In this document: positions 1 through 64,000 of the stretch, one piece after another | How positions within the stretch are numbered: the first letter of the stretch is position 1 | Layout of the letters: each line of letters opens with the position of its first letter | Assembly (NCBI GenBank): GCA_050014495.1 | Contig: JBEKDF010000004.1 | Location: 5,302-69,301, forward strand | Length of the DNA: 64,000 nucleotides | From: Candidatus Bathyarchaeia archaeon | Lineage (GTDB): Archaea; Thermoproteota; Bathyarchaeia; TCS64 | Direction of reading: 5' to 3' | Program-made: the position numbers and the translations under genes | Notes under the pieces: model-generated | The model's input: only the letters and a program-made list of their open reading frames with translations | What the model was told of the DNA's origin: nothing | The model's database searches: none

Positions 1-318
1 AGGATGCGTCCAGACCTCGATGAGTATCAGATGAAGAATGGTCGGAAGCTCTATTTGCTCGCTGAGGGGAGGCTTGTTAACCTCGCCGCAGCGGAGGGGC
101 ATCCGAGCGAGGTTATGGATATGAGTTTCGCCGATCAGGCTCTTGTCGCCGAGTGGATTCAGAAATCTGAGTGTCTCGATGTTGGCGTCCACGACGTACC
201 AAAGGAGATCGACGAGATGGTGGCAAGTATGAAACTTCAGTCAATGGGTGTCAAGATCGATAAGCTCACTGATGAGCAGAGGAAGTATCTGACAAGTTGG
301 AAAGAAGGCACTGTTTAG
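1..318 (+). CDS. ahcY: Adenosylhomocysteinase, C-terminal part (runs off window start)
   Basis: [25 protein letters not shown] and the [11 protein letters not shown]-terminal motif of SAH hydrolase. Confidence 0.95.
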
Positions 319-1523
319 CTCATCTTTACGCCTTTCTCTGTTTTCTCCAATATTCCCCTAGATATTAGGTAATCTAGCGTCTCCTCGGTCTCCCCTGTGC
401 TGTAGCCCTGCTTCGCCATCTCCCTTTCCAACCATGTGGTCCCATAATCAAACCCGGGTATCCTTATTGTGCGTAGTAGCTGATTTGTACACGCCTTGAT
501 CCTCGTCTCCCCCCGCTGTATAGTGCCATTAAGGGTTTCCTCTTTAGCCGATAGAGCGCTTGCGTCAACACCTAGCCTCTTTCTCACGTATTCGGGAAAC
601 TCTCTTGTCATAGTTCCGCCATGGAAGGTTAGTACCCTCTTAGGCTTGCATCGGCGAATGTACCCGAGGAGGCTCTTGAAGTCTGCGTGGTCACTGAGTG
701 CGAAGGCACGTTGACGCCCACCGAATAGGACAGCCCATCCTGAGGCAAGGGCAGGGTCGAGGTTATCATATGGCAACTTCGAGCCTTTAGGTGAAATTAT
801 GACACACTTCCCTCCCTCTAACAGCTCCTCCCCCTCCGGGGACTTTGAGTCGTAATAATCAAGGCTATGGCCGAAGCTTTTGTAGACGTCACTCACCTTC
901 GTAGCGCTCTTCGCCGTCACGACGGGGAGCTTGGTTAGCGTATTAAAGATACGTATTACCTCTTGGGCGTTACCTATGGAGTCCGTCTTCAAGGTAGGTA
1001 TGCGCCCAGACGGGATCGATTCCATAGTGGCCCAACGGACCATGTCGAGGGCGATGTCTCTTCTTTTCGGAAAACTGAACATGGGCGCCCCGAATGTTGT
1101 TTCGACGACGAGGATATCACAATCAACGGGCTCTGCAGGATGCATCGTGTATGATTCCTCTAGACCAATGTCCCCGGTGTAGAGAACGACGCCCTCAGGA
1201 GTGTTTACTTCAAACTGGACGCTACCAAGTACATGCCCGGCATTATGTATGCGAACTTCTATGTCATCTACTTTGACTTTGTCACCTAGTCGTATCTGCT
1301 GCCAGTTGTCGAGATGTTTCCAACCGAGGCTGTGGAGAAGCTGATGAGTCTCCTTAGTAGCATATTTTTGTCTTTCAGGGTACTTGAAAATGGCGGCGTG
1401 GTCGGCATGAGCGTGGCTTACAAAGACGGGGTAGCCATGCCCATTTCCTGTTGGGTCTAACACGACCCCTGATCCTTTGTATTCGATGACGACACCGTGC
1501 TGCTGCCTAACCCGGAGAGCCAC
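315..1523 (-). CDS. MBL-fold/beta-CASP nuclease (ligase-associated/SNM1-like exonuclease type) with C-terminal winged-helix-like tail
   Basis: [30 protein letters not shown]...FHG motifs; last ~60 aa resemble a wHTH. Confidence 0.8.
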
Positions 1524-1533
1524 TGTGAAGCCT

Positions 1534-1914
1534 CTAACTCGTCTGGAGCATGAGGATGGCCTTGGCTAAGTCCCCTTCACACTTGGCGAGGGTCTCACGG
1601 GCCTTCTCCATACTCACCTTCGCCTGCTGGGCGACCAGTAGGACATCCTCCTCTGGGATCTGAACCGAGGGCTTCTCCATTGGAGCCGCATCCTGTACTA
1701 CAGCGGCCTGAGGGGAGCGCTCCACAGCCTTTCCACCGAGGACCTGATACATCTTCTGTCCCTGAACATTGATGCTTGTGACGGTAGGCTGTTCGATGAC
1801 TATCTCCTTGCCGGGGCTCTGTATTATTACCCTAGTTACGCCATTGATTTCCTGCATTTGCATGCCCATTCGCTGCATCATGCGTCGAGCGTTACGTGAA
1901 TCCATCCTCGCCAA
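1534..1914 (-). CDS. nac: Nascent polypeptide-associated complex protein
   Basis: RRMMQRMGM N-terminus, NAC beta domain, C-terminal UBA (EDVLLVAQQA...GDLAKAI). Confidence 0.92.
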   Translation of the reverse strand: MARMDSRNARRMMQRMGMQMQEINGVTRVIIQSPGKEIVIEQPTVTSINVQGQKMYQVLGGKAVERSPQAAVVQDAAPMEKPSVQIPEEDVLLVAQQAKVSMEKARETLAKCEGDLAKAILMLQTS

Positions 1915-1999
1915 AAGGCTTCACCTTATACAATGGGGGTGGTGTTCGGGTTTAAAATCCTTGATGGCGGTTTGGCTTATTTATGAGAAAGTGTTGAAA

Positions 2000-2836
2000 T
2001 TAAGCGGTCGAGGCAGCCTTAATTGTGTTGCGTAGAAGCATCGTTATGAGCATAGGACCTACTCCGCCGGGAACAGGGGTGATTGCAGAGGCGAGTGGGC
2101 TGACACCCTCGTAGTCAACATCGCCGAAGACCTTCTTCCCCTCGTAATTGTTCCCGTTATCGATTATGACTACCCCTTTCTTCACCATCCCAACGGTCAC
2201 GGCACTCTTCTTGTAAACCTCGATGCAGAGGATATCTGCCTGCTTCACGAATTCTGGGAATCGGGTGTCCGCCGCGGCGAAGGCTGTTACCTCGACCTTT
2301 TTGTTGAGAAGTAGTGCCACCATGGGTTTACCCAGCCAGCTCGTAAGGCCGGCAACTACCCAGTGTTTTCCATCTTGGTCGATCTTGTAGCGTTTGAGAA
2401 GCTCCATTATAGCCTCGACGCTGGCGGGGAGGAATGACTTTTCGCCTAGGATGATCTTGCCGAATGTCACTGGGCTTAAGCCGTCCACATCTTTTTCTGG
2501 GGCGATTGCCTCGACTATCTTTCCCTCATTTACCTCTTTTGGTACGGGTAGTTGTACCATGACGCCATGGACCTTTGGGTCGTTGTTTAGTTTTTTTATG
2601 AGAGATACAATCTGCTCAGTAGCAGCGGTCTCTAGGTGGTAAAACTGTGTTGCAATACCGACCTCCTCAGCACGCTTCTTCTTTAGCTCTACGTAACGTA
2701 TCGATCCAGGGTCTGTGCCGACGAGTATGAGTGCGAGGGTTGGGTTAACACTATTAGCCTTAAGCTTCTCGATATCAGCCCTGATCTCCTCTACAATCTT
2801 CAGCGAGGTCTCCTTTCCGTCGAGGACGACAACCAT
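2000..2836 (-). CDS. folD: Methylene-THF dehydrogenase/cyclohydrolase family (atypical nucleotide-binding motifs)
   Basis: LDGK, YxxxK (YVELK), VQLP, KDVDG, GDVD, ITPVPGGVGPM. Confidence 0.92.
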   Translation of the reverse strand: MVVVLDGKETSLKIVEEIRADIEKLKANSVNPTLALILVGTDPGSIRYVELKKKRAEEVGIATQFYHLETAATEQIVSLIKKLNNDPKVHGVMVQLPVPKEVNEGKIVEAIAPEKDVDGLSPVTFGKIILGEKSFLPASVEAIMELLKRYKIDQDGKHWVVAGLTSWLGKPMVALLLNKKVEVTAFAAADTRFPEFVKQADILCIEVYKKSAVTVGMVKKGVVIIDNGNNYEGKKVFGDVDYEGVSPLASAITPVPGGVGPMLITMLLRNTIKAASTA

Positions 2837-2837
2837 C

Positions 2838-4520
2838 TCAAGCCAGCCCCTTTATTATTCCCTTCTCGTCGATGTCCATCTCCTCACTTGCAGGATGCGT
2901 CGGTTCGCCTGGCATTGTGCTTATGTCGCCGCAGTAGGCGACTATGAAACCGGCGCCCGTGCTAGGTTTGAGGTTAACGATGGGGAGGATGTATCCCTCT
3001 GGGGGTAATCCCTGCAGGTCCTCATTGTCGGTGAGGCTCAGTGGCGTCTTCGCCATGCAGATGGGAAGCTTGTTGAATCCAAGTTTCTCTATCTGCTTCA
3101 GTGTCTTACGGGCGTCGTCCGTGAGGCGGATATCAGTAACTCCATAGATCTCCTTAGCGATGGTGCGAATCTTCTCCTCCACTGACATCTCCAATGTGTA
3201 GAGATAGTGGAAATTATTCGGCTTTTCTAGCTCCTTGAGGACAAGGTTTGCTAATTCCACTCCTCCCGCACCGCCTTTGAGAACTGTGTCAGTGAATGCA
3301 GCGGGAACCCCATTCTCCTTCGCCCAGTTCATGATGATGTCAATCTCCTCCTGGGAGTCGTTTAGGAAGTGATTCATGCACACGACAGGGTGAAGGCCGA
3401 ACTTCTTTGCATTCTCTATCTCCTTGGCGAGTATGGGGAGTCCCCTCTTTACAGCCTCGGCGCTCGACTTGTCAATGTCCTTGTATTTGGTTCCGCCATG
3501 CCTCTTCAGGGCCTTTATTGTTGCTACAATGACCACAACACTTGGCTGGAGACCTCCCGCCCTCGACGCGATGTTGCAGAACTTTTCCATCCCCAGGTCA
3601 GCGCCGAAGCCTGGTTCAATAACGACGTAGTCTGTCAGCTTCTGCGCTGTCTTGATGCCAACTAAACTTGGGCAACCATGGGCTATATTGGCGAATGGCC
3701 CCCCATGTATGATCGCAGGAGTCCCCTCGATTGTCTGGACGAGGTTCGGCTTAATAGCGTCCTTCAACAAGATTGCCATAGCGCCAACGACTTGGAGTTG
3801 TCCCGCTTTCACGGGTTTTCCATCCTTGTCATAGGCGACAGTGATCTCCCCCATACGCCTCTTGAGGTCCATGAAGTCGCTGCTTATCGCGTGGATCGCC
3901 GCGATCTCAGATGCTGTGGTGATCTCGAAGCCACTCTCATAGGGGATCCCATTGTTTTTCCCGCCGAGACCGACAACGATCTTCCTTAACGTCCTGCTCT
4001 CGATGTCGATGACCCTCTTCCACATTATGTCCTGGAGGCTGATTCCCAGCTCGTTACCCCTGTTTATGTGGTTCTCCATTATGCTCGTGAGGAGGTCGTG
4101 AGCGCAGGTGATTGCGTGTAGGTCTCCGGTGAAGTGGACATTTATATCCTCCATGGGGAGCACCTGAGCGTAGCCAGCCCCACAAGCGCCTCCTTTCACC
4201 CCGAAGACGGGCCCGAGGCTTGGCTGGCGGAGGACCACAATGTTTCTCTTTCCCAGTTTGCCGAGGGCTTCTGCGAGGCCGATGCTCATAGTCGTCTTTC
4301 CTTCACCGAACTTCGTTGGCGTGATGGCTGTGACAATGATCAGCTTTCCGTCGGGTTTGTCTTTGTTTCGGAGGTATACTTCGGGGCGGATCTTCGCTTT
4401 GTACTTTCCATACATTTCTATGTCGTCGGGAGAGAGCCCGAGACCCTCAGCGATTTCAGTGATGGGTCTGAGCTTCGCGCTCTGAGCGATCTCAATTTTC
4501 GTCTGTAGAGCCATAGGCAT
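2838..4520 (-). CDS. fhs: Formate--tetrahydrofolate ligase
   Basis: TAITPTKFGEGKTT, KGGACGAGYAQV, HGGPFANIAHG, CMAKT, TMPG. Confidence 0.97.
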   Translation of the reverse strand: MPMALQTKIEIAQSAKLRPITEIAEGLGLSPDDIEMYGKYKAKIRPEVYLRNKDKPDGKLIIVTAITPTKFGEGKTTMSIGLAEALGKLGKRNIVVLRQPSLGPVFGVKGGACGAGYAQVLPMEDINVHFTGDLHAITCAHDLLTSIMENHINRGNELGISLQDIMWKRVIDIESRTLRKIVVGLGGKNNGIPYESGFEITTASEIAAIHAISSDFMDLKRRMGEITVAYDKDGKPVKAGQLQVVGAMAILLKDAIKPNLVQTIEGTPAIIHGGPFANIAHGCPSLVGIKTAQKLTDYVVIEPGFGADLGMEKFCNIASRAGGLQPSVVVIVATIKALKRHGGTKYKDIDKSSAEAVKRGLPILAKEIENAKKFGLHPVVCMNHFLNDSQEEIDIIMNWAKENGVPAAFTDTVLKGGAGGVELANLVLKELEKPNNFHYLYTLEMSVEEKIRTIAKEIYGVTDIRLTDDARKTLKQIEKLGFNKLPICMAKTPLSLTDNEDLQGLPPEGYILPIVNLKPSTGAGFIVAYCGDISTMPGEPTHPASEEMDIDEKGIIKGLA

Positions 4521-4670
4521 TCATAGAATAGTCCCATCCGTCTGTTTAATAACTTGTCAGCGAAAAACATGCAAAGTATTTATCTTAGAACCTTCGCCAC
4601 AAAGGCGAATAGTAACTATTAAGCGGTAGCTCGACGATCCGAGTAGAATGTAATCGCCCCGGCGGTATGA

Positions 4671-6503
4671 ATGAGTGTAGCCAAACCAGTACTAGATTGG
4701 ATAGACGCGATGAAGCCCCGGACAGATATAAGGGGCTCCGGAAAGGAGTTCAGGATGATTTTGAGGTACCACCGACCCTATCTCCCATACTGCGTCCTCA
4801 CGGTGATCTTTAGCGCAGCTAGGGCGACACTCTTCGCCCTTGAGCCCCTGTACCTCGCGCAGATAATCAATAAGGTAATCATAGGCGGGCAATCAACCCT
4901 GCTAACCGGGCTCGTACTCAGTACAATACTTGCAGTCCTCGGTGTAGGAATGTTCACCTTCTTCGAAACATTCACTAATGGTTATGTAGCAGAACTAATA
5001 ATCAGGGACATAAGGTCGGACTATTACCGCTCCCTCGAGGAGAAGTCCTTTGGCTTCTTCGACTCCAACTCCGTCGGCGATCTCATCTCCAGAGCCACGA
5101 TGGATCTTCAAGCAGTAAACAACTTCTGCGCGAACTGGATAATGAATATCTTTGACTCCCTGTTCGTAGTCACCGCCTGCTTATGGATTATGTATCCAAT
5201 TAACCCGATGTTGACTCTTCTCACATTCGCGCCGATGCCCCTAGTTGCCTATATCCAGATTAGACAATTTACCCAGGTGCGTCCCCTCTTCCGGAAGATG
5301 ATGCTCATCCTCGGTAAGCTTGGTGCATATGTCCAGCAAAACATCATTGGGATGAAGAATGTACGCATCTTCGAGATGGAGGAAGGCATGAAGGATGGCT
5401 TCGAGAAAGTCGAATCAAAGTACGTTGCCACCGCGATATCCGCAGGAAAAATACAGGCCCTCTACATCCCCTCCCCACAGACTATTCTGCAGATCGGCGT
5501 AGCCTTCGTTTACATATATGGGACGAGTCTCCTCCTTGGACCAAACCCCATACTCATAGTAGGGAATCTCCTTCTCTTTGCAACTTATATGCAGAGGATC
5601 GTTCCACAACTCAACCAATTAGCAAACATCGTTGGTGCCTGGATCAACTCCTCCGCAAGCATCGAACGAATAAATGAGATAAAAAACACGCCAATCGACG
5701 TCAAAGAAGACCCTAACGCCAAGAATATACAGATAGAGAGAGGTGATGTCGAGTTCCAAAACGTCAGCTTCGGCTACTCAAAGGACATTGACATACTCTT
5801 TAACATCAGTTTCAAAGCAGCAGCTGGAGAGAAGATAGCGATTTTAGGCGCGACTGGTTCGGGGAAGACGTCGCTCATTTACCTCATCCCGAGGTTCTAT
5901 GACCCACACGCCGGTAGTATAAAGATAGATGGTGTCGACATCAAGGAATACGTGATCGACTCCCTGCAGCGGCAGGTAGGCGTGGTCCTTCAGGATGTCT
6001 TCCTCTTTTCTGGCACAATCAAGAGTAACATTGCCTTCGGAAAGCCAAATGCGACTGATGAGGAGATCATCAATGCTGCGAAGTTGGCGCGGATACACGA
6101 CTTCATCGACTCTCTCCCGGATAAGTATGATAGCTATGTCGGGGAGAGGGGTGTTACCCTGTCCGGCGGGCAGAAGCAGAGGCTAACTATCGCCAGGGCC
6201 ATCCTCACCAATCCAAAGATACTCATCCTTGATGACTCCCTCAGTTTTGTCGATGCTAAGACAGAGCAGGAAATACAGGAAGCACTTGAGGACGCAATGA
6301 GGGGTAGAACCACATTCATCATAGCGCAGCGACTTTCTACCATTAAGAACGCCGACAAGATACTCGTACTGGAGAAAGGTAGGGTCGCCGAGTTCGGGAA
6401 ACACACAGAGCTCATGGCTGAGAACGGGATATACAAGCGCGTCTATGAGACCCAGTTCCTCGAAAAATCCACCGAGGAGATCCTCGGAGAGGAGGTGGCT
6501 TAG
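4671..6503 (+). CDS. ABC exporter, fused TMD-NBD, degenerate-site subunit of a heterodimer
   Basis: GATGSGKT, LSGGQKQR, Walker B ILDDS and IAQR instead of ILDE/IAHR. Confidence 0.92.
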   Translation: MSVAKPVLDWIDAMKPRTDIRGSGKEFRMILRYHRPYLPYCVLTVIFSAARATLFALEPLYLAQIINKVIIGGQSTLLTGLVLSTILAVLGVGMFTFFETFTNGYVAELIIRDIRSDYYRSLEEKSFGFFDSNSVGDLISRATMDLQAVNNFCANWIMNIFDSLFVVTACLWIMYPINPMLTLLTFAPMPLVAYIQIRQFTQVRPLFRKMMLILGKLGAYVQQNIIGMKNVRIFEMEEGMKDGFEKVESKYVATAISAGKIQALYIPSPQTILQIGVAFVYIYGTSLLLGPNPILIVGNLLLFATYMQRIVPQLNQLANIVGAWINSSASIERINEIKNTPIDVKEDPNAKNIQIERGDVEFQNVSFGYSKDIDILFNISFKAAAGEKIAILGATGSGKTSLIYLIPRFYDPHAGSIKIDGVDIKEYVIDSLQRQVGVVLQDVFLFSGTIKSNIAFGKPNATDEEIINAAKLARIHDFIDSLPDKYDSYVGERGVTLSGGQKQRLTIARAILTNPKILILDDSLSFVDAKTEQEIQEALEDAMRGRTTFIIAQRLSTIKNADKILVLEKGRVAEFGKHTELMAENGIYKRVYETQFLEKSTEEILGEEVA

Positions 6504-8387
6504 ATGGCGATAAGTGGACCCGGCGGGGGCGGAGGCGGTGGGGGAGGCGGAGGCGGAGGTGCAGGACCAAGCAGCTACGGTGTATTTTCTACCCTAGGAG
6601 AATCACAGAAGAAGAGAACCTATACAGATAGAGAGCTGATAAGAAGGCTCCTAAATTACGCTGTTGCCTATAAAAAGAACTTCATCTACGCCACCATCGC
6701 CCTAATCGTCAACTCGATAACAACCGTTCTCGTACCCTATATGGGAAAACTCGTTATAGACAACATCATCACTCCAAAGGATATTGGCGGCTTCGTTTGG
6801 TGGGTTCCCCTCTTCATGGCTATCACGGCTGCCTACTTCGTGGCGCAATATGTCCAGACGTGGCAGGTCAGAATCCTCGGTGAGAACACTGTTGCGAGAA
6901 TCAGGGAGGATATTGTTGCTAAACTCCAGATCATTTCCCTTAGGTACTTCTCGGAAGGTGAGACGGGGAGAATAATCGCCCGCCCAATAAATGACGCTAA
7001 CGCCCTCAGAATGTTCTTTAGAACCGGTTTCACGAGCATAATCCTCAACACAGCCTCACTCATCGGTGGCTTCGTAATCATATTCTTCCTAAACGTCCGA
7101 CTCGCCTTACTCTCCATAGCCGTCATGCCAATAGCTGCAATTGCAACCTACTACCTAGGTATATTCTCTCGCAAATACAACAGGGCTGCATTCCTCCACA
7201 CATCAGGGATGATCTCTACAATGCAGGAAAGCCTCTCTGGGATGAAGGTGATAAAGGCCTTTGTCCAGCTCGACAGATCCCACAAAGCATTCAACGATGA
7301 GCAGAACAAGGTTGTCAAGCAGAGGATAATGGCGGTACTCGTCTCAGCTACATACCAGCCTGTTGCCTATTCGATCAGGGTTGCGGGCACCGCCATGGTC
7401 ATATGGTTCGGTGCAAACATGGCGATGAGTGGAGAGATAACTTTAGGCACATTCATAGCCTTCACCAGCTACCAGCTTCTGTTTTTCAACCCCATACTCG
7501 CCTTAGTACAGGCTTACGACCAATATCAGCAGGCCATGGCAGCTACGGAGAGGATGTTCGACCTCATAGATACCGAACCCGAGGTCGAGGATCCCCCCGA
7601 GGATAAGGTGGTTAAAGTAGGGAGGGCTGAGGAGCTTAGCTCAAAGGATGTTACCTTCGGCTACGACCCAGACATCCCAGTCATACACGATGTAAACTTC
7701 GAAATAAACTCAAAGATCATGAAGCTTGCCATAGTTGGCCCCACAGGGGCTGGGAAGAGCACCATAATCAATCTAATCTCAAGGTTCTACGACCCCCTTT
7801 CTGGCAAGATAGAATTAAACGGGGAAGACATTAGAAACATCAAGATAGCGGACCTACGGAGCCACCAAAGCATCGTACTCCAAGACTCTTACCTATTCCC
7901 CATGTGTATTAGAGACAACATCAGGTTCGGGAAACCAGAGGCAACTAGTGAGGAGGTGATCGAAGCCGCGAAGATGGTTGGCGCACACGAGTTTATCATG
8001 AACCTCCCAGGCGGATACGATTACCTAATCCAAGAGGGCTCCTCCAATATCTCCATCGGACAAAGGCAACTCATCAGCTTCGCAAGGGCGATCCTCATGG
8101 ACCCTGAGATACTGATCCTCGACGAGGCAACATCCAGCATCGACCCCTACACCGAACTTGTAATCCAGAGTGCCTTGAAGAAGCTCCTTGAGAATAGGCG
8201 TGTAATAATAATCGCCCATAGGCTTTCCACAATCAGGCTCTGCGATGAAATAATTGTCCTAGACCAGGGTAGAATTGTTGAGAAGGGAACGCATTCAGAG
8301 CTCATGGAGATGGGTGGCATATACTCCGCCTTCTACAGGATGCAGTTCAAGGAGGAGAAGGGAATCGGTGTGGGTGGGATCGACTAG
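6504..8387 (+). CDS. ABC exporter, fused TMD-NBD, consensus-site subunit, N-terminal poly-Gly
   Basis: GPTGAGKS, ISIGQRQ, ILDEA, IAHR; starts immediately after partner gene. Confidence 0.92.
   Translation: MAISGPGGGGGGGGGGGGGAGPSSYGVFSTLGESQKKRTYTDRELIRRLLNYAVAYKKNFIYATIALIVNSITTVLVPYMGKLVIDNIITPKDIGGFVWWVPLFMAITAAYFVAQYVQTWQVRILGENTVARIREDIVAKLQIISLRYFSEGETGRIIARPINDANALRMFFRTGFTSIILNTASLIGGFVIIFFLNVRLALLSIAVMPIAAIATYYLGIFSRKYNRAAFLHTSGMISTMQESLSGMKVIKAFVQLDRSHKAFNDEQNKVVKQRIMAVLVSATYQPVAYSIRVAGTAMVIWFGANMAMSGEITLGTFIAFTSYQLLFFNPILALVQAYDQYQQAMAATERMFDLIDTEPEVEDPPEDKVVKVGRAEELSSKDVTFGYDPDIPVIHDVNFEINSKIMKLAIVGPTGAGKSTIINLISRFYDPLSGKIELNGEDIRNIKIADLRSHQSIVLQDSYLFPMCIRDNIRFGKPEATSEEVIEAAKMVGAHEFIMNLPGGYDYLIQEGSSNISIGQRQLISFARAILMDPEILILDEATSSIDPYTELVIQSALKKLLENRRVIIIAHRLSTIRLCDEIIVLDQGRIVEKGTHSELMEMGGIYSAFYRMQFKEEKGIGVGGID
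6522..6560 (+). repeat. 13 consecutive Gly codons
   Basis: ggc ggg ggc gga ggc ggt ggg gga ggc gga ggc gga ggt. Confidence 0.95.
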
Positions 8388-8452
8388 CCTCGAATAACTT
8401 TGAAAATCTTAATACCACGTCGAATGAAAACTAAGCATAGCCGTGATTTGCC

Positions 8453-9283
8453 TTGGTTAAGGTCACCTTCGTCAAGATTGGGTACATTGCCACCACCACA
8501 CTGATAGATGCCCTCCTAGATGAGAGGTCGGGGAGAAAGGATCTACAGATGCGTGTTGTCTCGTCTAGCACGAGTATGGAGGAAGAAGCCGCAGTTGATG
8601 TCGCAAAAATAGCCGCTGGGATCCCATCAGACCTCTATGTGGTTGTTTCCCCAAACGCTGTAATGCCCGGGCCCACAAAAGCTAGGGAGGCGCTCCACGC
8701 CACAGGGAAACCAGTTATAGTCATCTCCGATGAACCGAGTAGGAAGACATTGAAGGAGAACCCGACCGAGGGCGTCGGCTACATCGTTGTGATGAACGAT
8801 CCCATGATCGGAGCGAAACAGACATTCCTCGACCCTATCGAAATGGCACTCTTCAATGCTGACGCGATAAGAGTCCTCGCCATAACAGGCTCTTTCAGGA
8901 TCGTGCAGCAAGAGATTGACAATGTGATCGAACAGATAGGAAAAGGTGAGAAACCTGTACTACCTCAAGTAGTGATTGAGAAGGAAAACGCATTAGCCGC
9001 CTCACAGATCGCAAACCCCTACGCCCAAGGCAAAGCGATAGCCGCCTTCGAAGCCGCCCGCAGAGTAGCCAACCTCAGCACCGAAGGCACATTCAAGGTT
9101 GAGGAACCCGAGAGGTACCTCCCAATCCTCGCGGCAGCACACGAGCTGCTTAGACAAGCAGCGAAAACAGCAGACGAGGCAAGAGAGATCGAGAAAGCGA
9201 ACGACACAGTCGTCCGCCTCGCCCACTTCAGTAAGGGTTATACCAGGAAGAAGATAAAACTCGGTGAAAAGTTCGAGAAGTAA
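8453..9283 (+). CDS. mtd: F420-dependent methylenetetrahydromethanopterin dehydrogenase family (divergent)
   Basis: LLDER, SPN...PGP, DPMIGA...FLDPIEMALFNAD, NPYA, AAHE, ADEAREIEK.ND. Confidence 0.9.
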   Translation: MVKVTFVKIGYIATTTLIDALLDERSGRKDLQMRVVSSSTSMEEEAAVDVAKIAAGIPSDLYVVVSPNAVMPGPTKAREALHATGKPVIVISDEPSRKTLKENPTEGVGYIVVMNDPMIGAKQTFLDPIEMALFNADAIRVLAITGSFRIVQQEIDNVIEQIGKGEKPVLPQVVIEKENALAASQIANPYAQGKAIAAFEAARRVANLSTEGTFKVEEPERYLPILAAAHELLRQAAKTADEAREIEKANDTVVRLAHFSKGYTRKKIKLGEKFEK

Positions 9284-9284
9284 C

Positions 9285-9755
9285 CTAAGTGTCTGTTAAT
9301 GAGCCACGTCGGGTCTTCACAGCGACACCGATCTTGAACTCCTTCATCTCCTCGCTTACTAGGAGCGCCTTTCCCACGCCTACAACACGAGCTTCCTCAT
9401 TCACTATTATTACTTCGTCGCCCGGGCGGATCTTCTCCCCAGAGTGTATGACGTGTTTAGCGAAGACGTTCTTGCCCTTGGAGACGAACTCGGCTGCTTC
9501 CGCGTTCACTGTGACGGTGTAACCCAGATCTGGAACCTGCGCAAGGAGGCGCTCAGCAGCAGCTATGGTCAGGGTAAAGAGCCCGTCATTCGGACGAAAG
9601 TTGGCCAGTAAAATGTTCCCAAAGTAAATATGTCTGATCCTGCCCGTGTTCCTAGAATGAATTATTCTAACGTCATCAGGGAAAAGGGCAGCACCAGAAC
9701 TGGAGCCGAACTGGTAATCAGCAATAGCCCTAATCCGTCTCAGATCATCATTCAT
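9285..9755 (-). CDS. Stand-alone C2-PUA domain protein (split archaeosine TGT-associated)
   Basis: ADYQFG, TGRIR, GKNVFAKHV, IRPGDEV, GVAVKTR. Confidence 0.85.
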   Translation of the reverse strand: MNDDLRRIRAIADYQFGSSSGAALFPDDVRIIHSRNTGRIRHIYFGNILLANFRPNDGLFTLTIAAAERLLAQVPDLGYTVTVNAEAAEFVSKGKNVFAKHVIHSGEKIRPGDEVIIVNEEARVVGVGKALLVSEEMKEFKIGVAVKTRRGSLTDT

Positions 9756-9964
9756 TCCACCCCAAACTGGTCGTCCATCCTTTATTATGCGTTGCTGAAA
9801 TATTCACCTCTAATTTAGTCATGATAAACTCACTTTAATCAGTGTATGTTTGCACATCCATTGAGAATGGAAGTGGCAATTTGAGCTCAAACGTGTTTAG
9901 GTGTCCATAGACGACTTTTAATGATCTCAAAATTAATATATCAAATTAGATAAGTTACTCTCAC

Positions 9965-10270
9965 TTGGTGAGAGTAGACCGAATGGACAGCAAATTGATG
10001 GCAGGACTCGGTCTCATGAGTGCATTGAGTCTAAACCAAATAAATGCAGAAACAATGTTGGCGATTGTCTCAAGTCTAAGTTTGTTACAGCTTTTAATAC
10101 TCAGGATTCGTGGCTCAGTATTCGTTGATTGGGTTAGTTTTGAGGGATGGAAAAGGAAACTCCCCTTCTATGTCATAAGGTGTCCTAAACATGGATATCA
10201 GATAAGTTACCCCAGTGGATACGATGAGGTTCTCATTTGCCCGAAGTGTTTGAGCGGTACTTCAAGTTAG
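9965..10270 (+). CDS. Small hypothetical protein, hydrophobic segment plus CxxH...CxxC zinc finger
   Basis: CPKHG...CPKC; start codon uncertain. Confidence 0.55.
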   Translation: MVRVDRMDSKLMAGLGLMSALSLNQINAETMLAIVSSLSLLQLLILRIRGSVFVDWVSFEGWKRKLPFYVIRCPKHGYQISYPSGYDEVLICPKCLSGTSS

Positions 10271-10448
10271 GATTGTAGTACAGATTATTTTCACCCCCGC
10301 GCGTGCAAACATTTTCTTGAGAATCATAATCTTCTGTTGCACGTGATTTGCTACCGAATTTCATGGTTGTATCGGAAAAATAAAAGGCAATTCGAGTCAT
10401 CTTTAAAACTTAAAATTCCTAGTATTTTTAGGGTTGTGCTTAGAGCAT

Positions 10449-10458
10449 GCGCGCGCGC
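10449..10458. repeat. (GC)5 tract abutting the mbf1 TATA box
   Basis: gcatGCGCGCGCGCctttataag. Confidence 0.95.
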
Positions 10459-10467
10459 CTTTATAAG
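10459..10467 (+). promoter_or_regulatory. Putative TATA box of the mbf1 operon
   Basis: ctttataag about 32 nt upstream of ATG 10499. Confidence 0.55.
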
Positions 10468-10498
10468 CCGATTTAACTCTCAATATTGGGGCTTCGAT

Positions 10499-11011
10499 AT
10501 GCGCTGCGAGGTATGCGGTAGAGAAATTTTGGGGCCTCCTCAGCGAAGAATAATTGAGGGGGCGAAGCTAACGGTCTGCTCTAGATGCGCCTCCTTTGGT
10601 ACCTCCGATTGGGCACCTGGCAGACCAACTCCGACAAAGACGCCGAGCAGGTCACAATTAACTTCGATGCCCGCCGCCCGTCCAAGAATGAGGAATGATG
10701 TAGAATCAGTCGAACAACTAGAGCTAATCGAGGATTACGGTACGCAGATCAGGAAGGCCCGCCAAAAACTAGGTCTATCTGAGAAGGATCTGGCCAAGAA
10801 GATGCAGGAGAAAGACTCCGTGATTAAGAACCTCGAGAAGATGGAACTAACCCCCGACAACAAGCTCATCACCAAGATCAGGAAGTACCTCGGCCTCGAC
10901 ATAGTGGAGCACACCGACGTATCTAAGTCCCAGATACTCGCAAAGCCTACGGGTGCGAAGACTATCGGGGATATGCTCCGCATAGACTCGGAGAAGAGCG
11001 AGAAGCCTTAA
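10499..11011 (+). CDS. mbf1: Multiprotein bridging factor aMBF1 (Zn ribbon + HTH)
   Basis: MRCEVCG...IEGAKLTVCSRC, DYG.QIRKARQKLGLS, TIGD; start moved to ATG 10499. Confidence 0.9.
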   Translation: MRCEVCGREILGPPQRRIIEGAKLTVCSRCASFGTSDWAPGRPTPTKTPSRSQLTSMPAARPRMRNDVESVEQLELIEDYGTQIRKARQKLGLSEKDLAKKMQEKDSVIKNLEKMELTPDNKLITKIRKYLGLDIVEHTDVSKSQILAKPTGAKTIGDMLRIDSEKSEKP

Positions 11012-11604
11012 TGGCGCGGGAAATGGAGCCAAAAAGCATAGTTATTTTAATATCTGGCACCCCTGGCACTGGGAAGACAACTGTTTCTTCGCTACTTTCC
11101 CGGGAGTTGCATGGTGAACATATAGATCTTACTCATCTCGTCAAGGAGAGGGGATTAAGCCAAGGCTGGGACGATATACGCGCAACAACAATAGCCGATT
11201 TAAAGGCTCTACGCATCGCAGTCGTCAAAATATTGGATGACTCTAAGAAGCCAGTCATCATTGATGGCCACTATTCCCCTGACATCGTATCCCGCGAAAA
11301 AGTCACCCTTATCATTGTGTTAAGACGCGCTCCCTGGGTTCTGAGGGAAGATCTCAGGGCTCGAGGATACAGCCCAATAAAAATTCGTGAGAACGTTGAG
11401 GCCGAGCTCCTCGGTACCTGTCTCGTCGACGCTTTAGCCACACAAGATACTAGAAAAATATGCGAGATCGACACAACAAGAATGGATCCCAAGGAAACAG
11501 TTAAGCTGATAATTGCCATCCTCGAAGGGGATACGGATTGCCACCACGGGGTCATCGACTGGATGAACTTTCCTGAAGTTGAGACGCTTCTAGGGGAGCT
11601 TTAA
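11011..11604 (+). CDS. AK6/Fap7-type adenylate kinase
   Basis: ISGTPGTGKTT, IDGH, RGYS..KIRENVEAE. Confidence 0.88.
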   Translation: MAREMEPKSIVILISGTPGTGKTTVSSLLSRELHGEHIDLTHLVKERGLSQGWDDIRATTIADLKALRIAVVKILDDSKKPVIIDGHYSPDIVSREKVTLIIVLRRAPWVLREDLRARGYSPIKIRENVEAELLGTCLVDALATQDTRKICEIDTTRMDPKETVKLIIAILEGDTDCHHGVIDWMNFPEVETLLGEL

Positions 11605-11607
11605 AAA

Positions 11608-11835
11608 ATGTACATAGTGGTCCGCTGCCCTAGGTGCGGAGAGCTCATGCTTGCGAACACAGCTAACCAGACAAGGTCCTGCCCAAACTGTAACAACCGA
11701 GCCGAGCTCAAGACACTCCGCATCTACGGAAAGGCCGAGACTCCTACAGAGGCAACGCAACTCATGAAGTCTCTCAAAGCGAAAGAGGGGGGTGGCGAAG
11801 ACTACAAGCCGAGTTTTAAGCGCCTCGATTCATAG
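11608..11835 (+). CDS. Small zinc-ribbon protein (DUF1922-like)
   Basis: YIVVRCPRCG...CPNC; operonic position. Confidence 0.75.
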   Translation: MYIVVRCPRCGELMLANTANQTRSCPNCNNRAELKTLRIYGKAETPTEATQLMKSLKAKEGGGEDYKPSFKRLDS

Positions 11836-11924
11836 ACTGATAGTTGCACATAGGAATTTCTTGTTGCTCAACTTTCGCATTTTTATACTGGGGGAGGGTA
11901 TCTGTGGTCTAGAGGTTAAACGAA

Positions 11925-12347
11925 ATGGCGGCTGTAACCAGCAGAAGATTCTTCGAGGAACTCGGCCTACTCGTCGGAAAGTCTGTAGCAGTCTTTGACA
12001 CGACTGGCAAATCCTACGATGGCGAGTTACTTGGGTACGACTCAAATACGCTGAGCATCTGCCTTGGCAACGTTAACACCGAGCGCGGGAAAGTACACAG
12101 GGTCTTTATCGTAGGCGGTAGCGTCGCTCGAATCCTAGCCTCAGAGAGACCATTCAACCTCGAGGGGTTAAAGGAAAGGCTGGAGAAGGTCTTCCCTAAC
12201 ATGGTACAGCTAATACCAGAGGCACGAGTCATCATCGTCATGGGAAAGATAAGGCTGAACGAGACTGGTGTTATCGAGGGGACGGGACCAGCTGCGGATA
12301 GGGTCAGGGATATTTTCCAGAGATTTAAGACCGAGACCCAAGCTTAA
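11925..12347 (+). CDS. Lsm protein with C-terminal domain (SmAP3 type)
   Basis: Sm1/Sm2 fold (GKSYDGELLGYD...LSICL) plus Lsm_C (GVIEGTGPAADRV). Confidence 0.85.
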   Translation: MAAVTSRRFFEELGLLVGKSVAVFDTTGKSYDGELLGYDSNTLSICLGNVNTERGKVHRVFIVGGSVARILASERPFNLEGLKERLEKVFPNMVQLIPEARVIIVMGKIRLNETGVIEGTGPAADRVRDIFQRFKTETQA

Positions 12348-12355
12348 TTTTTTTT
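12348..12355 (+). terminator. Oligo-T archaeal terminator
   Basis: T8 directly after the Lsm stop codon. Confidence 0.55.
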
Positions 12356-12430
12356 AATCGAAAAGTATCGACGTTTTTTTATTACAAATCGCCAAGGTGA
12401 AATACCCGATACCACACACCCTCAGCCTAT

Positions 12431-14047
12431 ATGGCATTCGAGCTAAGGGATAGGGACTTAATGGGCCGGATCGGTCGTCTAAAGACGAAGAGCGGCATCG
12501 TCGAAACCCCCGCTTTTATGCCAGTAATAAACCCCCTTACTCAGGTCATCCCACCGAAAAGGATGAAGAAAGATTTCCATATAGAAATCGTTATCACGAA
12601 TAGCTATCTCGCCAAGAAGAACTTCTCTGAGATCTCCGACCTCGACATCCATAGGCTCCTTGATTATGACGGTGTCGTCATGACTGACTCTGGTGCCTAC
12701 CAGATTCTCGTGTATGGCGGGGTCGAGGTAACTCAGACAGAGATCATCGAGTACCAGAATAAGATACGATCCGATATAGCTGTCATCCTGGACATCCCGA
12801 CAGGTTGGGATGTTCCTCGCGAGAAGGTGGAATATACAGTCAACGAGACGCTCCACCGTGCAGAGGAGGCTATCCCCCTAATAAGAAATAGTGACGCTCT
12901 CTGGGTCGGCCCAATTCAAGGGGGCAGACATCTCGACCTAGTCGCTAAGTCTGCGAATAGTATTGGTAAGATGCCCTTCCAGATTCACGCATTGGGCAGC
13001 CCAACCGAGGTCATGGAACGCTACATGTTCACTGTCCTAGTCGACATGATTGTGGCTGCTAAACGAAACCTCCCTCCTGACCGACCCCTCCACCTCTTTG
13101 GTGCTGGCCACCCAATGATGTTCAGCCTCGCCTCAGCACTAGGCTGCGATCTATTCGACTCTGCTAGCTACGCCTTATACGCCAAGGATGGAAGATACCT
13201 GACCCCCAACGGCACCCTGCGTCTCGAGGACATTAACTACCTTCCATGTAGCTGTCCAGTCTGCAGGAAGTACTCAGCGGAGGAGCTAAAGACCGCAACG
13301 AGGGGCGAGAGGGAGAGGCTTCTCGCTGAGCATAACCTCCACGCTTGTGCAATAGAGATAGAAGCTGTAAAGCAAGCCATATTCGAGGGGAGTCTCTGGG
13401 ACCTAGTTGAAAGGAGAAGTAGAGGACATCCCGCCATGACTTCGGCCTTAAAGAGGCTCCGGGAGTATCAAGTTGACCTTGAGAGAGGTAGCCCCACATT
13501 CAAGGGTCATGGTGTATTTTATTACGACTACCATAGCCTCGCCCGCCCCGAAATAAAGCGATACACACGTCTACTCAATCAGAACTATAAGAGACCCGTT
13601 GGAACGGAGGCCCTCATCCTAATTACTGCCCCCTCGCACAAACCCTTCGACGGAAGCGATGAGTACAGACACCTTAGGCAGAAACTCTACAACGAATTAG
13701 GAGAGGACCTAGATCGATTCCACTTTTGTTTCTATGCTGCCCCGTACGGGCCCATACCAGCGGACCTATCGGAGACATACCCACTGTCCCAGTTTGAGAT
13801 AGCGACTCCACTTGACATAGAGACGATCCGATACTCTGCAAGCGCCGTTGCCAGCTTCGTTGCATGTAGTAACTATAGGACTATCTTTCTCTACAGAGGA
13901 AGGGGTGAACTAGATGATGATGTGGAGTCTGCCCTAATGGACGCCTGCGAGAGGGCCAAGATAAACCTCACCACGATCTGGAATAACGATCCATGGGAAG
14001 CCAACGCCTTCTCTGCCCTCTGCAACACACTCAAAACTCGAAGGTAG
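12431..14047 (+). CDS. tgtA: Archaeosine tRNA-guanine(15) transglycosylase (no PUA domain)
   Basis: ETPAFMPV, MTDSGAYQ, HLFGAGHP, FDSASY, CSCPVC...HN. Confidence 0.95.
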   Translation: MAFELRDRDLMGRIGRLKTKSGIVETPAFMPVINPLTQVIPPKRMKKDFHIEIVITNSYLAKKNFSEISDLDIHRLLDYDGVVMTDSGAYQILVYGGVEVTQTEIIEYQNKIRSDIAVILDIPTGWDVPREKVEYTVNETLHRAEEAIPLIRNSDALWVGPIQGGRHLDLVAKSANSIGKMPFQIHALGSPTEVMERYMFTVLVDMIVAAKRNLPPDRPLHLFGAGHPMMFSLASALGCDLFDSASYALYAKDGRYLTPNGTLRLEDINYLPCSCPVCRKYSAEELKTATRGERERLLAEHNLHACAIEIEAVKQAIFEGSLWDLVERRSRGHPAMTSALKRLREYQVDLERGSPTFKGHGVFYYDYHSLARPEIKRYTRLLNQNYKRPVGTEALILITAPSHKPFDGSDEYRHLRQKLYNELGEDLDRFHFCFYAAPYGPIPADLSETYPLSQFEIATPLDIETIRYSASAVASFVACSNYRTIFLYRGRGELDDDVESALMDACERAKINLTTIWNNDPWEANAFSALCNTLKTRR

Positions 14048-14077
14048 ACACACACGCATGAATCCTTATCCCTCAAA

Positions 14078-14229
14078 CCATTTAGGGGTAGCCCTAGTGG
14101 GAAGGTATAAGTGCATGAAAAACATAGATGCACCGTCCCCCCAGGGGGTTAGAAAGGCCACCGGGGAAAGGACTCGACGATCCGTAGGCATTAGCCTGTA
14201 AACAGCGGGTCGCTTCGTTGCCTAGGCAA
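14078..14229 (+). ncRNA. Candidate structured RNA or 5' leader of unknown family
   Basis: Consecutive hand-paired hairpins in a GC-rich intergenic region; TATA-like aaggtataag at 14102-14111. Confidence 0.4.
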
Positions 14230-14242
14230 GGTATAGATAGCA

Positions 14243-15502
14243 ATGGTAAAGTTAGAATTCATGGGTGGAACCCATGAGGTAGGTCGTAATGCGATTGTGC
14301 TTCAGTCGAATGAAGCAAAGTTATTATTGGAATACGGTGTTAAGGTCGGGGAGCCGACTGAGTTCCCCGCCCATGTCAGGGCAAAGGACATCGACGGTAT
14401 AGTATTGGCTCACGCTCATCTCGACCACAGCGGTGGCGTGCCCATGTTCTACCTCTCAGAGAGGAAACCTCTCTTCTGCACATCCACGACAGCGGACATC
14501 TCTAAGTTACTCATAGAAGACATGATTAAACTCAACAATTACTACCTCCCATTCGAATATATCGAACTCGACAACATGATGAAGCAGAGAAATGACCTTG
14601 CCTATGGGCAGGAGGTCAAACTCAAGGATATCAACTTCAATCTACAGAACGCGGGCCACATCCCTGGATCCGCCATGGTAGACCTCGAGGTCAACGGCAA
14701 AAGCATCCTCTACACTAGCGACTTCAACACAATAGAGACACGCCTCTGCACCGCAGCAAAGGTCCCCAAGAAGAAGTACGACACGGTTATAATCGAATCA
14801 ACATACGCGACTCACGAGCACCCTGAGAGGAAGCAGCTCGAGATAGAATTCGTTAAGGCGGTCAAGGATGTCGTCAACGATGGCGGCAAGGTCCTTATCC
14901 CCGCCTTCGCCGTGGGTCGGAGCCAGGAGATGTTCAGCATCCTCCACGCCCACGGCTTCGAGGGCGCTGTCGTACTCGACGGAATGGCTCGTGCGGTAGA
15001 CCGAATCCTCCTCGAAAGACAAGAGGCGGTTAAGACCCCTGCACAGTTCGAGCAGGCGTGTATGAGAGTACAGGAGGTACGTGGCTGGAGAGACCGGAGG
15101 AAGGCGATTAGCCAGGCGAATGTCATAGTCGCCCCTAGTGGTATGCTTCAGGGAGGCACAGCTGTCTTCTATATGGAGAAGCTTGGCTTCCGCCCCGAGA
15201 ACGCGATCTTCCTCGTCAGTTTCCAAGTTCCGGGCACGGGGGGCTCCAAACTCATGGAGCAGGGTACCTTCAACATCGCCGAGAAGGATGAGAAGGTCAC
15301 AGCCAAGGTTCGCCACTTCGACTTCAGTAGCCACACCGGCGCTACACCCCTTCAAAACTTTATTAAAGGACTCAAGGGAAAACCAGACCTCTACGTCATC
15401 CACGGCGAGCCTGATAGCTGTGACTACCTCGCCCAATGGGCGCAGGATGAGTGCGGCCTAAAGGCAACAGCTCCAAATTTGGGCGACGAGTTCGAGGTCT
15501 AA
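14243..15502 (+). CDS. beta-CASP metallo-beta-lactamase ribonuclease (aCPSF2-like)
   Basis: GGTHEVGRN, HAHLDHSG, AGHIPGS, ESTY, PAFAVGRSQE, FSSH, IHGE. Confidence 0.9.
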   Translation: MVKLEFMGGTHEVGRNAIVLQSNEAKLLLEYGVKVGEPTEFPAHVRAKDIDGIVLAHAHLDHSGGVPMFYLSERKPLFCTSTTADISKLLIEDMIKLNNYYLPFEYIELDNMMKQRNDLAYGQEVKLKDINFNLQNAGHIPGSAMVDLEVNGKSILYTSDFNTIETRLCTAAKVPKKKYDTVIIESTYATHEHPERKQLEIEFVKAVKDVVNDGGKVLIPAFAVGRSQEMFSILHAHGFEGAVVLDGMARAVDRILLERQEAVKTPAQFEQACMRVQEVRGWRDRRKAISQANVIVAPSGMLQGGTAVFYMEKLGFRPENAIFLVSFQVPGTGGSKLMEQGTFNIAEKDEKVTAKVRHFDFSSHTGATPLQNFIKGLKGKPDLYVIHGEPDSCDYLAQWAQDECGLKATAPNLGDEFEV

Positions 15503-15561
15503 CCCCAACCGAAAGGCTAAATATTAGCCTCTATTTCTCTTGTCAAGACACGGTGGCAGGT

Positions 15562-15756
15562 ATGCCGAAAGAAATCACTAACATTGACGAGTTCCTCAAG
15601 CTATCGGAGAAGGCGAGTGAGTGCAAGGTTAAGAAGCTCGGCGAGATAACGAAGCTCAAGCTGAGAACTCCTGGCAACCTATTCACCATAAAACTCGAGG
15701 CGAAGGCAGCTGAAGAGCTCCTCGCAAAACTAACCTGTCTCAAGACCGAGTTGTAA
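15562..15756 (+). CDS. rpl38e: 50S ribosomal protein L38e
   Basis: MPKEITNIDEFL...VKK...TKLKLRT..LFT; start moved to ATG 15562. Confidence 0.85.
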   Translation: MPKEITNIDEFLKLSEKASECKVKKLGEITKLKLRTPGNLFTIKLEAKAAEELLAKLTCLKTEL

Positions 15757-15900
15757 TTCGGCCTGGCCTTTTAGACCTGGTGCCAACGGCACAATTAATC
15801 AATTGAATGAAGAACCAATATCCAATTCTAAATCAGACGTGGAGGGAAAAACAAGCTAAGTTAGCGATTGTTGGGGGGAGGGTGGGTGGGGGAGAATTCT

Positions 15901-18669
15901 ATGTACGACGAATGCGCCTTATCGAGGGTCGATGAGGTCTATGCACGCCTCCAGTCAGGGCCAGGCGGTCTGACCATGGAGGAGGTAGCTGCACGGCTTC
16001 AGAATTATGGCCCCAACAAGCTACCCTCCGCTAAGAAGAGGAGCCTCACGAGCAGGATGATCCTCCAGATTAGAAATGCCTTCAACTTGCTGCTTCTATT
16101 CGCCTCAGCTCTAAGCTTTTTTAGTGGATACACTTATGGAGACCCCGGCTCGGTGCAGATGGGTGCCGCGATATTAGCGGTCGTAATAATTAATGTAGTC
16201 TTTAGCATCTTCCAGGAGACCCGCGCTGAGCAGGCCGTCCAGACTATCACCAAGCTCATCCCAACTAAGGCAAAGGTCTTCCGTGCCAATGTCGAAGTTG
16301 CGATAGAAGTTTCGGACATTGTGCCCGGCGACATCGTTGTCCTCGACGAGGGTGACAGGGTCCCCGCCGACCTCCGCCTCATCAGCGCCTTCGAGGTCTC
16401 GGTTGACAACTCGATCCTCACCGGTGAGTCGGAAGCGCTGAGGCGCTTCGTCGACATGACACCAGAGATGACTGTCAACAACGTTGTGGAGTATCAAAAC
16501 CTCCTCTTCGCGGGCTCCACTATAGTATCCGGCGTGGTGAGGGGCATCGTCCTGACGACGGGGAAGGACACTGTATTCGGGCGAATAGTCACCCTTTCGA
16601 GTCAGATCGAGGACCCTCTTAGCCCTCTGCAAAAAGACATCGATAGAACGGCAAAGGTCAACCTCTTCCTCTCCATTGTAGTGGGTGCCCTCTTTTTTCT
16701 CGTCGCGAAAACCTTCGTCAATCTCACCGTGATAGAGAGTATACTCTTCGCCATAGGTGTGATGATCAGCCTCGTTCCTGAGGGCTTCCAGCTCACCGTA
16801 TCGCTTAGCCTAGCCATCACTGCCCTCGGCATGGCGAAGAGGAATGTCATTGTAAAACGACTATCAGCCATTGAGACAATCGGTTCCATGACCGTCCTCT
16901 GCGTAGACAAAACAGGAACAATAACGAGTGGAGAGATGATGGTTGAGAAGCTCTGGACCAGCGGAAAGGTCTTCGATGTGAGCGGCGACGGGTACAGTCC
17001 CGAGGGCTTCGTCACCATCCAAGGAAGGAGGATGAACCAGGAAGAGAGACCCCACCTCATGAGCCTCTTTGAGGTATCTGCTTTCTGCACAAACGCAAAG
17101 CTCGTCGCTCCAACCGACAGAATAGGGCGTTGGTCGGTACTAGGAGACCCAACGGACGGCGCCTTCCAAGTTTTTGCAGGCAAGGGAGACTTTAACGCCG
17201 CGATCGCCTTAGCAGAGACTCCACGCATAGATCTCATTCCATTCGACTCCACGAGAAGGATGATGACCGTCATCCATGGAGCCTCTAGTGGCGCCATGAA
17301 GGCGTACACAAAAGGCTCATGCTACGATGTCTTGGCACGCTGTACCTCCATCTCCTATAAGGGAAGGAATGAACATCTCACCGAGACCATGATGGCTGAG
17401 ATAAACCGCATGATAACCTCTTTCGCCTCAGACGGATATAGGGTCCTAGCCATGGCATCGAAGGAGCTACCCCAAGGTATGGCAACATCTGAAGAGGCTG
17501 AGAAGGAAATGACCTTCCTGGGACTCGCAGCGCTTCACGATCCGCCGAGACCGAAGACAGAGGCCGCTGTTCTCCATGCCAAAAGCGCGGGTGTTAAGGT
17601 CATCATGATTACTGGCGACCATGAACTCACAGCTGAGGCCGTGGCCAGGAAGGTTGGAATTATATCTGACTCCAATCACGCGGCGGTGACAGGCTCTGAA
17701 CTTAACAAGATGAGCGACGAGGAGCTCTCACGTATTCTCGACACCAGAGAGATGGTGTTCGCAAGAACGACTCCTGAACATAAGTTGAGGGTCGTTAAAG
17801 CCCTTATGGCGAAGGGGGAGATAGTAGCCGTGACGGGGGATGGGGTTAACGACTCCCCCGCCCTCATCGAGGCAAACGTGGGCATCGCCATGGGTGCAGG
17901 TGGTACCGACGTTGCACGTGAGTCCGCAGACATAGTTCTCTTGGACAATGACTTCACTTCAATCGTCGAGGGACTAAGACTTGGTAGGGCAACATACGAT
18001 AACCTACGCAAGTTCGTCTACTACGTCTACACTCACAACTTCGCTGAGCTTGTCACATTCGTCGCCTTCATAATACTCGGTATCCCGCTTCCACTTCTGG
18101 TAATACAGGTCCTGGCCATTGACTTATTACTAGAAATACCCGTCTCCCTTGCCCTTATCACGGAGGCCCCGGAGCCAGACGTTCTGGAGAAGCCGCCGAG
18201 GGCGAGAAACATCAAGTTGATGGATAGCAAGACGCTCGGTAGGGCAGCTGTCATCGGTGTAATAGTCGGTGCCACCGCGGTACTATACGCCTTCAACGTC
18301 TGGGGTCGGGGAGGATGGTATTACGGTTCCATCACATTGATCGATTCACGGATATACGCGATGGGCACGACAGCGGTGCTGGTTGGAATTATGGCGGGTC
18401 AGTTAGGGAATCTTATTTCGACACGAGTCGGCCTTCACTCGGCGTTAAAATCGAACCCATTTAGCAATAGGTGGATACCCATAGGTGTACTTGTTGAGCT
18501 GGGGATGCTTGCACTTATTGTCTACGCACCGTTCCTACAGCCCATTTTCGGTACCGCGGCACTGTCTCCTGTGGATTGGCTAGTTCTTTTCATATTGGTG
18601 CCCCTCGTCCTCCTGATCGACGAGTCGAGGAAATACCTTACGCGTCGGTTAACCAAGAAGAAGCGCTGA
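15901..18669 (+). CDS. Type II cation-transporting P-type ATPase (IIC/Na,K-like)
   Basis: TGES, VPEG, DKTGT, DPPR, TGD, GDGVND; start may be 15868-15901. Confidence 0.93.
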   Translation: MYDECALSRVDEVYARLQSGPGGLTMEEVAARLQNYGPNKLPSAKKRSLTSRMILQIRNAFNLLLLFASALSFFSGYTYGDPGSVQMGAAILAVVIINVVFSIFQETRAEQAVQTITKLIPTKAKVFRANVEVAIEVSDIVPGDIVVLDEGDRVPADLRLISAFEVSVDNSILTGESEALRRFVDMTPEMTVNNVVEYQNLLFAGSTIVSGVVRGIVLTTGKDTVFGRIVTLSSQIEDPLSPLQKDIDRTAKVNLFLSIVVGALFFLVAKTFVNLTVIESILFAIGVMISLVPEGFQLTVSLSLAITALGMAKRNVIVKRLSAIETIGSMTVLCVDKTGTITSGEMMVEKLWTSGKVFDVSGDGYSPEGFVTIQGRRMNQEERPHLMSLFEVSAFCTNAKLVAPTDRIGRWSVLGDPTDGAFQVFAGKGDFNAAIALAETPRIDLIPFDSTRRMMTVIHGASSGAMKAYTKGSCYDVLARCTSISYKGRNEHLTETMMAEINRMITSFASDGYRVLAMASKELPQGMATSEEAEKEMTFLGLAALHDPPRPKTEAAVLHAKSAGVKVIMITGDHELTAEAVARKVGIISDSNHAAVTGSELNKMSDEELSRILDTREMVFARTTPEHKLRVVKALMAKGEIVAVTGDGVNDSPALIEANVGIAMGAGGTDVARESADIVLLDNDFTSIVEGLRLGRATYDNLRKFVYYVYTHNFAELVTFVAFIILGIPLPLLVIQVLAIDLLLEIPVSLALITEAPEPDVLEKPPRARNIKLMDSKTLGRAAVIGVIVGATAVLYAFNVWGRGGWYYGSITLIDSRIYAMGTTAVLVGIMAGQLGNLISTRVGLHSALKSNPFSNRWIPIGVLVELGMLALIVYAPFLQPIFGTAALSPVDWLVLFILVPLVLLIDESRKYLTRRLTKKKR

Positions 18670-18673
18670 AACT

Positions 18674-19129
18674 CTACCTCGGCCAGTGCCTGTAAACTCT
18701 GATTCCCTCTTCCTCTAGAACTCCCCCCGTTATCTCAGCGGGTGTATCGAGACGCTTATAGATCTCCTCGCAGGGAATGTATGGGGATCCTCCCGTGATG
18801 AGTTTGGCGAAGGTCTGGTAGGTGACTCCGTAGACTATCCGCCTTATTCCCGCCTCCCATATAGCGTAAGTGCACATGGCACAAGGAGCGGTGCTAGCGT
18901 AGATAGTGCTCTCTTCAAGAACATCTCGAGGAATGGTCCTCCTAGCCTCCGCGACAAGGTTGAGCTCTGCATGCCTCGTCTGATCCCTATCGGTATTGAC
19001 TGTGTTCACAGCAGTCAGAATCACCTCGCCGCTGTGGACGAGGATGGCGCCGAAGGGGTGATTACCTTTCACCGCTGCGGAGACCGCGAGGTCAAAGGTC
19101 CTCCTCATGTAGATATCATGTACAGTCAC
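18674..19129 (-). CDS. Zn-dependent nucleoside/nucleobase deaminase
   Basis: PFGA, HAE, PCAMC. Confidence 0.88.
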   Translation of the reverse strand: MTVHDIYMRRTFDLAVSAAVKGNHPFGAILVHSGEVILTAVNTVNTDRDQTRHAELNLVAEARRTIPRDVLEESTIYASTAPCAMCTYAIWEAGIRRIVYGVTYQTFAKLITGGSPYIPCEEIYKRLDTPAEITGGVLEEEGIRVYRHWPR

Positions 19130-19184
19130 ACGTAGCCCTCAGTTTAGATTTAAAGAATCTCAGTAAAAAGAGGCTCATAGATGT

Positions 19185-20345
19185 CTAAGCCTTAGCAAAG
19201 ACCTTCATCGCTGCCCCAACTCCCGCACCTGGCTCCTTTACGTAGTTGAGCTGATGTAGGGCCATCTCCATAGCGGAAAGTGTGGCCGTAAGGTCGTTTA
19301 CCATGTCGCTGCCCATATGACCGACACGTACAGTCTTGTCCGAGACGCTTCCGAGACCGCCAGCGATTATCACGTTGAACTTCCCAACAGCGACGCGGAA
19401 GTCGCTTCCCTTCACAGCCTCGGGGAGCCTTGGCACACTCAAAGTGTGGGCGAGGCTCTTCTCATCAGGGAAACTTGTCAGCCCCATGCCCTTAATACCC
19501 GCCTGGAACGCCTTGCTGAAGAGTGCATGCCTCTTCCACCTGGCTTCCAGCCCTTCCTCGTTGATTATTTTCAGCGCTTCAAGCATTCCGAGAACCATAC
19601 CTGTTGCGGGGGTGGCGAAGTACTTCTTAGGGTCTTCCATTATTGGACGCCACTTCTTTAGGTTGGTATAGTAATCCGCGATTGGTGTCTTCCTAGACTC
19701 TATCGCCTTCCACGCTTTATCATTTAGACAGAAGAGACTCAACCCTGGTGGAGCACCAATGGCCTTCTGGCTGCCTGTGAGGCAGAAATCAATACCCCAC
19801 TCATCCATCTTGAGCGGCATACCGCCAATTCCACAGACACTGTCTACGACGTAGAGGACGTCCGTGCCTTTGACCAGTTTGCCGATATCCTCAATTGGGT
19901 TCCCAATCCCCGTGCTGGTATCAACATGTTCGACACAGACAGCCTTGTAACCGCCTTTGTCGAGCTTTTCCCTCACCAACTTAAGGTCCACTGCCTTACC
20001 CCACTCGAATGTAAGGCGATCTGCGATACCGCCGTGACCAGGTACAATCTCCTGCCACTTCTCGCCAAAAAAGCCATTCTCAATACAGAGGACCTTGTTC
20101 CCCTTCTCAACGAGGTTGGCTGCGGCTGCCTCCATGCCTAGAGTCCCACTCCCCGAAATGAGAAATGGTGTACCACTCGTCATGAAGAGGCTCTTCTGCA
20201 GTCTAAGAGTCTCAGCATATGCCTCAGTGAAATCCGCTGCACCGTGGCTCAGTATCGGTTTGGCTAGGGCCCTGAGGACCCTGGGTGAGATCATCGTCGG
20301 TCCCGGAATCATGAGTAACTCGCGCTCGTGGTCCAAAATGCGCAC
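19185..20345 (-). CDS. Class V PLP aminotransferase (alanine-glyoxylate/serine-pyruvate type)
   Basis: LMIPGP, GSGT..MEAA, DTSTG, GSQKAIGAPPG, RVGHMG. Confidence 0.92.
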   Translation of the reverse strand: MRILDHERELLMIPGPTMISPRVLRALAKPILSHGAADFTEAYAETLRLQKSLFMTSGTPFLISGSGTLGMEAAAANLVEKGNKVLCIENGFFGEKWQEIVPGHGGIADRLTFEWGKAVDLKLVREKLDKGGYKAVCVEHVDTSTGIGNPIEDIGKLVKGTDVLYVVDSVCGIGGMPLKMDEWGIDFCLTGSQKAIGAPPGLSLFCLNDKAWKAIESRKTPIADYYTNLKKWRPIMEDPKKYFATPATGMVLGMLEALKIINEEGLEARWKRHALFSKAFQAGIKGMGLTSFPDEKSLAHTLSVPRLPEAVKGSDFRVAVGKFNVIIAGGLGSVSDKTVRVGHMGSDMVNDLTATLSAMEMALHQLNYVKEPGAGVGAAMKVFAKA

Positions 20346-20617
20346 CTAGGAGCATAGCCTACGGGTGGCGATTAATATCTTTCCTAGACGCGGAATTTGA
20401 ACAGAATAAGAAATCTGAAACTGGTGTTGTGGGCGACATGGTTTTCACAAGGTTTCATAGACCCACTTGAGCGGCTCGGAGGGTTCGAAAATTGACAGTT
20501 AATACTCACCAAGTATACCCCACTTTATGATCCAAAACTTCATAAATTTCTGAAATTTTAAAAGTATACATTGCCACCAGAGCCTCGGCTTTAGTATCTC
20601 GCGTGCAAAGCCGTGGG

Positions 20618-21154
20618 TCATGATTTTAGCTTAGCGTAGTTCTCCCAGAACCTTTTTTTGCATCTCTCTATGAGCTTCTTTGAGTCATCGACGTCGTTCC
20701 ACATCTCGACTCGGGTCTCCTTGTCTTCTGGCCTCTTGTAATTGTTATAGAAGTAGTTCAGTTCGTCTATCATGCTCTTCGGGATATCAGTGAGGCTATT
20801 GATGTGTCTGTAAAAGGGGTCTGTGGTGCTGACAGCGACTATCTTATCGTCGAGGACGCCATCATCCCACATCCTTATGTTGGCGACCGGACGCGCGACG
20901 GTGACGCAGCCCGTGAATGTGTGCTCGTTGATGAGGAGAACGACGTCTAAGGGATCGCCATCGTCGTCGAGAGTCTGTGGTATGAAACCGTAGTCGCAGG
21001 GGTAGTATGTGTAGAGGACGCGGTTGAGGATGAAAACACCCTGCTTCGCCTTGTACTCATACTTGTTCCGACCACCCCGCGTGATCTCGGTGACGACATA
21101 TATTTCGCTGGGTGGATTGGGCCCTGTTGGGAAGTCGCGCCAGTAGTCGACCAT
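20618..21154 (-). CDS. ppa: Family I inorganic pyrophosphatase
   Basis: KYEY, YGFIPQT, DGDPLDV, DDKIV, YK. Confidence 0.93.
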   Translation of the reverse strand: MVDYWRDFPTGPNPPSEIYVVTEITRGGRNKYEYKAKQGVFILNRVLYTYYPCDYGFIPQTLDDDGDPLDVVLLINEHTFTGCVTVARPVANIRMWDDGVLDDKIVAVSTTDPFYRHINSLTDIPKSMIDELNYFYNNYKRPEDKETRVEMWNDVDDSKKLIERCKKRFWENYAKLKS

Positions 21155-21246
21155 AATGTTCAGAATAGTAGAGGCGCATCACATTTTATATTTACCCGCC
21201 ACAAACCAGCAACGATGATTACTACTCGAACGAGTTCAAAGGCAAC

Positions 21247-21737
21247 TTGATCAATGGGACGACGGTCCGACTTAGGCCCTTCGGAGTCGAAGACACGGAT
21301 TTCCTTCAAGGTGGAACAACGACCACGTATACTTGGGCGATTTCGAGCCCTTAGAACCCGTATCCCGGGAGGAACTAGGGGAATGGCTCCCGAAGAAGAA
21401 GCCGGGTCAGCTATGGTATGTCATTGAGACCCCAGAAGGTGAAAAAGGTTGGCCAGATCGTCGGCAGGCATCAGGAAGACGGCTCGGTCCAGATAGGCTA
21501 TCGCGTCATACCCTCCGCGCGTGGGAAAGGCTACTGCACAGAGGCAGTGAGAGCCTTAATCACCCACCTCTTCTCATCAGGCGTGGAGAGGGTTGTCGCC
21601 GAGGTTAACACAGGTAACAAGCCCTCAATCAGGGTGCTGGAGAAATTGGGATTAGGGATAAAGAATACAAGGAGAAGCTGGTTAGGATTAATGGAGTCTG
21701 GTTGGATGGGGTAGTTTATGAGCTTAGATTGGGTTAG
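21247..21737 (+). pseudogene. RimJ/RimL GNAT acetyltransferase with three frameshifts
   Basis: LINGTTVRLRP / WNND..YLGDFEP / IGY..PSARGKGYCTEA...N.PSIRVLEKLG / NGVWLDGVVYE in successive frames. Confidence 0.75.
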
Positions 21738-21979
21738 GGCTCATCCTCAGGCATAGGCGTGTTGGCGAGGACCTCTCTCCAAGCCTCCAGTGTCTCCAGT
21801 GCCTCCTTCTCGTCGAGTGTCTGGATCACGAAACCCGTGTGGACGAGGACCCAAGTGCCAGGTTTGACGGTGCCTTTCTCCATGAGGTCTATAATCGCCT
21901 CGCGTTTCACGCCGCCGAAGTCGACTATGGCAACCCTACCGTCGATTGATTCGATCTTCCCGGGGATGGCGAGACACAT
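21734..21979 (-). CDS. hypC: Hydrogenase maturation chaperone HypC
   Basis: MCLAIPG...VDFGGV...GTWVLVHTGF...EA.ETL; start moved to 21979. Confidence 0.93.
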   Translation of the reverse strand: MCLAIPGKIESIDGRVAIVDFGGVKREAIIDLMEKGTVKPGTWVLVHTGFVIQTLDEKEALETLEAWREVLANTPMPEDEP

Positions 21980-22100
21980 ATCAGCAGTTGCAGGGGGTCG
22001 GGAGCTTATAACCCCTACTCCGGTGAACCAAATTGAGTTTTTTTTTTGAGACAATCACTTTTTTTGGAAGGTTTTAATACCCGCGCGATAAGGGATTACT

Positions 22101-22632
22101 TCAAGACTCAGTCCTGAGAAGCCGGGTTCGGTTCTCGTCTACCTCACCATCCCTAATCGAGACTGAATAATCCCTTTCCGCAGATTCCGAGGAGACGAGG
22201 CCGTTCAACATGTCCCTTAGGACCATCTGTGTGTCCCTCCTCTTCGGGTCTCCATATCCTCCCCCTCCGGGGGTGTGGATTATTAGGGTGTCACCTTCCT
22301 CGATCTGGATGGTGCACTTTGAGGGTAGCGTAAGGATATTGCCCCCCTTCTTGAGGAGCTTATACTCCCCCAGTGCCCCGCTTTCACCTCCTGTAGGCCC
22401 CAGGGTCGTATCTTCGTCCTTTCCGCGAGGATGCTTAGAGTCGCCTTCGGGGCAGTGAGGGTCCAACTCCTCTCAATCCCGCAGCCACCACGCTTCTCCC
22501 CAGCCCCTCCTGTATCTGGGCGCAGACCGTAGGAGACGAAGTGCATCGGCAGGTAGGCCTCCAGGCTCTCGATGGGAGTGTTCATAGTGTTCGTCATGTT
22601 GACGTGGACGCCATCCACGCCGTCGTGCGCGC
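22101..22632 (-). pseudogene. Hydantoinase B/5-oxoprolinase C-terminal remnant, 5'-truncated and frameshifted
   Basis: DGVDGVHVNMTNTMNTPIE, GGAGEKRGG, TPGGGGYGDP..R; recognisable similarity ends at GCGCGC 22627-22632. Confidence 0.85.
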
Positions 22633-22731
22633 CTCTCGTATCCGGTTTAATGTCAACGGCGTATTTCCCTGATGACCCCACCATCCTCGAGTCTCATGAT
22701 ACGGGCTGAGACACTCGCTTACACGAGTTGA

Positions 22732-23166
22732 TTAGAGGAACCCCTCCTCCTTCGCGGTCTTCTCCACGAAGACACGCGTAGACTCCATGATGTCAACGGA
22801 GCTGAGGTCGTCGAGTCTCACCCACCGTGCCTCAGCGGCGTCGTCGCTAGCTTTTAGCTCTCCGGAGACATACTCGCAGAGATATTCGAAGAGGACATAG
22901 TGCCAATGTACCCGTCCGTCATCGTCCCTGCGAATGGAGTCGAATGTCGTGATGTGCTTTACGGGCCTGCACTCACAACCGGTCTCCTCTCGGACCTCCC
23001 TGATGAGAGCCTGCTCGATGGTCTCACCGACCTCGACGATGCCTCCTGGTATCCCCCACTTACCCTTACTAGGTTCACGCCCCCGCTTAACAAGGATAAT
23101 CTCCTTTCCTCGGAGAACGATCCCTGCAACCCCGGGGATGGGATGGATCGGATATTCTCTGCTCGT
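22732..23166 (-). CDS. Nudix hydrolase (ADP-ribose pyrophosphatase-like) lacking a canonical start codon
   Basis: Hand translation (T)SREYPIHPIPGV...W.IPGGIVEVGETIEQALIREVREETG...SDDAAEARW; 145 codons including stop; absent from ORF track. Confidence 0.85.
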   Translation of the reverse strand, partial: TSREYPIHPIPGVAGIVLRGKEIILVKRGREPSKGKWGIPGGIVEVGETIEQALIREVREETGCECRPVKHITTFDSIRRDDDGRVHWHYVLFEYLCEYVSGELKASDDAAEARWVRLDDLSSVDIMESTRVFVEKTAKEEGFL

Positions 23167-23175
23167 AGGACAACC

Positions 23176-23709
23176 TCAGACTGTTTGGGCACCGGCCTCT
23201 ATTGCCCTGATGTTAAGCTCGTGGAACTGGGGCCTTATAAGTGCCTTAACGGAATCCCTGAGCTGGTCAAGGGTTATGATGTTAGTCTTCTTCGTATAGG
23301 CGGCAAGGATTATCATGTTAGCAACAATGGAGTTGCCGAGCTTCTCGGCTAGGTCCGCTGCAGGGACCGAGACGGTCTCTACGTCTTTCCTGACCTCCTC
23401 TGGCTTAAGCCGCGCAATGACGCGGCTGTCCACCATGACTAGGCTCCCCTCCTTCGCCACTCCTATGTACTTCCGGTAGCCGGGTAGACTTAGAATTAGC
23501 ATCGCATCGCTCGCCTCGAACTGAATATCGTAGATCTCCTTGTCACTTGCAATCACAACGCTCTGGGCGCTGCCACCGCGAGCCTCCGCCCCGTAGCTTC
23601 GCGTCCCCACAACATGGTAACCATTCCTAAACAATGCTTCACTCAAGAAGTCAGCAGCGGCGAGGATGCCTTGGCCACCTGTTCCACTTATCATTATGTT
23701 GGTCTGCAT
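23176..23709 (-). CDS. korC: 2-oxoacid:ferredoxin oxidoreductase gamma subunit
   Basis: SGTGGQG, SYGAEARGG, ANMIIL. Confidence 0.88.
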   Translation of the reverse strand: MQTNIMISGTGGQGILAAADFLSEALFRNGYHVVGTRSYGAEARGGSAQSVVIASDKEIYDIQFEASDAMLILSLPGYRKYIGVAKEGSLVMVDSRVIARLKPEEVRKDVETVSVPAADLAEKLGNSIVANMIILAAYTKKTNIITLDQLRDSVKALIRPQFHELNIRAIEAGAQTV

Positions 23710-24731
23710 TACTGCTCACCCCTAGCACGTCTACCGATCTCGCGAAGTGCCTCCGTGTACTCGGTGCGCTGCTTCCTGACGAAGACACCTATCTCTTGCT
23801 TTCCCTCGTGGGCGTCGGCTATGCGCTTTACCTCGGGTATCCCGAGCCTCGCCTTAGCTGCCTCGATGTCAGTGGCGTCGACGCGCGCCACCCTACCTAA
23901 GGTGAGATGGTCGACGAGCCGCACCTTACCAGTGTCCCCTATAGCCCTCTCAACTCCTTTAATGGCTGCTTCGGGCTCCCCCACGAGGACTATGTAGAAG
24001 TAGTTTTTCCTCTCCTCCCTGTCTACAATATAGGTGCTCTCGGCGAGCATGTCGAGTAATCTGCTTGGCAGCTCCTGGGCCGGAGCTCGGACGTTGAGTA
24101 TGTTCCTCTGCTGCGTCGGGCACTGGCTAAGGACCTCTATGAAACTGAAGCCTGGGTTCTGCATCGCCTCCTTCATACTCCCGGTTAGCTCCAGGACGTG
24201 GTTCGTGGTCCACTTGGCGACGTACGTGGCGCCCGCCGCCGCGACGAGCTTGGCTATGTCGAAGGGCTGCTCCGGGTTGCCGTAGGGGCTCGTCGAAGTC
24301 TTAGAGTCGTGGAGTGTCGTAGGGGCGATCTGGCCACCCGTCATAGCATAGTTGAAGTTGTTGACAAGTATGCAGGTGAGGCCTATATTTCGGCGCGCTG
24401 CGTGGATGAGGTGGTTACCACCTATCCCCGCACCGTCCCCGTCCCCTGTGAAGACCACAGTCTTCAACGAAGGATTGAACACCTTCGCGCCCGTTGCGAA
24501 TGCAAGTGCCCTCCCATGGGTCGTGTGGAGGGTATCCCCCCTGAAATGCGGGCTCGGGATCCAGCTGCTGCACCCAATCCCCGAGACGCAGAGTATGTCA
24601 TCCACGTTCCAGCCGAGGTCGTCGACGGCTCGGACGAAGCAGTTGAGGATCATACCGTTCCCACAGCCTGGGCAGAATGCTGTCAGGTTGTTGACGATGT
24701 AATCGGCCTTCAGCTGTCCCAGGTTCTTCAT
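23709..24731 (-). CDS. korB: 2-oxoacid:ferredoxin oxidoreductase beta subunit with C-terminal insertion
   Basis: FCPGCG, SGIGCS, HTTHGRA, GDGD..GIGGNH, NNFNYAMTGGQ, SQCP. Confidence 0.92.
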   Translation of the reverse strand: MKNLGQLKADYIVNNLTAFCPGCGNGMILNCFVRAVDDLGWNVDDILCVSGIGCSSWIPSPHFRGDTLHTTHGRALAFATGAKVFNPSLKTVVFTGDGDGAGIGGNHLIHAARRNIGLTCILVNNFNYAMTGGQIAPTTLHDSKTSTSPYGNPEQPFDIAKLVAAAGATYVAKWTTNHVLELTGSMKEAMQNPGFSFIEVLSQCPTQQRNILNVRAPAQELPSRLLDMLAESTYIVDREERKNYFYIVLVGEPEAAIKGVERAIGDTGKVRLVDHLTLGRVARVDATDIEAAKARLGIPEVKRIADAHEGKQEIGVFVRKQRTEYTEALREIGRRARGEQ

Positions 24732-25858
24732 TGTACGAGCCTCCTAAGTTCCTGGGCTATGTCACCCTGCGTTGGCGTGACACCCCCGAGACGGGTGAGC
24801 GAAGCGATCTTTGTCTGCCCGCAGGCGACACGCTGGACCTCGCGAATTAGTTTCCCCGCGTTCATCTCGACGACGAGAATAGCATCCACTTTACCAGAAA
24901 GGTTCGTGATTTCATCCTCGGGGAATGGCCAGAGAGTCTTGAGCCTTAGCAACCCCGCCTTTATGCCCTCCTCGCGGAGTTTCTTGACGGCCCCATAGCT
25001 AGGACGCGCAGATGCGCCAAAACTGATAACCGCCACTTCGGCATCATCGATGTCGACCTTGGCAACGTCCCTGATCTTAGGCTCGGCTTGCGTAATCTTC
25101 TTCATTATCCTCCTAACCTTGTCAGCATGAACCTTGGGGCTATAGTCGCGAACACCGTTGGGACGGTGGCTGCTCCCAGTGACTTGCAGTCGGTAGCCCT
25201 GACCGAATTTAGGCATCTCTGGGACGAGTGAAGGATCATCCGTCCCGAATGGTGTGACGTTTGGACCTGAGGGTGACTTCCTATTCACAATCTCCACATC
25301 CTCGGGGACTGTCAACTCCTCTCTGATGTGACCTATCATGCCGTCAGCGAGGAAGTAGACTGGGGTCCTGTACTGCTCGGCTAAGTTAAAGGCGCGGACC
25401 GTGAGGTCAAACATCTCTTGGGCACTCCAAGGACTTATAGCTATGACCTCATAGTCTCCGTGTGCACCATAGCGGGCCTGGTAGAAGTCCTGCTGGGACG
25501 CGTCTGTCGACTGACCTGTAGATGGACCACTGCGCTGTACGTCGACTACGACGAGGGGCGTTTCAGTCATGTGGGCGTAACTTAGGTTCTCCTGCATTAG
25601 GCTGAAACCCGGGCCGGAGGTTGCTGTCATGGGCTTTGCCCCCGCCCAGCTGCCTCCGATGCAGGCTGCGATGCTCGCTATCTCATCCTCCATCTGAAGG
25701 AAGTAGCCTCCAACTTTTGGGAGTTCACCGCTCATGTACTCTGTGATCTCGTTGGCGGGAGTAATTGGGTAACCAGCGAATAGTCGGCACCCAACACGTA
25801 GCGTCCCTTCAGCACATGCAATATTTCCAAGGACAAGATGCTTACCCGACTTAAGCAT
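24728..25858 (-). CDS. korA: 2-oxoacid:ferredoxin oxidoreductase alpha subunit
   Basis: GYPITP, QMEDEIAS, TATSGPGFSLMQE, QRSGPSTG, VVEMN.G. Confidence 0.93.
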   Translation of the reverse strand: MLKSGKHLVLGNIACAEGTLRVGCRLFAGYPITPANEITEYMSGELPKVGGYFLQMEDEIASIAACIGGSWAGAKPMTATSGPGFSLMQENLSYAHMTETPLVVVDVQRSGPSTGQSTDASQQDFYQARYGAHGDYEVIAISPWSAQEMFDLTVRAFNLAEQYRTPVYFLADGMIGHIREELTVPEDVEIVNRKSPSGPNVTPFGTDDPSLVPEMPKFGQGYRLQVTGSSHRPNGVRDYSPKVHADKVRRIMKKITQAEPKIRDVAKVDIDDAEVAVISFGASARPSYGAVKKLREEGIKAGLLRLKTLWPFPEDEITNLSGKVDAILVVEMNAGKLIREVQRVACGQTKIASLTRLGGVTPTQGDIAQELRRLVQ

Positions 25859-26090
25859 CGTTCTTTTCCTCCTCGATTGTTATAGCGAAGTCTGGGCAGT
25901 ACCTCTCGCACCAGCGGCAGCCAGTGCACTTATCAGCCCCTTCAGGTAGAGAACCACCGAGGAGCGTCCTCCTCTGTCCATATTTGAGGTTTTTACCTCC
26001 CTTCGTTTCGCAAATATGAACACAGATACCGCAGCCCTTGCAGGTCGTCTCATCCACTGTCACCTTGAACTTCTTAGCCAACGGTTTCAC
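25851..26090 (-). CDS. korD: 2x[4Fe-4S] ferredoxin, delta subunit
   Basis: CKGCGIC...C and CTGCRWCERYCPDFAI. Confidence 0.88.
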   Translation of the reverse strand: MKPLAKKFKVTVDETTCKGCGICVHICETKGGKNLKYGQRRTLLGGSLPEGADKCTGCRWCERYCPDFAITIEEEKNDA

Positions 26091-26202
26091 TCCGGTCTAA
26101 TCAAGTGAACTTATCTCGCCTCGTGTTTTAAGATAACGGCTCGATGGGAGAAGCTATCTCCGTGATCATTCGTACTAGACTTGACTCGATTTGGGTGATG
26201 GA

Positions 26203-27106
26203 ATGCTACACGTAGGCGTTGCAAAGTTTATTCACGACGGAAACTTCGCAAGGAAGGAGTTCGATGAGGGTCCCGACATCATGGAAAGGAGCGGCCTCTA
26301 CAATCTCCTTGAGAGTCTAGGCGTCGAGGTCACCGAGACTAAGACTGCGAGACTCACACCAGAGGAGGAGAAGCAGTATGGGACGGTTAACCGACTCGGA
26401 TTAGCGGGTCGCCACATGGCGGAGATTATATCCGCGCAGATTAAGAGGGCGATTTCAACCTCTCTCTCCTCTCTAACTGCGTAGGACTCACAGGAATGCT
26501 GGCGGGGGCACAACGAGCAGGCCCCGATTGGAAACCTCTGCGGGTAGGTTTAGTCTACTTCGATGCCCATGGGGACATAAACACCCCAGAGACGAGTCTC
26601 AGCATGATGATGGGTGGAATACCAGTAGCCGTTGGCTGCGGGTTATGCCTACACCGCTTGAGGAGGCAGAGTGGGCTAGAGGTTCCACTCCCCACACGCT
26701 ACGTAGTACTCGCAGGTGTGCGCGATATCGACCCCCTAGAGCAGGAGATAATCGACAGCAGTGACATCGAGCACATCACTATCGAGGACATCCGGATGCT
26801 CGGCCCAAACGTAACAGCGCAGATGGACCGGCTCTCACGGATCACAGACATCATATATGTCCATGTCGATACAGACATCCTCAGTGCTGAAGAGGTCCCT
26901 GGCCACACAACGCCGGTACCGGATGGGTGTAACAGTGACCAGCTCTCCGCCACACTCGAGATCATGTTCAGGTATCCTAAGGCAGCCTCCTTCGGCATCG
27001 CTAGTCTCCCCACGAAGGGCGACCCAGACGGCGTGCGTTGAAGGCAATGTACAAGAGGGTAGAGGGAGTCATCAAGGGTGTAGATAGTCGCTCCCGCAGA
27101 GCTTAG
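26203..27106 (+). pseudogene. Arginase/ureohydrolase family with two -1 frameshifts
   Basis: DAHGD.NTPE, GVRD.DP.E, YVHVDTD; frame breaks near 26446 and 27035. Confidence 0.78.
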
Positions 27107-27603
27107 ACTTGAATTATTACACTCTCTGCCTTCTTGCCACTAAAGTAATCGATGTCAATCCTACCGATGAGGATCCGCTCGGTTGAGTGAGGTGTTATCT
27201 GCTCCTCAATTATCTTATCAGGATCCTTGTCGAGATGTCTGATCATCAAGCGCAGGGCGTATGCCTTCTCCTCCTTATCCTCGACGAATGTGACCCTGCC
27301 ATGAAACTGGGCTGTCTTGTAGAGGTGGTCACAGCTTCCCTGCTGATATCCGTTGTCTATCATGACTTGGCCCCAGACACGCGGATTCGTCTTTAGAATA
27401 TCGACCTTCTTTCCTTCCCGCGCGGAATGGAAATAAATTCTATTCTTTTCCTCATCATAGCCGTGACTCAGGGTTGCGAGGTAGGGTTCTTCGTGGAGGC
27501 TCATAGCGATTGTTACATATTTTGCCTCTCGGAGTATTGCCTTAACCTCGATCTCGTTTGTGATCGCCTTATCTTTGCGCCTCATTTGGTGCATTTCGGA
27601 CAC
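27103..27603 (-). CDS. Pyridoxamine 5'-phosphate oxidase-like flavin-binding protein (NimA family)
   Basis: MRRKDKAI, PY, IYFHSAREGKK..L..NPRV, SGK. Confidence 0.85.
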   Translation of the reverse strand: MSEMHQMRRKDKAITNEIEVKAILREAKYVTIAMSLHEEPYLATLSHGYDEEKNRIYFHSAREGKKVDILKTNPRVWGQVMIDNGYQQGSCDHLYKTAQFHGRVTFVEDKEEKAYALRLMIRHLDKDPDKIIEEQITPHSTERILIGRIDIDYFSGKKAESVIIQV

Positions 27604-27607
27604 CTTT

Positions 27608-28324
27608 TTAGAGTTTAACGGGTTTCGGGGGGTTCGGATAGGTGTATCTGCTCTGTGTGAGACCTAACTCGATAAGCATCTCCGCTAATCTGATTGAGGT
27701 CCTCCCGGGATGCACTAGCGTCGCCCCCGGGTATGATTCCTTCAATTCTTTTGTGAGTCTATCCACATGATTGTTGAGGGCCATACAGCCGAAGCATACG
27801 GCATCTGCCCCGTCATCAATTGACTCAATGACTGTTTCCTTTACAGCATCGTAGCTCTCCGGCTTTCCAAGTTCTAGTACAGGGATATCGACGCTATAGA
27901 CGCCTATACACTTCTCCTCTAATCTATAATCTCTAATCTGACGCCATGCGAGCTGCTCCACCTCTGGGAGCTGCACTATGAGACTGAAGTAGTCGGCAAG
28001 GAAGGATGCGATGTGCATCGAGACACTTCCTGGCCCAAGTACGGGTATATTCACTAAGCTCCGAGCCGAGAGAAGGGACGGGTCATGGCCCCCCCAGATC
28101 AATACTGCATCTGCACCGTCTTCCTCCGATTTAACAACACGCTCAAGTATACCGGGAGCCGCCAGCTCCATCTCCGCTAATGAATCAACTGATGGCGGCG
28201 GATTCCTTGTCATTACTAGATTAATCTCTGTACCCGGTGAGGCGTAGCTCTTTAGAATCTCGATCCTGCTCTTCAGGTCAGTCTCCGGTAGACCACCTAT
28301 TAGCATTACGACATCAATACGCAA
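27608..28324 (-). CDS. Asp/Glu/hydantoin racemase family protein
   Basis: PPSVDS, DGADAV, DP.L..AR..V.IPVLG, FGCM, S..TYP.P; likely TTG start 28324. Confidence 0.82.
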   Translation of the reverse strand: MRIDVVMLIGGLPETDLKSRIEILKSYASPGTEINLVMTRNPPPSVDSLAEMELAAPGILERVVKSEEDGADAVLIWGGHDPSLLSARSLVNIPVLGPGSVSMHIASFLADYFSLIVQLPEVEQLAWRQIRDYRLEEKCIGVYSVDIPVLELGKPESYDAVKETVIESIDDGADAVCFGCMALNNHVDRLTKELKESYPGATLVHPGRTSIRLAEMLIELGLTQSRYTYPNPPKPVKL

Positions 28325-28388
28325 ACGAATCACTAACATTAGAGGCCTGGTTTGAGAATAAAAGGCCCTGAATAGAATCATCCCGGAG

Positions 28389-29342
28389 TCAGTTACTCAT
28401 GATCTTCTTTAGTACGAGATTTGCGACAGATGAATCCTGTATGGCGATGCCAACGCTCTTGAATACGGTGAGACCATCCGTGGGGGTCCTGCCTTGTTTT
28501 TCGCCAGTAACTATCTCACCGAGTTCGGCGTATATGTGAGCCTCCTTTATCACGCCTTCCTTGATTGGGATGAGAATGTCACCAGACTCTAGCCTTATTG
28601 CCTCCCACTCGTCGATGACGACTTTGGCATCCTTTATTATACGCGTCTCAAGCTCCCTCCAGTCAGGGTAGAAGGCACCTATCGCGGAGATGTGCACCTT
28701 GTCAGCGAGCCAAGCACGCTTAATGACGGGGGTCTTTGATGTCGTAGCAGTGAGGATTATGTCAGCACCCTTACATGCCTCCTCTCCACTCACAGACTTG
28801 GTGATCGGTATACCTAGCTTACTCTCCATATCCTCAGCGAACCTGTCTACAACGGATTTAATTGGGTCGTAGACCCTTATCTCATCGAGTTTTCGCACAG
28901 TTGCCGCTGCCCAAACTTGGTTCCTTGCCTGTACTCCAGCGCCGAAGACCGTAGCAATCCTCGCATCTCTAGGGGCAAGATACTTCACCGCGACCCCAGA
29001 AACCGCGCCTGTCCTGACCCCAGTTAGATACGTAGCATCCATGAATGCCCTGACCTGCCCTGTTTCCGGGTCATTCACGACTATCCATGCAGCAGTCGTG
29101 GGTAATCCCTTCCTCGGGTTATCCGGGTAGATGCTAATTATCTTCGTCGCTTGCGCCTTAGATTCCTCGAGATAGGATGGCATAAAGCTGATGCTTCCAT
29201 TGTATTCTTGGAGCATTATTGTATTCCTTGTAGGCATCACTACGTTTCCACGTTGAAGCTGGGCAAATGCTCCCTCTACTGCCTCAATAGCCTCCCCCAT
29301 CGTCAGTAAGCCAGCGATGTCACCATCGCTCAGAATGAACAT
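28389..29342 (-). CDS. Ornithine cyclodeaminase/mu-crystallin family (archaeal alanine dehydrogenase-like)
   Basis: LT.VRTGA, GAGVQA, TATTS, AIGA, FKSVGIAIQD. Confidence 0.9.
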   Translation of the reverse strand: MFILSDGDIAGLLTMGEAIEAVEGAFAQLQRGNVVMPTRNTIMLQEYNGSISFMPSYLEESKAQATKIISIYPDNPRKGLPTTAAWIVVNDPETGQVRAFMDATYLTGVRTGAVSGVAVKYLAPRDARIATVFGAGVQARNQVWAAATVRKLDEIRVYDPIKSVVDRFAEDMESKLGIPITKSVSGEEACKGADIILTATTSKTPVIKRAWLADKVHISAIGAFYPDWRELETRIIKDAKVVIDEWEAIRLESGDILIPIKEGVIKEAHIYAELGEIVTGEKQGRTPTDGLTVFKSVGIAIQDSSVANLVLKKIMSN

Positions 29343-29503
29343 GGGTAACTCACCGCGTCCACCCAATTAAAAACATGAGTGAAATAACTATCAAAAAGAA
29401 ATTATGATAGAACGAAAAATATACCAAGAAAACTATGTACCCGAAAAATTATCTTTAAAATATGACTCGATTTTATGTTCTGATTCGGGTGCGATAAAGG
29501 TTC

Positions 29504-30604
29504 CTAGAGTTTGCTCGTGAAGCTATTGACGCGCTCCACGACATCCCTCAGAACTGGTATCGGTGCCGTCATCGGCACTCTGATGAAACCCTCCTGCTTC
29601 GTACCGAAGGCTGAGCCGCTGCTTAGCGATACATTCTCTGCCTTCTCCAGTTTCTCGATGAAGTCATCGCTCTTTAAGCCATACTTCCGGGCGTCGAACC
29701 ATGCGTAGAAGGCACCCTCGAACTTGTGGCAGGGCATACCCATATCATCGATCGCCTTTGTGAAGTAGTCGCGGCGAGCGGAGTACTCCTTCCTCCTCTC
29801 ATCGACATATTTGAAGTCGCCTCGTAAGCACGCGACTCCAGCTGGGTAGATGAAGGTCGCCGGCCTAGGCGCTGTGACCCTCGCAACCGTCTGTGCCTTC
29901 TCAAGGTACTTGTCCGGCACAATGACGTACCCAAGCCTCCAGCCCGTCATGCTGAATGTCTTGCTGAAGCTCATGATGTTAATTGTTCTCTCGCGGAGGT
30001 CACCTATGGTGCTCGGGGCGATGAACTTATTGTTGTCATAGACGTAGTGAAGGTAGATCTCGTCGCTGAAGATAGCGAGGTCGTGGTCCTCTGCGAGATC
30101 GCCAACTGCCTCAATCTCCTTCTTCGTGTAAACTGAACCCGTTGGGTTGTTAGGGTTGCAGACTAGGACCGCCTTCGTCTTCTTCGTGACATAGTTTGAT
30201 AGTTTGTCAAGGTCCATGTGATACTTATTCTCTCTGCGTAGCTCGGGTATCTGCATCTTAATACCCATGTCCTTGAGCATGACGTAGTGGTTGCTGTAGC
30301 TGGGCTCCCAGAGAATGATCTCGTCTCCCTCCTTGAGGACAGATGCCATCGCTATGTATAGGGCCGCGCTGCTACCTGCTACTGGTATGACCTGCGATTC
30401 CTTGTACTCGGGGCCGATCCACTTCTTGTAGTAGTCTACGACCGCGTCGCGGAACTGCTTAGGAATTTCATTACCACCATAGTGAGTCCAGTTGCCCCCC
30501 TTCTTTATCGCGTCCTGAGCCGCCTCGATGGCGTACTTTGGAGCCTCAACATCAGGGTCCCCGGCGTTCAACTTCACATAAGGCTTGCTCGGCATTTCAA
30601 GCAC
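29504..30604 (-). CDS. Class I/II PLP aminotransferase
   Basis: NPNNPTG, SDEIY, SFSKTFSMTGWRLGY, EGAFY. Confidence 0.92.
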   Translation of the reverse strand: MLEMPSKPYVKLNAGDPDVEAPKYAIEAAQDAIKKGGNWTHYGGNEIPKQFRDAVVDYYKKWIGPEYKESQVIPVAGSSAALYIAMASVLKEGDEIILWEPSYSNHYVMLKDMGIKMQIPELRRENKYHMDLDKLSNYVTKKTKAVLVCNPNNPTGSVYTKKEIEAVGDLAEDHDLAIFSDEIYLHYVYDNNKFIAPSTIGDLRERTINIMSFSKTFSMTGWRLGYVIVPDKYLEKAQTVARVTAPRPATFIYPAGVACLRGDFKYVDERRKEYSARRDYFTKAIDDMGMPCHKFEGAFYAWFDARKYGLKSDDFIEKLEKAENVSLSSGSAFGTKQEGFIRVPMTAPIPVLRDVVERVNSFTSKL

Positions 30605-30854
30605 CTTTCACTAGAAGGCGTCGAGAAGGGTATTTAACACTAGTCGATAATGGATAAGACAAAATCGGACACGCGTTACTTATAACCATCTGTCTGGGAG
30701 AGAAAGTAAGCCTCCTCGAGAAAGAAGTAAAATTCACTCACCTTATTTCCATAAAGAAGCGGGGTTACACCCTTAACTCGCGAAGACAACCGCATGTCTT
30801 ATGAAATCCGTTTAGCCGCGTCATTTGTCGTTGCCGATGTAAAATTTACTAGCA

Positions 30855-30863
30855 GCGCGCGCG
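30855..30863. repeat. Intergenic alternating GC tract (9 nt)
   Basis: agcaGCGCGCGCGact. Confidence 0.9.
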
Positions 30864-30925
30864 ACTACAAGGCGTTGCCTAGGTCACTTCATAGATACTT
30901 CGAGAAGCCGACGCAGGAAGAGGAA

Positions 30926-31807
30926 CTAGCCAAGTAGGTTCTGTAGATAGTCCCCTATCTTCTTTTGTACGGGTATGCCGGTTGCTTCAATAAGTGCCTT
31001 ATAACCTGGGTAACAATTTGCTTCGAGGACATATGGTTTACCGTCCTCACCAGGCAGGATGTCCACTCCACATATCTTTAGCCCAGTTGCTTCTGCGACC
31101 TCTATGGAGAGTTCATCGTAGATCGTGTCATTGAACACTTCCGCGGAACCCCCAACAGCGACGTTGTAGCGGAAATCCTCATTGTTGAACCTTCTCTCTC
31201 TTCCTACCACCTCATCATCTACGATGAGACATCGGACATCATAGCCAAGGTTTGGTACGAACTCCTGGAGGTAGTAGACACCCTGGGCGTGCTCCCTTGT
31301 GTACCAGACTAGAAATTGGAGTAGATCATCCCGCCTCCTTATACCGCTAAGCTTAGTGACTCCTATCCCCCTCGCACCACAGGTGGGCTTGAGGACAACT
31401 TCTTTTTCCCTCTCGATGAGGTCGTGGGCGAAGGCGTACGCCTCTTCGACATTTTCCGTGGCAATTGTCTTGGGATGAGGCAGACCTAACTTGACTAATC
31501 TCATTGTTAGCTGCTCCTTAGAATATTGGAGCATCGATTCTACCGGGTTTACCACGATTGCCTTCTTCTCTAATTCACGAAGAATCAGCAGTCTATGAGT
31601 AAGTTCGTATGTGCTCCCACGGTGAAGCATGTTGCTGGGTGCGTAGACGACTTCGGCGTCGAGATCGGGTAGGTTTGGCAGGCTGAAGTCCCAAGGTGCC
31701 ATTGAGCGTACTTTAAGCCCTCTCCCTCTGAGCTCCTCTGTGACGAGTTTTACCTCCTGAACTCCAGGATTATCCGTGAATATGAGTATGCTCAAACCGG
31801 CAGCCAA
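30926..31807 (-). CDS. RimK/CofF/MptN-family ATP-grasp amino acid ligase
   Basis: VVLKP..G.RG.GV, YLQEFVP, DVR, FRYNVAVGG, GVDIL, LEAN..PG. Confidence 0.88.
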   Translation of the reverse strand: MAAGLSILIFTDNPGVQEVKLVTEELRGRGLKVRSMAPWDFSLPNLPDLDAEVVYAPSNMLHRGSTYELTHRLLILRELEKKAIVVNPVESMLQYSKEQLTMRLVKLGLPHPKTIATENVEEAYAFAHDLIEREKEVVLKPTCGARGIGVTKLSGIRRRDDLLQFLVWYTREHAQGVYYLQEFVPNLGYDVRCLIVDDEVVGRERRFNNEDFRYNVAVGGSAEVFNDTIYDELSIEVAEATGLKICGVDILPGEDGKPYVLEANCYPGYKALIEATGIPVQKKIGDYLQNLLG

Positions 31808-32005
31808 ATAGGGTTGAGGTGCTTCACTTAAATTCCTTTTTAGAATAACTCAGTTATTGTTCCTTCTGCGATAATCCTGGAACGAAATTTATATAGATTA
31901 TATAGATTATGTAGGAGTATATTTTCTATGAAAGGAAATTATAAAGCTGATCGATTAGATTCGATCCTAATATCCCTTACATAACTATATACTGGAGTAG
32001 AGAAA

Positions 32006-33646
32006 ATGGCGAATCGGCTACTTGACTCAATTATGGTGAGACTCGACAAGCTGTCTTCTCACCGCGAGTCAAAGAGAGCGGTGTATATCATCGCTGTAGT
32101 CTTCCTAGTTTTCTTCATTCTGCTTCCTCCAATCCTCGGCATAACATTCGAATTAGATCTGGTCGGGCAGGTCTTCTCTAATAATGACCTTCTACTGCGA
32201 GCAGAAGCCTCGATATTCTGGTCATTCGCTATCGCGTTATCCGTGGCGACGTTAGACCTCTTAGCTGGCCTCCCCTTCGCTTGGTATATCGCTAGGAGTA
32301 AATCACGCTGGATTAATATATTGGATGCCCTTGCGGACATACCGTTCGTCATCCCGACGGTTGCACTGGGTTTTTCGACGCTGCTCTTCTGGGGTAACAC
32401 AGGACCAATCAGCGTCCTTGGGGTCTCTTTGGCTCCTGGGTTGATCCTTGTACTTTTACTCCACTTCACATTCTCCTTCCCGGTAGTTGTTAGGGTAATG
32501 GTCGGTGAACTACTCGCGTACAACACTATCTATGAGACAGCGGCGAAGACCCTCGGGGCTCGCACGTTCACGATAGCGAGAACCGTGACCCTCCCCCTCC
32601 TCAGACCTGGATTAATAGCGGCGTTCTTACTGGCCTTCGCTAGGTCACTATCTGAAACCGGTGCAACAGTGATAGTGGCTGGTGGCTTCGAGAACGGTCC
32701 TGTCTTCATAAACAATGCCAAGAACGCTGGCCTCCAGGGTCCTATGGTCCTCGTAAGCTTCACACTCATAATATCATCTGTTACAGTCTTCGCTCTCATC
32801 CGTCTGCTCGGTAATAGGCTGAAGATTCCGATAAACAGGGTCTATCCAAGTCCAGAAGCAAGGTTGAGCTCTGGTAGGAGCGTAAATATGAGAAACGGGC
32901 TAACCTTCTTCATCTTCGGTTTCTTCGTCCTTATCCCAGCGATCTACATCACATTCCCTACATTCACCGCGTTGACGGATGGGACGCTTCAGAGAGCGAT
33001 CTCTGGAGTAGGAGTCTGGTCCAGTTATTGGCAGTCGATGACATTCTCCTACACTATAAGCGTGCTTGTAACGTTGATTAACATAGGCTTAGGGCTACCC
33101 GTTGCCATTCTCATCGCAAGGAAGAGGCTTGGTAGGCTCTGGACGACCCTACTCGACGCCATTGTGAACGTCCCGATAGTCGTGCCTAGCGTAGCACTGG
33201 GCGTATCTCTCGGAATATTCTGGCGCTCCTTTGGTTTCCTACCAGAATTCTGGATACTCGTCTTTGCCCAGATGACAATTACATACACTTACTTTGTTCA
33301 GGCGATGGCCGCTGCGATAGAAGGAATACCTTTAGAGATGGAGGAAACAGCGAGAACTCTAGGCAGCAGGCCCTTTCATGTCTTCAGGAAAATCATTGTT
33401 CCGCTCACAAAGTATAGCTTCCTATCCGGAGCGATACTCGTCTTCACGAGAAGCCTCAACGAGACTGGCGCTGCGACCGCGGTCTCCCAGACCCTGAAGA
33501 CCTCTCCGGTGCTCTTGGTCTCCTGGATCAAGCACCAGGTGCCAGCAACACAGTCAGATATCGCATTGGGAATCGCATTCTTAGTCTTGATTTCCTTTGC
33601 CTCTCTATTAGCGCTTAGGCTCATAGTATATAGGGGGAAGAAGTGA
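32006..33646 (+). CDS. ABC importer permease with two fused TMDs (FbpB/ThiP-like)
   Basis: Two EAA loops (YETAAKTLGA, EETARTLGS) and two RSL.E.GA motifs. Confidence 0.88.
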   Translation: MANRLLDSIMVRLDKLSSHRESKRAVYIIAVVFLVFFILLPPILGITFELDLVGQVFSNNDLLLRAEASIFWSFAIALSVATLDLLAGLPFAWYIARSKSRWINILDALADIPFVIPTVALGFSTLLFWGNTGPISVLGVSLAPGLILVLLLHFTFSFPVVVRVMVGELLAYNTIYETAAKTLGARTFTIARTVTLPLLRPGLIAAFLLAFARSLSETGATVIVAGGFENGPVFINNAKNAGLQGPMVLVSFTLIISSVTVFALIRLLGNRLKIPINRVYPSPEARLSSGRSVNMRNGLTFFIFGFFVLIPAIYITFPTFTALTDGTLQRAISGVGVWSSYWQSMTFSYTISVLVTLINIGLGLPVAILIARKRLGRLWTTLLDAIVNVPIVVPSVALGVSLGIFWRSFGFLPEFWILVFAQMTITYTYFVQAMAAAIEGIPLEMEETARTLGSRPFHVFRKIIVPLTKYSFLSGAILVFTRSLNETGAATAVSQTLKTSPVLLVSWIKHQVPATQSDIALGIAFLVLISFASLLALRLIVYRGKK

Positions 33647-33647
33647 G

Positions 33648-34757
33648 ATGCCCACACTCCGCTTGTTGAACGTTACGAAGCGCTTTGATAATGTTAAGGC
33701 ACTCGACGGTGTAACTTTTGATGTGAAGGATCGTGAGTACGTTTGTATCCTCGGATCAACGGGAAGCGGTAAGACTACACTGCTTCGGACGATAGCTGGC
33801 ATCATCAAGCCGGATGAAGGCGAGATTTTCATCGACTCGAGGAATGTCAATAAAACCTTGGCTGAGGATAGGAACACCGTCTATGTGCCACAGACATATG
33901 CCCTCTTCCCGCACATGACTGTCCTAGAAAATGTCGCATTCGGACCATTGGCCAAGGACAATAGTAAGGTCAATGCGGAACAAACCGCAATGAATGTGCT
34001 AAGACTCGTGAGATTAGACAAACGTATCGATGCATATCCGAACGAGCTTAGTGGAGGTATGCAGCAACGTGTAGCCCTCGCGAGAGGCCTCGCATCTGGT
34101 GCTAAGTTACTCCTATTAGACGAACCCTTAGGCGCTCTCGACGTCAGATTACGTCTAGAACTTAGAGTACAGCTTAGACGACTCGCGAAGGAGTCAGGTT
34201 TTACTGTCATCCACGTGACCCACGACCAGGAGGAAGCAATGACTATAGGCGACCGTATTCTAGTCCTCCGTAAGGGACGCTTGCAACAGTACGGGACGCC
34301 TTACCACGTTTACAACCGTCCAGAGAAGATATTCGTCGCCAATTTCGTAGGGAACACAAACTTCCTCGAGGCGATTGTTGAAAGTAGGTCGAGGGAGGGA
34401 AGCACCTTAACCCTTAGGGAAGGTCTGAAAATCAGAGTCCTCGACTCAAGCTTCGAACCGGAGGAAGCCGTTATCGTTGCTTTAAGGGAGGAGAAGATCT
34501 CGGTAACGCCCGAACCGAGAGGGGATGAACCTAACAGATTATCTGGTGAGATAATTGAGGTCCACTTCTTAGGCAGCCATGTTCGATATGTGATCAGGTT
34601 AACGAACGGTGACGAAGTTGCCGCCCGTGTTGCAATAAAGGAGGCAAGAAATGAACTCAATCATGGTGACTGGGTTAGTATTAGTTTCGATCCGATGAAC
34701 TCACACATCTACGAGTACCCGATGCTTGGGCTACAGAGCGAGCTGGAGGCGAGCTAG
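33648..34757 (+). CDS. ABC importer ATPase with TOBE domain
   Basis: GSTGSGKT, LSGGMQQR, LLDEP, VTHD. Confidence 0.92.
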   Translation: MPTLRLLNVTKRFDNVKALDGVTFDVKDREYVCILGSTGSGKTTLLRTIAGIIKPDEGEIFIDSRNVNKTLAEDRNTVYVPQTYALFPHMTVLENVAFGPLAKDNSKVNAEQTAMNVLRLVRLDKRIDAYPNELSGGMQQRVALARGLASGAKLLLLDEPLGALDVRLRLELRVQLRRLAKESGFTVIHVTHDQEEAMTIGDRILVLRKGRLQQYGTPYHVYNRPEKIFVANFVGNTNFLEAIVESRSREGSTLTLREGLKIRVLDSSFEPEEAVIVALREEKISVTPEPRGDEPNRLSGEIIEVHFLGSHVRYVIRLTNGDEVAARVAIKEARNELNHGDWVSISFDPMNSHIYEYPMLGLQSELEAS

Positions 34758-35867
34758 ATGCCAGAGATTAAGGTCGTAGGACTCAGGAAGCAGTATGGAA
34801 AGGTTATAGCACTTAACGGTATCGACCTCACAATTTATGATGACGAGTACCTCTCAATCGTTGGTCCAAGTGGCTGTGGAAAGACGACACTCATCAAATC
34901 GATCGCTGGAGTCGTTCAACCCGACGAAGGTTACGTACTAATCAATAATAAAAATGTGACAACCCTTCCCATTGAAGATAGAGGTATTGGCTATGTTTTC
35001 CAAGAAATAGCCCTATTTCCTCACATGAATGTCTATGATAACGTTTCCTACGGCCTCATGATTCGTGGCGTCTCACCTATTGAACGTGATAGGCCCGTAG
35101 AAGAGATGCTCCACATGATGAACTTGGAGGATTATGTATCTCTTTATCCTAAGGAACTCAGTGGCGGAGCAAGGCAGAAGACTGCGATATCTAGGGCTCT
35201 CACATCGGGTTCAACCCTCCTACTTTTAGACGAGCCCCTCGGAGCCCTTGATCTCAAGGTTAGAACCGTCCTCCGATACGAGCTTCGGCGACTAGTAAAG
35301 GATCTAGGTCTAACCGCGATACACGTGACACATGATCAAGAAGAGGCCTTATCAGTTTCAGACCGAATTATCGTTATGAAGGCTGGGAGAATCGTGGAAG
35401 TTGGTCCGCCAAAAGAACTCTACATGAAGCCAAAAGAGCTATTTACGGCAAAGTTCCTAGGAGAAGCTAACTTCATCACCGGTGAGATACTTGAGATAGA
35501 TAATACTGACCTCTTAATCGACGTGAATAAATTCAAGATAAAGACAAAATGCGATCTTACACCACCGCTCAGGAAAAAGGAAGCCTGTGTTTTAGCAATC
35601 CGTCCCGAGCTCATAGATCTTAACAGGAATCCCCAAAAAGAAAATTCATTTAGATGTGATGTCGTCGAGGCGAATTTCGTTGGGGACTCAATAAGATATA
35701 CGGTGAAGACCGAGAATGATATATCCCTACTAGTTAAGACGCCTATCATAGGCGAGGAGAAGAACCTAGCGATAGGAGATGAGGCATACGTAAGCCTACC
35801 TGTTGTGAATCTTCTAATTTTCAGAGTCCCCGATGAGGGACTGGAGAAAGCTCTATCACTTGAATAG
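34758..35867 (+). CDS. Second ABC importer ATPase with TOBE domain
   Basis: GPSGCGKT, LSGGARQK, LLDEP, VTHD. Confidence 0.92.
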   Translation: MPEIKVVGLRKQYGKVIALNGIDLTIYDDEYLSIVGPSGCGKTTLIKSIAGVVQPDEGYVLINNKNVTTLPIEDRGIGYVFQEIALFPHMNVYDNVSYGLMIRGVSPIERDRPVEEMLHMMNLEDYVSLYPKELSGGARQKTAISRALTSGSTLLLLDEPLGALDLKVRTVLRYELRRLVKDLGLTAIHVTHDQEEALSVSDRIIVMKAGRIVEVGPPKELYMKPKELFTAKFLGEANFITGEILEIDNTDLLIDVNKFKIKTKCDLTPPLRKKEACVLAIRPELIDLNRNPQKENSFRCDVVEANFVGDSIRYTVKTENDISLLVKTPIIGEEKNLAIGDEAYVSLPVVNLLIFRVPDEGLEKALSLE

Positions 35868-35881
35868 GGTGAGATGTAACT

Positions 35882-36559
35882 GTGAAACCACTCGAGAGTT
35901 GGCTAAAGACGCGTAGAAAGGTTCAAGCAATAAGCATGCTCCTGGAGCACTCAAAGACCACTGTAATGGCTGCAGAGCAACTAGATCGATGCATCAACTT
36001 TGCACTCCAAGGGAAGAGGGAGGACCTTGAACGCAGCTTCGAAGTTCTTCAGTTAAAGGAAAAGGAGGCCGATCTCTTAAAGAGAAAAATTATTGGCGAA
36101 CTCGCAACAGGCGACCTCCCAATTTCAGAAAGGGAGGATCTCATGCGCTTAGGGAGACAAATCGATGACGTGATAGACTGGATAAATGAAACTGGACGAA
36201 TACTCGTCGAGTTCAGACTCTTAGATATGCCAGATGAAGTGAAGGTAACTACTGGCGAGATGGCACACGTGATAAAGACATGCGTCATAAAGCTCGACGA
36301 CTGCATAGAAAAGTTGACAGATAGGGAGTTCCAGGATGCCTTAAAGGCTGCTGACGAGGTTGAGCGATTGGAAGAGCAGATGGATGGTCTCTACCAGAGA
36401 GGGAGACGATCCATATCGGGTCTCACCACTGCATCTGTCGAGATCGGTCAGGCCATCCTTCTATCCGATTTTATGGACTCGCTCGAGACAATTACTGATC
36501 GTTGCGAGGACACATGCGATGAGGTCAGAGTCATCGCAGTGACGGCCCCTGAACTTTGA
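35882..36559 (+). CDS. DUF47/PhoU-like phosphate transport regulator
   Basis: E.EAD.LKR, REDL..L...IDDV.D, LEE..D, E.I.D.CED. Confidence 0.85.
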   Translation: MKPLESWLKTRRKVQAISMLLEHSKTTVMAAEQLDRCINFALQGKREDLERSFEVLQLKEKEADLLKRKIIGELATGDLPISEREDLMRLGRQIDDVIDWINETGRILVEFRLLDMPDEVKVTTGEMAHVIKTCVIKLDDCIEKLTDREFQDALKAADEVERLEEQMDGLYQRGRRSISGLTTASVEIGQAILLSDFMDSLETITDRCEDTCDEVRVIAVTAPEL

Positions 36560-36753
36560 TCTCTGTGCTTATATAATTAATTCATATGGTTAAATTGACC
36601 TCTTCTCCATGCATTCCTCGAGAGTAGCTATAATATCCCCGTGCTGGTGCTAACCCAGAATTCGAATTGTTTATGATTAGAGTACGGTTGAATGATCCTT
36701 CTTTGAAATGTTTTAAATCGGTTGCGCGTAAACAGTTCCTCGGTGCACAAATT

Positions 36754-38181
36754 TTGGCCAACCCTTGGCTTGAAGTTGATAAAAAGATAGTATCCGAGAT
36801 ATACACGTCGTCAGAGCCGATGGACAACCTGAAGATGCTCTGCGATGTTTACGGGAGCAGATTCCCTGGCACTCCTGGAGATCTAGGTTCGGTCAAGTAT
36901 ATGGTTGAGAAGCTTAAGGGCTATGGGATCCCCGAAGCTTACTACGAGGGTTACAAGATACCTGGCTGGAAGAGGGGGCCTTCGAAGCTTGATATCGTAA
37001 GCCCCTTGAAGAAGGAGATCGGCTGTATCAGTCTACCTCATAGCATCGCTGGTGAGGTAGAAGCAAACCTTATTTGGCTTGGGGACGGCGCTATCGATAT
37101 TTACGAGAAAAGGAAGAAGGATATCGATGGTAACATTGTAATGGTTAGTAGCGCGAATCCGCTGGGTATGACGCGGTCGCTTCACAGGTCGGAGAAGTTT
37201 CTGAGGAGTGTCCTCGCGGGGGCAAAGGGTTGGATATTCATGAACCAGTACCCCGCCTACGGGCCTCAAACTGGCGGTATCAGCCCAGTCATCCCCTCCA
37301 TTAGTGTGAGCTACGAGGATGGTATGTACCTTGTGCGGAGCATTGAGAGGGAGGGGAAGGTTACTCTTAGAATCAAAACGACGGATAAGAACATGGAGGT
37401 GACAACCTACAACGTCATCGCGGACATCCCTGGGACGTCGAAGAGTAAGGAATACGTCGTCGTGGGTAGTCACTACGATGGGCACGACATAAGCCAAGGG
37501 GCTGAGGACCCCGCCTCGGGCACAGTAACGGTATTGGAAATCGCAAGGGACCTCACCATGGTCAAGCAGAAGCTCAAGAGACGCGTACGCTGCATATGCT
37601 TTGGCGCAGAGGAGATCGGTCTCTATGGTAGCTACAACTATACCGCCATGCATGCAGATGAGATGGATAACATCAGGTTTATGCTCAATCTCGACGCAGG
37701 CGGTGGTAAGTCACGGAAGGGTATTATCATACACGACTTCCCTGAGCTCGAGCCATTCATGGATAGCTGCGCCAAGGAGATGAAGACTGAACTGCCCTAC
37801 TTCGAGCGTGTTGGTCCATATAGCGACCATTGGCCATTCTACCTTAGGAGCGTTCCCTGCGGGAGTGGGGGAGATCCGGAGACGATACGCACGAGCACTG
37901 GCAGAGGCTTTGGCCATAGCCAATACGATACAGTTGACAAGGTCGACCTAGAATATCTCCGCCTCGCAGCCTCAAACTACACTCGTTTCCTCCTGAGGGT
38001 CGCCAACGCGAATAAGTGGGAGGTGAAGAGGAAGACCCAGAAGGAGATCCAGGAGTTCATAAAGAAACAGGGATACGACCAGACGGTTCAGCTCACTGAT
38101 AGGGCAAAGGCGTATGTGAAGACATGGCCGGAGATCCACCCAGAGACTAAGGTTTGGTTGGATAGCAAGAGCGACTGGTAA
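36754..38181 (+). CDS. M28 family metallopeptidase with PA domain
   Basis: GSHYD, GAED.ASG, AEEIGL.GS, NLD, SDH.PF, H...DT.DK; likely TTG start 36754. Confidence 0.88.
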   Translation: MANPWLEVDKKIVSEIYTSSEPMDNLKMLCDVYGSRFPGTPGDLGSVKYMVEKLKGYGIPEAYYEGYKIPGWKRGPSKLDIVSPLKKEIGCISLPHSIAGEVEANLIWLGDGAIDIYEKRKKDIDGNIVMVSSANPLGMTRSLHRSEKFLRSVLAGAKGWIFMNQYPAYGPQTGGISPVIPSISVSYEDGMYLVRSIEREGKVTLRIKTTDKNMEVTTYNVIADIPGTSKSKEYVVVGSHYDGHDISQGAEDPASGTVTVLEIARDLTMVKQKLKRRVRCICFGAEEIGLYGSYNYTAMHADEMDNIRFMLNLDAGGGKSRKGIIIHDFPELEPFMDSCAKEMKTELPYFERVGPYSDHWPFYLRSVPCGSGGDPETIRTSTGRGFGHSQYDTVDKVDLEYLRLAASNYTRFLLRVANANKWEVKRKTQKEIQEFIKKQGYDQTVQLTDRAKAYVKTWPEIHPETKVWLDSKSDW

Positions 38182-38328
38182 GTGCCTCATGTCCTTTTGG
38201 GGTTCCCCAAGTTTTTCTTGCGCGAATATTGTTTGCGTCGTCCATTGTTTCAATCTTTGAATTCCGGTGCTCGCGCCACTAGCAAGATTAAAGTGTTCTC
38301 GCTTCCAAGCCTGAATTGGGTGTAGAAT

Positions 38329-38682
38329 TTGTCTTATTGTTCAAACTGTGGCAAGGAGATCGATGCTGAGGCAAACTTTTGTCCTAAGTGCGGCGTTAGG
38401 ACCGAGAAGGGGGTCAAGGAGAGTGTGTCCATACCATGGGCTTCAGACCCACACTGGAGGCAGGAGATGGATATGGCCCTTGATAAGGCCTCTAAGGCCA
38501 TTGATGAGGGGGTAAAAATTGTTCAGGATACTTTCCGAGAGGTCGCTCAAGAGGTTGATAAGAATGTGAAGATTGCGAAGACGAATGTAACAGAAAGGAC
38601 CACAACCGTCTACTGTAAATACTGTGGTCAGGAGAACACTAGGTACGCGAAGTTCTGCACAAAGTGTGGAAAACCGCTCTAA
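38329..38682 (+). CDS. Protein with N- and C-terminal zinc ribbons
   Basis: CSNCG...FCPKCG and CKYCG...FCTKCG. Confidence 0.85.
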   Translation: MSYCSNCGKEIDAEANFCPKCGVRTEKGVKESVSIPWASDPHWRQEMDMALDKASKAIDEGVKIVQDTFREVAQEVDKNVKIAKTNVTERTTTVYCKYCGQENTRYAKFCTKCGKPL

Positions 38683-38686
38683 ACCT

Positions 38687-39076
38687 CTATTTTCTCGGGA
38701 CCTTATCAACGTCGACTAGGACGACGATTACCGCGTTGACCATCAAAATTGGGTGGGTCTTCGCCTCATCCTTTGTAGAGTCGGTTGGGAACCTGAAGCC
38801 GCCTTTTATGACATTAATTCGCCTCTTCCCTTCTGGAAGGGTAGAAAGAACTACTTCACCATCCACCTTTTCTGGGTCAGGCGTAGCTATGGTGACGTCA
38901 ACCATAAGAGCATCTTCAATCTCGGAGAAATTTTTGATCTTAAACAGCTGACTTAGGCCGATCATGCTGCTATGGCTTATGGCGTCCTTTACGGCCCTCT
39001 GAGCGGCCTTCGTTGCGTCCTCGCCATGAAGGTCGATCCCAGTTCCTACCTCAACTAGATATCTCCTGTAGTCCAT
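38687..39076 (-). CDS. Lin0512-family protein
   Basis: E.GTGIDLHGED.TKAA.RAVKDAI, LP.G; start moved to ATG 39076. Confidence 0.85.
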   Translation of the reverse strand: MDYRRYLVEVGTGIDLHGEDATKAAQRAVKDAISHSSMIGLSQLFKIKNFSEIEDALMVDVTIATPDPEKVDGEVVLSTLPEGKRRINVIKGGFRFPTDSTKDEAKTHPILMVNAVIVVLVDVDKVPRK

Positions 39077-39214
39077 CCCTTCTACCTCGGGATACGGTAG
39101 GAGGAAGGAATAAAAGCCTTGGGAAAAGGCCATTTGTAACTCTTATTCACCCCCGTCCGACTCTCCCGAAATTAGTAGGTAGTCTTTTCACTAGCTGGTT
39201 CTATTTTTCTCAGC

Positions 39215-39772
39215 ATGTCTGTAATAGAGTTCGAAGGTAAGAAGCCGAAGATCCATCCAAGCGTTTTCTTGGCCCCAGGCAGCTGGGTCATTGGCGACGT
39301 TACTCTGGACGAGGACGTAAACGTCTGGACGAATGCCGTGATACGTGGGGACGACGACAACGTTGTGATAGGTGCTCGCACAACCGTGCTTGAGGGATGT
39401 CTGATCGAGGCACCAACGGGCAACCCCGTCAGCATTGGTAAGGATGTAATCGTGAGTCATGGAGCCACGGTTCATGGTGCCAAGATCGGGGATAACGCTA
39501 TAATTGGCATTCAGGCCATCGTTCTCGATAGGGCTGAGATCGGGGAGGGGGCGATGGTGGGATCCGGTGCCCTCGTGAGCCCGCGGAAGATTATTCCCCC
39601 AAGGATGGTCGCCCTCGGAATTCCTGCTGAGCCGAAGAATGATGTCACTGAGGCTACCGTCCAGTATATGGCGAAGGAGCGGGAAAGGACCCTTAGCAAG
39701 GCGAAGGTGTACAAGCAGATTTATCATGAGCTCGAGCACGCGCGCTCGTCTGGGCACTTCTATTCTTCCTAA
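39215..39772 (+). CDS. Gamma carbonic anhydrase family (left-handed beta-helix)
   Basis: PKIHPSVF, VIGDV, IRGD, HGATVHG, hexapeptide repeats. Confidence 0.88.
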   Translation: MSVIEFEGKKPKIHPSVFLAPGSWVIGDVTLDEDVNVWTNAVIRGDDDNVVIGARTTVLEGCLIEAPTGNPVSIGKDVIVSHGATVHGAKIGDNAIIGIQAIVLDRAEIGEGAMVGSGALVSPRKIIPPRMVALGIPAEPKNDVTEATVQYMAKERERTLSKAKVYKQIYHELEHARSSGHFYSS

Positions 39773-40051
39773 ATCTTTACCTTTTTGAAGATAAATCGGT
39801 TCATTATGGCCTTATAGTCAGATCCAAATGATATTCATGTAAACCTAAAATAAGTCTAGCTAATTGTCAAATTTAATAGGATTTCTAAAAGCAGATCTAC
39901 ACTAATTCTTGTAAGAGTTTGGAGGCTCGAGCCTCCTGATGCTGGTATCGTCAGCTACGAGGCATAAGTACAGTAACTGACATGGTAACCTTAGGAACCC
40001 ATAATATAAAATCAAAGTAGGCCATTTGGGGTCTCTGGTGAGTGAAACTGG

Positions 40052-40705
40052 TTATCTCCGGTTGTGTGAAAAGGTGAATGCGGAGGGGCAAAGCTTACTG
40101 ACGACGCAGTTGGCGCAGTCTGGCTTCTTAGCATCACAGATCTTTCTCCCGTGTGTTATGAGTAGATAGTTCACCTCAAACCACTTCTTCCGGGGGATGA
40201 GTTCGAGGAGGTCTTTCTCAATTTTATCCCTGTTTTTCTGCTTGGACCAGCCGAGACGTTGACTGAGGCGAATCACGTGGGTGTCGACAGCTATGCCCTC
40301 GACGATCCCGTATGCGTTTCCCAGGACGAGGTTTGCTGTCTTTCTGGCCACACCCTTGAGGGTAAGGAGCTCATCCATTGTGTTGGGGACTACTCCGTCA
40401 AACTCATCTACTATCTGTCGAGTTGCTGCCTGTATTAGCTCGGCTTTTCTATGGAAGAAACCCGAGGACTTAATGTAGGTCTCGAGCTCGGTCCTCTCCG
40501 CTTTGGCGTAGTCAGCTGCTGTTTTATATCGTTTAAAAAGAGCGGGGGTGAGTTTGTTGATCTGCTCGTCGGTGCTTTGGGCTGACAGTATTGTGGCTAC
40601 GAGGAGCTCCAAGGGGGTCTCCCAGTGGAGCATTGTCCCTTTATCAAGGGGGTACTCGACTTCTAGTAGTGCTATAATCTTCTTCGCTCTCTCCCGATCA
40701 TCCAT
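40052..40705 (-). CDS. nth: Endonuclease III
   Basis: LSAQSTD, HhH L.GVARKTAN, VDTH, C-x6-C-x2-C-x5-C. Confidence 0.95.
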   Translation of the reverse strand: MDDRERAKKIIALLEVEYPLDKGTMLHWETPLELLVATILSAQSTDEQINKLTPALFKRYKTAADYAKAERTELETYIKSSGFFHRKAELIQAATRQIVDEFDGVVPNTMDELLTLKGVARKTANLVLGNAYGIVEGIAVDTHVIRLSQRLGWSKQKNRDKIEKDLLELIPRKKWFEVNYLLITHGRKICDAKKPDCANCVVSKLCPSAFTFSHNRR

Positions 40706-40790
40706 GATGCTAACTGGGTGGTCTACGTGTTTAATCCATTCTAGGCTTGGGCAGGTTTATTGCCCTCGACGATAATGGCTTTACTCGACA

Positions 40791-41405
40791 TTGTTCTGGA
40801 GGAAGAAGAAGCCTGAGGGCCCCCGGGGCGAGCTTCCGCCACATCAGGCTCCCATCAAAGAGTTAATGAGGTGGGGTATCGACCACCCGGGCATAACCCC
40901 CATACTCCCAGTCATCGATAAGAAGGACTGGAGCCTCGTCGTCGATGGAGAAGTGGATGTGTCGTTCAAGCTTAACTGGGACGACTTCATGGCTCTACCC
41001 CAGGTAGAGGTGGTGAGTAATTTCCATTGTGTGGAGGGTTGGAGTGTGCTCTCTCAGAAATGGGGTGGTGTGCTGTTCAGTGTCCTACAGGAGAGGGTTA
41101 AGCCAAAGGAGGTGGCGAAGTACGCTTTGTTCGAGTGCGCCGATGGATATACCACCAGCCTTCCCCTATCGGATCTTCAGGGTGGAGACGTAGTTCTCGC
41201 CCACAGGCTAAACGGCGCTGACCTCAGCCAGCCTCTTGGTGGGCCGATGAGGCTCGTTGTCCCAAAGAAGTACGCTTACAAGTCCGCAATGTGGCTGACG
41301 AAGATCACGTTTGTCTCTCATGACAAGCTGGGTTTCTGGGAGCGAGGCTATTACAGTAACACGGCGGATATCTGGACTAACGACAGATACCGGAATGATA
41401 ACTAG
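40791..41405 (+). CDS. Sulfite oxidase-like molybdopterin oxidoreductase
   Basis: FHCVEGWS, DGYTTSLP, GGP.RLVVP..Y.YKS..W, GFWERGY. Confidence 0.88.
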   Translation: MFWRKKKPEGPRGELPPHQAPIKELMRWGIDHPGITPILPVIDKKDWSLVVDGEVDVSFKLNWDDFMALPQVEVVSNFHCVEGWSVLSQKWGGVLFSVLQERVKPKEVAKYALFECADGYTTSLPLSDLQGGDVVLAHRLNGADLSQPLGGPMRLVVPKKYAYKSAMWLTKITFVSHDKLGFWERGYYSNTADIWTNDRYRNDN

Positions 41406-41565
41406 AATCACGCTCGACTAACCATTAAAAACAGCCTAGATAAGAGAAACGGAGCACGTTTACCCCCTCAATAAGCCAATTTTCCCTAAAACCCGATAGC
41501 TTTTTAACCCAACAACAACTCATTTTAGCACACCTATAGAAAACGAATGTCTGGAGGAGTCCAAA

Positions 41566-41841
41566 GTGGAGAGATCTAACACCGTATTCATCGGACGAAA
41601 GCCTGTACTCAACTATGTCCTCGCATGCATGACCCTTTTCAAAAGTGGTCAGGAGAGCATTTCAGTTAAGGCACGTGGACAGTCAATCAGCAGGGCTGTC
41701 GATGTCGTTGAGGTACTCAGGAACAGGTTCATGCCGAGTGTCACAGTCTTAGAGATTAAGATAGGTACTGAACAGATGCAGTCCGAGGAGCGTAGCACGC
41801 CTTCAAACGTCAGCACAATCGAGATCGTGCTCAAGCCTTAA
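41566..41841 (+). CDS. albA: DNA/RNA-binding protein Alba
   Basis: [27 protein letters not shown]. Confidence 0.95.
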
Positions 41842-41898
41842 AGGCGCAAACCATTAGGCTCTCGCGGCGGCTCCCCCGGATACCCGGAGGACCACTGA

Positions 41899-42408
41899 GT
41901 GCAAACGCAACTATGTGAGTTCTGTTTAAAGAGCGGCATGCTATGCTCGAAGTGCCAGACGAAGATCAAGACAGGCGCCGTAACAAACGAGTACATGGAA
42001 GTGGCTAAGAAGCTCATTAGCTACGAGGGCCAGAACCAGTTCCTTCAAACCGTCACTCTGGATAACGTGGTAGATGCAGGGGGTTTCCTCGTACTAGTTG
42101 TTGGGAAGGGTGACTCCGCTAAATTCAACGTTAACCCTAAACCTATTCGCGATCTCGGTGACGCACTGAACAAGAGGGTTGTCGTAATTGAGGCTGGAAT
42201 GAACGACAGGAAGTTCCTTGAGGACCTATTCTCAGGGCAGCAGATCGTCACAATCAATATTATTTGGCTCCCTGATGGGAGCACGGAGACTCGGGTCGTA
42301 CTAGGAGCACGGGGAGCTAAGCGGTTCAGCAAGAAGCGTATCCAGGCTTTAGTCGATATTGCGAAGAAGGTTCGCAAGATGGACCTTCGCGTAGAGTATG
42401 CCTACTAG
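41899..42408 (+). CDS. Archaeal NusA-like KH protein with N-terminal zinc finger
   Basis: CEFCLKSGMLCSKC, degenerate KH region, WLPDGS. Confidence 0.75.
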   Translation: MQTQLCEFCLKSGMLCSKCQTKIKTGAVTNEYMEVAKKLISYEGQNQFLQTVTLDNVVDAGGFLVLVVGKGDSAKFNVNPKPIRDLGDALNKRVVVIEAGMNDRKFLEDLFSGQQIVTINIIWLPDGSTETRVVLGARGAKRFSKKRIQALVDIAKKVRKMDLRVEYAY

Positions 42409-42472
42409 AAGCTCGAAAGTATTTTTATACCCACCTCTCACCTAGCTGGGTAGCTTACAAGTGGGTTCTTTA

Positions 42473-43753
42473 ATGTTCGACAGGGTATACATCGAGGAAG
42501 CTAAGAAAAGGCAGGACGAACAAGTCACCATTGCGGGGTGGGTCGTTCGTACGAGGGACTTAGCGAAGATCAAGTTCATCGTGATGCGTGATAGGACCGG
42601 CGAGATCCAGGTCACCGTGAAGGACCTTAACTTATACCCTAAGGAGGGTTTCGGTAGGGAGGATGTCATCGCTGTCACTGGTAAAGCTGAGCAGAGTAAG
42701 ATCGCTAATGCCGGTATGGAGTTTTTCCCTGATAAGATTGAGGTCGTGAATAAGTCGAGGCAGCCCCTCCCTGTGGATATCACTGAGACAAGCCAGAGTG
42801 AGCTGGAGACGAGGCTGAATTGGCGTTTCTTAGACTTTAGGGCACCGCAGACCCGCGCAATATTTACTATTCAGAATAGGCTGCTCTCAACTTTCCGCAG
42901 TTGGTTGACGGAGAACTGCTATGTTGAGATACAGCCACCCTGTATCATTGCCTCAGCGTCAGAGGGCGGCGCAGATCTATTCAGTCTGCCCTATTTCGAG
43001 AAGAAGGCGTTTCTCGCTCAGAGTCCCCAACTCTACAAACAGATGTGCGCAATCAGCTTCGAGAAGGTCTTCACAGTAACCCCAATCTGGAGGGCTGAAA
43101 AATTCAATACCCCCACCCACCTAAACGAGATTAGACAGATGGATATTGAGCAGGCTTTTGCTGATGACGAGATTGTTATGAAGGTACTCGAAAAGGTGCT
43201 TATCCACATGCTGAGGGATGTGAAGGAACACTGCCCAGAGGAACTCAAGACCCTTAATAGGGAGTTGCTCATCCCAGAGCTGCCATTCAAGCGTGTCACA
43301 TATACAAAGGCGATCGAGATGCTTCAGAAGGCGGGGGAGCAGATCAAATGGGGGGACGACTTTACGAAGCCTCAGGAAAGGAAGATGATGGAGCTCGTGG
43401 GGGAACAGGCTTTTTTCCTAAAGGATTGGCCCGCAGCACAGAAGGCGTTCTATTCTATGCCCTACGTGGATAACCCGGAGATTGTCCATGCATTCGACTG
43501 CATCTATGGTGGCATTGAGATAAGTAGCGGCACGCAGCGCATTCACATCCCCGAGTTACTCAGGGAGAGGATAAGTAATAAGGGGCTGCACCCAGAGAAC
43601 TTCGAGAGCTATATCGAGGCTTTCGCTTATGGTGCTCCCCCTCACGCGGGGTGGAGCATCGGGCTGGAAAGGCTGACAATGATCGTGACTGGGAAGGACA
43701 ACATCAGGGAGTGCTGTATGTTCCCGCGTGACAGGGAGAGGCTCATCCCATGA
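42473..43753 (+). CDS. aspS: Archaeal-type aspartyl-tRNA synthetase
   Basis: OB-fold (RDRTG.IQ), RL..RFLD.R, AQSPQLYKQ, WRAE, SSG.QR, PPHAG..IGLER. Confidence 0.92.
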   Translation: MFDRVYIEEAKKRQDEQVTIAGWVVRTRDLAKIKFIVMRDRTGEIQVTVKDLNLYPKEGFGREDVIAVTGKAEQSKIANAGMEFFPDKIEVVNKSRQPLPVDITETSQSELETRLNWRFLDFRAPQTRAIFTIQNRLLSTFRSWLTENCYVEIQPPCIIASASEGGADLFSLPYFEKKAFLAQSPQLYKQMCAISFEKVFTVTPIWRAEKFNTPTHLNEIRQMDIEQAFADDEIVMKVLEKVLIHMLRDVKEHCPEELKTLNRELLIPELPFKRVTYTKAIEMLQKAGEQIKWGDDFTKPQERKMMELVGEQAFFLKDWPAAQKAFYSMPYVDNPEIVHAFDCIYGGIEISSGTQRIHIPELLRERISNKGLHPENFESYIEAFAYGAPPHAGWSIGLERLTMIVTGKDNIRECCMFPRDRERLIP

Positions 43754-44124
43754 GCAGACAGAGCCAGTTCGAGTACAAGATGTGCATAGTAATACGCACT
43801 GACCTGAAGATGAGTGTCGGTAAGATGATAGCCCAGGCTTGCCATGCAGCCGTCGACTGCTCGGAGAAAGCAAAGCAGGAGAACCACGCGGGTTGGCGGA
43901 AGTGGCGAGACGAGGGAGCGAAGAAGGTTGCCCTCCAAGTCGACTCGCAGGAGGAGCTTGAGGAGCTAGCTGATAAAGCGGATAATCTCGACATCGTCTA
44001 CACAGTTATTCAAGATCGGGGTCTCACCGAGGTCCCACCAGGAAGCATTACCGCCCTAGGTCTCGGACCCGAGAGGAACGATAAGCTTGACAAGATAACA
44101 GGCAACCTCCCGTTAATGAAGTGA
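43750..44124 (+). CDS. pth2: Peptidyl-tRNA hydrolase Pth2
   Basis: RTDLKM..GK..AQ..HA, KKV.L, D.GLTEV, DKITG.L. Confidence 0.95.
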   Translation: MSRQSQFEYKMCIVIRTDLKMSVGKMIAQACHAAVDCSEKAKQENHAGWRKWRDEGAKKVALQVDSQEELEELADKADNLDIVYTVIQDRGLTEVPPGSITALGLGPERNDKLDKITGNLPLMK

Positions 44125-44195
44125 GGATTAACTAATATCAATTTTTGAATAAATCCATTCTATTGAGGATATTTCGAGAATTAGGAAAGTCTATT

Positions 44196-44357
44196 TTAAG
44201 GGCCTTGGAACCCGCAGGCGGGGCACCTGTAGGTGCGACCGAAGAGCCGACATTTCTCGCAGCGCCAAATTGTGACGGCACCGCAGTTGGGGCAGCTCAT
44301 CTTGACAGCTTTCTCCTCGGGTGCAACCTTCCTACCACAGGAGATGCAAGTTGACAT
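44196..44357 (-). CDS. Small zinc-finger protein (DUF1610/HVO_2753 family), 53 aa
   Basis: Hand translation MSTCISCG...CPNCG...IWRCEKCR...YRCPACGFQGP; below ORF-track cutoff. Confidence 0.88.
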   Translation of the reverse strand: MSTCISCGRKVAPEEKAVKMSCPNCGAVTIWRCEKCRLFGRTYRCPACGFQGP

Positions 44358-44391
44358 ACTTATCAGCCCACATACAACCTTGGTTCGATAT

Positions 44392-45594
44392 TTAAATGTT
44401 CACTAGGTTGCGTAATTCGGCGAAGGCGAGTCTCCCAAGTCCACTGACCATTGCCCTCATGAGTCTTGGCTCGGAGAGCGCTCGTTTTATGACTTCTCCT
44501 TGAAGGTCCATATCCCCGCCCGCGACTATTTCTTCAACCACGTTATTGAGCCCAGAATCGTTGAAGACGCGAAGGAGCCTATTCATCCTTTCATCCGATA
44601 TTCTATCAACGAGGTTGCGTAGAGTCTGCATGCTCCTGAACTCTGCCCCGTAGAGTCTCCTCCATTCATCTTCATAATGTACAAGTGATCTCTCCGAGAG
44701 ATCACCGGATTCAAGTGCTTGGGATGCTACACTCCCAGCTTTGATGGCGCATAAACCACCGAGTACTATGCCGCCTCCTGTCGTCGGTTTGACTTGTCCT
44801 GCGGCGTCCCCTACTAGCAACATTCCGGGGAACGATGTTCTGCTTACCGGACCATCCACGAGCACCTGGCCAATTCTTGGAGATTGATAGGAAACAGCGC
44901 CGAAACGCCTCTTGATAAAGCGGGTCAACAACATGATAGGGTCACCGACCCTCGTAGCGAGTCCCACCCTAGCCTCCTGGTTCGAGATTGGTATTACCCA
45001 TGCAAAGAATCCTGGGGCAGTCTCTTCACCAAACCAGACCTCAACCATTGTGGGGTCCATGTCGCACTTCACCTCTGTGTTTACGCCAAGGAGTGGTACC
45101 CGTCTGGAATTGACCAGCCCAGCCTCCTTAACAAGTCTACGTGAGGGTCCCTCTGCATCAATGATGAGGCGCGACTCTTCGGCCCACTCGGTTCCGATTA
45201 CGCCTACTATTGAGCCGTTGATTAGCTTAAGCTTCTCTGCTCTTCTACCTAAGACGAGTTCAGCTCCGGCGTCGATTGCAGACTCTGCTAGATATTGGTC
45301 GAGCGCTATTCTATCTATGACATGTGCACGTGGGCGCTTATCCCTGATCTCAATGCTGTGTCCGTCAGGTGAGTAGATCCACCCTCCGACAACATCGTTT
45401 TGGACGAAACTCTTTGACGCTACCACCCCAATCCTCTTAAGTCCCTCTATACTAACGAGGCCAGCGCAGTGGCTTGGAATCCCTACTTGGCTGTGTTCTT
45501 CTAGAATCTTGACTGAGAAACCCTTGGACGCTATCTCCTTAGCCGCTAGAAGACCCGCTGATCCTGCACCCACGATGAGTGAGTCAGAGTCCAT
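44392..45594 (-). CDS. Geranylgeranyl reductase family FAD oxidoreductase
   Basis: VGAGSAG, HCAG, PGFFAW.IP, GDAAGQVKPTTGGG. Confidence 0.88.
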   Translation of the reverse strand: MDSDSLIVGAGSAGLLAAKEIASKGFSVKILEEHSQVGIPSHCAGLVSIEGLKRIGVVASKSFVQNDVVGGWIYSPDGHSIEIRDKRPRAHVIDRIALDQYLAESAIDAGAELVLGRRAEKLKLINGSIVGVIGTEWAEESRLIIDAEGPSRRLVKEAGLVNSRRVPLLGVNTEVKCDMDPTMVEVWFGEETAPGFFAWVIPISNQEARVGLATRVGDPIMLLTRFIKRRFGAVSYQSPRIGQVLVDGPVSRTSFPGMLLVGDAAGQVKPTTGGGIVLGGLCAIKAGSVASQALESGDLSERSLVHYEDEWRRLYGAEFRSMQTLRNLVDRISDERMNRLLRVFNDSGLNNVVEEIVAGGDMDLQGEVIKRALSEPRLMRAMVSGLGRLAFAELRNLVNI

Positions 45595-45617
45595 TGGGTC
45601 ACCGTTATAGAGGGAAT

Positions 45618-46595
45618 TTAGCTGCGCTTTACGATTTCCTGGAACTCGACATCTTCGAGCTCCGGGAAGAACTTTAAAACGTCCATTGCTAGACCCCTTT
45701 TAGCGATCTGGATGTTCTCGCCGAAGAATATCTCGTCGGGGATGATGATGGTCATCTTCTTCTTCCCCATTTTCTGACCGAACTTCTCGGCGTTGACACC
45801 GACGAAGCGGCGACCGATTAAAGCGGTGACCTTCGCCTTTTCCTCCGAGATGATCTCCGTTACCTTAACGTCGTAGATGATCTTCCTGCCAGCTAATGCG
45901 TGGTTGTAGTCCACTTGGACGCGTCCAGCGCCTACGCTGCGTATAACCGCTTGTCGGCCGTCTATCTCCAACTCCGCCCCGGGTACTGGGTTGACGCCTT
46001 TACTGCGCAGAATGCGATAGGGGATCAACTGTACATTAACGGGGTCGCGCTCGCCGAATGCCTCTGCGGCCGGGATCTCTATGGATGTTTGCTCATTGGG
46101 TTTGACACCGCGTAGGCGTGCGTCGAGTCCACGTAGCACCCAGCCCTCGCCGACTACGACGAGGCGTGGGCCATAGACGTTTCCCTCACGGTGGGTGCCC
46201 TTCTCCTTTGCTACCTCCTCATTTGTAGTGTCGAAGACTTCACCGGTCTCCTCAGCCCTGCCGGTCATCTCCATGAGGATGAAGTCGCCCTTGTTTACGG
46301 CACCCTCTATACGCGGCTCCTCTGGTGGCTTCTCCTCTTTAGCCTCGACTGTAGCCCCTGTCTTCGTTTCCTCCGCGGGTTTTTCACCTGGAATCGCCTC
46401 AGCAATTGGTGCCTCAGCCTTTGATTCCTCTATGGGCTTTACATCTGAAATTGCCTCAACAACTGGGGCCTCGGTCTTCGTTTCCTCCACAGGCTTTTCA
46501 CTTGAAATTGCTTCAACTACGGGGGTCTTGACCTTGGGCTCCTCGACTGGTTTTTCTTCTGGCTTCTCCTCGATGGGCTTCTTCTCTTCACTCAT
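45618..46595 (-). CDS. Long-type FKBP peptidyl-prolyl isomerase (SlyD-like) with acidic repeat N-terminus
   Basis: GEVFDTT, VG.G.VL.GLD, AFGERD, V.VD.NH.LAG. Confidence 0.9.
   Translation of the reverse strand: MSEEKKPIEEKPEEKPVEEPKVKTPVVEAISSEKPVEETKTEAPVVEAISDVKPIEESKAEAPIAEAIPGEKPAEETKTGATVEAKEEKPPEEPRIEGAVNKGDFILMEMTGRAEETGEVFDTTNEEVAKEKGTHREGNVYGPRLVVVGEGWVLRGLDARLRGVKPNEQTSIEIPAAEAFGERDPVNVQLIPYRILRSKGVNPVPGAELEIDGRQAVIRSVGAGRVQVDYNHALAGRKIIYDVKVTEIISEEKAKVTALIGRRFVGVNAEKFGQKMGKKKMTIIIPDEIFFGENIQIAKRGLAMDVLKFFPELEDVEFQEIVKRS
46332..46553 (-). repeat. About 4 imperfect 57-bp (19-aa) tandem repeats
   Basis: KPVEEPKVKTPVVEAISSE / KPVEETKTEAPVVEAISDV / KPIEESKAEAPIAEAIPGE / KPAEETKTGATVEA. 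Confidence 0.88.
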
Positions 46596-46751
46596 GGTTG
46601 AACACTCTGAGAGTCATTGCCCCCATTCCTGGGGGATTCACGCAAGGAGATGCGGAGCCCGGTTTAAAGCCTTTCTGTAAAATTTGACGGCTCTTTTCCT
46701 TTGGATGATCCACACGGTTTTTAGCCAAGGGCACTTGTCTAGTGGCGGATT

Positions 46752-46759
46752 GCGCGCGC
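46752..46759. repeat. (GC)4 tract 10 nt beyond a stop codon
   Basis: gattGCGCGCGCcaaat. Confidence 0.9.
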
Positions 46760-46769
46760 CAAATGTTAC

Positions 46770-47054
46770 TTACAGCTTCTTTTTCGAATTTCCTCTCCTA
46801 TAGTTCAATATCGTTGACGCAGCTATCAGGACCATGAACCAGAAGGCTGCATCTATAGCCAGGATGATTAGGTCGACTCTCCATTCGTTGGTTGAGCCCG
46901 CTACTGTGCTGAGAATATTTGCTCCCCAAGTGAGGGGTAATCCGTATCGTACCTCGATTAGGTCCGGTACCGAGTAACCTTGGTTGTATACCAGGGCGAG
47001 CGTGCCTATTACTCCAAGGATCAATAGGATTATGGTTCGAATTCCTATTTTCAT
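46770..47054 (-). CDS. Small two-TM membrane protein
   Basis: Two hydrophobic segments flanking YGLPLTWG. Confidence 0.65.
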   Translation of the reverse strand: MKIGIRTIILLILGVIGTLALVYNQGYSVPDLIEVRYGLPLTWGANILSTVAGSTNEWRVDLIILAIDAAFWFMVLIAASTILNYRRGNSKKKL

Positions 47055-47195
47055 ATTGATCAGTCACTTTACTCCTGATCTTTAATACATATTGTTCTCT
47101 AAGAGCGTGCACATGAAGGCGCATGCTTATGAGTATTCGCTCGCGTGTGCGAGATTCTTTATTTAGTCGCAAAGACCAAAAGGGTCTCGATCAAA

Positions 47196-47705
47196 TTGGA
47201 TGCGATACAGGTCATTCTTGGTAGGAGAAGCATTCGAAAGTTCACCGGGGAGACGATCCCTGAAAATGATGTAAAGTTGCTCCTCGAAGCGGCTATGGCG
47301 GCCCCCTCAGCCTGCAACCAGCAGCCCTGGCACTACATAGTGGTGAAGGATAAGGCCACATTCGATAAGATAACCGAGGCACAGCCCTACACGAGGATGT
47401 TGCCTAAGGCCTCCATTGCGGTAATCGTGTGTGCGGACCCGAATCTTCAGACCTGTCCAGGTTTCTGGGTTCAGGACTGCTCAGCCTCAACCGAGAACCT
47501 GCTATTGGCTGCGCATGCTATGGGTTATGGTGCTACTTGGTGTGGTATCTACCCCAATGATGATACGGTGTGGAAGATCAGGGAGTTGCTGGGGATCCCT
47601 AAGACGGTTTACCCATTGTGTGTTGTAGCTGTCGGAGTCCCCGACGAGGAGAAGCCGCCAGCTGATAGGTATAATCAAGCTCGTGTGCACACTGAGAAGT
47701 GGTGA
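47196..47705 (+). CDS. Nitroreductase family
   Basis: RRSIRKF, APSACNQQPW, QDCSA..ENLLLAA; likely TTG start 47196. Confidence 0.92.
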   Translation: MDAIQVILGRRSIRKFTGETIPENDVKLLLEAAMAAPSACNQQPWHYIVVKDKATFDKITEAQPYTRMLPKASIAVIVCADPNLQTCPGFWVQDCSASTENLLLAAHAMGYGATWCGIYPNDDTVWKIRELLGIPKTVYPLCVVAVGVPDEEKPPADRYNQARVHTEKW

Positions 47706-47726
47706 TCCCGCACACGCGAGCTGCAT

Positions 47727-47921
47727 CTAGATTTTGGCCACGTTTATTGTCTCAGAGGCGAATAAATCCTCCACCTTGAACAGGGATTCAACTAGCCCTT
47801 GCTCCGATGAGTAATTGATGAAGGCTTTGAGGATCTTGCGGTTCGCGTCCAGTTCGTAGGGCCAATAGTTCTGATCCATGATTCATATGGTCTCCTCGAG
47901 TTCAGGGATCATCCAAGGCAT
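47727..47921 (-). pseudogene. C-terminal remnant of a 4,5-dihydroxyphthalate decarboxylase/NMT1-like protein
   Basis: Hand translation MPWMIPELEETI*IMDQNYWPYELDANRKILKAFINYSSEQGLVESLFKVEDLFASET; starts at GCGCGC 47922-47927. Confidence 0.7.
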
Positions 47922-47965
47922 GCGCGCTCGACACACCTTTAAGTCGGAAAATTAAAGATATCACT

Positions 47966-48826
47966 ATGGATTCTAAGTATCTAATTATTGGTCTTGTCGG
48001 ATTCCTGATTGGAGGAGGTTCTATTTACTATTATATAACTAGACAAAATGGTAATTTACCGACCAATATTAATCCCACCATAACTCTGACTCACATAAAT
48101 GAAACAGAGATCAAGGTCGGGAGTGCACAAAAAATATTGGCCATAGGCGCTGATCTCTCAACTGGAGACGCGGGTCATACACAGTTCTTCTCAAGCCTAA
48201 GATCAAAGGGATATACGGTAGACTCATTATCGAATGATAGTGTCATAGATATTCCAACACTATCAAATTATGGTGTATTAATCATAGCCGGGAATAGAAA
48301 CTATGGAATAAGTGATGGACCTCTAATAGCAGATTGGGTGAAAAAAGGTGGAAATATACTATTAATAGCCAATAATTTAGATGAAACGCGTGCCTCGTGG
48401 TGTAACCCTATGCTCGATGACTTCGGAATAGTTGTCAACAACGATAACGTTCAAGCACCATTTTCCACCGCGGTTGGTTACATCGTTAAATATATTTACA
48501 AGCATGCTATCACAAACGGAATCACGAATATTGTTGTTCCTGTAGTTCAGGGAACACATAACACTGGATCTTGGACGGGTCCCGTTGATCTAACTATTGA
48601 TTCATCAAAGGCTACAATGGTTGCACAAATTGGGGAATCCGGTTACAGCAGCGCACATGCTATAAAACCACCCGTATTAGCTGTGTATGAGGGCACAGGG
48701 AAAGTTGTAGTAATAAGTGGAGCCGGTGATTACACTCCGTTCTCAAATGCCTACTTATCTTATGCGCAGATTGATAATTTGCAGCTTGGAATTAATATTA
48801 TTGGGTGGTTCCAAAGCCCCGGTTAG
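47966..48826 (+). CDS. Membrane-anchored extracellular protein (DUF4350/GATase-like fold), AT-rich
   Basis: N-terminal TM, WVKKGG.ILL, G.GKVVV.S, DNLQL..NII.W. Confidence 0.7.
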   Translation: MDSKYLIIGLVGFLIGGGSIYYYITRQNGNLPTNINPTITLTHINETEIKVGSAQKILAIGADLSTGDAGHTQFFSSLRSKGYTVDSLSNDSVIDIPTLSNYGVLIIAGNRNYGISDGPLIADWVKKGGNILLIANNLDETRASWCNPMLDDFGIVVNNDNVQAPFSTAVGYIVKYIYKHAITNGITNIVVPVVQGTHNTGSWTGPVDLTIDSSKATMVAQIGESGYSSAHAIKPPVLAVYEGTGKVVVISGAGDYTPFSNAYLSYAQIDNLQLGINIIGWFQSPG

Positions 48827-49213
48827 CCACATCAAGTTCACTAGACTATTGAAGTGCGCGATTTCTATGAACTTTTGTTCTAATTCATCGTCAGCAAGGC
48901 TCTTAAGCCCAGGCTAGCTTTGAGCAGTATTCGAGGGTGGAAATAGATAGGAGTTGCAACCTCCGCCCTTCTTTAAATCGATGGGGCTGAAGAGGCCCCC
49001 CAAAACTCGTTTAATATGGATCCTCTTTAGGGCTCCTTACCATAAGGAGTGTGTGCGTGAGGATCGGTACAAGTCTTAAGTACGCTATGAATCGATCGAA
49101 TTCTAAACCAGGTGTTCACGAATTGCATAGAATAACCGCGCTAATACTGGGAATCCTATGATTATCAGCGATCGCCAACTCATTAACCATTCCTAGAGCG
49201 TCAAGCGCCAGAT

Positions 49214-49221
49214 CGCGCGCG
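49214..49221. repeat. (CG)4 tract ending a signal-peptide-like relic
   Basis: gatCGCGCGCGgatt. Confidence 0.88.
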
Positions 49222-49364
49222 GATTTTGTCAATTACATGAAGAGGACGAGACTCTTGATTTCAAGCGCCCCCGATTGAATTAATCTCAATCAGAGACACT
49301 TGTTGGAAAAAAACCATTTAACATTAATGATTGATCCCTTTAACTAGTCACTAGGTGAGTCAAA

Positions 49365-50330
49365 TTGAAGGCGACGGCCATCGCTCACCCCATTCAGGGG
49401 TTAATAAAATACCATGGGCTGAAAGACGTGGCTCTAAGAATTCCCTTCCACGATAGTATCTCCGTATGTTCAGATGCACTGGAAACCGTCACCACGGTTC
49501 AATTCGATGAGACTCTAATGGAGGATTCAGTTGTGATCAATGATAATAGGGTCTCAGGTTCGGATCTTGATCGAATCATAGCGATTATTACCAGGCTTGC
49601 TATGATGGCGAAGAACAGCGATCACTTTAAGATAGTATCTAAAAACAATCTTTCAAACGGTAAGGGCCTCGGTTTCTCGGCATCGGGATTCGCAGCGCTG
49701 GGGTTTGCCTCACGTGAAGCTCTTGAGCTCGACATCGATGACATATCGCTCTCAGAGATAGTTAGGTTAGGGGCAGGTTCAGCTACTAGGAGTTTGGCTG
49801 GCGGTTTTTCGATTTGGTATGCGGATAAAGGAGGCAGGTCGTATGCTGAGCAGTTGGCGGGCCCCGATGCGATGGATTTCATGCAGGTCGTGATACCGAT
49901 AGCCTCCGATGTGAAAACGGATGAGGCTCACATTGAGGTTCTCAGTTCACCCCTCTTCAAAGCTAGGTTAGATCACATCGAGGATATACTGAGTTCGATG
50001 AGGGCCGCAATTGCTAGTAAAGACGTTAAGATGATAGGCAGACTTGCTGAGGAGGACACGCTGAATCTTCACGCCATAACGATGACTGGCAAGTCTCACA
50101 TAGTGTTATGGGAGCCAGATACAGTCCGGATTCTCAAGGAGGTGATTAGGATGCGGGCTGATGGTGTTTCTGCCTGGTACTCAATGGATACTGGTCCATC
50201 CGTCTTCGTGAACACCGACTCTGAGTACGTTAAGGAGGTCGCAAGGAGGATAGGTTCCCTGGATTTGTCCAATGTAATCATAAGTAGGGTTGGTGGCCCT
50301 CCAACTATATGTTATGAACACCTATTTTGA
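49365..50330 (+). CDS. mvaD: (Di)phosphomevalonate decarboxylase, GHMP family
   Basis: AHPIQGLIKYHG, GLGFSASGFAAL, R.G.GSA.RS..GG, SMDTGPSV. Confidence 0.9.
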   Translation: MKATAIAHPIQGLIKYHGLKDVALRIPFHDSISVCSDALETVTTVQFDETLMEDSVVINDNRVSGSDLDRIIAIITRLAMMAKNSDHFKIVSKNNLSNGKGLGFSASGFAALGFASREALELDIDDISLSEIVRLGAGSATRSLAGGFSIWYADKGGRSYAEQLAGPDAMDFMQVVIPIASDVKTDEAHIEVLSSPLFKARLDHIEDILSSMRAAIASKDVKMIGRLAEEDTLNLHAITMTGKSHIVLWEPDTVRILKEVIRMRADGVSAWYSMDTGPSVFVNTDSEYVKEVARRIGSLDLSNVIISRVGGPPTICYEHLF

Positions 50331-50378
50331 ATCTAGTAAAAGAAGGCGCAGAGGATACGTGCGGGCGAAAAAAGGAGA

Positions 50379-51551
50379 CTAAGATGCTGTGACCTTGAAG
50401 GTCTTGAAACCCTCACTCATTAAATGAATCGTGTAGCTGTTTCCCTTGACCGGTGTCACAGCTACCTTGGGAGATTTATCTCGGCCATCAACATGTAGAC
50501 TTATAACCCCGTTGAAGGTTAGCGTCGCCGAATTACCCGGCTTTAGGACCAATCTTGATGTGCCCCAGTCACCCATCGGATTCATGTCACCGAATATAGG
50601 AGTCAGGGTGTCACCACTGATTTTGAAGGGTATGGAGTCGGGTCTGTCCATCCCCATGAAGCCCCATGGCATACCACCCATGCCTGGCTTACCCGACTTG
50701 TCCTTTCCATTCTGCTGTCCATAACCTGCGATGGTAGAGGTGACGTTGAAGTCGCCACTGAGAGTGATGCTGGAGATCGTTGCGTTGGCTTTGCCAATGT
50801 TCTTGATGGTCACACTGAGAGTTGTGACGTTGCCCTTGACTGAGAGACTCGACGAAGTCACCGTAATGTTGTTCGAGGCTCTGCGGTACTCCTGACTCAG
50901 CTTGTTGTTATCATCATCGCCTATCCTCCATTTTGCGCCGACTTGTGTCTGAGTATCGAGAACGTTAGATTTGACTATCGCTGTTGCGCTCGGAGATAAA
51001 ACGAAGTAGCTCACCAAGCTTCCAGTCGAGTTCATCGCGTTGATCTGGACGAGTGTTGGCCTTAGATCGATCAGGGCACCAGTCTTCGTTCCATTCAACT
51101 TCGTTTCTCTTAGTGAGACCAGTAGATTATCGGAGAGCATCGTCACTGGGTATACTTTATCGCTTACCTTCGCCTCAGCTGCGGAGATCTCGAACTGAAG
51201 TTTATCCACTGTTGAGCCTGTGGGAAGACTTAGAGTAGCAATTGTTTGGGTCATGTTTACAAGTGAGAGTAGATTTACCCTACCCGACTCTTGGGCTGCA
51301 ACCCAATTTGATGAGCCGTCGCTGGCTACAACGTGGAGCTGGATGCTTGAATAGGTCACGTTAAGTTGAGTAGTTCCCCTTGGAACGTTTGGTGGGTCAG
51401 TTAGCATGACGAGGAAACTCGTCTGACCTGTTTGTGTTGTCATACTCGTTGGATTCAACGCCGTGTTGGCGTAGAGGGATGTCCCGATGATGGCCAGAGC
51501 CACAATAACCGCGGCTGCACCATACTTCAAGGAAAGTCTCTTCGTTGCCAT
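50379..51551 (-). CDS. Secreted/membrane-anchored DUF4382-like protein with Ig-like C-terminus
   Basis: N-terminal TM, LTDPP, NVTYSSIQLH, VNLLSL. Confidence 0.65.
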   Translation of the reverse strand: MATKRLSLKYGAAAVIVALAIIGTSLYANTALNPTSMTTQTGQTSFLVMLTDPPNVPRGTTQLNVTYSSIQLHVVASDGSSNWVAAQESGRVNLLSLVNMTQTIATLSLPTGSTVDKLQFEISAAEAKVSDKVYPVTMLSDNLLVSLRETKLNGTKTGALIDLRPTLVQINAMNSTGSLVSYFVLSPSATAIVKSNVLDTQTQVGAKWRIGDDDNNKLSQEYRRASNNITVTSSSLSVKGNVTTLSVTIKNIGKANATISSITLSGDFNVTSTIAGYGQQNGKDKSGKPGMGGMPWGFMGMDRPDSIPFKISGDTLTPIFGDMNPMGDWGTSRLVLKPGNSATLTFNGVISLHVDGRDKSPKVAVTPVKGNSYTIHLMSEGFKTFKVTAS

Positions 51552-51658
51552 CTACATTTACCTAAACAATAGGCGTCTCGACTTTGTATATGATGCTACA
51601 CATTTTAATGACTTTTCAGGGTATTTGAAGACCCGTTCAAGATCCTTGAATGGCGTTG

Positions 51659-52105
51659 TTAATCATTTGTTTGCCTGTTAGCGGAGTCAACAACTAGCCT
51701 ACGCCACAACCTGAGAGACTCATACCAGAGGAGAACGACCATCGCTAGGGAAGCTGTGATGAGATAAATCGTGAATCCAGTGGATAGGAGGGATTCAAGT
51801 GAAAAGAATACGATCAGGATCGTGAACAGAACGGCGAAGAAGAGGAACTGTGGAACCAGGGCAGTTCCCACCTTAACATATCCCTCCAAGATCTCGGTGG
51901 ATGACTCCTCCGAGGCAACGTACCTGCCCTCCTCATCTTGTCTCACGTATCCGGCTTCGACGAGTCTACTAAGGTGGTACGATGCCAATGAAGGAGTTGA
52001 TAGTCCTACGCCCCTCTGAACATCCCTGAGACCACTTGGACCATGTGTGACAAGGTAAAGGTACGTCCTTAGGGCGTTTCCTGTGATCTCTTTAGTTTTT
52101 TTCAA
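51659..52105 (-). CDS. Membrane-tethered winged-helix transcription regulator
   Basis: R.Y.YL...GPSGLRDVQRGVGLSTPSLASYHL..L...GYV plus two TM helices. Confidence 0.8.
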   Translation of the reverse strand: MKKTKEITGNALRTYLYLVTHGPSGLRDVQRGVGLSTPSLASYHLSRLVEAGYVRQDEEGRYVASEESSTEILEGYVKVGTALVPQFLFFAVLFTILIVFFSLESLLSTGFTIYLITASLAMVVLLWYESLRLWRRLVVDSANRQTND

Positions 52106-52455
52106 GGCTGTTCACCTGGCGTACGTGATACCGTTTATTACTTGAGTCGAGATCGATAGGGTGTCTCTTTCCAGTCCAATACGCCTACCATACCGTTCAC
52201 GTTTGCGTAGCGTTGATGCCTGACCTCCGAGAGTAACGCTTTGGTGAACAAGTTTTGGAGATGCTCCTATTGTTATAATATAAATCCCACAATGGAACAA
52301 GGTACCTTATAGCGTCTTCTGAATCAGAATATGTATCTAAAATCAATCAAATATCCACTTCTTAACTATAGTGTGTTCACGCTTTGGTAGTCTGAATCTT
52401 GGGTTTTCCTGTGGACAATATTTAGTGTTTATTTGTGGCTCTGTCGAGTGGCTAC

Positions 52456-53358
52456 TTAAATAACAACTTGCTCCCCAGGTACTCTTCTGAAAATTTGTAC
52501 ATCACCGACATGGCTAGCCTTTGTCAGGAACCTTACGAGTCTCTCGATCCCGAAGCCTGCTCCAGCTGAGGGTATAAATCCCTTCTTTGCCTCAGCGACG
52601 TAGGCGTCGTATATTCTCATGTTAAGTCTGTCTTTTCCCATCCTCTCAATGATGCGCTTGTAATCGTATTCTCGTTCCGCGCCGGATAGGGCTTCACCAA
52701 ATCCCTGTGGGTATACGAGATCGTAGTTCAGGTAATGACCGGGATTTGATTCATCCTCCTTATCGTAGAATTCTCTCTTGTGGCATAGAGCCCAGAATGG
52801 TTGTTCATTTGCAATCGATGCCTCTTTCTCCCAGTCTTTACCGTATTTGCTCTCTAATTCATGGGTTGTGTAAACCTTGAATGGTGTTTTGAACTCGAAG
52901 GGACGGACACCGATGCTCTCAAAGAGATCAAGGTAATTCTTCAGCTTCTCACCTAGAAATTCGAAGTATTTACCCATCAAAGACATCACATCCTCCTTTT
53001 TACCATTCGCGATCTCAAAGTCTAGCTGGGTAAACTCAAACAGATGCTTTCCCGATACTATTCTCTCGGCCTTCTCTAGTCTAATGTTGGGAGAGAAGAT
53101 GAAGATCTTACCGAGGTTCTTGACGGCAACCTGCTTGTGTAGAATCATCGAATTCATAGTGTAGAGAAGCATTCCATTGTACTCAATCTCAGGAGTCTTG
53201 ATTATTGACGATCCTGGATCAGGGCCAAGGGGATCGGTGCTTCTACCCAGTATGACGGGTAGCAATTGAACAAAGCCTTGTTCGTGGAAGAAGTCCGAAG
53301 TAAGCTTTAGTACCGCACTTCCGATCTCGATTCTCGTTGTTAATTCTGGTACTTGCAT
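52456..53358 (-). CDS. asnA: Archaeal asparagine synthetase A (AsnRS-related)
   Basis: TDPL, SMILHKQ, SPNIRLE, HLFEFTQLDFE, SGAEREY, SAGAGFGIERL; no anticodon-binding domain. Confidence 0.88.
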   Translation of the reverse strand: MQVPELTTRIEIGSAVLKLTSDFFHEQGFVQLLPVILGRSTDPLGPDPGSSIIKTPEIEYNGMLLYTMNSMILHKQVAVKNLGKIFIFSPNIRLEKAERIVSGKHLFEFTQLDFEIANGKKEDVMSLMGKYFEFLGEKLKNYLDLFESIGVRPFEFKTPFKVYTTHELESKYGKDWEKEASIANEQPFWALCHKREFYDKEDESNPGHYLNYDLVYPQGFGEALSGAEREYDYKRIIERMGKDRLNMRIYDAYVAEAKKGFIPSAGAGFGIERLVRFLTKASHVGDVQIFRRVPGEQVVI

Positions 53359-53668
53359 CTAGATCTCAGAAAAACGTATCATCGCTGCATATTAAGATTT
53401 ATACAATAATATTGGAGTAATTTCATTATAATAGTTTTTTTCATCATTGGAATTGTAATAAATACAAAAAATGATGCGAAGTTAAGAAACATGTATGGAG
53501 GCAAATTAGGATTTTTAATTGCGTTGAACATGTGCACACGAACTGTTATGAAGTTATTATTAGACCTTGTCGCTCACTATTCACAGCGATTATTTTACAT
53601 GCTTTATTCTATTTTTAAGGGGCGTTCGTGCTTGCGACACATGAATTTAGACTAGGTGATGATTGATA

Positions 53669-54772
53669 CTAGACATTGTTGATGATGTGCGAGAAAGCTG
53701 CTAGAATAATTGAGGTCATTATTAAGAATAATCCGGAGATGACCCCTATTATCAAAACGAATGCAGCTGGGAGGCTTAGTGTTTGGAGATTCAGGTATGT
53801 GGTGAGTAGGTAAGCTCCGGCGGAGATTCCGATAGCCAATGCGAATAGACCGGGGAGCCCGAAGAAGAGGTAAGATTTATTCGACATGGTTATTATGAAG
53901 CTTTGAGATGTTCCCTGGTCCTTCGGCTTTTCCTGGGTTTTTGATTGTTGAGTGACTCCTGTTTGGGATATGGGTGCCTCTTCCGTTTGTGTCTCGTAAT
54001 CGTTTGTATTGAATGGTTCTCTCTGTATCTCGATCGGGACCTCCCTTAGGATGAGTCCGTTACCGGAGGCTATTCCAAGGATCCTAGAGTGGCTCTCTAG
54101 GACTTCTGTGGGGGCTGAGAGGAAGGCTCTTAGGGATTTCTGGGAAAACGCCATGAAGATGCTCGGTAGATCATCTTCGTCGACTGTCTCGGATCGATTT
54201 GTTCCATTTGGTTGTTGGGTTCCAAAGACCACGTCTGCCTCTCTCGATTTGATTAGGGAGAGGATCTTCGGTATCTCTGAGGGTTGAAGGTTGGGGTCTA
54301 CATCCATTATCAGGATCATTGCTGGGTCCAGTTCGAGTGAGCGTTCAAGGAGGGTTCGGAGTGTCGCGAGGCGTCCGAGGCTGGTCTCGTGTCGGATCAC
54401 TGTGGCGCCTAGGCCTGCGGCTACTTGCCCCATGAGATCTTCGGAGCCGTCATCGCATACTAGAATTCGGTCAAAGTATTGCTTAGATTTGATGATAAGT
54501 GGTCCTATCTCCTTCTCTTCGTTGTAGGCTGGGATGCAGAGAAGGGTTGTGATTGGTTTAATCGGGGGTTGTGGGGAGTGTATCAGTTGAGGCATGTATG
54601 TGGCCTCGTTTCTCGCTTCAACCATCTCAACACGTTGTGATGGGTTCGGAGGAGCCTCCGCTGAGGTTTTTGATTTTTTAGTTACTCGTTTTCTGTCTGG
54701 CTTTGAGATTGACTGCATCTTCTTTTTTACTACCTTCGTTTTAACGAAGTTTAATCCGCTATCTGTGTCCAT
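53669..54772 (-). CDS. GT2 glycosyltransferase-like protein with two C-terminal TM helices
   Basis: IPAYNEE, VCDDGS.D, MDVD. Confidence 0.8.
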   Translation of the reverse strand: MDTDSGLNFVKTKVVKKKMQSISKPDRKRVTKKSKTSAEAPPNPSQRVEMVEARNEATYMPQLIHSPQPPIKPITTLLCIPAYNEEKEIGPLIIKSKQYFDRILVCDDGSEDLMGQVAAGLGATVIRHETSLGRLATLRTLLERSLELDPAMILIMDVDPNLQPSEIPKILSLIKSREADVVFGTQQPNGTNRSETVDEDDLPSIFMAFSQKSLRAFLSAPTEVLESHSRILGIASGNGLILREVPIEIQREPFNTNDYETQTEEAPISQTGVTQQSKTQEKPKDQGTSQSFIITMSNKSYLFFGLPGLFALAIGISAGAYLLTTYLNLQTLSLPAAFVLIIGVISGLFLIMTSIILAAFSHIINNV

Positions 54773-54904
54773 GTATTAAACCCCTTAGAATTTCTTTACT
54801 GTTGGACCTGATTTTCCCCTAGTTCCATTTACTTGATTAGAATAAAATGCATTATGGATATGTAATAGCTAATACGGATTTCAAAATAATGAATTGTATA
54901 TCAT

Positions 54905-54914
54905 GCGCGCGCGC
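54905..54914. repeat. (GC)5 tract upstream of a TATA-like box
   Basis: catGCGCGCGCGCacgttgattataatt. Confidence 0.92.
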
Positions 54915-54962
54915 ACGTTGATTATAATTACGTCACACAATCTTACTAGAGAAGTTGACCTT

Positions 54963-55208
54963 ATAAGTGCCACCGCAACTACCAAGAAAACCGACTATAT
55001 CGCTGTGCTAGTCGCTTACATGAGCTTCGTCGTGCTGGGGATACCAAGCGCGATGCGCGCGCGCATCGGTATAGGTGTCTTTCCCGGCATCGCAGGGGTT
55101 CTTGCCGACCGCAGTAGCTTGGAGGCAATACTCTTCGTATTATTTGCGCTGTCAATCATGATGATGATCTTATACGAGTTGACTATTCGAGCGCATTTGG
55201 GGGTGTAG
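54963..55208 (+). pseudogene. MFS transporter remnant: TM1 joined to the last TMs through (GC)5
   Basis: IAVLVAYMSFVVLGIPSAM - [GCGCGCGCGC 55055-55064] - IGIGVFPGIAGVLADRSSLEAILFVLFALSIMMMILYE. Confidence 0.7.
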
Positions 55209-55343
55209 CGGTCATTGAAGGATCGCGTTGATGAGTTTTAGGATGCGTATACGTGCGCGTAAACTATTACCTCACGTTTACAGGACCCTATATGATAACT
55301 CCGAGTTTTTTATATATACCGAGGTTTTCTCCAGTCTGTGATA

Positions 55344-55382
55344 CGCGCGCGCATTTTATCTATTTGTAGGTGAGGCGCGCGC
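55344..55382. repeat. Two alternating GC tracts (55344-55352, 55375-55382)
   Basis: ataCGCGCGCGCat...gagGCGCGCGCtct. Confidence 0.9.
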
Positions 55383-55387
55383 TCTGC

Positions 55388-56510
55388 TTATGTAGCATAT
55401 GATAAGTTGAAGGCATTTGTGAGGCTTACTTTCGGTGTGATGCCATCACTTTTTACGAGGTCCCATGTCCACGACATTGTCCCCTTCCAGCCCCAGAAGT
55501 AGGCGGCGTTTACGCCCATGCTGTTGAGTTTAGCAATGTGGCCACTCATGTAGTTGGCGGTTACTACGGGTGTGGTCGCGTAGCCATTCCACTCAGTCAC
55601 ATCGACCTTCTTCCCATTGGCGTGAGCCGTGTTGATGTAACTCTGGAGGTCATTCCACCCTGATCCCCAGACGGTGTAACTTGGGTTCCGGTGGTCTAGA
55701 TACTCATTCACGAAGGCGACATCGAGGGTGTCAATAGTCTGTGATGTTGTGAATTTTTTAAGCCCAGAGAGGTCGAATCTGACTCCTACCAATACATCTG
55801 GCTTAATAGACTTGACGAATGCTCTCGCATCAGTCCATAGCTGGACTGTCTGCGTCTTCTGTGTCGTCGTCATTGTGTATCTTGAGGGCTCATTCAGCAC
55901 GGAAACGGATTCGATGGGAAGGTCGGATATCTTCTGTATTGTATACCTGATCCAGTTGAGATACTGTGTCTTTCCTGATCCGTTGAGGATTAACCTAGTA
56001 TTTCCTCCCAGATTGGTGGGGGTGGCGAATCCGCTAGTGCTTGATGGGAAGAGTGTGTGGAAGTCAAGATGGGCCTTGAGTTCGGCTGTAGCGGCGGCTT
56101 GTAGGACGTGGCGGAGTTTGGTATATTCGCTGGCGATGTAGTTGTCATTTGATGATTCGTAGGTTCCCCAGTAGAGTACCACGCTCACTCGGTCCATTCC
56201 CGCTGACTTGAAGAGCTCGAAGTTGGCCGCGAAGCGGGTTGGTGAGTCTGACTCGTAGTCGGTCCGGTAGTTGACACCGAGGTCAATGCTTGAGTCTGTC
56301 GTTTTAATTGGGGTGATCGAGCTCTGCGTGTACACCGCCTTTAGAGTGTGAGATGAGCCCATTGTTATATAAATTGGGTTCAAGCTCACTGCGTTGTCCC
56401 CATCCTTGATCCAGTGGTCGAAATGGTACCTAGTAGAGAGTGTTGCTGTGACTTTTACGCTAGGTCCGCTTTGGTAAGTTCTTACGCCTGTTCCTGGGCT
56501 GGTTGAGCCA
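55388..56510 (-). pseudogene. Clan GH-A glycoside hydrolase preceded by a 5'-truncated InlB-B-repeat-like domain
   Basis: LGVNY, NEP acid/base, VTEW nucleophile, FW.W; frame stays open upstream of 56389 (GSTSPGTG...VKVTAT...YHFDHW...NPIYITM...LKAVY) until (GC)5 and TAA. Confidence 0.72.
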
Positions 56511-56520
56511 GCGCGCGCGC
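56511..56520. repeat. (GC)5 tract at the truncation point of the glycoside hydrolase
   Basis: gagccaGCGCGCGCGCacgtttaaaa. Confidence 0.93.
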
Positions 56521-56785
56521 ACGTTTAAAATAATAATAAAATATTAATATTAAAGGGACAAAATATGTTTAAATTTCATTTATTTGATAATTTCCCATTT
56601 TTCACGTTATTTTATTCGCGTGCGTTTGTAATAAGTGAGCGTGAGTGAATAACTGGGTCAGATTTTATAGTTATCCCCACCATCTCACGTTGGTCTTCCC
56701 AAGGCGTTCGGGCAAATGTATCCAGTGAGAATCTTTATCCAGCTGTGCTTGTGTGGTAAGTCGGGTAGTCTTCTATAAGCATTTT

Positions 56786-57529
56786 TTAGAACGTGATATG
56801 GCAGGGGATATTCAGCTTCCCGAATTTCAATGAGAGCTCCTGTCCCATTTGATGGAAGTATTCATCACTGCGCTTATCCTCCAAGCCATATTTCCGATAC
56901 ACCCAGTCAGCGTAGTGGTAATTCATTCGATCAACCAAAACGTAGTCCACCTTCCCGGCTAGGAGTTCCGGGAGAGTCTCTGCCCCCGGGAGGATTGGCG
57001 CGATCATGGCGTAGGTCTTCACTTCGGCTCTATGGAACTCGTCGAGGACCTTTATCCTTTCACCGATTGGGGGCGCGTTGGGCTCGAATAGCTTCCTAGT
57101 CTCATCCTCGGAGGTGGTCACCGTGAATCCGACCTCGAACTCCCTAGCCTCCTTGATGATGTCCATGTCACGTAAGACTAGTGGTGAACGCGTCTGAATT
57201 ACCACCGGCCAATTGTGTTGCTTAAGTATCTCGAGGCATCTCCGCGTTAGTTCGTATTTCTCTTCCAGCGGTTGGTATGGGTCGCAGACGCCGCTCACCC
57301 AGACTCTTCCACGCCTCTTCTTGCTGATCTCCACTCTTAGCAGGTCTGGGGCGTTTATCTTCACGTCGACGAATTCTCCCCAAGGCTCCCTGTGTCCGCT
57401 GAATCTCTTAATGAAGCGGGCGTAGCAGTAGGAGCACCCGTGTTGGCAACCCGTGTAGGGGTTGATGACGTAGGTGTAGACCTTTGAGACGTTGAGGATT
57501 GATTTTGCCTGGACTTCCTTTACCATCAT
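56786..57529 (-). CDS. Radical SAM protein, SPL/Rv2578c-like
   Basis: NPY.GCQHGCSYCYA, DPYQP.E, T.S.L..RD, FEP. Confidence 0.9.
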   Translation of the reverse strand: MMVKEVQAKSILNVSKVYTYVINPYTGCQHGCSYCYARFIKRFSGHREPWGEFVDVKINAPDLLRVEISKKRRGRVWVSGVCDPYQPLEEKYELTRRCLEILKQHNWPVVIQTRSPLVLRDMDIIKEAREFEVGFTVTTSEDETRKLFEPNAPPIGERIKVLDEFHRAEVKTYAMIAPILPGAETLPELLAGKVDYVLVDRMNYHYADWVYRKYGLEDKRSDEYFHQMGQELSLKFGKLNIPCHITF

Positions 57530-57540
57530 GTCTTATCGTC

Positions 57541-58566
57541 TCAGGTTGGTGGGCTCAAGCCCTCGATTGGTGCCGGGAACCAGCCCCCTAATTTAGTCTT
57601 TGCGTCGGCGAGTAACTCAGGAGTGTAGGTCCCAAACATGTTGTTCCCAGAGGAGATGTAGAGCATCTTCCCGAGGTCGAATCCCGCAACTTGGCAAATT
57701 AAAGCGTCGAGCTGAGCCACGCTGCTGCTAACTCCGATGTCCCGTGTGAACGGGGTTGGTCCGTCTCCACGGGTTGCCTCGAATAATCTAATGAGGTTGA
57801 AGAGGGCCCCATATACCTTATCCATGTCGAGTATGCTGTTATCCAGCCTCTTATTCTTGTAGCCATGCCACCACGCTCTCACGGGGTCCGATGTTAAGCC
57901 AAATAGGTTCTTCATCGTGAGGCTCGGGTACTCCTTGCGTTTGCTCAGGCTGATGAGGGTGGAGTCGCGGTGCCTGAATAGTTTCTCGGGGACGAGGCCG
58001 TAGACTTTCTCGATTTTTGCGGGTGGGTATTTTGACTCTACGGCCTCCTTGACGATCTTCGGATCAGCGACATATCCCGCCCATGTCTCGTCGGTGGCGT
58101 TGACATACTCGATGCCGTTATCCTTGAAGAAGTCGAGGTAACCGTATTTCTTCAGGTAGAGGTTATTCTCCTTCATCAAGTGGCTCCAGTGGGGCCCGTT
58201 TATGAACCAGTCCCAGTCGGGGTTCTTTAACAGCCACCTCCAACCTCTGCCCTTAAGGAGCTGGTTCCAGTCCAGCTCCACGCCGTCTGCCATGAATCGT
58301 AGGCCGTTTGGATCCAGTATCCTCGGTCTCCAGAGGAGGTGTCCCTCGGTGACGATGATCTTGCCCTTGGCTGCCGCCGTGATGCATTGTAGAACATCGA
58401 GGTTCTTCGGGTAAATTTTTTCAACTGCTACCATGTCGACTTTGACGATGAGTGGGTCCGAACCTGGTATCTTATTCTTTAGTAGACTCGTCAGTTCTGC
58501 GGGCTTATATACCCTTGAGAACGTCGAATCTCCGATTTGGATGTAGAAGTCATCAAGGGTTAACAA
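57541..58566 (-). CDS. Hypothetical protein, DUF362-like
   Basis: Long ORF with ISLSK.K and T.KNLFG motifs. Confidence 0.6.
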   Translation of the reverse strand: MLTLDDFYIQIGDSTFSRVYKPAELTSLLKNKIPGSDPLIVKVDMVAVEKIYPKNLDVLQCITAAAKGKIIVTEGHLLWRPRILDPNGLRFMADGVELDWNQLLKGRGWRWLLKNPDWDWFINGPHWSHLMKENNLYLKKYGYLDFFKDNGIEYVNATDETWAGYVADPKIVKEAVESKYPPAKIEKVYGLVPEKLFRHRDSTLISLSKRKEYPSLTMKNLFGLTSDPVRAWWHGYKNKRLDNSILDMDKVYGALFNLIRLFEATRGDGPTPFTRDIGVSSSVAQLDALICQVAGFDLGKMLYISSGNNMFGTYTPELLADAKTKLGGWFPAPIEGLSPPT

Positions 58567-58636
58567 TTTGTTTCGTTTATAAAATGTTTTATGAAAAAGC
58601 CTTTGCTTGTATCAAAAGGGCGCGCCTCTGAGCTAA

Positions 58637-58804
58637 TTATGACTTCATCTCCTTACACATCTCCATGATCAATGGGATGAGTTCCCCTAGGTTTGCCCAG
58701 TTCCACTCACCTGCACTAAGGTAAATATCCTCATTAGACTCTGAAGATATATCCGCACGGTTTCGTATACGTTCTAGGATTTCCTTGGCCTGCTTAGGAG
58801 TCAT
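58637..58804 (-). CDS. Small orphan ORF (55 aa)
   Basis: MTPKQAKEILERIRNRADISSESNEDIYLSAGEWNWANLGELIPLIMEMCKEMKS with purine-rich upstream ggggatggaag. Confidence 0.4.
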   Translation of the reverse strand: MTPKQAKEILERIRNRADISSESNEDIYLSAGEWNWANLGELIPLIMEMCKEMKS

Positions 58805-59119
58805 CTTCCATCCCCTAAACTTGTACTATTCTCGAACGCACGCTCCGTGGACCCCATGTGAGTGGTAATCCTCCGCATGTGCGACGTGCCATTCCCGTAA
58901 TAGTCGCAGCAGAATTTTTTACTTCCTGCTTCGCTGTGTATAACGTTTCGCATGTTTATGCAATCCTTTACTCAAGTAGTCGAGTACCAGTAATTAAGAC
59001 ATCCAAATTCGCCTAAATGCTATTGTATACGCTGTGTCGGGCCCACAATCTAATCTACCAGACAGCCATATAGCGTGCACGATTTACACATGTATTTTAT
59101 TTATTGGTGATATCAGTTT

Positions 59120-59151
59120 CGCGCGCGCATATGGATTCGAGACTGCGCGCG
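59120..59151. repeat. Two alternating GC tracts (59120-59128, 59145-59151)
   Basis: tttCGCGCGCGCatatg...actGCGCGCGtgcatg. Confidence 0.9.
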
Positions 59152-59313
59152 TGCATGGCCCCCAACCCAATGATTATTCCACTTTCTAATTCTTCCCTTC
59201 CTCTACTCATCTAATCTTCGTGCCGCGATGTATCATTAATCTGGTTTTCAGTATCTACTATTATTATAGCCTTACATTTTCCATTTTGTTTAGATATGGA
59301 GAAGAACTGATCT

Positions 59314-59493
59314 ATGGTTCAGGTTTTAATTGATATTCCCGATGAGCTGGTTCACGACATGGAGGATACTATGAATATCTATGAGCTGAGCATTGATGAG
59401 CTAGTTGTGACGGCTGTTAGGCATCTGGTGAATAAGCGCCAGCGTAAATCCTCTGCTCCGTTGATTCGTACTCGGCCCCTAGAATTCTTGTAG
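59314..59493 (+). CDS. Small ribbon-helix-helix-like protein (59 aa)
   Basis: MVQVLIDIPDELV...SIDELVVTAVRHLV; followed 4 nt later by (GC)4 at 59498-59505. Confidence 0.55.
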   Translation: MVQVLIDIPDELVHDMEDTMNIYELSIDELVVTAVRHLVNKRQRKSSAPLIRTRPLEFL

Positions 59494-59551
59494 CTTTGCG
59501 CGCGCTGCACATGCACAGAGTTATCTATGATTCCGAACATATTCACAGTTA

Positions 59552-60238
59552 ATGGATACCAAGAAGAATCCCTCGAAGAGTACTGCAAAAATAAAAGTGA
59601 CTGAGAACGGTCCTTACATAGTCACAGGGAGTATTCTCCTCTCCGAACAGATAATTGGTACCGACGAGGACGGATTCAGTGCCGTGTGGTGCTCAGGGAA
59701 GGAGTATCCCCTACAGGAGAGCTACTCGCTCTGTCGTTGTGGTAAGTCGAAGAACAAGCCTTACTGCGACGGAAGCCACATCACCACCTGGTTTAATGGT
59801 AGGGAGACTGCGAGCCACGAGCCCTACAGCAAACTCGCAAACAGAATTGATGGTCCCGACCTGAGGCTCATGGACGCCCCTGACCTCTGTGCCTTCGCAA
59901 GGTTCTGCGACCGCGGCGAAAGCGTCTGGAGCTATACACGAGACTCTAACGATCCAGAGGCGAAGAAGATTGCCATCGCCCAGGCACGCAACTGCCCCTC
60001 GGGTCGCCTCGTCACCTTGGAAAAGAAGACAAACCAAGTTTACGATGAGGGCATCGAGAAGTCTATAGTGGTTGTCGAGGACCCTCAGATGGGGTGCCCT
60101 GGGCCGATATGGGTCCGCGGAGGTATACCCATAGAGGATGCGAATGGGAAGCCCTATGAGATCAGGAACCGCGTCACTCTCTGCCGGTGTGGGAAATCGG
60201 GGAACAAGCCATTATGCGATGGCTCACACGCTCGTTAG
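59552..60238 (+). CDS. CDGSH iron-sulfur protein (two CDGSH domains plus central 4Fe-4S domain)
   Basis: LCRCG.S.NKP.CDGSH twice; C...RFC...CPSG.L. Confidence 0.92.
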   Translation: MDTKKNPSKSTAKIKVTENGPYIVTGSILLSEQIIGTDEDGFSAVWCSGKEYPLQESYSLCRCGKSKNKPYCDGSHITTWFNGRETASHEPYSKLANRIDGPDLRLMDAPDLCAFARFCDRGESVWSYTRDSNDPEAKKIAIAQARNCPSGRLVTLEKKTNQVYDEGIEKSIVVVEDPQMGCPGPIWVRGGIPIEDANGKPYEIRNRVTLCRCGKSGNKPLCDGSHAR

Positions 60239-60323
60239 TCTCTTGCGCATCGTACGCGAGATTCTGGTAAGACTCTTAGCATAAAGTGAGGATTTTTAAT
60301 AGAAACCGACATTAAATAGTATT

Positions 60324-60665
60324 ATGGCGGACCTCAACCAGGCGATAATCGTTATAATAGCAGGCATAGCAGTGGCCATCGCTGATGGCCTCATTAAGAA
60401 GACGGCCATCGGCGCTTCCCTAACCGATGCGCTAAAGAACCCTCTCATGATAGGCGTCGTGTTTCTGTATCTCGCCCAGATTGCATTTTTCACCTACGTC
60501 TTCGTGAATGGTTGGCAGCTGGGGGTTGTCGGGATTCTACAGATGGTGGCTTACTCCGTGTTTGTGCTGATCACAGGCGTCTTCATATTCAAGGAGAGCT
60601 TCACCGTGACTCAGTACTTAGGTTTTGTTTTGGCTATTAGTGGCGCTGTGCTGATCAATTTATGA
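60324..60665 (+). CDS. Small four-TM DMT/EamA-like membrane protein
   Basis: Four hydrophobic helices; G..IFKE......LG..L...G C-terminal pattern. Confidence 0.72.
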   Translation: MADLNQAIIVIIAGIAVAIADGLIKKTAIGASLTDALKNPLMIGVVFLYLAQIAFFTYVFVNGWQLGVVGILQMVAYSVFVLITGVFIFKESFTVTQYLGFVLAISGAVLINL

Positions 60666-60813
60666 ATTCAAATGCGCTCCGTTATCTTATCCCTTAAACC
60701 CCAATATATTCTGTAGACATCTGTTTCCTCGAATTCTTGGGCGTGCGTATAAGCGGCCCGCGAGTCACGATATAACGGTAGAAGAATCAAGAGCAGTGTC
60801 TGCGTTATGCACT

Positions 60814-60996
60814 TTATTCTATCAGATGCTTTCCTTCATCCATGATCTTGCTACCGTCGACTCAAATCGATGACTTCGCAATGGCGCGTCCGACTTCCAC
60901 TGTGAGGCGGTCTGTGAGAATGAGAACATGTTCACCTCTATTCATCGACATGCAAACCTCCACAACGTTTCTGGCGCCTTGTTCTAATGTTCCCAA
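60814..60996 (-). pseudogene. M29/AmpS-like aminopeptidase relic: N-terminal ~43 aa fused to last ~17 aa
   Basis: Hand translation LGTLEQGARNVVEVCMSMNRGEHVLILTD...GRAIAKSS|I*VDGSKIMDEGKHLIE*. Confidence 0.6.
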
Positions 60997-61045
60997 ATCA
61001 ATAACACACTTACAGGATTTTCTTATATGTTATATAATATGTATA

Positions 61046-61054
61046 CGCGCGCGC
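61046..61054. repeat. Alternating GC tract beside a TATA-rich element
   Basis: ttatataatatgtataCGCGCGCGCcac. Confidence 0.9.
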
Positions 61055-61189
61055 CACACCACCACACACCTTTGTCATCCCGGCTAAAACCATAAGCCAT
61101 CCGAGATCATCATTGCAAAATAGTTAAAGTGAAAGCTAACAAGGAAAACGTTTAAGACTAACCTGAACCTTTGCCGCCGTCGAATAAGA

Positions 61190-61990
61190 ATGCCGAAACC
61201 CAAGAAATCCTTAAGCGAACTCGTCTCCCTCAAGGGGAGGGAGGCCCTCATCACAGGTTCAGCCGTAGGCATAGGAAGAGCCATAGCCAACCGCTATGCT
61301 GAGGCGGGAGCCGACCTCATACTAGTGGACATCAATAAGGAGAAGCTTGAGGAGGCTGCCGAAGAACTCAAGGAGTGGGGCGTAGACGTTGCGCCGAAGA
61401 GGATCGACCTATCCAAAAAAGCTGAAATCGACCACTTATGGGTGGAACTCGAGGGCTCGGAGCCCGACACCCTCGTCAACAACGCGGGCATCTACCCATT
61501 CTGCGACTTCCTCGACATCGATGAGGCCCTCTTCGAGAAGGTCCACTCCATCAATCTCGAGGCCGTGCTATGGATGTGCCAAAACATGTTAAGTGCCCGG
61601 AAGAGGATGGGTGGCGTCATCATCAACGTCAGCAGCATCGAGGCCGTCCTCCCGTTTAAGAAGGGAATGATCCACTACGACGCCTCGAAAGCGGGGATCA
61701 TCGGCCTCACACGTGGTCTCGCCCGAGACTTCAGCGACAAGGGTTTCCGGGTAAACGCCCTCCTCCCCGGTGGCATAGTTACCCCAGGCACAAAGGGGGC
61801 GGCCACAGAGTTCTTCAAGGGGAATATTGGCCTAGCTAAAACGGGATACGATTTCATGAGTAGGTTACCCATGGGGCGTGTGGGTGATCCAGACGAGGTC
61901 GCCCGCGCGGCGCTGTTCCTCGCCTCCGACCTATCCAGTTATGTGACGGGGGTCCTACTCCCAGTCGATGGTGGCTTTCTCTCCGCCTGA
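61190..61990 (+). CDS. Short-chain dehydrogenase/reductase
   Basis: TGSAVGIG, NNAG, YDASK, PG, VDGG. Confidence 0.93.
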   Translation: MPKPKKSLSELVSLKGREALITGSAVGIGRAIANRYAEAGADLILVDINKEKLEEAAEELKEWGVDVAPKRIDLSKKAEIDHLWVELEGSEPDTLVNNAGIYPFCDFLDIDEALFEKVHSINLEAVLWMCQNMLSARKRMGGVIINVSSIEAVLPFKKGMIHYDASKAGIIGLTRGLARDFSDKGFRVNALLPGGIVTPGTKGAATEFFKGNIGLAKTGYDFMSRLPMGRVGDPDEVARAALFLASDLSSYVTGVLLPVDGGFLSA

Positions 61991-62167
61991 TCCGCTTTTG
62001 CAAATGCTAATAGCTCCCTCCTCAGCTCCACCTGATTTAGTCAGGTGAATGATTGTTGGTTGATTTGGCTGAGATTCACGAAACTTTATAATTGGGTAGA
62101 ATTTAAGTAAAATTTTCTTCACTTACCTAGTTAAATCTCCTCATGCCTCACCCATACTTGATGAACG

Positions 62168-62645
62168 ATGACTGAGGATCACTCAGAGAGCCTCGAGGAG
62201 CGGGTCTTCAAATCGTTGAGCAACGAGAACGGAGAGAAATCATACGGTACCTCGGCAAGAGAAGCGGAGCAAGGTTCAATGAGGTGAAGAAGGACCTCGA
62301 CTTTGATGACGGTGCCTCACTAACCTATCACTTGACCTCCCTGGATCCCCTGATAACACAGGAAGAGGGTGGTTATGGGCTCTCACCAGCTGGTCGAGAT
62401 GCCTACAACTTGATGAATAAAATCACCTCGGTTACCAAAGCAACAGCCATGATAAGCTCCGTGAGGAGGCAGGTCGTGGCTATGATAATAGTAATGCTAT
62501 TTTATGGGCTGTCGCCATACTGAGCGTACGACTTAATGAAGGAAACCTACAGGGAGCTACTCTCTATAGCTTCTTTGCACTTTGGTTCATCAGCAACATT
62601 TTCCTATACACCATTTCTCAACGTTTAAGCAGAGCCTCGAGGTAG
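62168..62645 (+). pseudogene. Membrane-tethered wHTH regulator with two frameshifts
   Basis: EERVFKSLSN / RREIIRYLG...LTYHL..L..LI / NAILWAVAIL...FALWFISNIFLY in three frames. Confidence 0.7.
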
Positions 62646-62815
62646 AACTCGTATTTCGTGCACTCGTAACTCAACAGCAGCTACCTTTGGTGACTCAATA
62701 TCCTTATCCTAAGCTCCACCTGATACTCAAAATCTTACTACAAAGATGCTTTTGCTAAACCTCATTTAACGTACAAAAGATTCCCGCATACAAGCCGGTT
62801 TCCTTAATCATTGAT

Positions 62816-63658
62816 CTAATTCAAAGACTTTCTACCCACACACAAAATGTAGCCCAGGTACTTGTTTGCCACCCTATCCCTCAACAGTACATCCTTAACC
62901 TCATTGATCTTACCGAAGCGTCGCCGCATCTTTGCACTCCTCAACGCGAGGACAAACACTCCCCAAAGCGTGCCCATAAGTTTACTCCACCCCCCAAACT
63001 CGTTCACAAGACTCAACGAATAGGACTGCTGCGAGACATTGTAGTACTCCTCCAAAGACACATTACCGAACCCAGCAGACTCAAATGCCGAGCACCAGGA
63101 AGCAGGGCTGCGAATGTTGAGGGGAAGGTCAGTCAGCTCCCTGAAGACCCTTTCACCATAGGCGACGCGATCTAAGGCATCAGGGGGCACATGATCGGCC
63201 TTGTACATCTCGTTAACTCCGAGGATCCCACCCACCTTAAGGATCCTATAGAACTCGGGGAAGGCCCTGGCTGGATCTAGAAACTGGGACACGAATACGG
63301 TCAGCACCACGTCGAAACTTCCATCGGGGTAGTTCAGTCTATAGGCGTCTCCCGGCATGAACTTGACATGATCTGTTAGACCCAGATCCGTGGCCTGTTT
63401 CTGTGCGTAGATAACCATGTGCTTGGCGTTGTCGACGCCCACGATGCTGCACCCATACCTTTTTGCTAGGTAGCAGGCGTTGGTCCCCGTCCCGCAGCCC
63501 ACCTCAAGTATTCTGGTGTGCTCCGTGATTTGGCAGAGCTCTGCCAGTCTGTCAATGCTGGCTAGGCCTCCTGTGTTGAAGAATGGAACACCCATGTAGC
63601 CCATGAAATCGTAGTAGCTGAGGTCCTCGATCTCGTTGAGCTTAAGGTTGCCAGGCAT
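62816..63658 (-). CDS. Class I SAM-dependent methyltransferase
   Basis: ILEVGCGTG, GVD, GDA..L.Y.DGSFDVV, RILK.GG. Confidence 0.9.
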   Translation of the reverse strand: MPGNLKLNEIEDLSYYDFMGYMGVPFFNTGGLASIDRLAELCQITEHTRILEVGCGTGTNACYLAKRYGCSIVGVDNAKHMVIYAQKQATDLGLTDHVKFMPGDAYRLNYPDGSFDVVLTVFVSQFLDPARAFPEFYRILKVGGILGVNEMYKADHVPPDALDRVAYGERVFRELTDLPLNIRSPASWCSAFESAGFGNVSLEEYYNVSQQSYSLSLVNEFGGWSKLMGTLWGVFVLALRSAKMRRRFGKINEVKDVLLRDRVANKYLGYILCVGRKSLN

Positions 63659-63765
63659 TCAATCATCTAAAGAATTGTCTGGGGATTAAAATATGTGTCA
63701 AACGCGTACGCATTTCGGGTTCTAGTATTTTGATGGTCTCCTCGCTAAAATTCGCGCAGGTTTGA

Positions 63766-64000
63766 CTAGCTATCTTTCAATATTTTTCGGAGCATATCTG
63801 AGGTGAGGTTTCCGCCGCTGAGAACCACACCCACCCTTTTACCTCTCAGACCATCACGCATCTTAATAGCAGCTGCGAGGGAAGCGGCTCCCGCCCCCTC
63901 AGCTATCGTATGAGCCTTCTCGACGTAAAGTCTAATGGCCGCCTTCATCTCATCCTCTGACACTAGTACGAAATCGTCTAATTTCTCCCTCATAATTTCT
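63766..64000 (-). CDS. Threonine/serine dehydratase family, C-terminal part (runs off window end)
   Basis: VSEDE...A, AEGAGAASLAA, VVLSGGN. Confidence 0.88.
   Translation of the reverse strand, partial: EIMREKLDDFVLVSEDEMKAAIRLYVEKAHTIAEGAGAASLAAAIKMRDGLRGKRVGVVLSGGNLTSDMLRKILKDS

Follow-up and report, generated by a model that had tools for sequence, protein, structure and literature searches.

Why do short runs of strictly alternating G and C recur between the genes of this peat archaeon? In the window, the 64,000-nt stretch of DNA analysed here (50.0% GC), a direct scan found 12 runs of purely alternating G/C that reach 8 nt or more, and none besides, at 10449, 30855, 46752, 49214, 54905, 55055, 55344, 55375, 56511, 59120, 59498 and 61046. 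These agree in number and coordinates with the initial annotation, including its four 10-mers (10449, 54905, 55055 and 56511). Among the shorter versions that it listed, 6-7-nt runs were present at 10298, 22082, 22627, 47922, 58620 and 59145, and those at 47709, 55243 and 63702 are mixed purine-pyrimidine runs. Seven more 6-7-mers, missing from that list, lie within ORFs (20892, 21516, 23882, 24393, 27419, 39739 and 61904) and resemble background. Of the 12 long tracts, three fall in mechanically listed ORFs (10337-11011, 54894-55208 and 60842-61087); where the tracts lie, the first two are not credible as genes and the third is probably not. For the first, relatives keep a start ATG about 40 nt past the tract at 10449; the second is without any Pfam match.

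Across the whole genome (G000), 459 tracts of at least 8 nt were counted. The most over-represented 8-mer of the non-coding DNA was GCGCGCGC, with 417 copies observed versus 15.3 expected under a second-order Markov model. Run-length counts were 481 (6 nt), 186 (7 nt), 192 (8 nt), 144 (9 nt), 111 (10 nt), 5 (11 nt) and 4 (12 nt). This length shoulder is peculiar to alternating G/C, other alternating dinucleotides being without one, and it breaks off abruptly after 10 nt, although tens of 11-nt runs would be expected if 10-mers were extended by chance. Under a crude gene model (80.7% coding), about 85% of the tracts are non-coding, and the non-coding share of 8-, 9- and 10-nt runs is 92%, 83% and 78%, compared with 14% of 4-nt runs; the description of the tracts as variable in length (6-10 nt) and avoiding coding DNA was thus accurate. 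Both phases and odd lengths occur, and the tracts extend as purine-pyrimidine runs, with nothing conserved outside them except a bias in the first flanking base.

Alternating-GC tracts are therefore real and far above chance frequency in this genome. There is next to no prospect that chance, base composition or an assembly artefact produced them. Counts do lie near expectation in congeners of 55-60% GC, but the excess here was found in non-coding DNA of 41% GC, and contigs of independent public runs bridged all 13 tracts tested between 46 and 64 kb, so the tracts are not the assembly chimeras against which the initial annotation had warned. For this genome, such an origin is refuted. It is also very improbable that the tracts are an iterated palindrome upheld by a methyltransferase and biased mismatch repair, as in cyanobacterial HIP1 (GCGATCGC). 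HIP1 is likewise a palindromic, G+C-rich octamer, lineage specific and 10- to 100-fold over-represented, but its length does not vary and it populates coding as well as non-coding DNA, whereas the tracts vary in length and phase, avoid coding DNA, on which a repair bias would act too, and are placed at homology edges.

Indeed, tracts coincide with the ends of homology to relatives or paralogs, and genes are cut off at them. Of 389 non-coding tracts, 68 touch a paralog-alignment end, compared with 14.9±3.5 for random sites. The claimed placement after stops and upstream of genes also held against null expectations, with 87 tracts no more than 30 nt past a stop codon (null 52.6±5.2) and 88 lying 41-100 nt upstream of a start (null 66±6.6); the last 40 nt before starts were depleted (25 tracts; null 49.5±5.5).

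In the window, the (GC)5 tract at 10449..10458 terminates a lineage-specific insert of 673 nt (9786..10458, + strand) on its right side and abuts the genus-wide conserved promoter CTTTATAAGCCGATTT; homology with 11 relatives resumes at 10457-10460. The insert holds CGCGCG at 10298-10303 and encodes a 101-aa ORF (9965-10270), paralogs of which exist elsewhere. It is missing from G009, G011, G023, G024, G005 and G006; in these genomes its two neighbouring genes lie directly side by side. A 6-nt direct repeat, CTTTAT, can be read from the sequence at both borders (9780..9785 and 10459..10464, + strand), its right copy being the start of the conserved TATA-like element. The 9-nt tract at 30855..30863 borders a variable intergenic segment (30648-30863) that measures 124-3434 nt in relatives, with homology resuming at query 4854-4863 in G002, G008, G009, G011 and G021.

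Further sites lie between 46 and 64 kb. The 8-nt tract at 46752..46759 lies at the exact end of a block common to G002, G008 and G012, which share onward sequence that the window does not have. GCGCGC at 47922..47927 marks the truncation point of a 195-nt 3' gene fragment (47722..47920, - strand), and the gene runs on in G000:C8, G002:C10, G023:C16 and G012:C1. Two tracts closely follow paralogous segments, one of 8 nt (49214..49221) lying 6 nt past the end of a segment shared with G000:C52 and one of 9 nt (61046..61054) lying 4 nt past the end of a segment shared with G000:C24. A 616-nt spacer (54772-55388), for which no homolog was found in relatives, carries two (GC)5 tracts (54905..54914 and 55055..55064) and a 9-nt tract (55344..55352). 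The 333-aa ORF at 55388-56389 (- strand) has an 8-nt tract 5 nt past its stop (55375..55382) and a (GC)5 tract upstream (56511..56520). The spacer 58566-59552 holds a 9-nt and a 7-nt tract (59120..59128 and 59145..59151), and GCGCGC at 58620..58625 stands 7 nt ahead of a 196-nt unit (58633-58828), the G023:C24 copy of which likewise lies between two tracts, though differently spaced. The 8-nt tract at 59498..59505 lies 5 nt ahead of a block common with G011:C57, and in G011 the copy of this gene is truncated as well, with a (CG)5 tract 7 nt from the cut. At 63700..63711, the mixed purine-pyrimidine run acgcgtacgcat ends a block with a methyltransferase gene and may be a transition-decayed tract.

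A tract-bearing joint was also found in a related strain. One contig of run X13 (depth ~5, aligned at 88% likeness) skips 517 nt (56079..56595) and has CGCGCGCG between the two sides, which reads GCGCGCGCGC with the flanking G and C; equivalently, the tract was kept while its left side lost 433 nt and its right side 76 nt. Given this deletion joint, the coincidence with homology ends and the truncated genes, the initial reading of the tracts as scars or junctions holds, and the tract is frequently missing from the uninterrupted copy.

The only recurrent sequence family beside the tracts (~52 of 2251 tract sides in G000) is the terminus of an insertion sequence (IS), ...TTTAGGGACA(A/G)G(C/G)CA, after which 36 of the 46 motif matches continue with GCGCGC or a longer run, always in the phase CA then GC and with lengths of 6-10 nt. 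A complete element on C61 (1266 nt) encodes a 343-aa protein with PF05598 and PF01609, and MITE-like copies lie on C34 and C79. The DDE transposase with DUF772 and DDE_Tnp_1, the terminal inverted repeats, the 1.1-1.3 kb length and the multicopy state with short non-autonomous derivatives (MITEs) resemble IS5 and IS1182. The best NCBIfam matches of the transposase are indeed the IS1182 and IS5 models, but all NCBIfam cut-offs are missed (91 bits vs 270; 65 vs 140). The clade further differs in its variable-length alternating (GC)3-5 tip at both ends, in the hundreds of solo tips dispersed through the genome and in the lack of a detectable target duplication at its copies in this genus. A passage in PMC6199540 gives the mechanism of the IS1182 family as unknown, and one in PMC7335449 describes its direct repeats as highly variable (2-60 bp). 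Our literature search found no description of an IS with alternating-GC tips and scattered solo tips.

The association between tract and IS extends across genomes. (GC)3-5 lies directly outside both ends of all 13 complete elements from six genomes of this genus, including subfamilies with ~33% identical transposases and different inner repeats, and no direct repeats were found outside the flanking tracts of these 13. The transposase is present in 49 of 251 genomes sampled across the class. In other families of the class, both ends bear alternating-GC tips of at least 4 nt in 14 of the 15 elements whose inverted repeat is convincing, even where the locus has 38-43% GC; a 6-bp direct repeat flanks the whole tract-IS-tract unit in G180. 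In G001 (34% GC, ~0.2 GCGCGCGC expected), the single copy lies where a remnant of this IS ends. The length spectra of IS-adjacent and solo tracts resemble each other (chi-square p=0.079), and both kinds share an outer flank biased to A (44/62 and 781/1470, respectively). Moreover, 5 of 6 true internal break points of IS fragments bear a tract, among them a colinear 451-nt internal deletion on C33, whereas intact IS copies have none, and an IS end plus tract abuts truncated genes whose paralogs are without a tract there. In a fossil found in G004, two decayed tracts enclose a repeat stub of 16 nt; no IS repeat stub lies within the window.

Because the tracts share the IS end signature and are found at sites of DNA cutting, loss or movement, they most likely represent scars left by transposons rather than the work of a new DNA-repair enzyme. 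Specifically, we consider it probable that they are terminal scars of this IS5/IS1182-like DDE clade and its MITEs, and of their deletions and rearrangements. Transposition chemistry would place a tract at each new insertion, and loss of the element would leave one solo tract behind, most likely by recombination or slippage between the two identical self-complementary terminal tracts, or by excision. An IS-made adjacent deletion, or recombination between two copies, would create a new joint that retains a tract. Hundreds of solo tracts might thus build up where they are harmless (behind stops, ahead of core promoters and within genes undergoing decay) and would then turn into mixed purine-pyrimidine runs by transitions.

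Besides the lack of a repeat stub in the window, several observations weigh against the IS-scar reading. Solo tracts outnumber IS ends by more than 10:1, and G002, G006 and G012 contain the IS with little or no tract excess. Paralogs gave no simple colinear footprint in which homology runs on past a solo tract (174 cases were one-sided and 16 two-partner), and direct repeats of at least 5 nt were absent around 366 solo tracts (3.4 expected). The stop at 10 nt counts here too, as does G022 (20 contigs, 92% complete), which has 177 GCGCGCGC at ~47% GC, no transposase match and no terminus pattern; either the IS is extinct there or the tracts have another source.

One such source would be host elements, namely Z-DNA-prone or protein-bound boundaries between transcription units, which the IS targets with duplication of 6 bp or more, so that repeated insertion and excision at the tract nibble the flanks and rearrange DNA. 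We consider this unlikely. The initial annotation had held that tracts at orthologous, colinear sites would indicate a regulatory element; such conservation was found in at least one place, and it is not the rule. At the 3' end of a mevalonate-pathway gene, G009 has the tract GCGCGCGCG, G011 and G002 have CGCGCG, and the window has the decayed acgtgcgggcg (50357..50367), one tract thus having persisted there in four species. Bracketed gene units, the tracts of G022, the position of the tract where a target duplication is expected and the X13 allele, readable as the same (GC)5 with both flanks trimmed, also suit a host element. Variants that differ by transitions, so that purines and pyrimidines still alternate, are enriched 8-10 times (internal transversions, 0.4-2.7), but this bias is also compatible with plain decay, given a ts:tv of 92:31 between strains. 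Against a host element stand tracts inside IS copies and genes whose intact sequence has none, the sole copy of G001 at an IS remnant, the place of the tip within the IS inverted repeat of distant hosts and, in G180, inside the duplication, and the 0-1 copies in sister families at ~56-58% GC. Z-DNA-forming (CG)n is similarly alternating CG extended as purine-pyrimidine runs, but 8-10 bp is short for an in vivo B-to-Z transition, and a cutoff between 10 and 11 nt is unlike a structural threshold. Such tracts are called deletion hot spots in references cited by PMC13174585. A passage in PMC4060949, reporting that prokaryotes generally suppress GC8 and RY12 patterns, also speaks against a host element.

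The initial annotation had favoured GC-tailing of broken ends by a polymerase or primase. Here, a resected break would receive self-complementary GC (e.g., from a LigD-type primase-polymerase with Ku and ligase), the tails would anneal and be sealed, and the IS would gain the same flanks through this pathway on insertion or loss. A complete Ku/ligase-phosphoesterase/LigD_Prim-Pol locus is present (G000:C3:64206-67463), and a passage in PMC13174585 provides a precedent for protein-templated synthesis of an alternating dinucleotide, poly-(dCdA) made by DRT3b. Tracts at joints whose intact copies have none, the X13 deletion, the tract-bearing G022 without IS and the absence of target duplications at genus IS copies and solo tracts are likewise consistent with end joining. 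However, Ku occurs in 15 of 18 congeners, including tract-free genomes of 34% GC and GC-rich genomes with chance-level counts, and hence does not track the tract signature, whereas the DDE transposon clade does. Moreover, the GC tip belongs to the IS inverted repeat in other families and low-GC loci, lies inside a 6-bp duplication in G180 and is limited to one transposon superfamily; the outer-flank bias to A is unexpected for random breaks, and no enzyme with GC-alternating addition was identified. We therefore regard this route as quite doubtful.

The proposed transposon scars have partial counterparts elsewhere. Yeast mitochondrial GC clusters and REP/BIME are also intergenic, G+C-rich palindromic units tied to deletions and rearrangements, but they span 20-40 nt or longer with conserved sequence, whereas only the first-flanking-base bias is conserved beyond the tracts. 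In excision footprints and solo LTRs, as proposed here, a short element-derived relic outlasts the element and shows where insertions used to lie and where rearrangements were joined. In contrast to a duplicated target or a long repeat, the relic in this archaeon is a pure self-complementary 6-10-nt dinucleotide repeat, and it is the top over-represented non-coding word of the genome.

A sequence scan of the window recovered 12 alternating G/C runs (tracts) of at least 8 nt, each where the initial annotation had placed it, and four of them were 10-mers. Its chance estimate of about two eight-mers per window was also fair, because the window has a GC content of 50.0%. The whole source genome (G000; 3.108 Mb, 92 contigs, 49.3% GC), in which the window corresponds to C4:5302-69301, contained 459 of these long tracts. 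Runs of 6, 7, 8, 9, 10, 11 and 12 nt numbered 481, 186, 192, 144, 111, 5 and 4, respectively, a length spectrum resembling that of no other alternating dinucleotide genome-wide. According to a crude, home-made gene model (3025 genes, 80.7% coding), 92% of the 8-nt, 83% of the 9-nt and 78% of the 10-nt runs were non-coding, versus just 14% of the 4-nt alternating runs. Non-coding DNA is only 41% GC, and the avoidance of coding DNA claimed initially was borne out. Against a Markov background, GCGCGCGC was the top over-represented non-coding 8-mer (417 observed, 15.3 expected). A survey (PMC4060949) describes GC8 and RY12 patterns as generally suppressed in prokaryotes. The flanks of the tracts showed no conservation past the first flanking base (position +1), and no longer repeat is therefore built around the tract; a MITE or REP repeat was ruled out as the identity of the tract itself on the same evidence. 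A HIP1-like palindrome of fixed length in coding and non-coding DNA was also rejected, since the tracts vary in length and are mostly non-coding.

The distribution of tracts over the genome was clustered (counts per 10 kb: mean, 1.33; variance, 3.70), with a higher density in convergent spacers (0.96 versus 0.56 per kb). Under a null that kept every tract within its own spacer, they were enriched within 30 nt past stop codons (87 versus 52.6 ± 5.2 expected) and 41-100 nt upstream of starts (88 versus 66 ± 6.6), and depleted in the final 40 nt ahead of starts (25 versus 49.5 ± 5.5). A fixed-offset TATA or terminator architecture was ruled out, as the flanks lacked positional signal. Internal single-base variants retaining purine-pyrimidine alternation were 8-10 times over-represented, and internal transversion variants reached 0.4-2.7 by the same measure; the excess may reflect selection that favours alternation, or simply decay in which transitions predominate. 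Between strains, metagenome contigs gave 92 transitions versus 31 transversions.

The only recurrent sequence adjoining tracts in G000 was the terminus of an IS5/IS1182-like DDE insertion sequence (hereafter, the IS). Of 46 hits of its terminal motif, ...TTTAGGGACA(A/G)G(C/G)CA, 36 continued into an alternating run of at least GCGCGC; the junction was in the phase CA|GC without exception, and the tract length differed between 6 and 10 nt among sites of one subfamily. A complete copy (G000:C61:6043-7308) encodes a 343-aa protein with an N-terminal DUF772 domain (PF05598, E = 1.2e-9) and a DDE_Tnp_1 domain (PF01609, E = 4.8e-21). The best NCBIfam matches were the IS1182 (91.2 bits; cut-off, 270) and IS5 (IS5_4; 64.6 bits; cut-off, 140) models, every one under its cut-off, so the IS is a relative rather than a member of a named family. 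It has terminal inverted repeats and multiple copies, including MITE-like (short, non-autonomous) copies of 418 and 464 nt on contigs C34 and C79. The family is present in at least 10 congeners, where recognisable ends were always followed by a tract or a transition-decayed tract, save for one recurrent junction with another repeat. At G000 C17:58774 and C48:7090 and at loci L072 and L093 of the congener G012, the IS terminus has no tract; the following sequence, the same over at least 1.3 kb in these two species, represents a second repeated element or else a composite, longer version of the IS.

Subfamilies with approximately 33% identical transposases and different inner repeats were likewise tract-ended. 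Within the genus, tracts flanked all 13 complete elements left and right (5-10 nt per tract, 11-18 nt for the two together), and none of the 13 had a direct repeat outside them. Of 251 genomes sampled from the class, 49 encoded the transposase. Among 19 class-wide loci examined, 15 had a convincing inverted repeat, and 14 of these repeats had alternating GC of 4 nt or more at both their start and their end, the fifteenth being CGTGC...GCACG. These ends persisted in loci of 38-43% GC. One genome of this sample, G180, had a 6-bp direct repeat outside tract-IS-tract. In elements of this clade generally, the tract itself could be, or conceal, a target duplication. In the literature searches made here, we found no published description of GC-tract flanks of IS ends or of such a genomic signature in archaea.

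Self-BLAST of G000, restricted to alignments no shorter than 100 nt and no more than 98% identical, gave 1798 non-redundant paralogous pairs. Long tracts were nearly missing inside the alignments (1 between -60 and -21), heaped up at their ends (96 at -10 to -1 and 48 at 0 to 9) and numbered 9-21 per 10 nt outside. There were 3375 alignment ends without a tract, 175 (105 distinct ends) with a tract in a single copy and 46 (23 distinct ends) with a tract in both copies, and this last class proved to be one element family, the IS. Non-coding tracts touched an alignment end in 68 of 389 cases, versus 14.9 ± 3.5 at random non-coding sites (200 trials; maximum, 27). Tracts of at least 6 nt touching paralogous homology in G000 comprised 174 one-sided edges, 16 cases with a different partner on each side and no colinear insertion; the 31 spanning cases were nearly all plain 6-mers within coding alignments. 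An IS end with its tract adjoined truncated genes whose paralogs, five in one case, continue past the point without a tract. Moreover, an IS copy on contig C33 is colinear with intact copies minus 451 nt, and its joint reads CGCGCGCGCG. When alignment ends due to subfamily divergence or contig ends were omitted, 5 of 6 true internal break points of IS fragments carried a tract missing from the intact IS. The presence of tracts at truncations and IS-internal joints, with none in the intact sequence, indicates that a tract can arise where none was. The tracts are thus not merely targets of the IS, and the reading in which they are a host element that the IS selects for insertion is unlikely.

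Colinearity with relatives extends over blocks as long as 9.5 kb in the 1-20 kb and 26-46 kb parts of the window, each of which has a single long tract (10449 and 30855), both at a variable spot. Conservation across the genus covers the promoter CTTTATAAGCCGATTT beside tract 10449 together with its gene; the divergent gene upstream adjoins this promoter directly in six relatives, and the window has a 673-nt insert (9786-10458) that they lack, with a 6-nt direct repeat on both sides and the (GC)5 tract at its right end. The spacer at tract 30855 ranges from 124 to 3434 nt among relatives, in five of which homology restarts at the tract. The 46.5-64 kb part is a mosaic, with almost each gene at a different locus per relative, including assemblies of 6-30 contigs. 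The initial claim that tracts mark breakpoints held here, as homology ended 0-7 nt from the tract at 6 of 6 inspected edges, and the partner copy continued without a tract at all six. Specifically, three relatives share a continuation at tract 46752 that is missing from the window, and a gene at tract 47922 is cut down to a 195-nt 3' fragment. The congener G011 carries a truncated CDGSH gene of its own, which ends 7 nt from a (CG)5 tract. The window holds no repeat stub of the IS, no Rfam family and, by ARAGORN, no tRNA.

Several smaller features lie near these tracts. A 101-aa ORF (9965-10270, + strand) has paralogs in G000 (C38), G023 (C24), G022 (C22) and G012 (C3), with homology limited to the coding sequence plus a short stretch upstream of it. 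A GC-tract-ended cassette was ruled out for this family, as the paralogs have only the coding region in common; these are small, apparently mobile or duplicating genes. A 196-nt unit (58633-58828) is 83% identical to a sequence on G023:C24 and has tracts on both sides, at differing distances, in both genomes; it had no Rfam match and may be a small gene or RNA. An EamA-type transporter ORF (60324-60665, + strand) of 113 aa is half-length, matches just one family domain and is probably a gene remnant, with unassigned sequence from there to tract 61046.

Tracts without an IS end beside them (solo tracts) matched the IS-adjacent ones in sequence, length range and flank bias. The two length spectra were similar (p = 0.079 after rough background subtraction), and A occupied the outer flank on 44 of 62 IS-adjacent versus 781 of 1470 solo sides. 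G004 retains a 16-nt repeat stub flanked by two decayed tracts; in the window, the gene beside it likewise has a decayed tract at this edge. Absence of tracts from orthologous positions in relatives, expected under the initial annotation, was seen at the 10449 promoter in six relatives and failed past a mevalonate-pathway gene, where G009, G011 and G002 share the tract. This 3' tract is decayed in the window, and the neighbours of the gene differ in every genome; some tracts are old. The two cases also bear on a possible Z-DNA-forming regulatory element, which would be expected to stay at orthologous regulatory positions: the shared tract speaks for it and the 10449 promoter against it. No adjacent pair, i.e. 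no empty site, was found when the flanks of relatives' IS copies were mapped onto G000, and tests for target duplication and palindromy around solo tracts were negative. For a tract left behind by a gained or lost element, the support is indirect and comes from the IS-internal joints and the G004 stub. Aligning the tract flanks with G004 and G025 was uninformative because intergenic DNA is not alignable at approximately 83% coding identity.

The tract excess varied among congeners, with expectations that are rough because no more than 20 kb was sampled from each genome: it was approximately 8-25-fold at 45-52% GC (G000, G011, G009, G005 and G007), present by count in G022, G023 and G024, close to the chance level at 55-60% GC and absent at 34%. 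It tracked IS content loosely; the two agreed broadly in G000, G023, G011, G009, G005 and G007. The IS was present with little excess in G002, G006 and G012, G024 had a single IS terminus at a contig end, and G022 had 177 copies of GCGCGCGC with no transposase and no terminus pattern found. In G001 (34% GC), the sole genomic GCGCGCGC is found where a remnant of the IS ends. By the same samples, GC content inside this one GTDB genus ranges from approximately 34% to approximately 60%.

On the most economical account, the (GC)3-5 tip is part of the IS clade, and solo tracts are probably leftovers of IS loss, deletion or rearrangement kept by selection at the edges of functional units. A lost element would leave a solo tract behind, an element that deletes or rearranges neighbouring DNA would leave one at the joint, and selection would spare those at unit edges. 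This account does not explain why tract length stops abruptly at 10 nt, why target duplications and colinear footprints are missing, or the case of G022. If it holds, (GC)3-5 is a readable record of the transposon past, marking element sites, gene cuts and reshuffled gene order, in a lineage of uncultured archaea common in peat, and the top over-represented word is explained without a new repair enzyme. The ends of the clade would be unusual in that their dinucleotide tip is self-complementary and varies in length up to a strict limit of 10 nt, with no visible target duplication, and tracts could serve annotation as markers of pseudogene boundaries and synteny breaks.

The initial annotation had read the tracts as end-joining scars written by a GC-tailing polymerase or primase. 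Complete genes for Ku, a ligase with 3'-phosphoesterase and a LigD-type primase-polymerase do lie side by side outside the window (G000:C3:64206-67463), so end joining is available to seal tract joints. However, Ku occurs in 15 of 18 congeners irrespective of tract content, and a host enzyme that writes the tracts by putative alternating GC addition is unlikely. Mixtures of IS-derived scars, host writing and a host element are likely.

A doubtful possibility is that the transposase staggers its cuts up to approximately 10 nt outside the repeat within (GC)n, so that GC tails reach the new site and the donor overhangs anneal with each other or with any other such end. An archaeon would then possess a universal route for rejoining sticky ends. 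Each place visited by the element would receive a (GC)n mark, repair could be seamless or deleting, and tract-bounded segments would become mobilisable; the insert at 9786-10458, with its 6-nt repeat and terminal tract, may be an example. Such a route would drive gene-by-gene chromosome shuffling, as at 46-64 kb.

The organism, whose inspected genes were all of archaeal type, occurs in many peat and wetland metagenome runs, considered here as contigs; no RNA run was among them. Contigs from four runs crossed all 13 tracts tested in window 46000-64000, bearing out the tracts against the assembly chimeras that the initial annotation had allowed for. A scan of metagenomes with a 333-aa ORF gave 80 pattern matches with no relative among them. 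In run X13 (strain approximately 1-2% diverged), one contig links 56078 to 56596 with CGCGCGCG between; with the flanking G and C, the joint is (GC)5, the same tract as 56511-56520, and relative to the window 433 nt are gone left of the tract and 76 nt right. As a single contig with a depth of approximately 5, aligned at 88% likeness, it makes the deletion suggestive rather than proven. Run X4 showed an approximately threefold depth rise with variant letters over radical-SAM/DUF362 genes (56818-58019), probably from other organisms' contigs with close homologs. A joint in X4 and X9 omitting 184 nt of a short-chain dehydrogenase gene (61489-61674), whose shorter side has 25 letters, is also probably from other organisms. 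A repeat core, GGTGGAAGTGAGGATAAGG, is dispersed genome-wide in 57 exact copies, with a spacing of at least 371 nt, and is therefore not a CRISPR array. Related words (...TCCACCTGA...) occur at approximately 62019-62060 and 62700-62730, and the loose ends of all four runs at 62727-62730 indicate that this spot is variable between strains.

Follow-up and report, generated by a model that had tools for sequence, protein, structure and literature searches.

An alternating-GC run at the join of a collapsed MFS_1 gene in a Bathyarchaeia archaeon, a candidate scar of an insertion sequence with GC-capped ends

The MFS_1 remnant and its join

The window (the whole stretch of 64,000 nucleotides analysed here, from a Candidatus Bathyarchaeia archaeon) contains an open reading frame (ORF) of 104 aa plus a stop codon, 54894–55208(+), which is the longest open frame spanning what is left of an MFS gene. 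The features of this region are collected in Table 1. MFS transporters have a fold of about 12 helices, and the original prediction was that this gene had collapsed to a TM1-like piece followed by a TM11–12-like piece. This proved to be correct: BLASTP aligned ORF residues 29–54 with residues 5–30 of an intact 404-aa MFS_1 protein (P0001; 22 of 26 identical) and ORF residues 64–101 with its residues 360–397 (27 of 38 identical), and a codon-by-codon reading of the nucleotide sequences moved the start of the C-terminal match back to residue 354, so that the C-terminal coding match (55065–55190) covers residues 354–397. The two halves are opposite ends of one gene, corresponding to the start of TM1 and to the end of TM11 together with TM12. 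PF07690 (MFS_1) was identified in four matching 404-aa proteins with E values of 4e-19 to 9e-18, in a word-indexed search of longer proteins only, and both stumps align to PF07690 proteins at 71%–85% identity. At the nucleotide level, the N-terminal stump is 72%–81% identical to its orthologues. The deletion removed approximately 323 codons (about 970 bp, the middle ~80% of the gene), close to the roughly 300 that had been expected, and three codons (Arg-Ala-Arg) were gained.

Table 1. Features around the MFS remnant (positions in the window)
Feature	Position	Strand	Basis and remarks
MFS remnant frame	54894..55208	+	ORF list; pseudogene remnant, not a conserved gene
Second (GC)5 run, directly upstream of the conserved MFS promoter region	54905..54914		Run scan, alignment
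MFS 5′ end and conserved promoter-like upstream region	54915..54977	+	Alignment to five orthologous loci
N-terminal stump, residues 5–30 of a 404-aa MFS_1 protein, start of TM1	54978..55055	+	BLASTP, orthologue DNA
(GC)5 run at the MFS join	55055..55064		Codon comparison with orthologue DNAs; non-parental core at least 55057–55062
C-terminal stump, residues 354 to ~397, end of TM11 and TM12, then a diverged tail	55065..55205	+	BLASTP, codon comparison
Two more runs, after the MFS remnant and before the next gene's stop codon	55344–55352 (9 nt), 55375–55382 (8 nt)		Run scan
Segment missing in a related strain (sequencing run X12), 517 bp, with CGCGCGCG in its place	56079..56595		Assembled contig
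(GC)5 run, next intergenic spacer	56511..56520		Run scan

The 104-aa product matched no Pfam family, and with some 323 of 404 residues gone it has neither the MFS_1 domain nor the 12-helix fold. It has no paralogue in its own 3.1-Mb assembly (95.95% complete), in which just the two pieces of the MFS gene were found, whereas among 41 related genomes the intact gene is present in three of the same genus (76%–80% identity) and in part, at a contig edge, in a fourth. The start codon of one orthologue (L001) is out of frame in the window owing to a 1-nt gap in the alignment, and a proline that is kept in all four intact orthologues compared has been replaced in the C-terminal stump. Immediately to the right of the run 54905–54914 the sequence becomes similar to five orthologous loci, and this similarity includes a conserved A/T-rich box; upstream of this run the orthologues are not conserved among themselves either. 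Synteny was not informative, the single neighbouring match (552 bp, to the locus L011) lying at another position. A conserved protein of about 80 aa with this two-piece form would have spoken against a collapsed gene, and none was found in an exhaustive HMMER search of 1.84 billion representatives, which returned eight sequences: the product of the window itself, two full-length MFS proteins, and five unrelated short fragments or remnants. From its sequence, the locus is what remains of a ruined MFS_1 transporter gene, a pseudogene that is in itself ordinary; pseudogene stumps and deletions mediated by insertion sequences (IS) are commonplace.

The stumps are joined by GCGCGCGCGC, which is also the end-sequence of an IS family and seems to be the mark of hundreds of further junctions in the same genome. 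The join is bridged without any difference by contigs from two other public sequencing runs, X4 (54349–55163) and X7 (54963–55194), and we therefore conclude that the join is real DNA and not an assembly artefact. This comparison rests on X4 and X7, since the contigs of X12 leave 54858–55198 uncovered and those of X9 fall 31 letters short of bridging the join.

The left breakpoint can be read in the DNA of 10 intact orthologues (L001, L003, L010–L015, L017 and L019) and the right breakpoint in four (L001, L010, L011 and L013). It had been predicted that intact orthologues would lack GCGCGC at their breakpoints, and no alternating-GC run of 6 nt or more was present at the left site in any of the 10 or at the right site in any of the four. 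On the left, the orthologues have Ser/Gly-Ala-Met followed by a Leu codon and GGN; on the right, they read ...GCY GGC ATY GGN.... In the window, the match to the left parent ends with ATGC and that to the right parent starts at GCATC, and therefore at least GCGCGC (55057–55062) is foreign. The run had originally been regarded as filler. It is indeed foreign, at least 6 nt of it being non-parental, but it is not anonymous: as described below, the same run caps IS ends and recurs at other deletion junctions.

The (GC)5 core (55055–55064), which is in frame within the ORF, forms the middle of a palindrome of 18 bp (55051–55068). The palindrome is present and perfect as originally described, but the 4-nt arms beside the core are parental MFS sequence, and genome-wide, arms of at least 4 nt flank 4 of 263 even-length runs against 2.2 expected from shuffled pairs of flanks, which is no excess. 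It follows that the GC core is the real feature and that the perfection over 18 bp is largely coincidence. An origin of the palindrome from a hairpin or from P-nucleotides was rejected, because arms occur at the shuffled-flank frequency and are parental here. The right parental site is itself a GC-rich palindrome (GCCGGC in three of the four orthologues), which fits the palindrome preference reported for the IS1182 family in excerpts of PMC5678879.

Alternating-GC runs and an insertion sequence with GC-capped ends

The sequence GCGCGCGC occurs 15 times (at 11 sites) in the window, compared to 0.56 expected, and none of 100 shuffled sequences reached 15. Counting one site with CGCGCGCG, there are 12 runs of at least 8 nt in the window. 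The genome as a whole has 413 alternating-GC runs of at least 8 nt in 3,108,400 bp, while other dinucleotide repeats of equal length number 30–75. The distribution of run lengths decays geometrically to 7 nt, forms a plateau at 8–10 nt, and then collapses: runs of 8, 9, 10, 11 and 12 nt number 166, 112, 81, 3 and 1 between genes and 26, 32, 30, 2 and 3 within them. The drop from 10 to 12 nt is also seen in relatives (62 to 2 in G011, 32 to 0 in G013, 59 to 11 in G016, 38 to 5 in G021, and 15 to 2 in G015).

Runs are some 20–30 times denser in spacers than in genes. Only 94 of the 413 lie in stop-to-stop frames of at least 120 codons, although such frames make up 85% of the genome, and with a crude set of genes, 87 runs fall within genes, 292 between them and 34 close to the ends of contigs. 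Those within genes favour short ORFs and the termini of ORFs (38 of 87 lie in the outer 20%), and runs are often no more than 40 nt from a stop codon (80 of 214 distances). They are also clustered, with 20% of the gaps between runs being 500 bp or less, compared to 6% expected. Lone runs showed neither flanking repeats nor a longer consensus beyond a T at position −1 (56%) and an A at −2 (36%).

When the flanks of all runs were compared with one another, many runs proved to adjoin repeated DNA, in many cases some 114 nt away from the end of a contig. The reference copy of the repeat is an IS of 1284 bp (contig C5 of the same genome, 82611–83894) that encodes a 331-aa transposase, in which DDE_Tnp_1 (PF01609, 1.4e-13) and DUF772 (PF05598, 1.9e-9) were both identified above their cut-offs. 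In NCBIfam, the transposase scores 94.7 bits against IS1182 (cut-off 270, matching the N-terminal part only) and 84 bits against IS5_4 (cut-off 140, full length). Both scores are below the cut-offs, and we therefore keep the family assignment at “IS5/IS1182-like”. The terminal inverted repeats, the many copies and the non-autonomous miniatures are those of an IS5/IS1182-like element. At least 10 IS subfamilies have a capped end, one of them with a transposase that is only about 33% identical, and the closest relatives of the IS are carried by Candidatus Bathyarchaeota/Bathyarchaeia MAGs.

The association between IS ends and runs is very tight. A pattern scan found 64 IS ends in this genome, all of which abut a run of 5–10 nt, and a scan that did not require a run found no further IS end bearing one of at least 4 nt. 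The latter scan did find three clear IS ends beside degraded (mutated) runs, and two others are parted from their run by an IS110-family element (identified with Pfam), inserted exactly between the run and the inverted repeat. We then assembled a set of 22 complete IS or miniature elements from seven genomes (full copies of ~1260–1294 bp, miniatures of 380–527 bp), in which 43 of 44 ends carry a run of at least 4 nt, always in the phase ...GC|TGSC. This phase is fixed, and is kept between distant subfamilies, indicating that the run, or at least its inner part, is a piece of the element.

No direct repeat was found outside the runs in any of the 22 elements, and thus nothing that resembles a target-site duplication there. 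Because (GC)n is at once a direct and an inverted repeat, the sequence alone is compatible with the runs themselves being duplications; their unequal lengths, uncorrelated between left and right (rho 0.17 in the 22 elements), argue against this. Comparison of copies suggests that the runs arrive with the IS: where an IS end is nested within another IS copy (contig C33), the same position has no run in two reference copies, and the second copy of one IS flank, 94% identical (C19 compared to C81), has no run there.

Runs at other deletion junctions and in related genomes

The MFS join is not the only deletion junction marked by a run. One IS copy (C61, 6042–7308; runs of 10 and 8 nt) lies inside a gene for a 669-aa DUF262 and HNH protein, separating residues 153–301 from residues 599–669, with about 297 codons deleted between 301 and 599. 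A run-flanked IS at the centre of a deletion would be the stage preceding that seen in the MFS gene. Among nine internal breakpoints of truncated or internally deleted IS copies, six carry a run, one of these being tied to a nested IS end, and three do not. At another of the six, the two sides of a 452-bp internal deletion are joined by a 10-nt run that is lacking in the parental sequences. In addition, an IS110-like copy is truncated at a run. Joins within IS copies recur at close positions (634 and 646; 1071 and 1086).

A deletion of this kind is polymorphic in the window itself. In a related strain approximately 98%–99% identical, a contig assembled from X12 joins 56078 to 56596 through CGCGCGCG, omitting a segment that holds the run at 56511–56520 and the first ~100 codons of ORF 55388–56389(−). 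Neither breakpoint has a GC run in the window. The evidence is a single contig with a depth of 4.98 and 57 letters on its shorter side. Points at which the assembly branches, with one branch starting in a run (C33/C73 and C19/C69), suggest more such polymorphisms.

A second MFS gene has been lost in a comparable way. Three metagenome contigs from another species (L085–L087) carry a remnant that is C-terminal only, with a run-bearing join 3 nt from the right breakpoint of the window; its left flank is unrelated and there is no synteny. Between the window and L085–L087, the C-terminal stumps differ with pN 0.157 and pS 0.74, similar to comparisons of intact genes, from which we conclude that the two losses were separate and fairly recent. 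An ancient event common to both was rejected, on the basis of this ratio and the missing synteny. Both remnants are without the proline kept in the four intact orthologues, and the two differences within the L085–L087 remnants are both non-synonymous. Judging from the sequences at these recurrent positions, the breakpoints are non-random.

We then compared the occurrence of runs, IS and Ku in 41 related genomes. GCGCGCGC was found in all 24 other genomes of the taxonomic family, with 1 to 402 matches each, whereas in the order's sister families seven of the eight genomes have no run, the eighth has one, and the IS is present in none. The capped-end pattern occurs in 13 of the 41 relatives, and the control gave one hit. 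The number of runs rises with that of transposase matches (Spearman 0.70 for all 41 genomes, 0.58 within the family), a correlation that is overstated because the genomes are not independent. As MAGs also often lose IS copies, we take it as supportive only. Some genomes have many matches to GCGCGCGC and few or no IS: G015 has 177 matches with no transposase hit and no IS end in 20 contigs, G013 has 351 with no transposase hit and one IS end, and G021, a closed genome, has 250, together with transposase hits that are all distant and one run that truncates a transposase ORF. We therefore consider that runs in these genomes are old scars, or scars of IS subfamilies that were not queried. The share of full 10-mers there, 8%–9% against ~15%, agrees weakly with the former.

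A Ku homologue was identified in 16 of the 41 genomes, nearly all of the same genus. It is present in G001 and G010, which have one run each, and was not found in G021 with its 250 matches. The runs therefore do not follow Ku, contrary to what would be expected if they were filler from Ku-dependent end joining.

Proposed origin of the run and comparison with known systems

The best explanation of the GC run at the MFS join is that it is the signature of a Bathyarchaeial IS5/IS1182-like element whose ends are capped with alternating GC. We think it probable that the join was produced by an IS-mediated deletion followed by loss of the IS, leaving its terminal run behind as a scar. One or two copies of an IS of this family would have entered the MFS gene at GC-rich sites near codons 30 and 354, and the ~970 bp between these sites would have been lost by IS-mediated deletion, through either intramolecular transposition or recombination between two copies. 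Later the IS itself would have been lost, and one terminal run would have remained to join the stumps, in frame by chance. A single run of no more than 10 nt could result from slippage or annealing between the self-complementary terminal runs, or from staggered transposase cuts through them. Neither an IS nor an IS fragment or inverted-repeat remnant was found at or near the join or elsewhere in the window (there is no match on its contig, C4), and the IS that we infer to have once lain there is therefore placed by analogy. That the scar forms when the IS leaves is likewise a deduction: no site was found both filled and empty in this genome, where second copies of six IS flanks exist and none shows both sides, and the contigs assembled from other sequencing runs contain no IS-occupied allele in 53500–61500.

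The same observations can be read in other ways. Host end joining might seal any double-strand break with a short self-complementary alternating-GC tail, so that no IS would be needed at the MFS site. Such a process would account for runs at deletion junctions without an IS, for IS ends that lack a target duplication and have run lengths that vary beside identical IS copies, and for the genomes rich in runs and poor in IS (G015, G013 and G021); there is a Ku homologue in the genus, and for bacteria, extracts from PMC11708052 propose that IS can insert into breaks already present and do so without duplications. However, the phase of the run relative to the inverted repeat is fixed at 64 of 64 ends in this genome and at 43 of 44 in the 22 elements, and it is kept between IS subfamilies that are 33% identical, as expected of a part of the element rather than of filler. 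Furthermore, breakpoints cluster at particular sites and the runs do not track Ku (G001 and G010 compared to G021). It also counts against this explanation that no polymerase is known to us to synthesise strictly alternating GC stretches no longer than 10 nt, and we consider it quite unlikely. Another reading is that the runs are pre-existing functional or structural motifs, such as Z-DNA or cruciform-forming regulatory sites, which are targeted and duplicated by the IS, the run in the MFS gene being there by chance. The enrichment of runs in spacers and near stop codons would fit with this, as would a second copy of one IS site, 92% identical, which has a degenerate palindromic run (C71 compared to C63), and the targeting of palindromes reported for the IS1182 family in the extracts of PMC5678879. 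Against it, a run is missing from both MFS breakpoints in the intact orthologues, and runs stand at breakpoints within genes and IS copies for which the parental sequence is without a run. Moreover, the lengths on the left and right are uncorrelated, several pairs would need targets of 11–13 nt, lengths that are almost absent, and the sister-family genomes have one run between the eight of them. We regard this origin as decidedly improbable.

Two simpler possibilities concern the MFS gene only. An ordinary microhomology or slippage deletion could in principle have drawn its GC run from local sequence, given that GGCAT occurs on both parental sides (codons 32–33 and 353–354) and that the left breakpoint is preceded, at a distance of 3 nt, by GCGCG. 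We find this very hard to sustain, since a deletion at GGCAT would yield ...ATG CTC GGC ATC..., which is shorter than the observed join and unlike it; in fact seven bases replace four, at least 6 nt are non-parental, so that the join does not equal the sequence shared by the two sides, and the same run of 8–10 nt is present at unrelated junctions. The fusion might also be a functional two-helix mini-protein under selection, as its open frame across the join, the retained promoter-like box and the low pN between the C-terminal stumps of two species could be taken to imply. The prospect is extremely slight: there is no conserved family of the two-piece form, the remnant in the other species has an unrelated N-terminus, the L001 start codon is out of frame here, both remnants have lost the conserved proline, and both differences within L085–L087 are non-synonymous. 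An in-frame join has in any case a chance of one in three.

Within the preferred reading, an IS-mediated deletion followed by loss of the IS, simple slippage accounts neither for the limit of 10 nt nor for the uneven outer edge that runs show next to identical IS copies. A more specific mechanism, which we offer as possible though unlikely, is a self-sealing transposon. Its transposase would cleave one strand at one edge of a 10-bp self-complementary (GC)5 cap and the other strand at the opposite edge, after which both the departing element and the donor DNA would retain a single-stranded (GC)5 tail. Annealing and ligation of the two donor tails would produce a 10-bp scar, while the element would restore its caps where it inserts next, and no target would be duplicated. 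If true, this would account for the limit of 10 nt, the fixed phase, the lone runs and the missing duplications, and each run would be a permanent, countable trace of a past IS visit and of the deletions shaping Bathyarchaeial genomes.

Several known systems resemble parts of this picture. The stumps match 404-aa members of MFS_1 (PF07690) but differ from them in that ~80% of the protein is gone. Cut-and-paste transposons such as Tc1/mariner leave excision footprints, and the run would be like these in being a short sequence, derived from element or target, at a donor site that self-complementary overhangs could reseal. Seamless resealing through complementary overhangs is described for piggyBac in the extracted text of PMC7351741. 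The mark seen here differs from the footprints in those extracts in being longer (8–10 nt) and often accompanied by deletions of 450–970 bp, and its origin as a footprint is putative.

A closer parallel is provided by the “IS-Del” events described in bacteria, in which an IS is associated with a deletion and no target-site duplication is present (Ngan et al., mBio 2024, PMC11708052; bioRxiv 10.1101/2024.06.02.596822; both in extract). As far as these extracts go, in both systems a deletion that lacks a target duplication has an IS5/IS1182-type element in its middle, and the IS copy on C61 of the present genome is an example of the same arrangement. They differ in that here, in the reading we propose, the element is later lost while an alternating-GC mark of 8–10 nt stays, so that the deletions can still be recognised; no comparable mark is described in the extracts of either version of that account (PMC11708052; 10.1101/2024.06.02.596822). 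For the IS1272/IS1182 family, structure-dependent insertion at palindromes, without target duplication and with loss of the target sequence, has been reported (Wan et al., PLoS One 2017, PMC5678879, in extract). The present IS is similar in having a DUF772 and DDE_Tnp_1 transposase with a partial match to NCBIfam IS1182 and, compared with the extracted description, in the lack of duplications outside its ends, the palindromic DNA at its ends, the loss of target DNA and the many sites just downstream of genes. It is different in that it misses the NCBIfam cut-offs and has an archaeal host. The palindromic portion differs too: it consists strictly of (GC)n, does not exceed 10 nt, keeps a fixed phase relative to the inverted repeat, and is found alone at hundreds of sites.

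We found no description of GC-capped IS ends or of GC-run scars in the full-text literature, a coverage that most subscription journals and ISfinder fall outside. Within that coverage the scar signature looks new, the novel part being the strict GC cap that persists alone at hundreds of sites. If the proposed reading is true, each lone (GC)4–5 run is the fossil of an IS visit, with hundreds per genome, across a whole family of uncultured archaea that are globally abundant in sediment and peat. Gene loss and the erosion of spacers could then be read from the sequence after the mobile element has gone, and the runs would mark structural variation at the level of strains, with one such deletion polymorphic in the window. 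The combination of no target duplication, self-complementary caps and a limit of 10 nt points to an unusual transposition chemistry.

IS110-family insertions at the ends of the IS5/IS1182-like element

The IS5/IS1182-like element carries a GC run (an alternating-GC stretch) outermost at both ends, next to its inverted repeat. At two places in the genome assembly of the window's archaeon, this run and the inverted repeat are split exactly by the insertion of an IS110-family element, whose 370-residue product matches DEDD_Tnp_IS110 and Transposase_20. A GC run adjoins the left border of the IS110-family element in all five of its copies or fragments, and the junction between run and repeat seems to be its specific target. 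The IS5/IS1182-like element also interrupts a restriction-type gene, from which approximately 297 codons are gone, the element lying at the break.

Coordinates of the features (G000, the window's own genome assembly; C3, C17, C48 and C61, its contigs)
Feature	Location	Remarks
DUF262+HNH (GmrSD/McrA-like) restriction-type gene	G000:C61:5590-7530	interrupted by IS5/IS1182-like element
IS110-family element inside IS5/IS1182-like end	G000:C48:5777-7090	outside window
IS110-family element inside IS5/IS1182-like end	G000:C17:57461-58774	outside window
Ku homologue	G000:C3:65798-66334	PF02735, E-value ~1e-37
Further GC runs	window 59120-59151	
Further GC run	window 59498-59505	
Further GC run	window 61046-61054	

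Contig ends, masked sequence and the Ku homologue

Among the 184 contig ends of G000, 46 break at a repeat boundary bearing a GC run, and approximately 40 of these are IS ends. Exact 122-nt overlaps are common to many other contig ends and seem to be points where strain variants branch in the assembly graph. In the closed related genome G021 (sequences L098 and L099), stretches read as N (X in translations), and part of its content is therefore not visible.

The Ku homologue was not found in the remaining families searched; it occurs in G000 and 15 related genomes, comprising most genomes of the archaeal genus plus one sister genus.

GC runs, a strain deletion and the probable MFS promoter box in the window

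The further GC runs are clustered within long gene-poor spacers (window 58.6-59.5 kb and 60.7-61.2 kb). A related strain in a freshwater metagenome (run X12) lacks 517 bp (window 56079-56595), with CGCGCGCG in their place (one contig, depth approximately 5), and the deletion removes the start of ORF 55388-56389(-). In the window, the run at 54905-54914 is directly adjoined by an A/T-rich box (54915-54935); this box is conserved in all five orthologous loci aligned and probably served the former MFS gene as its promoter.
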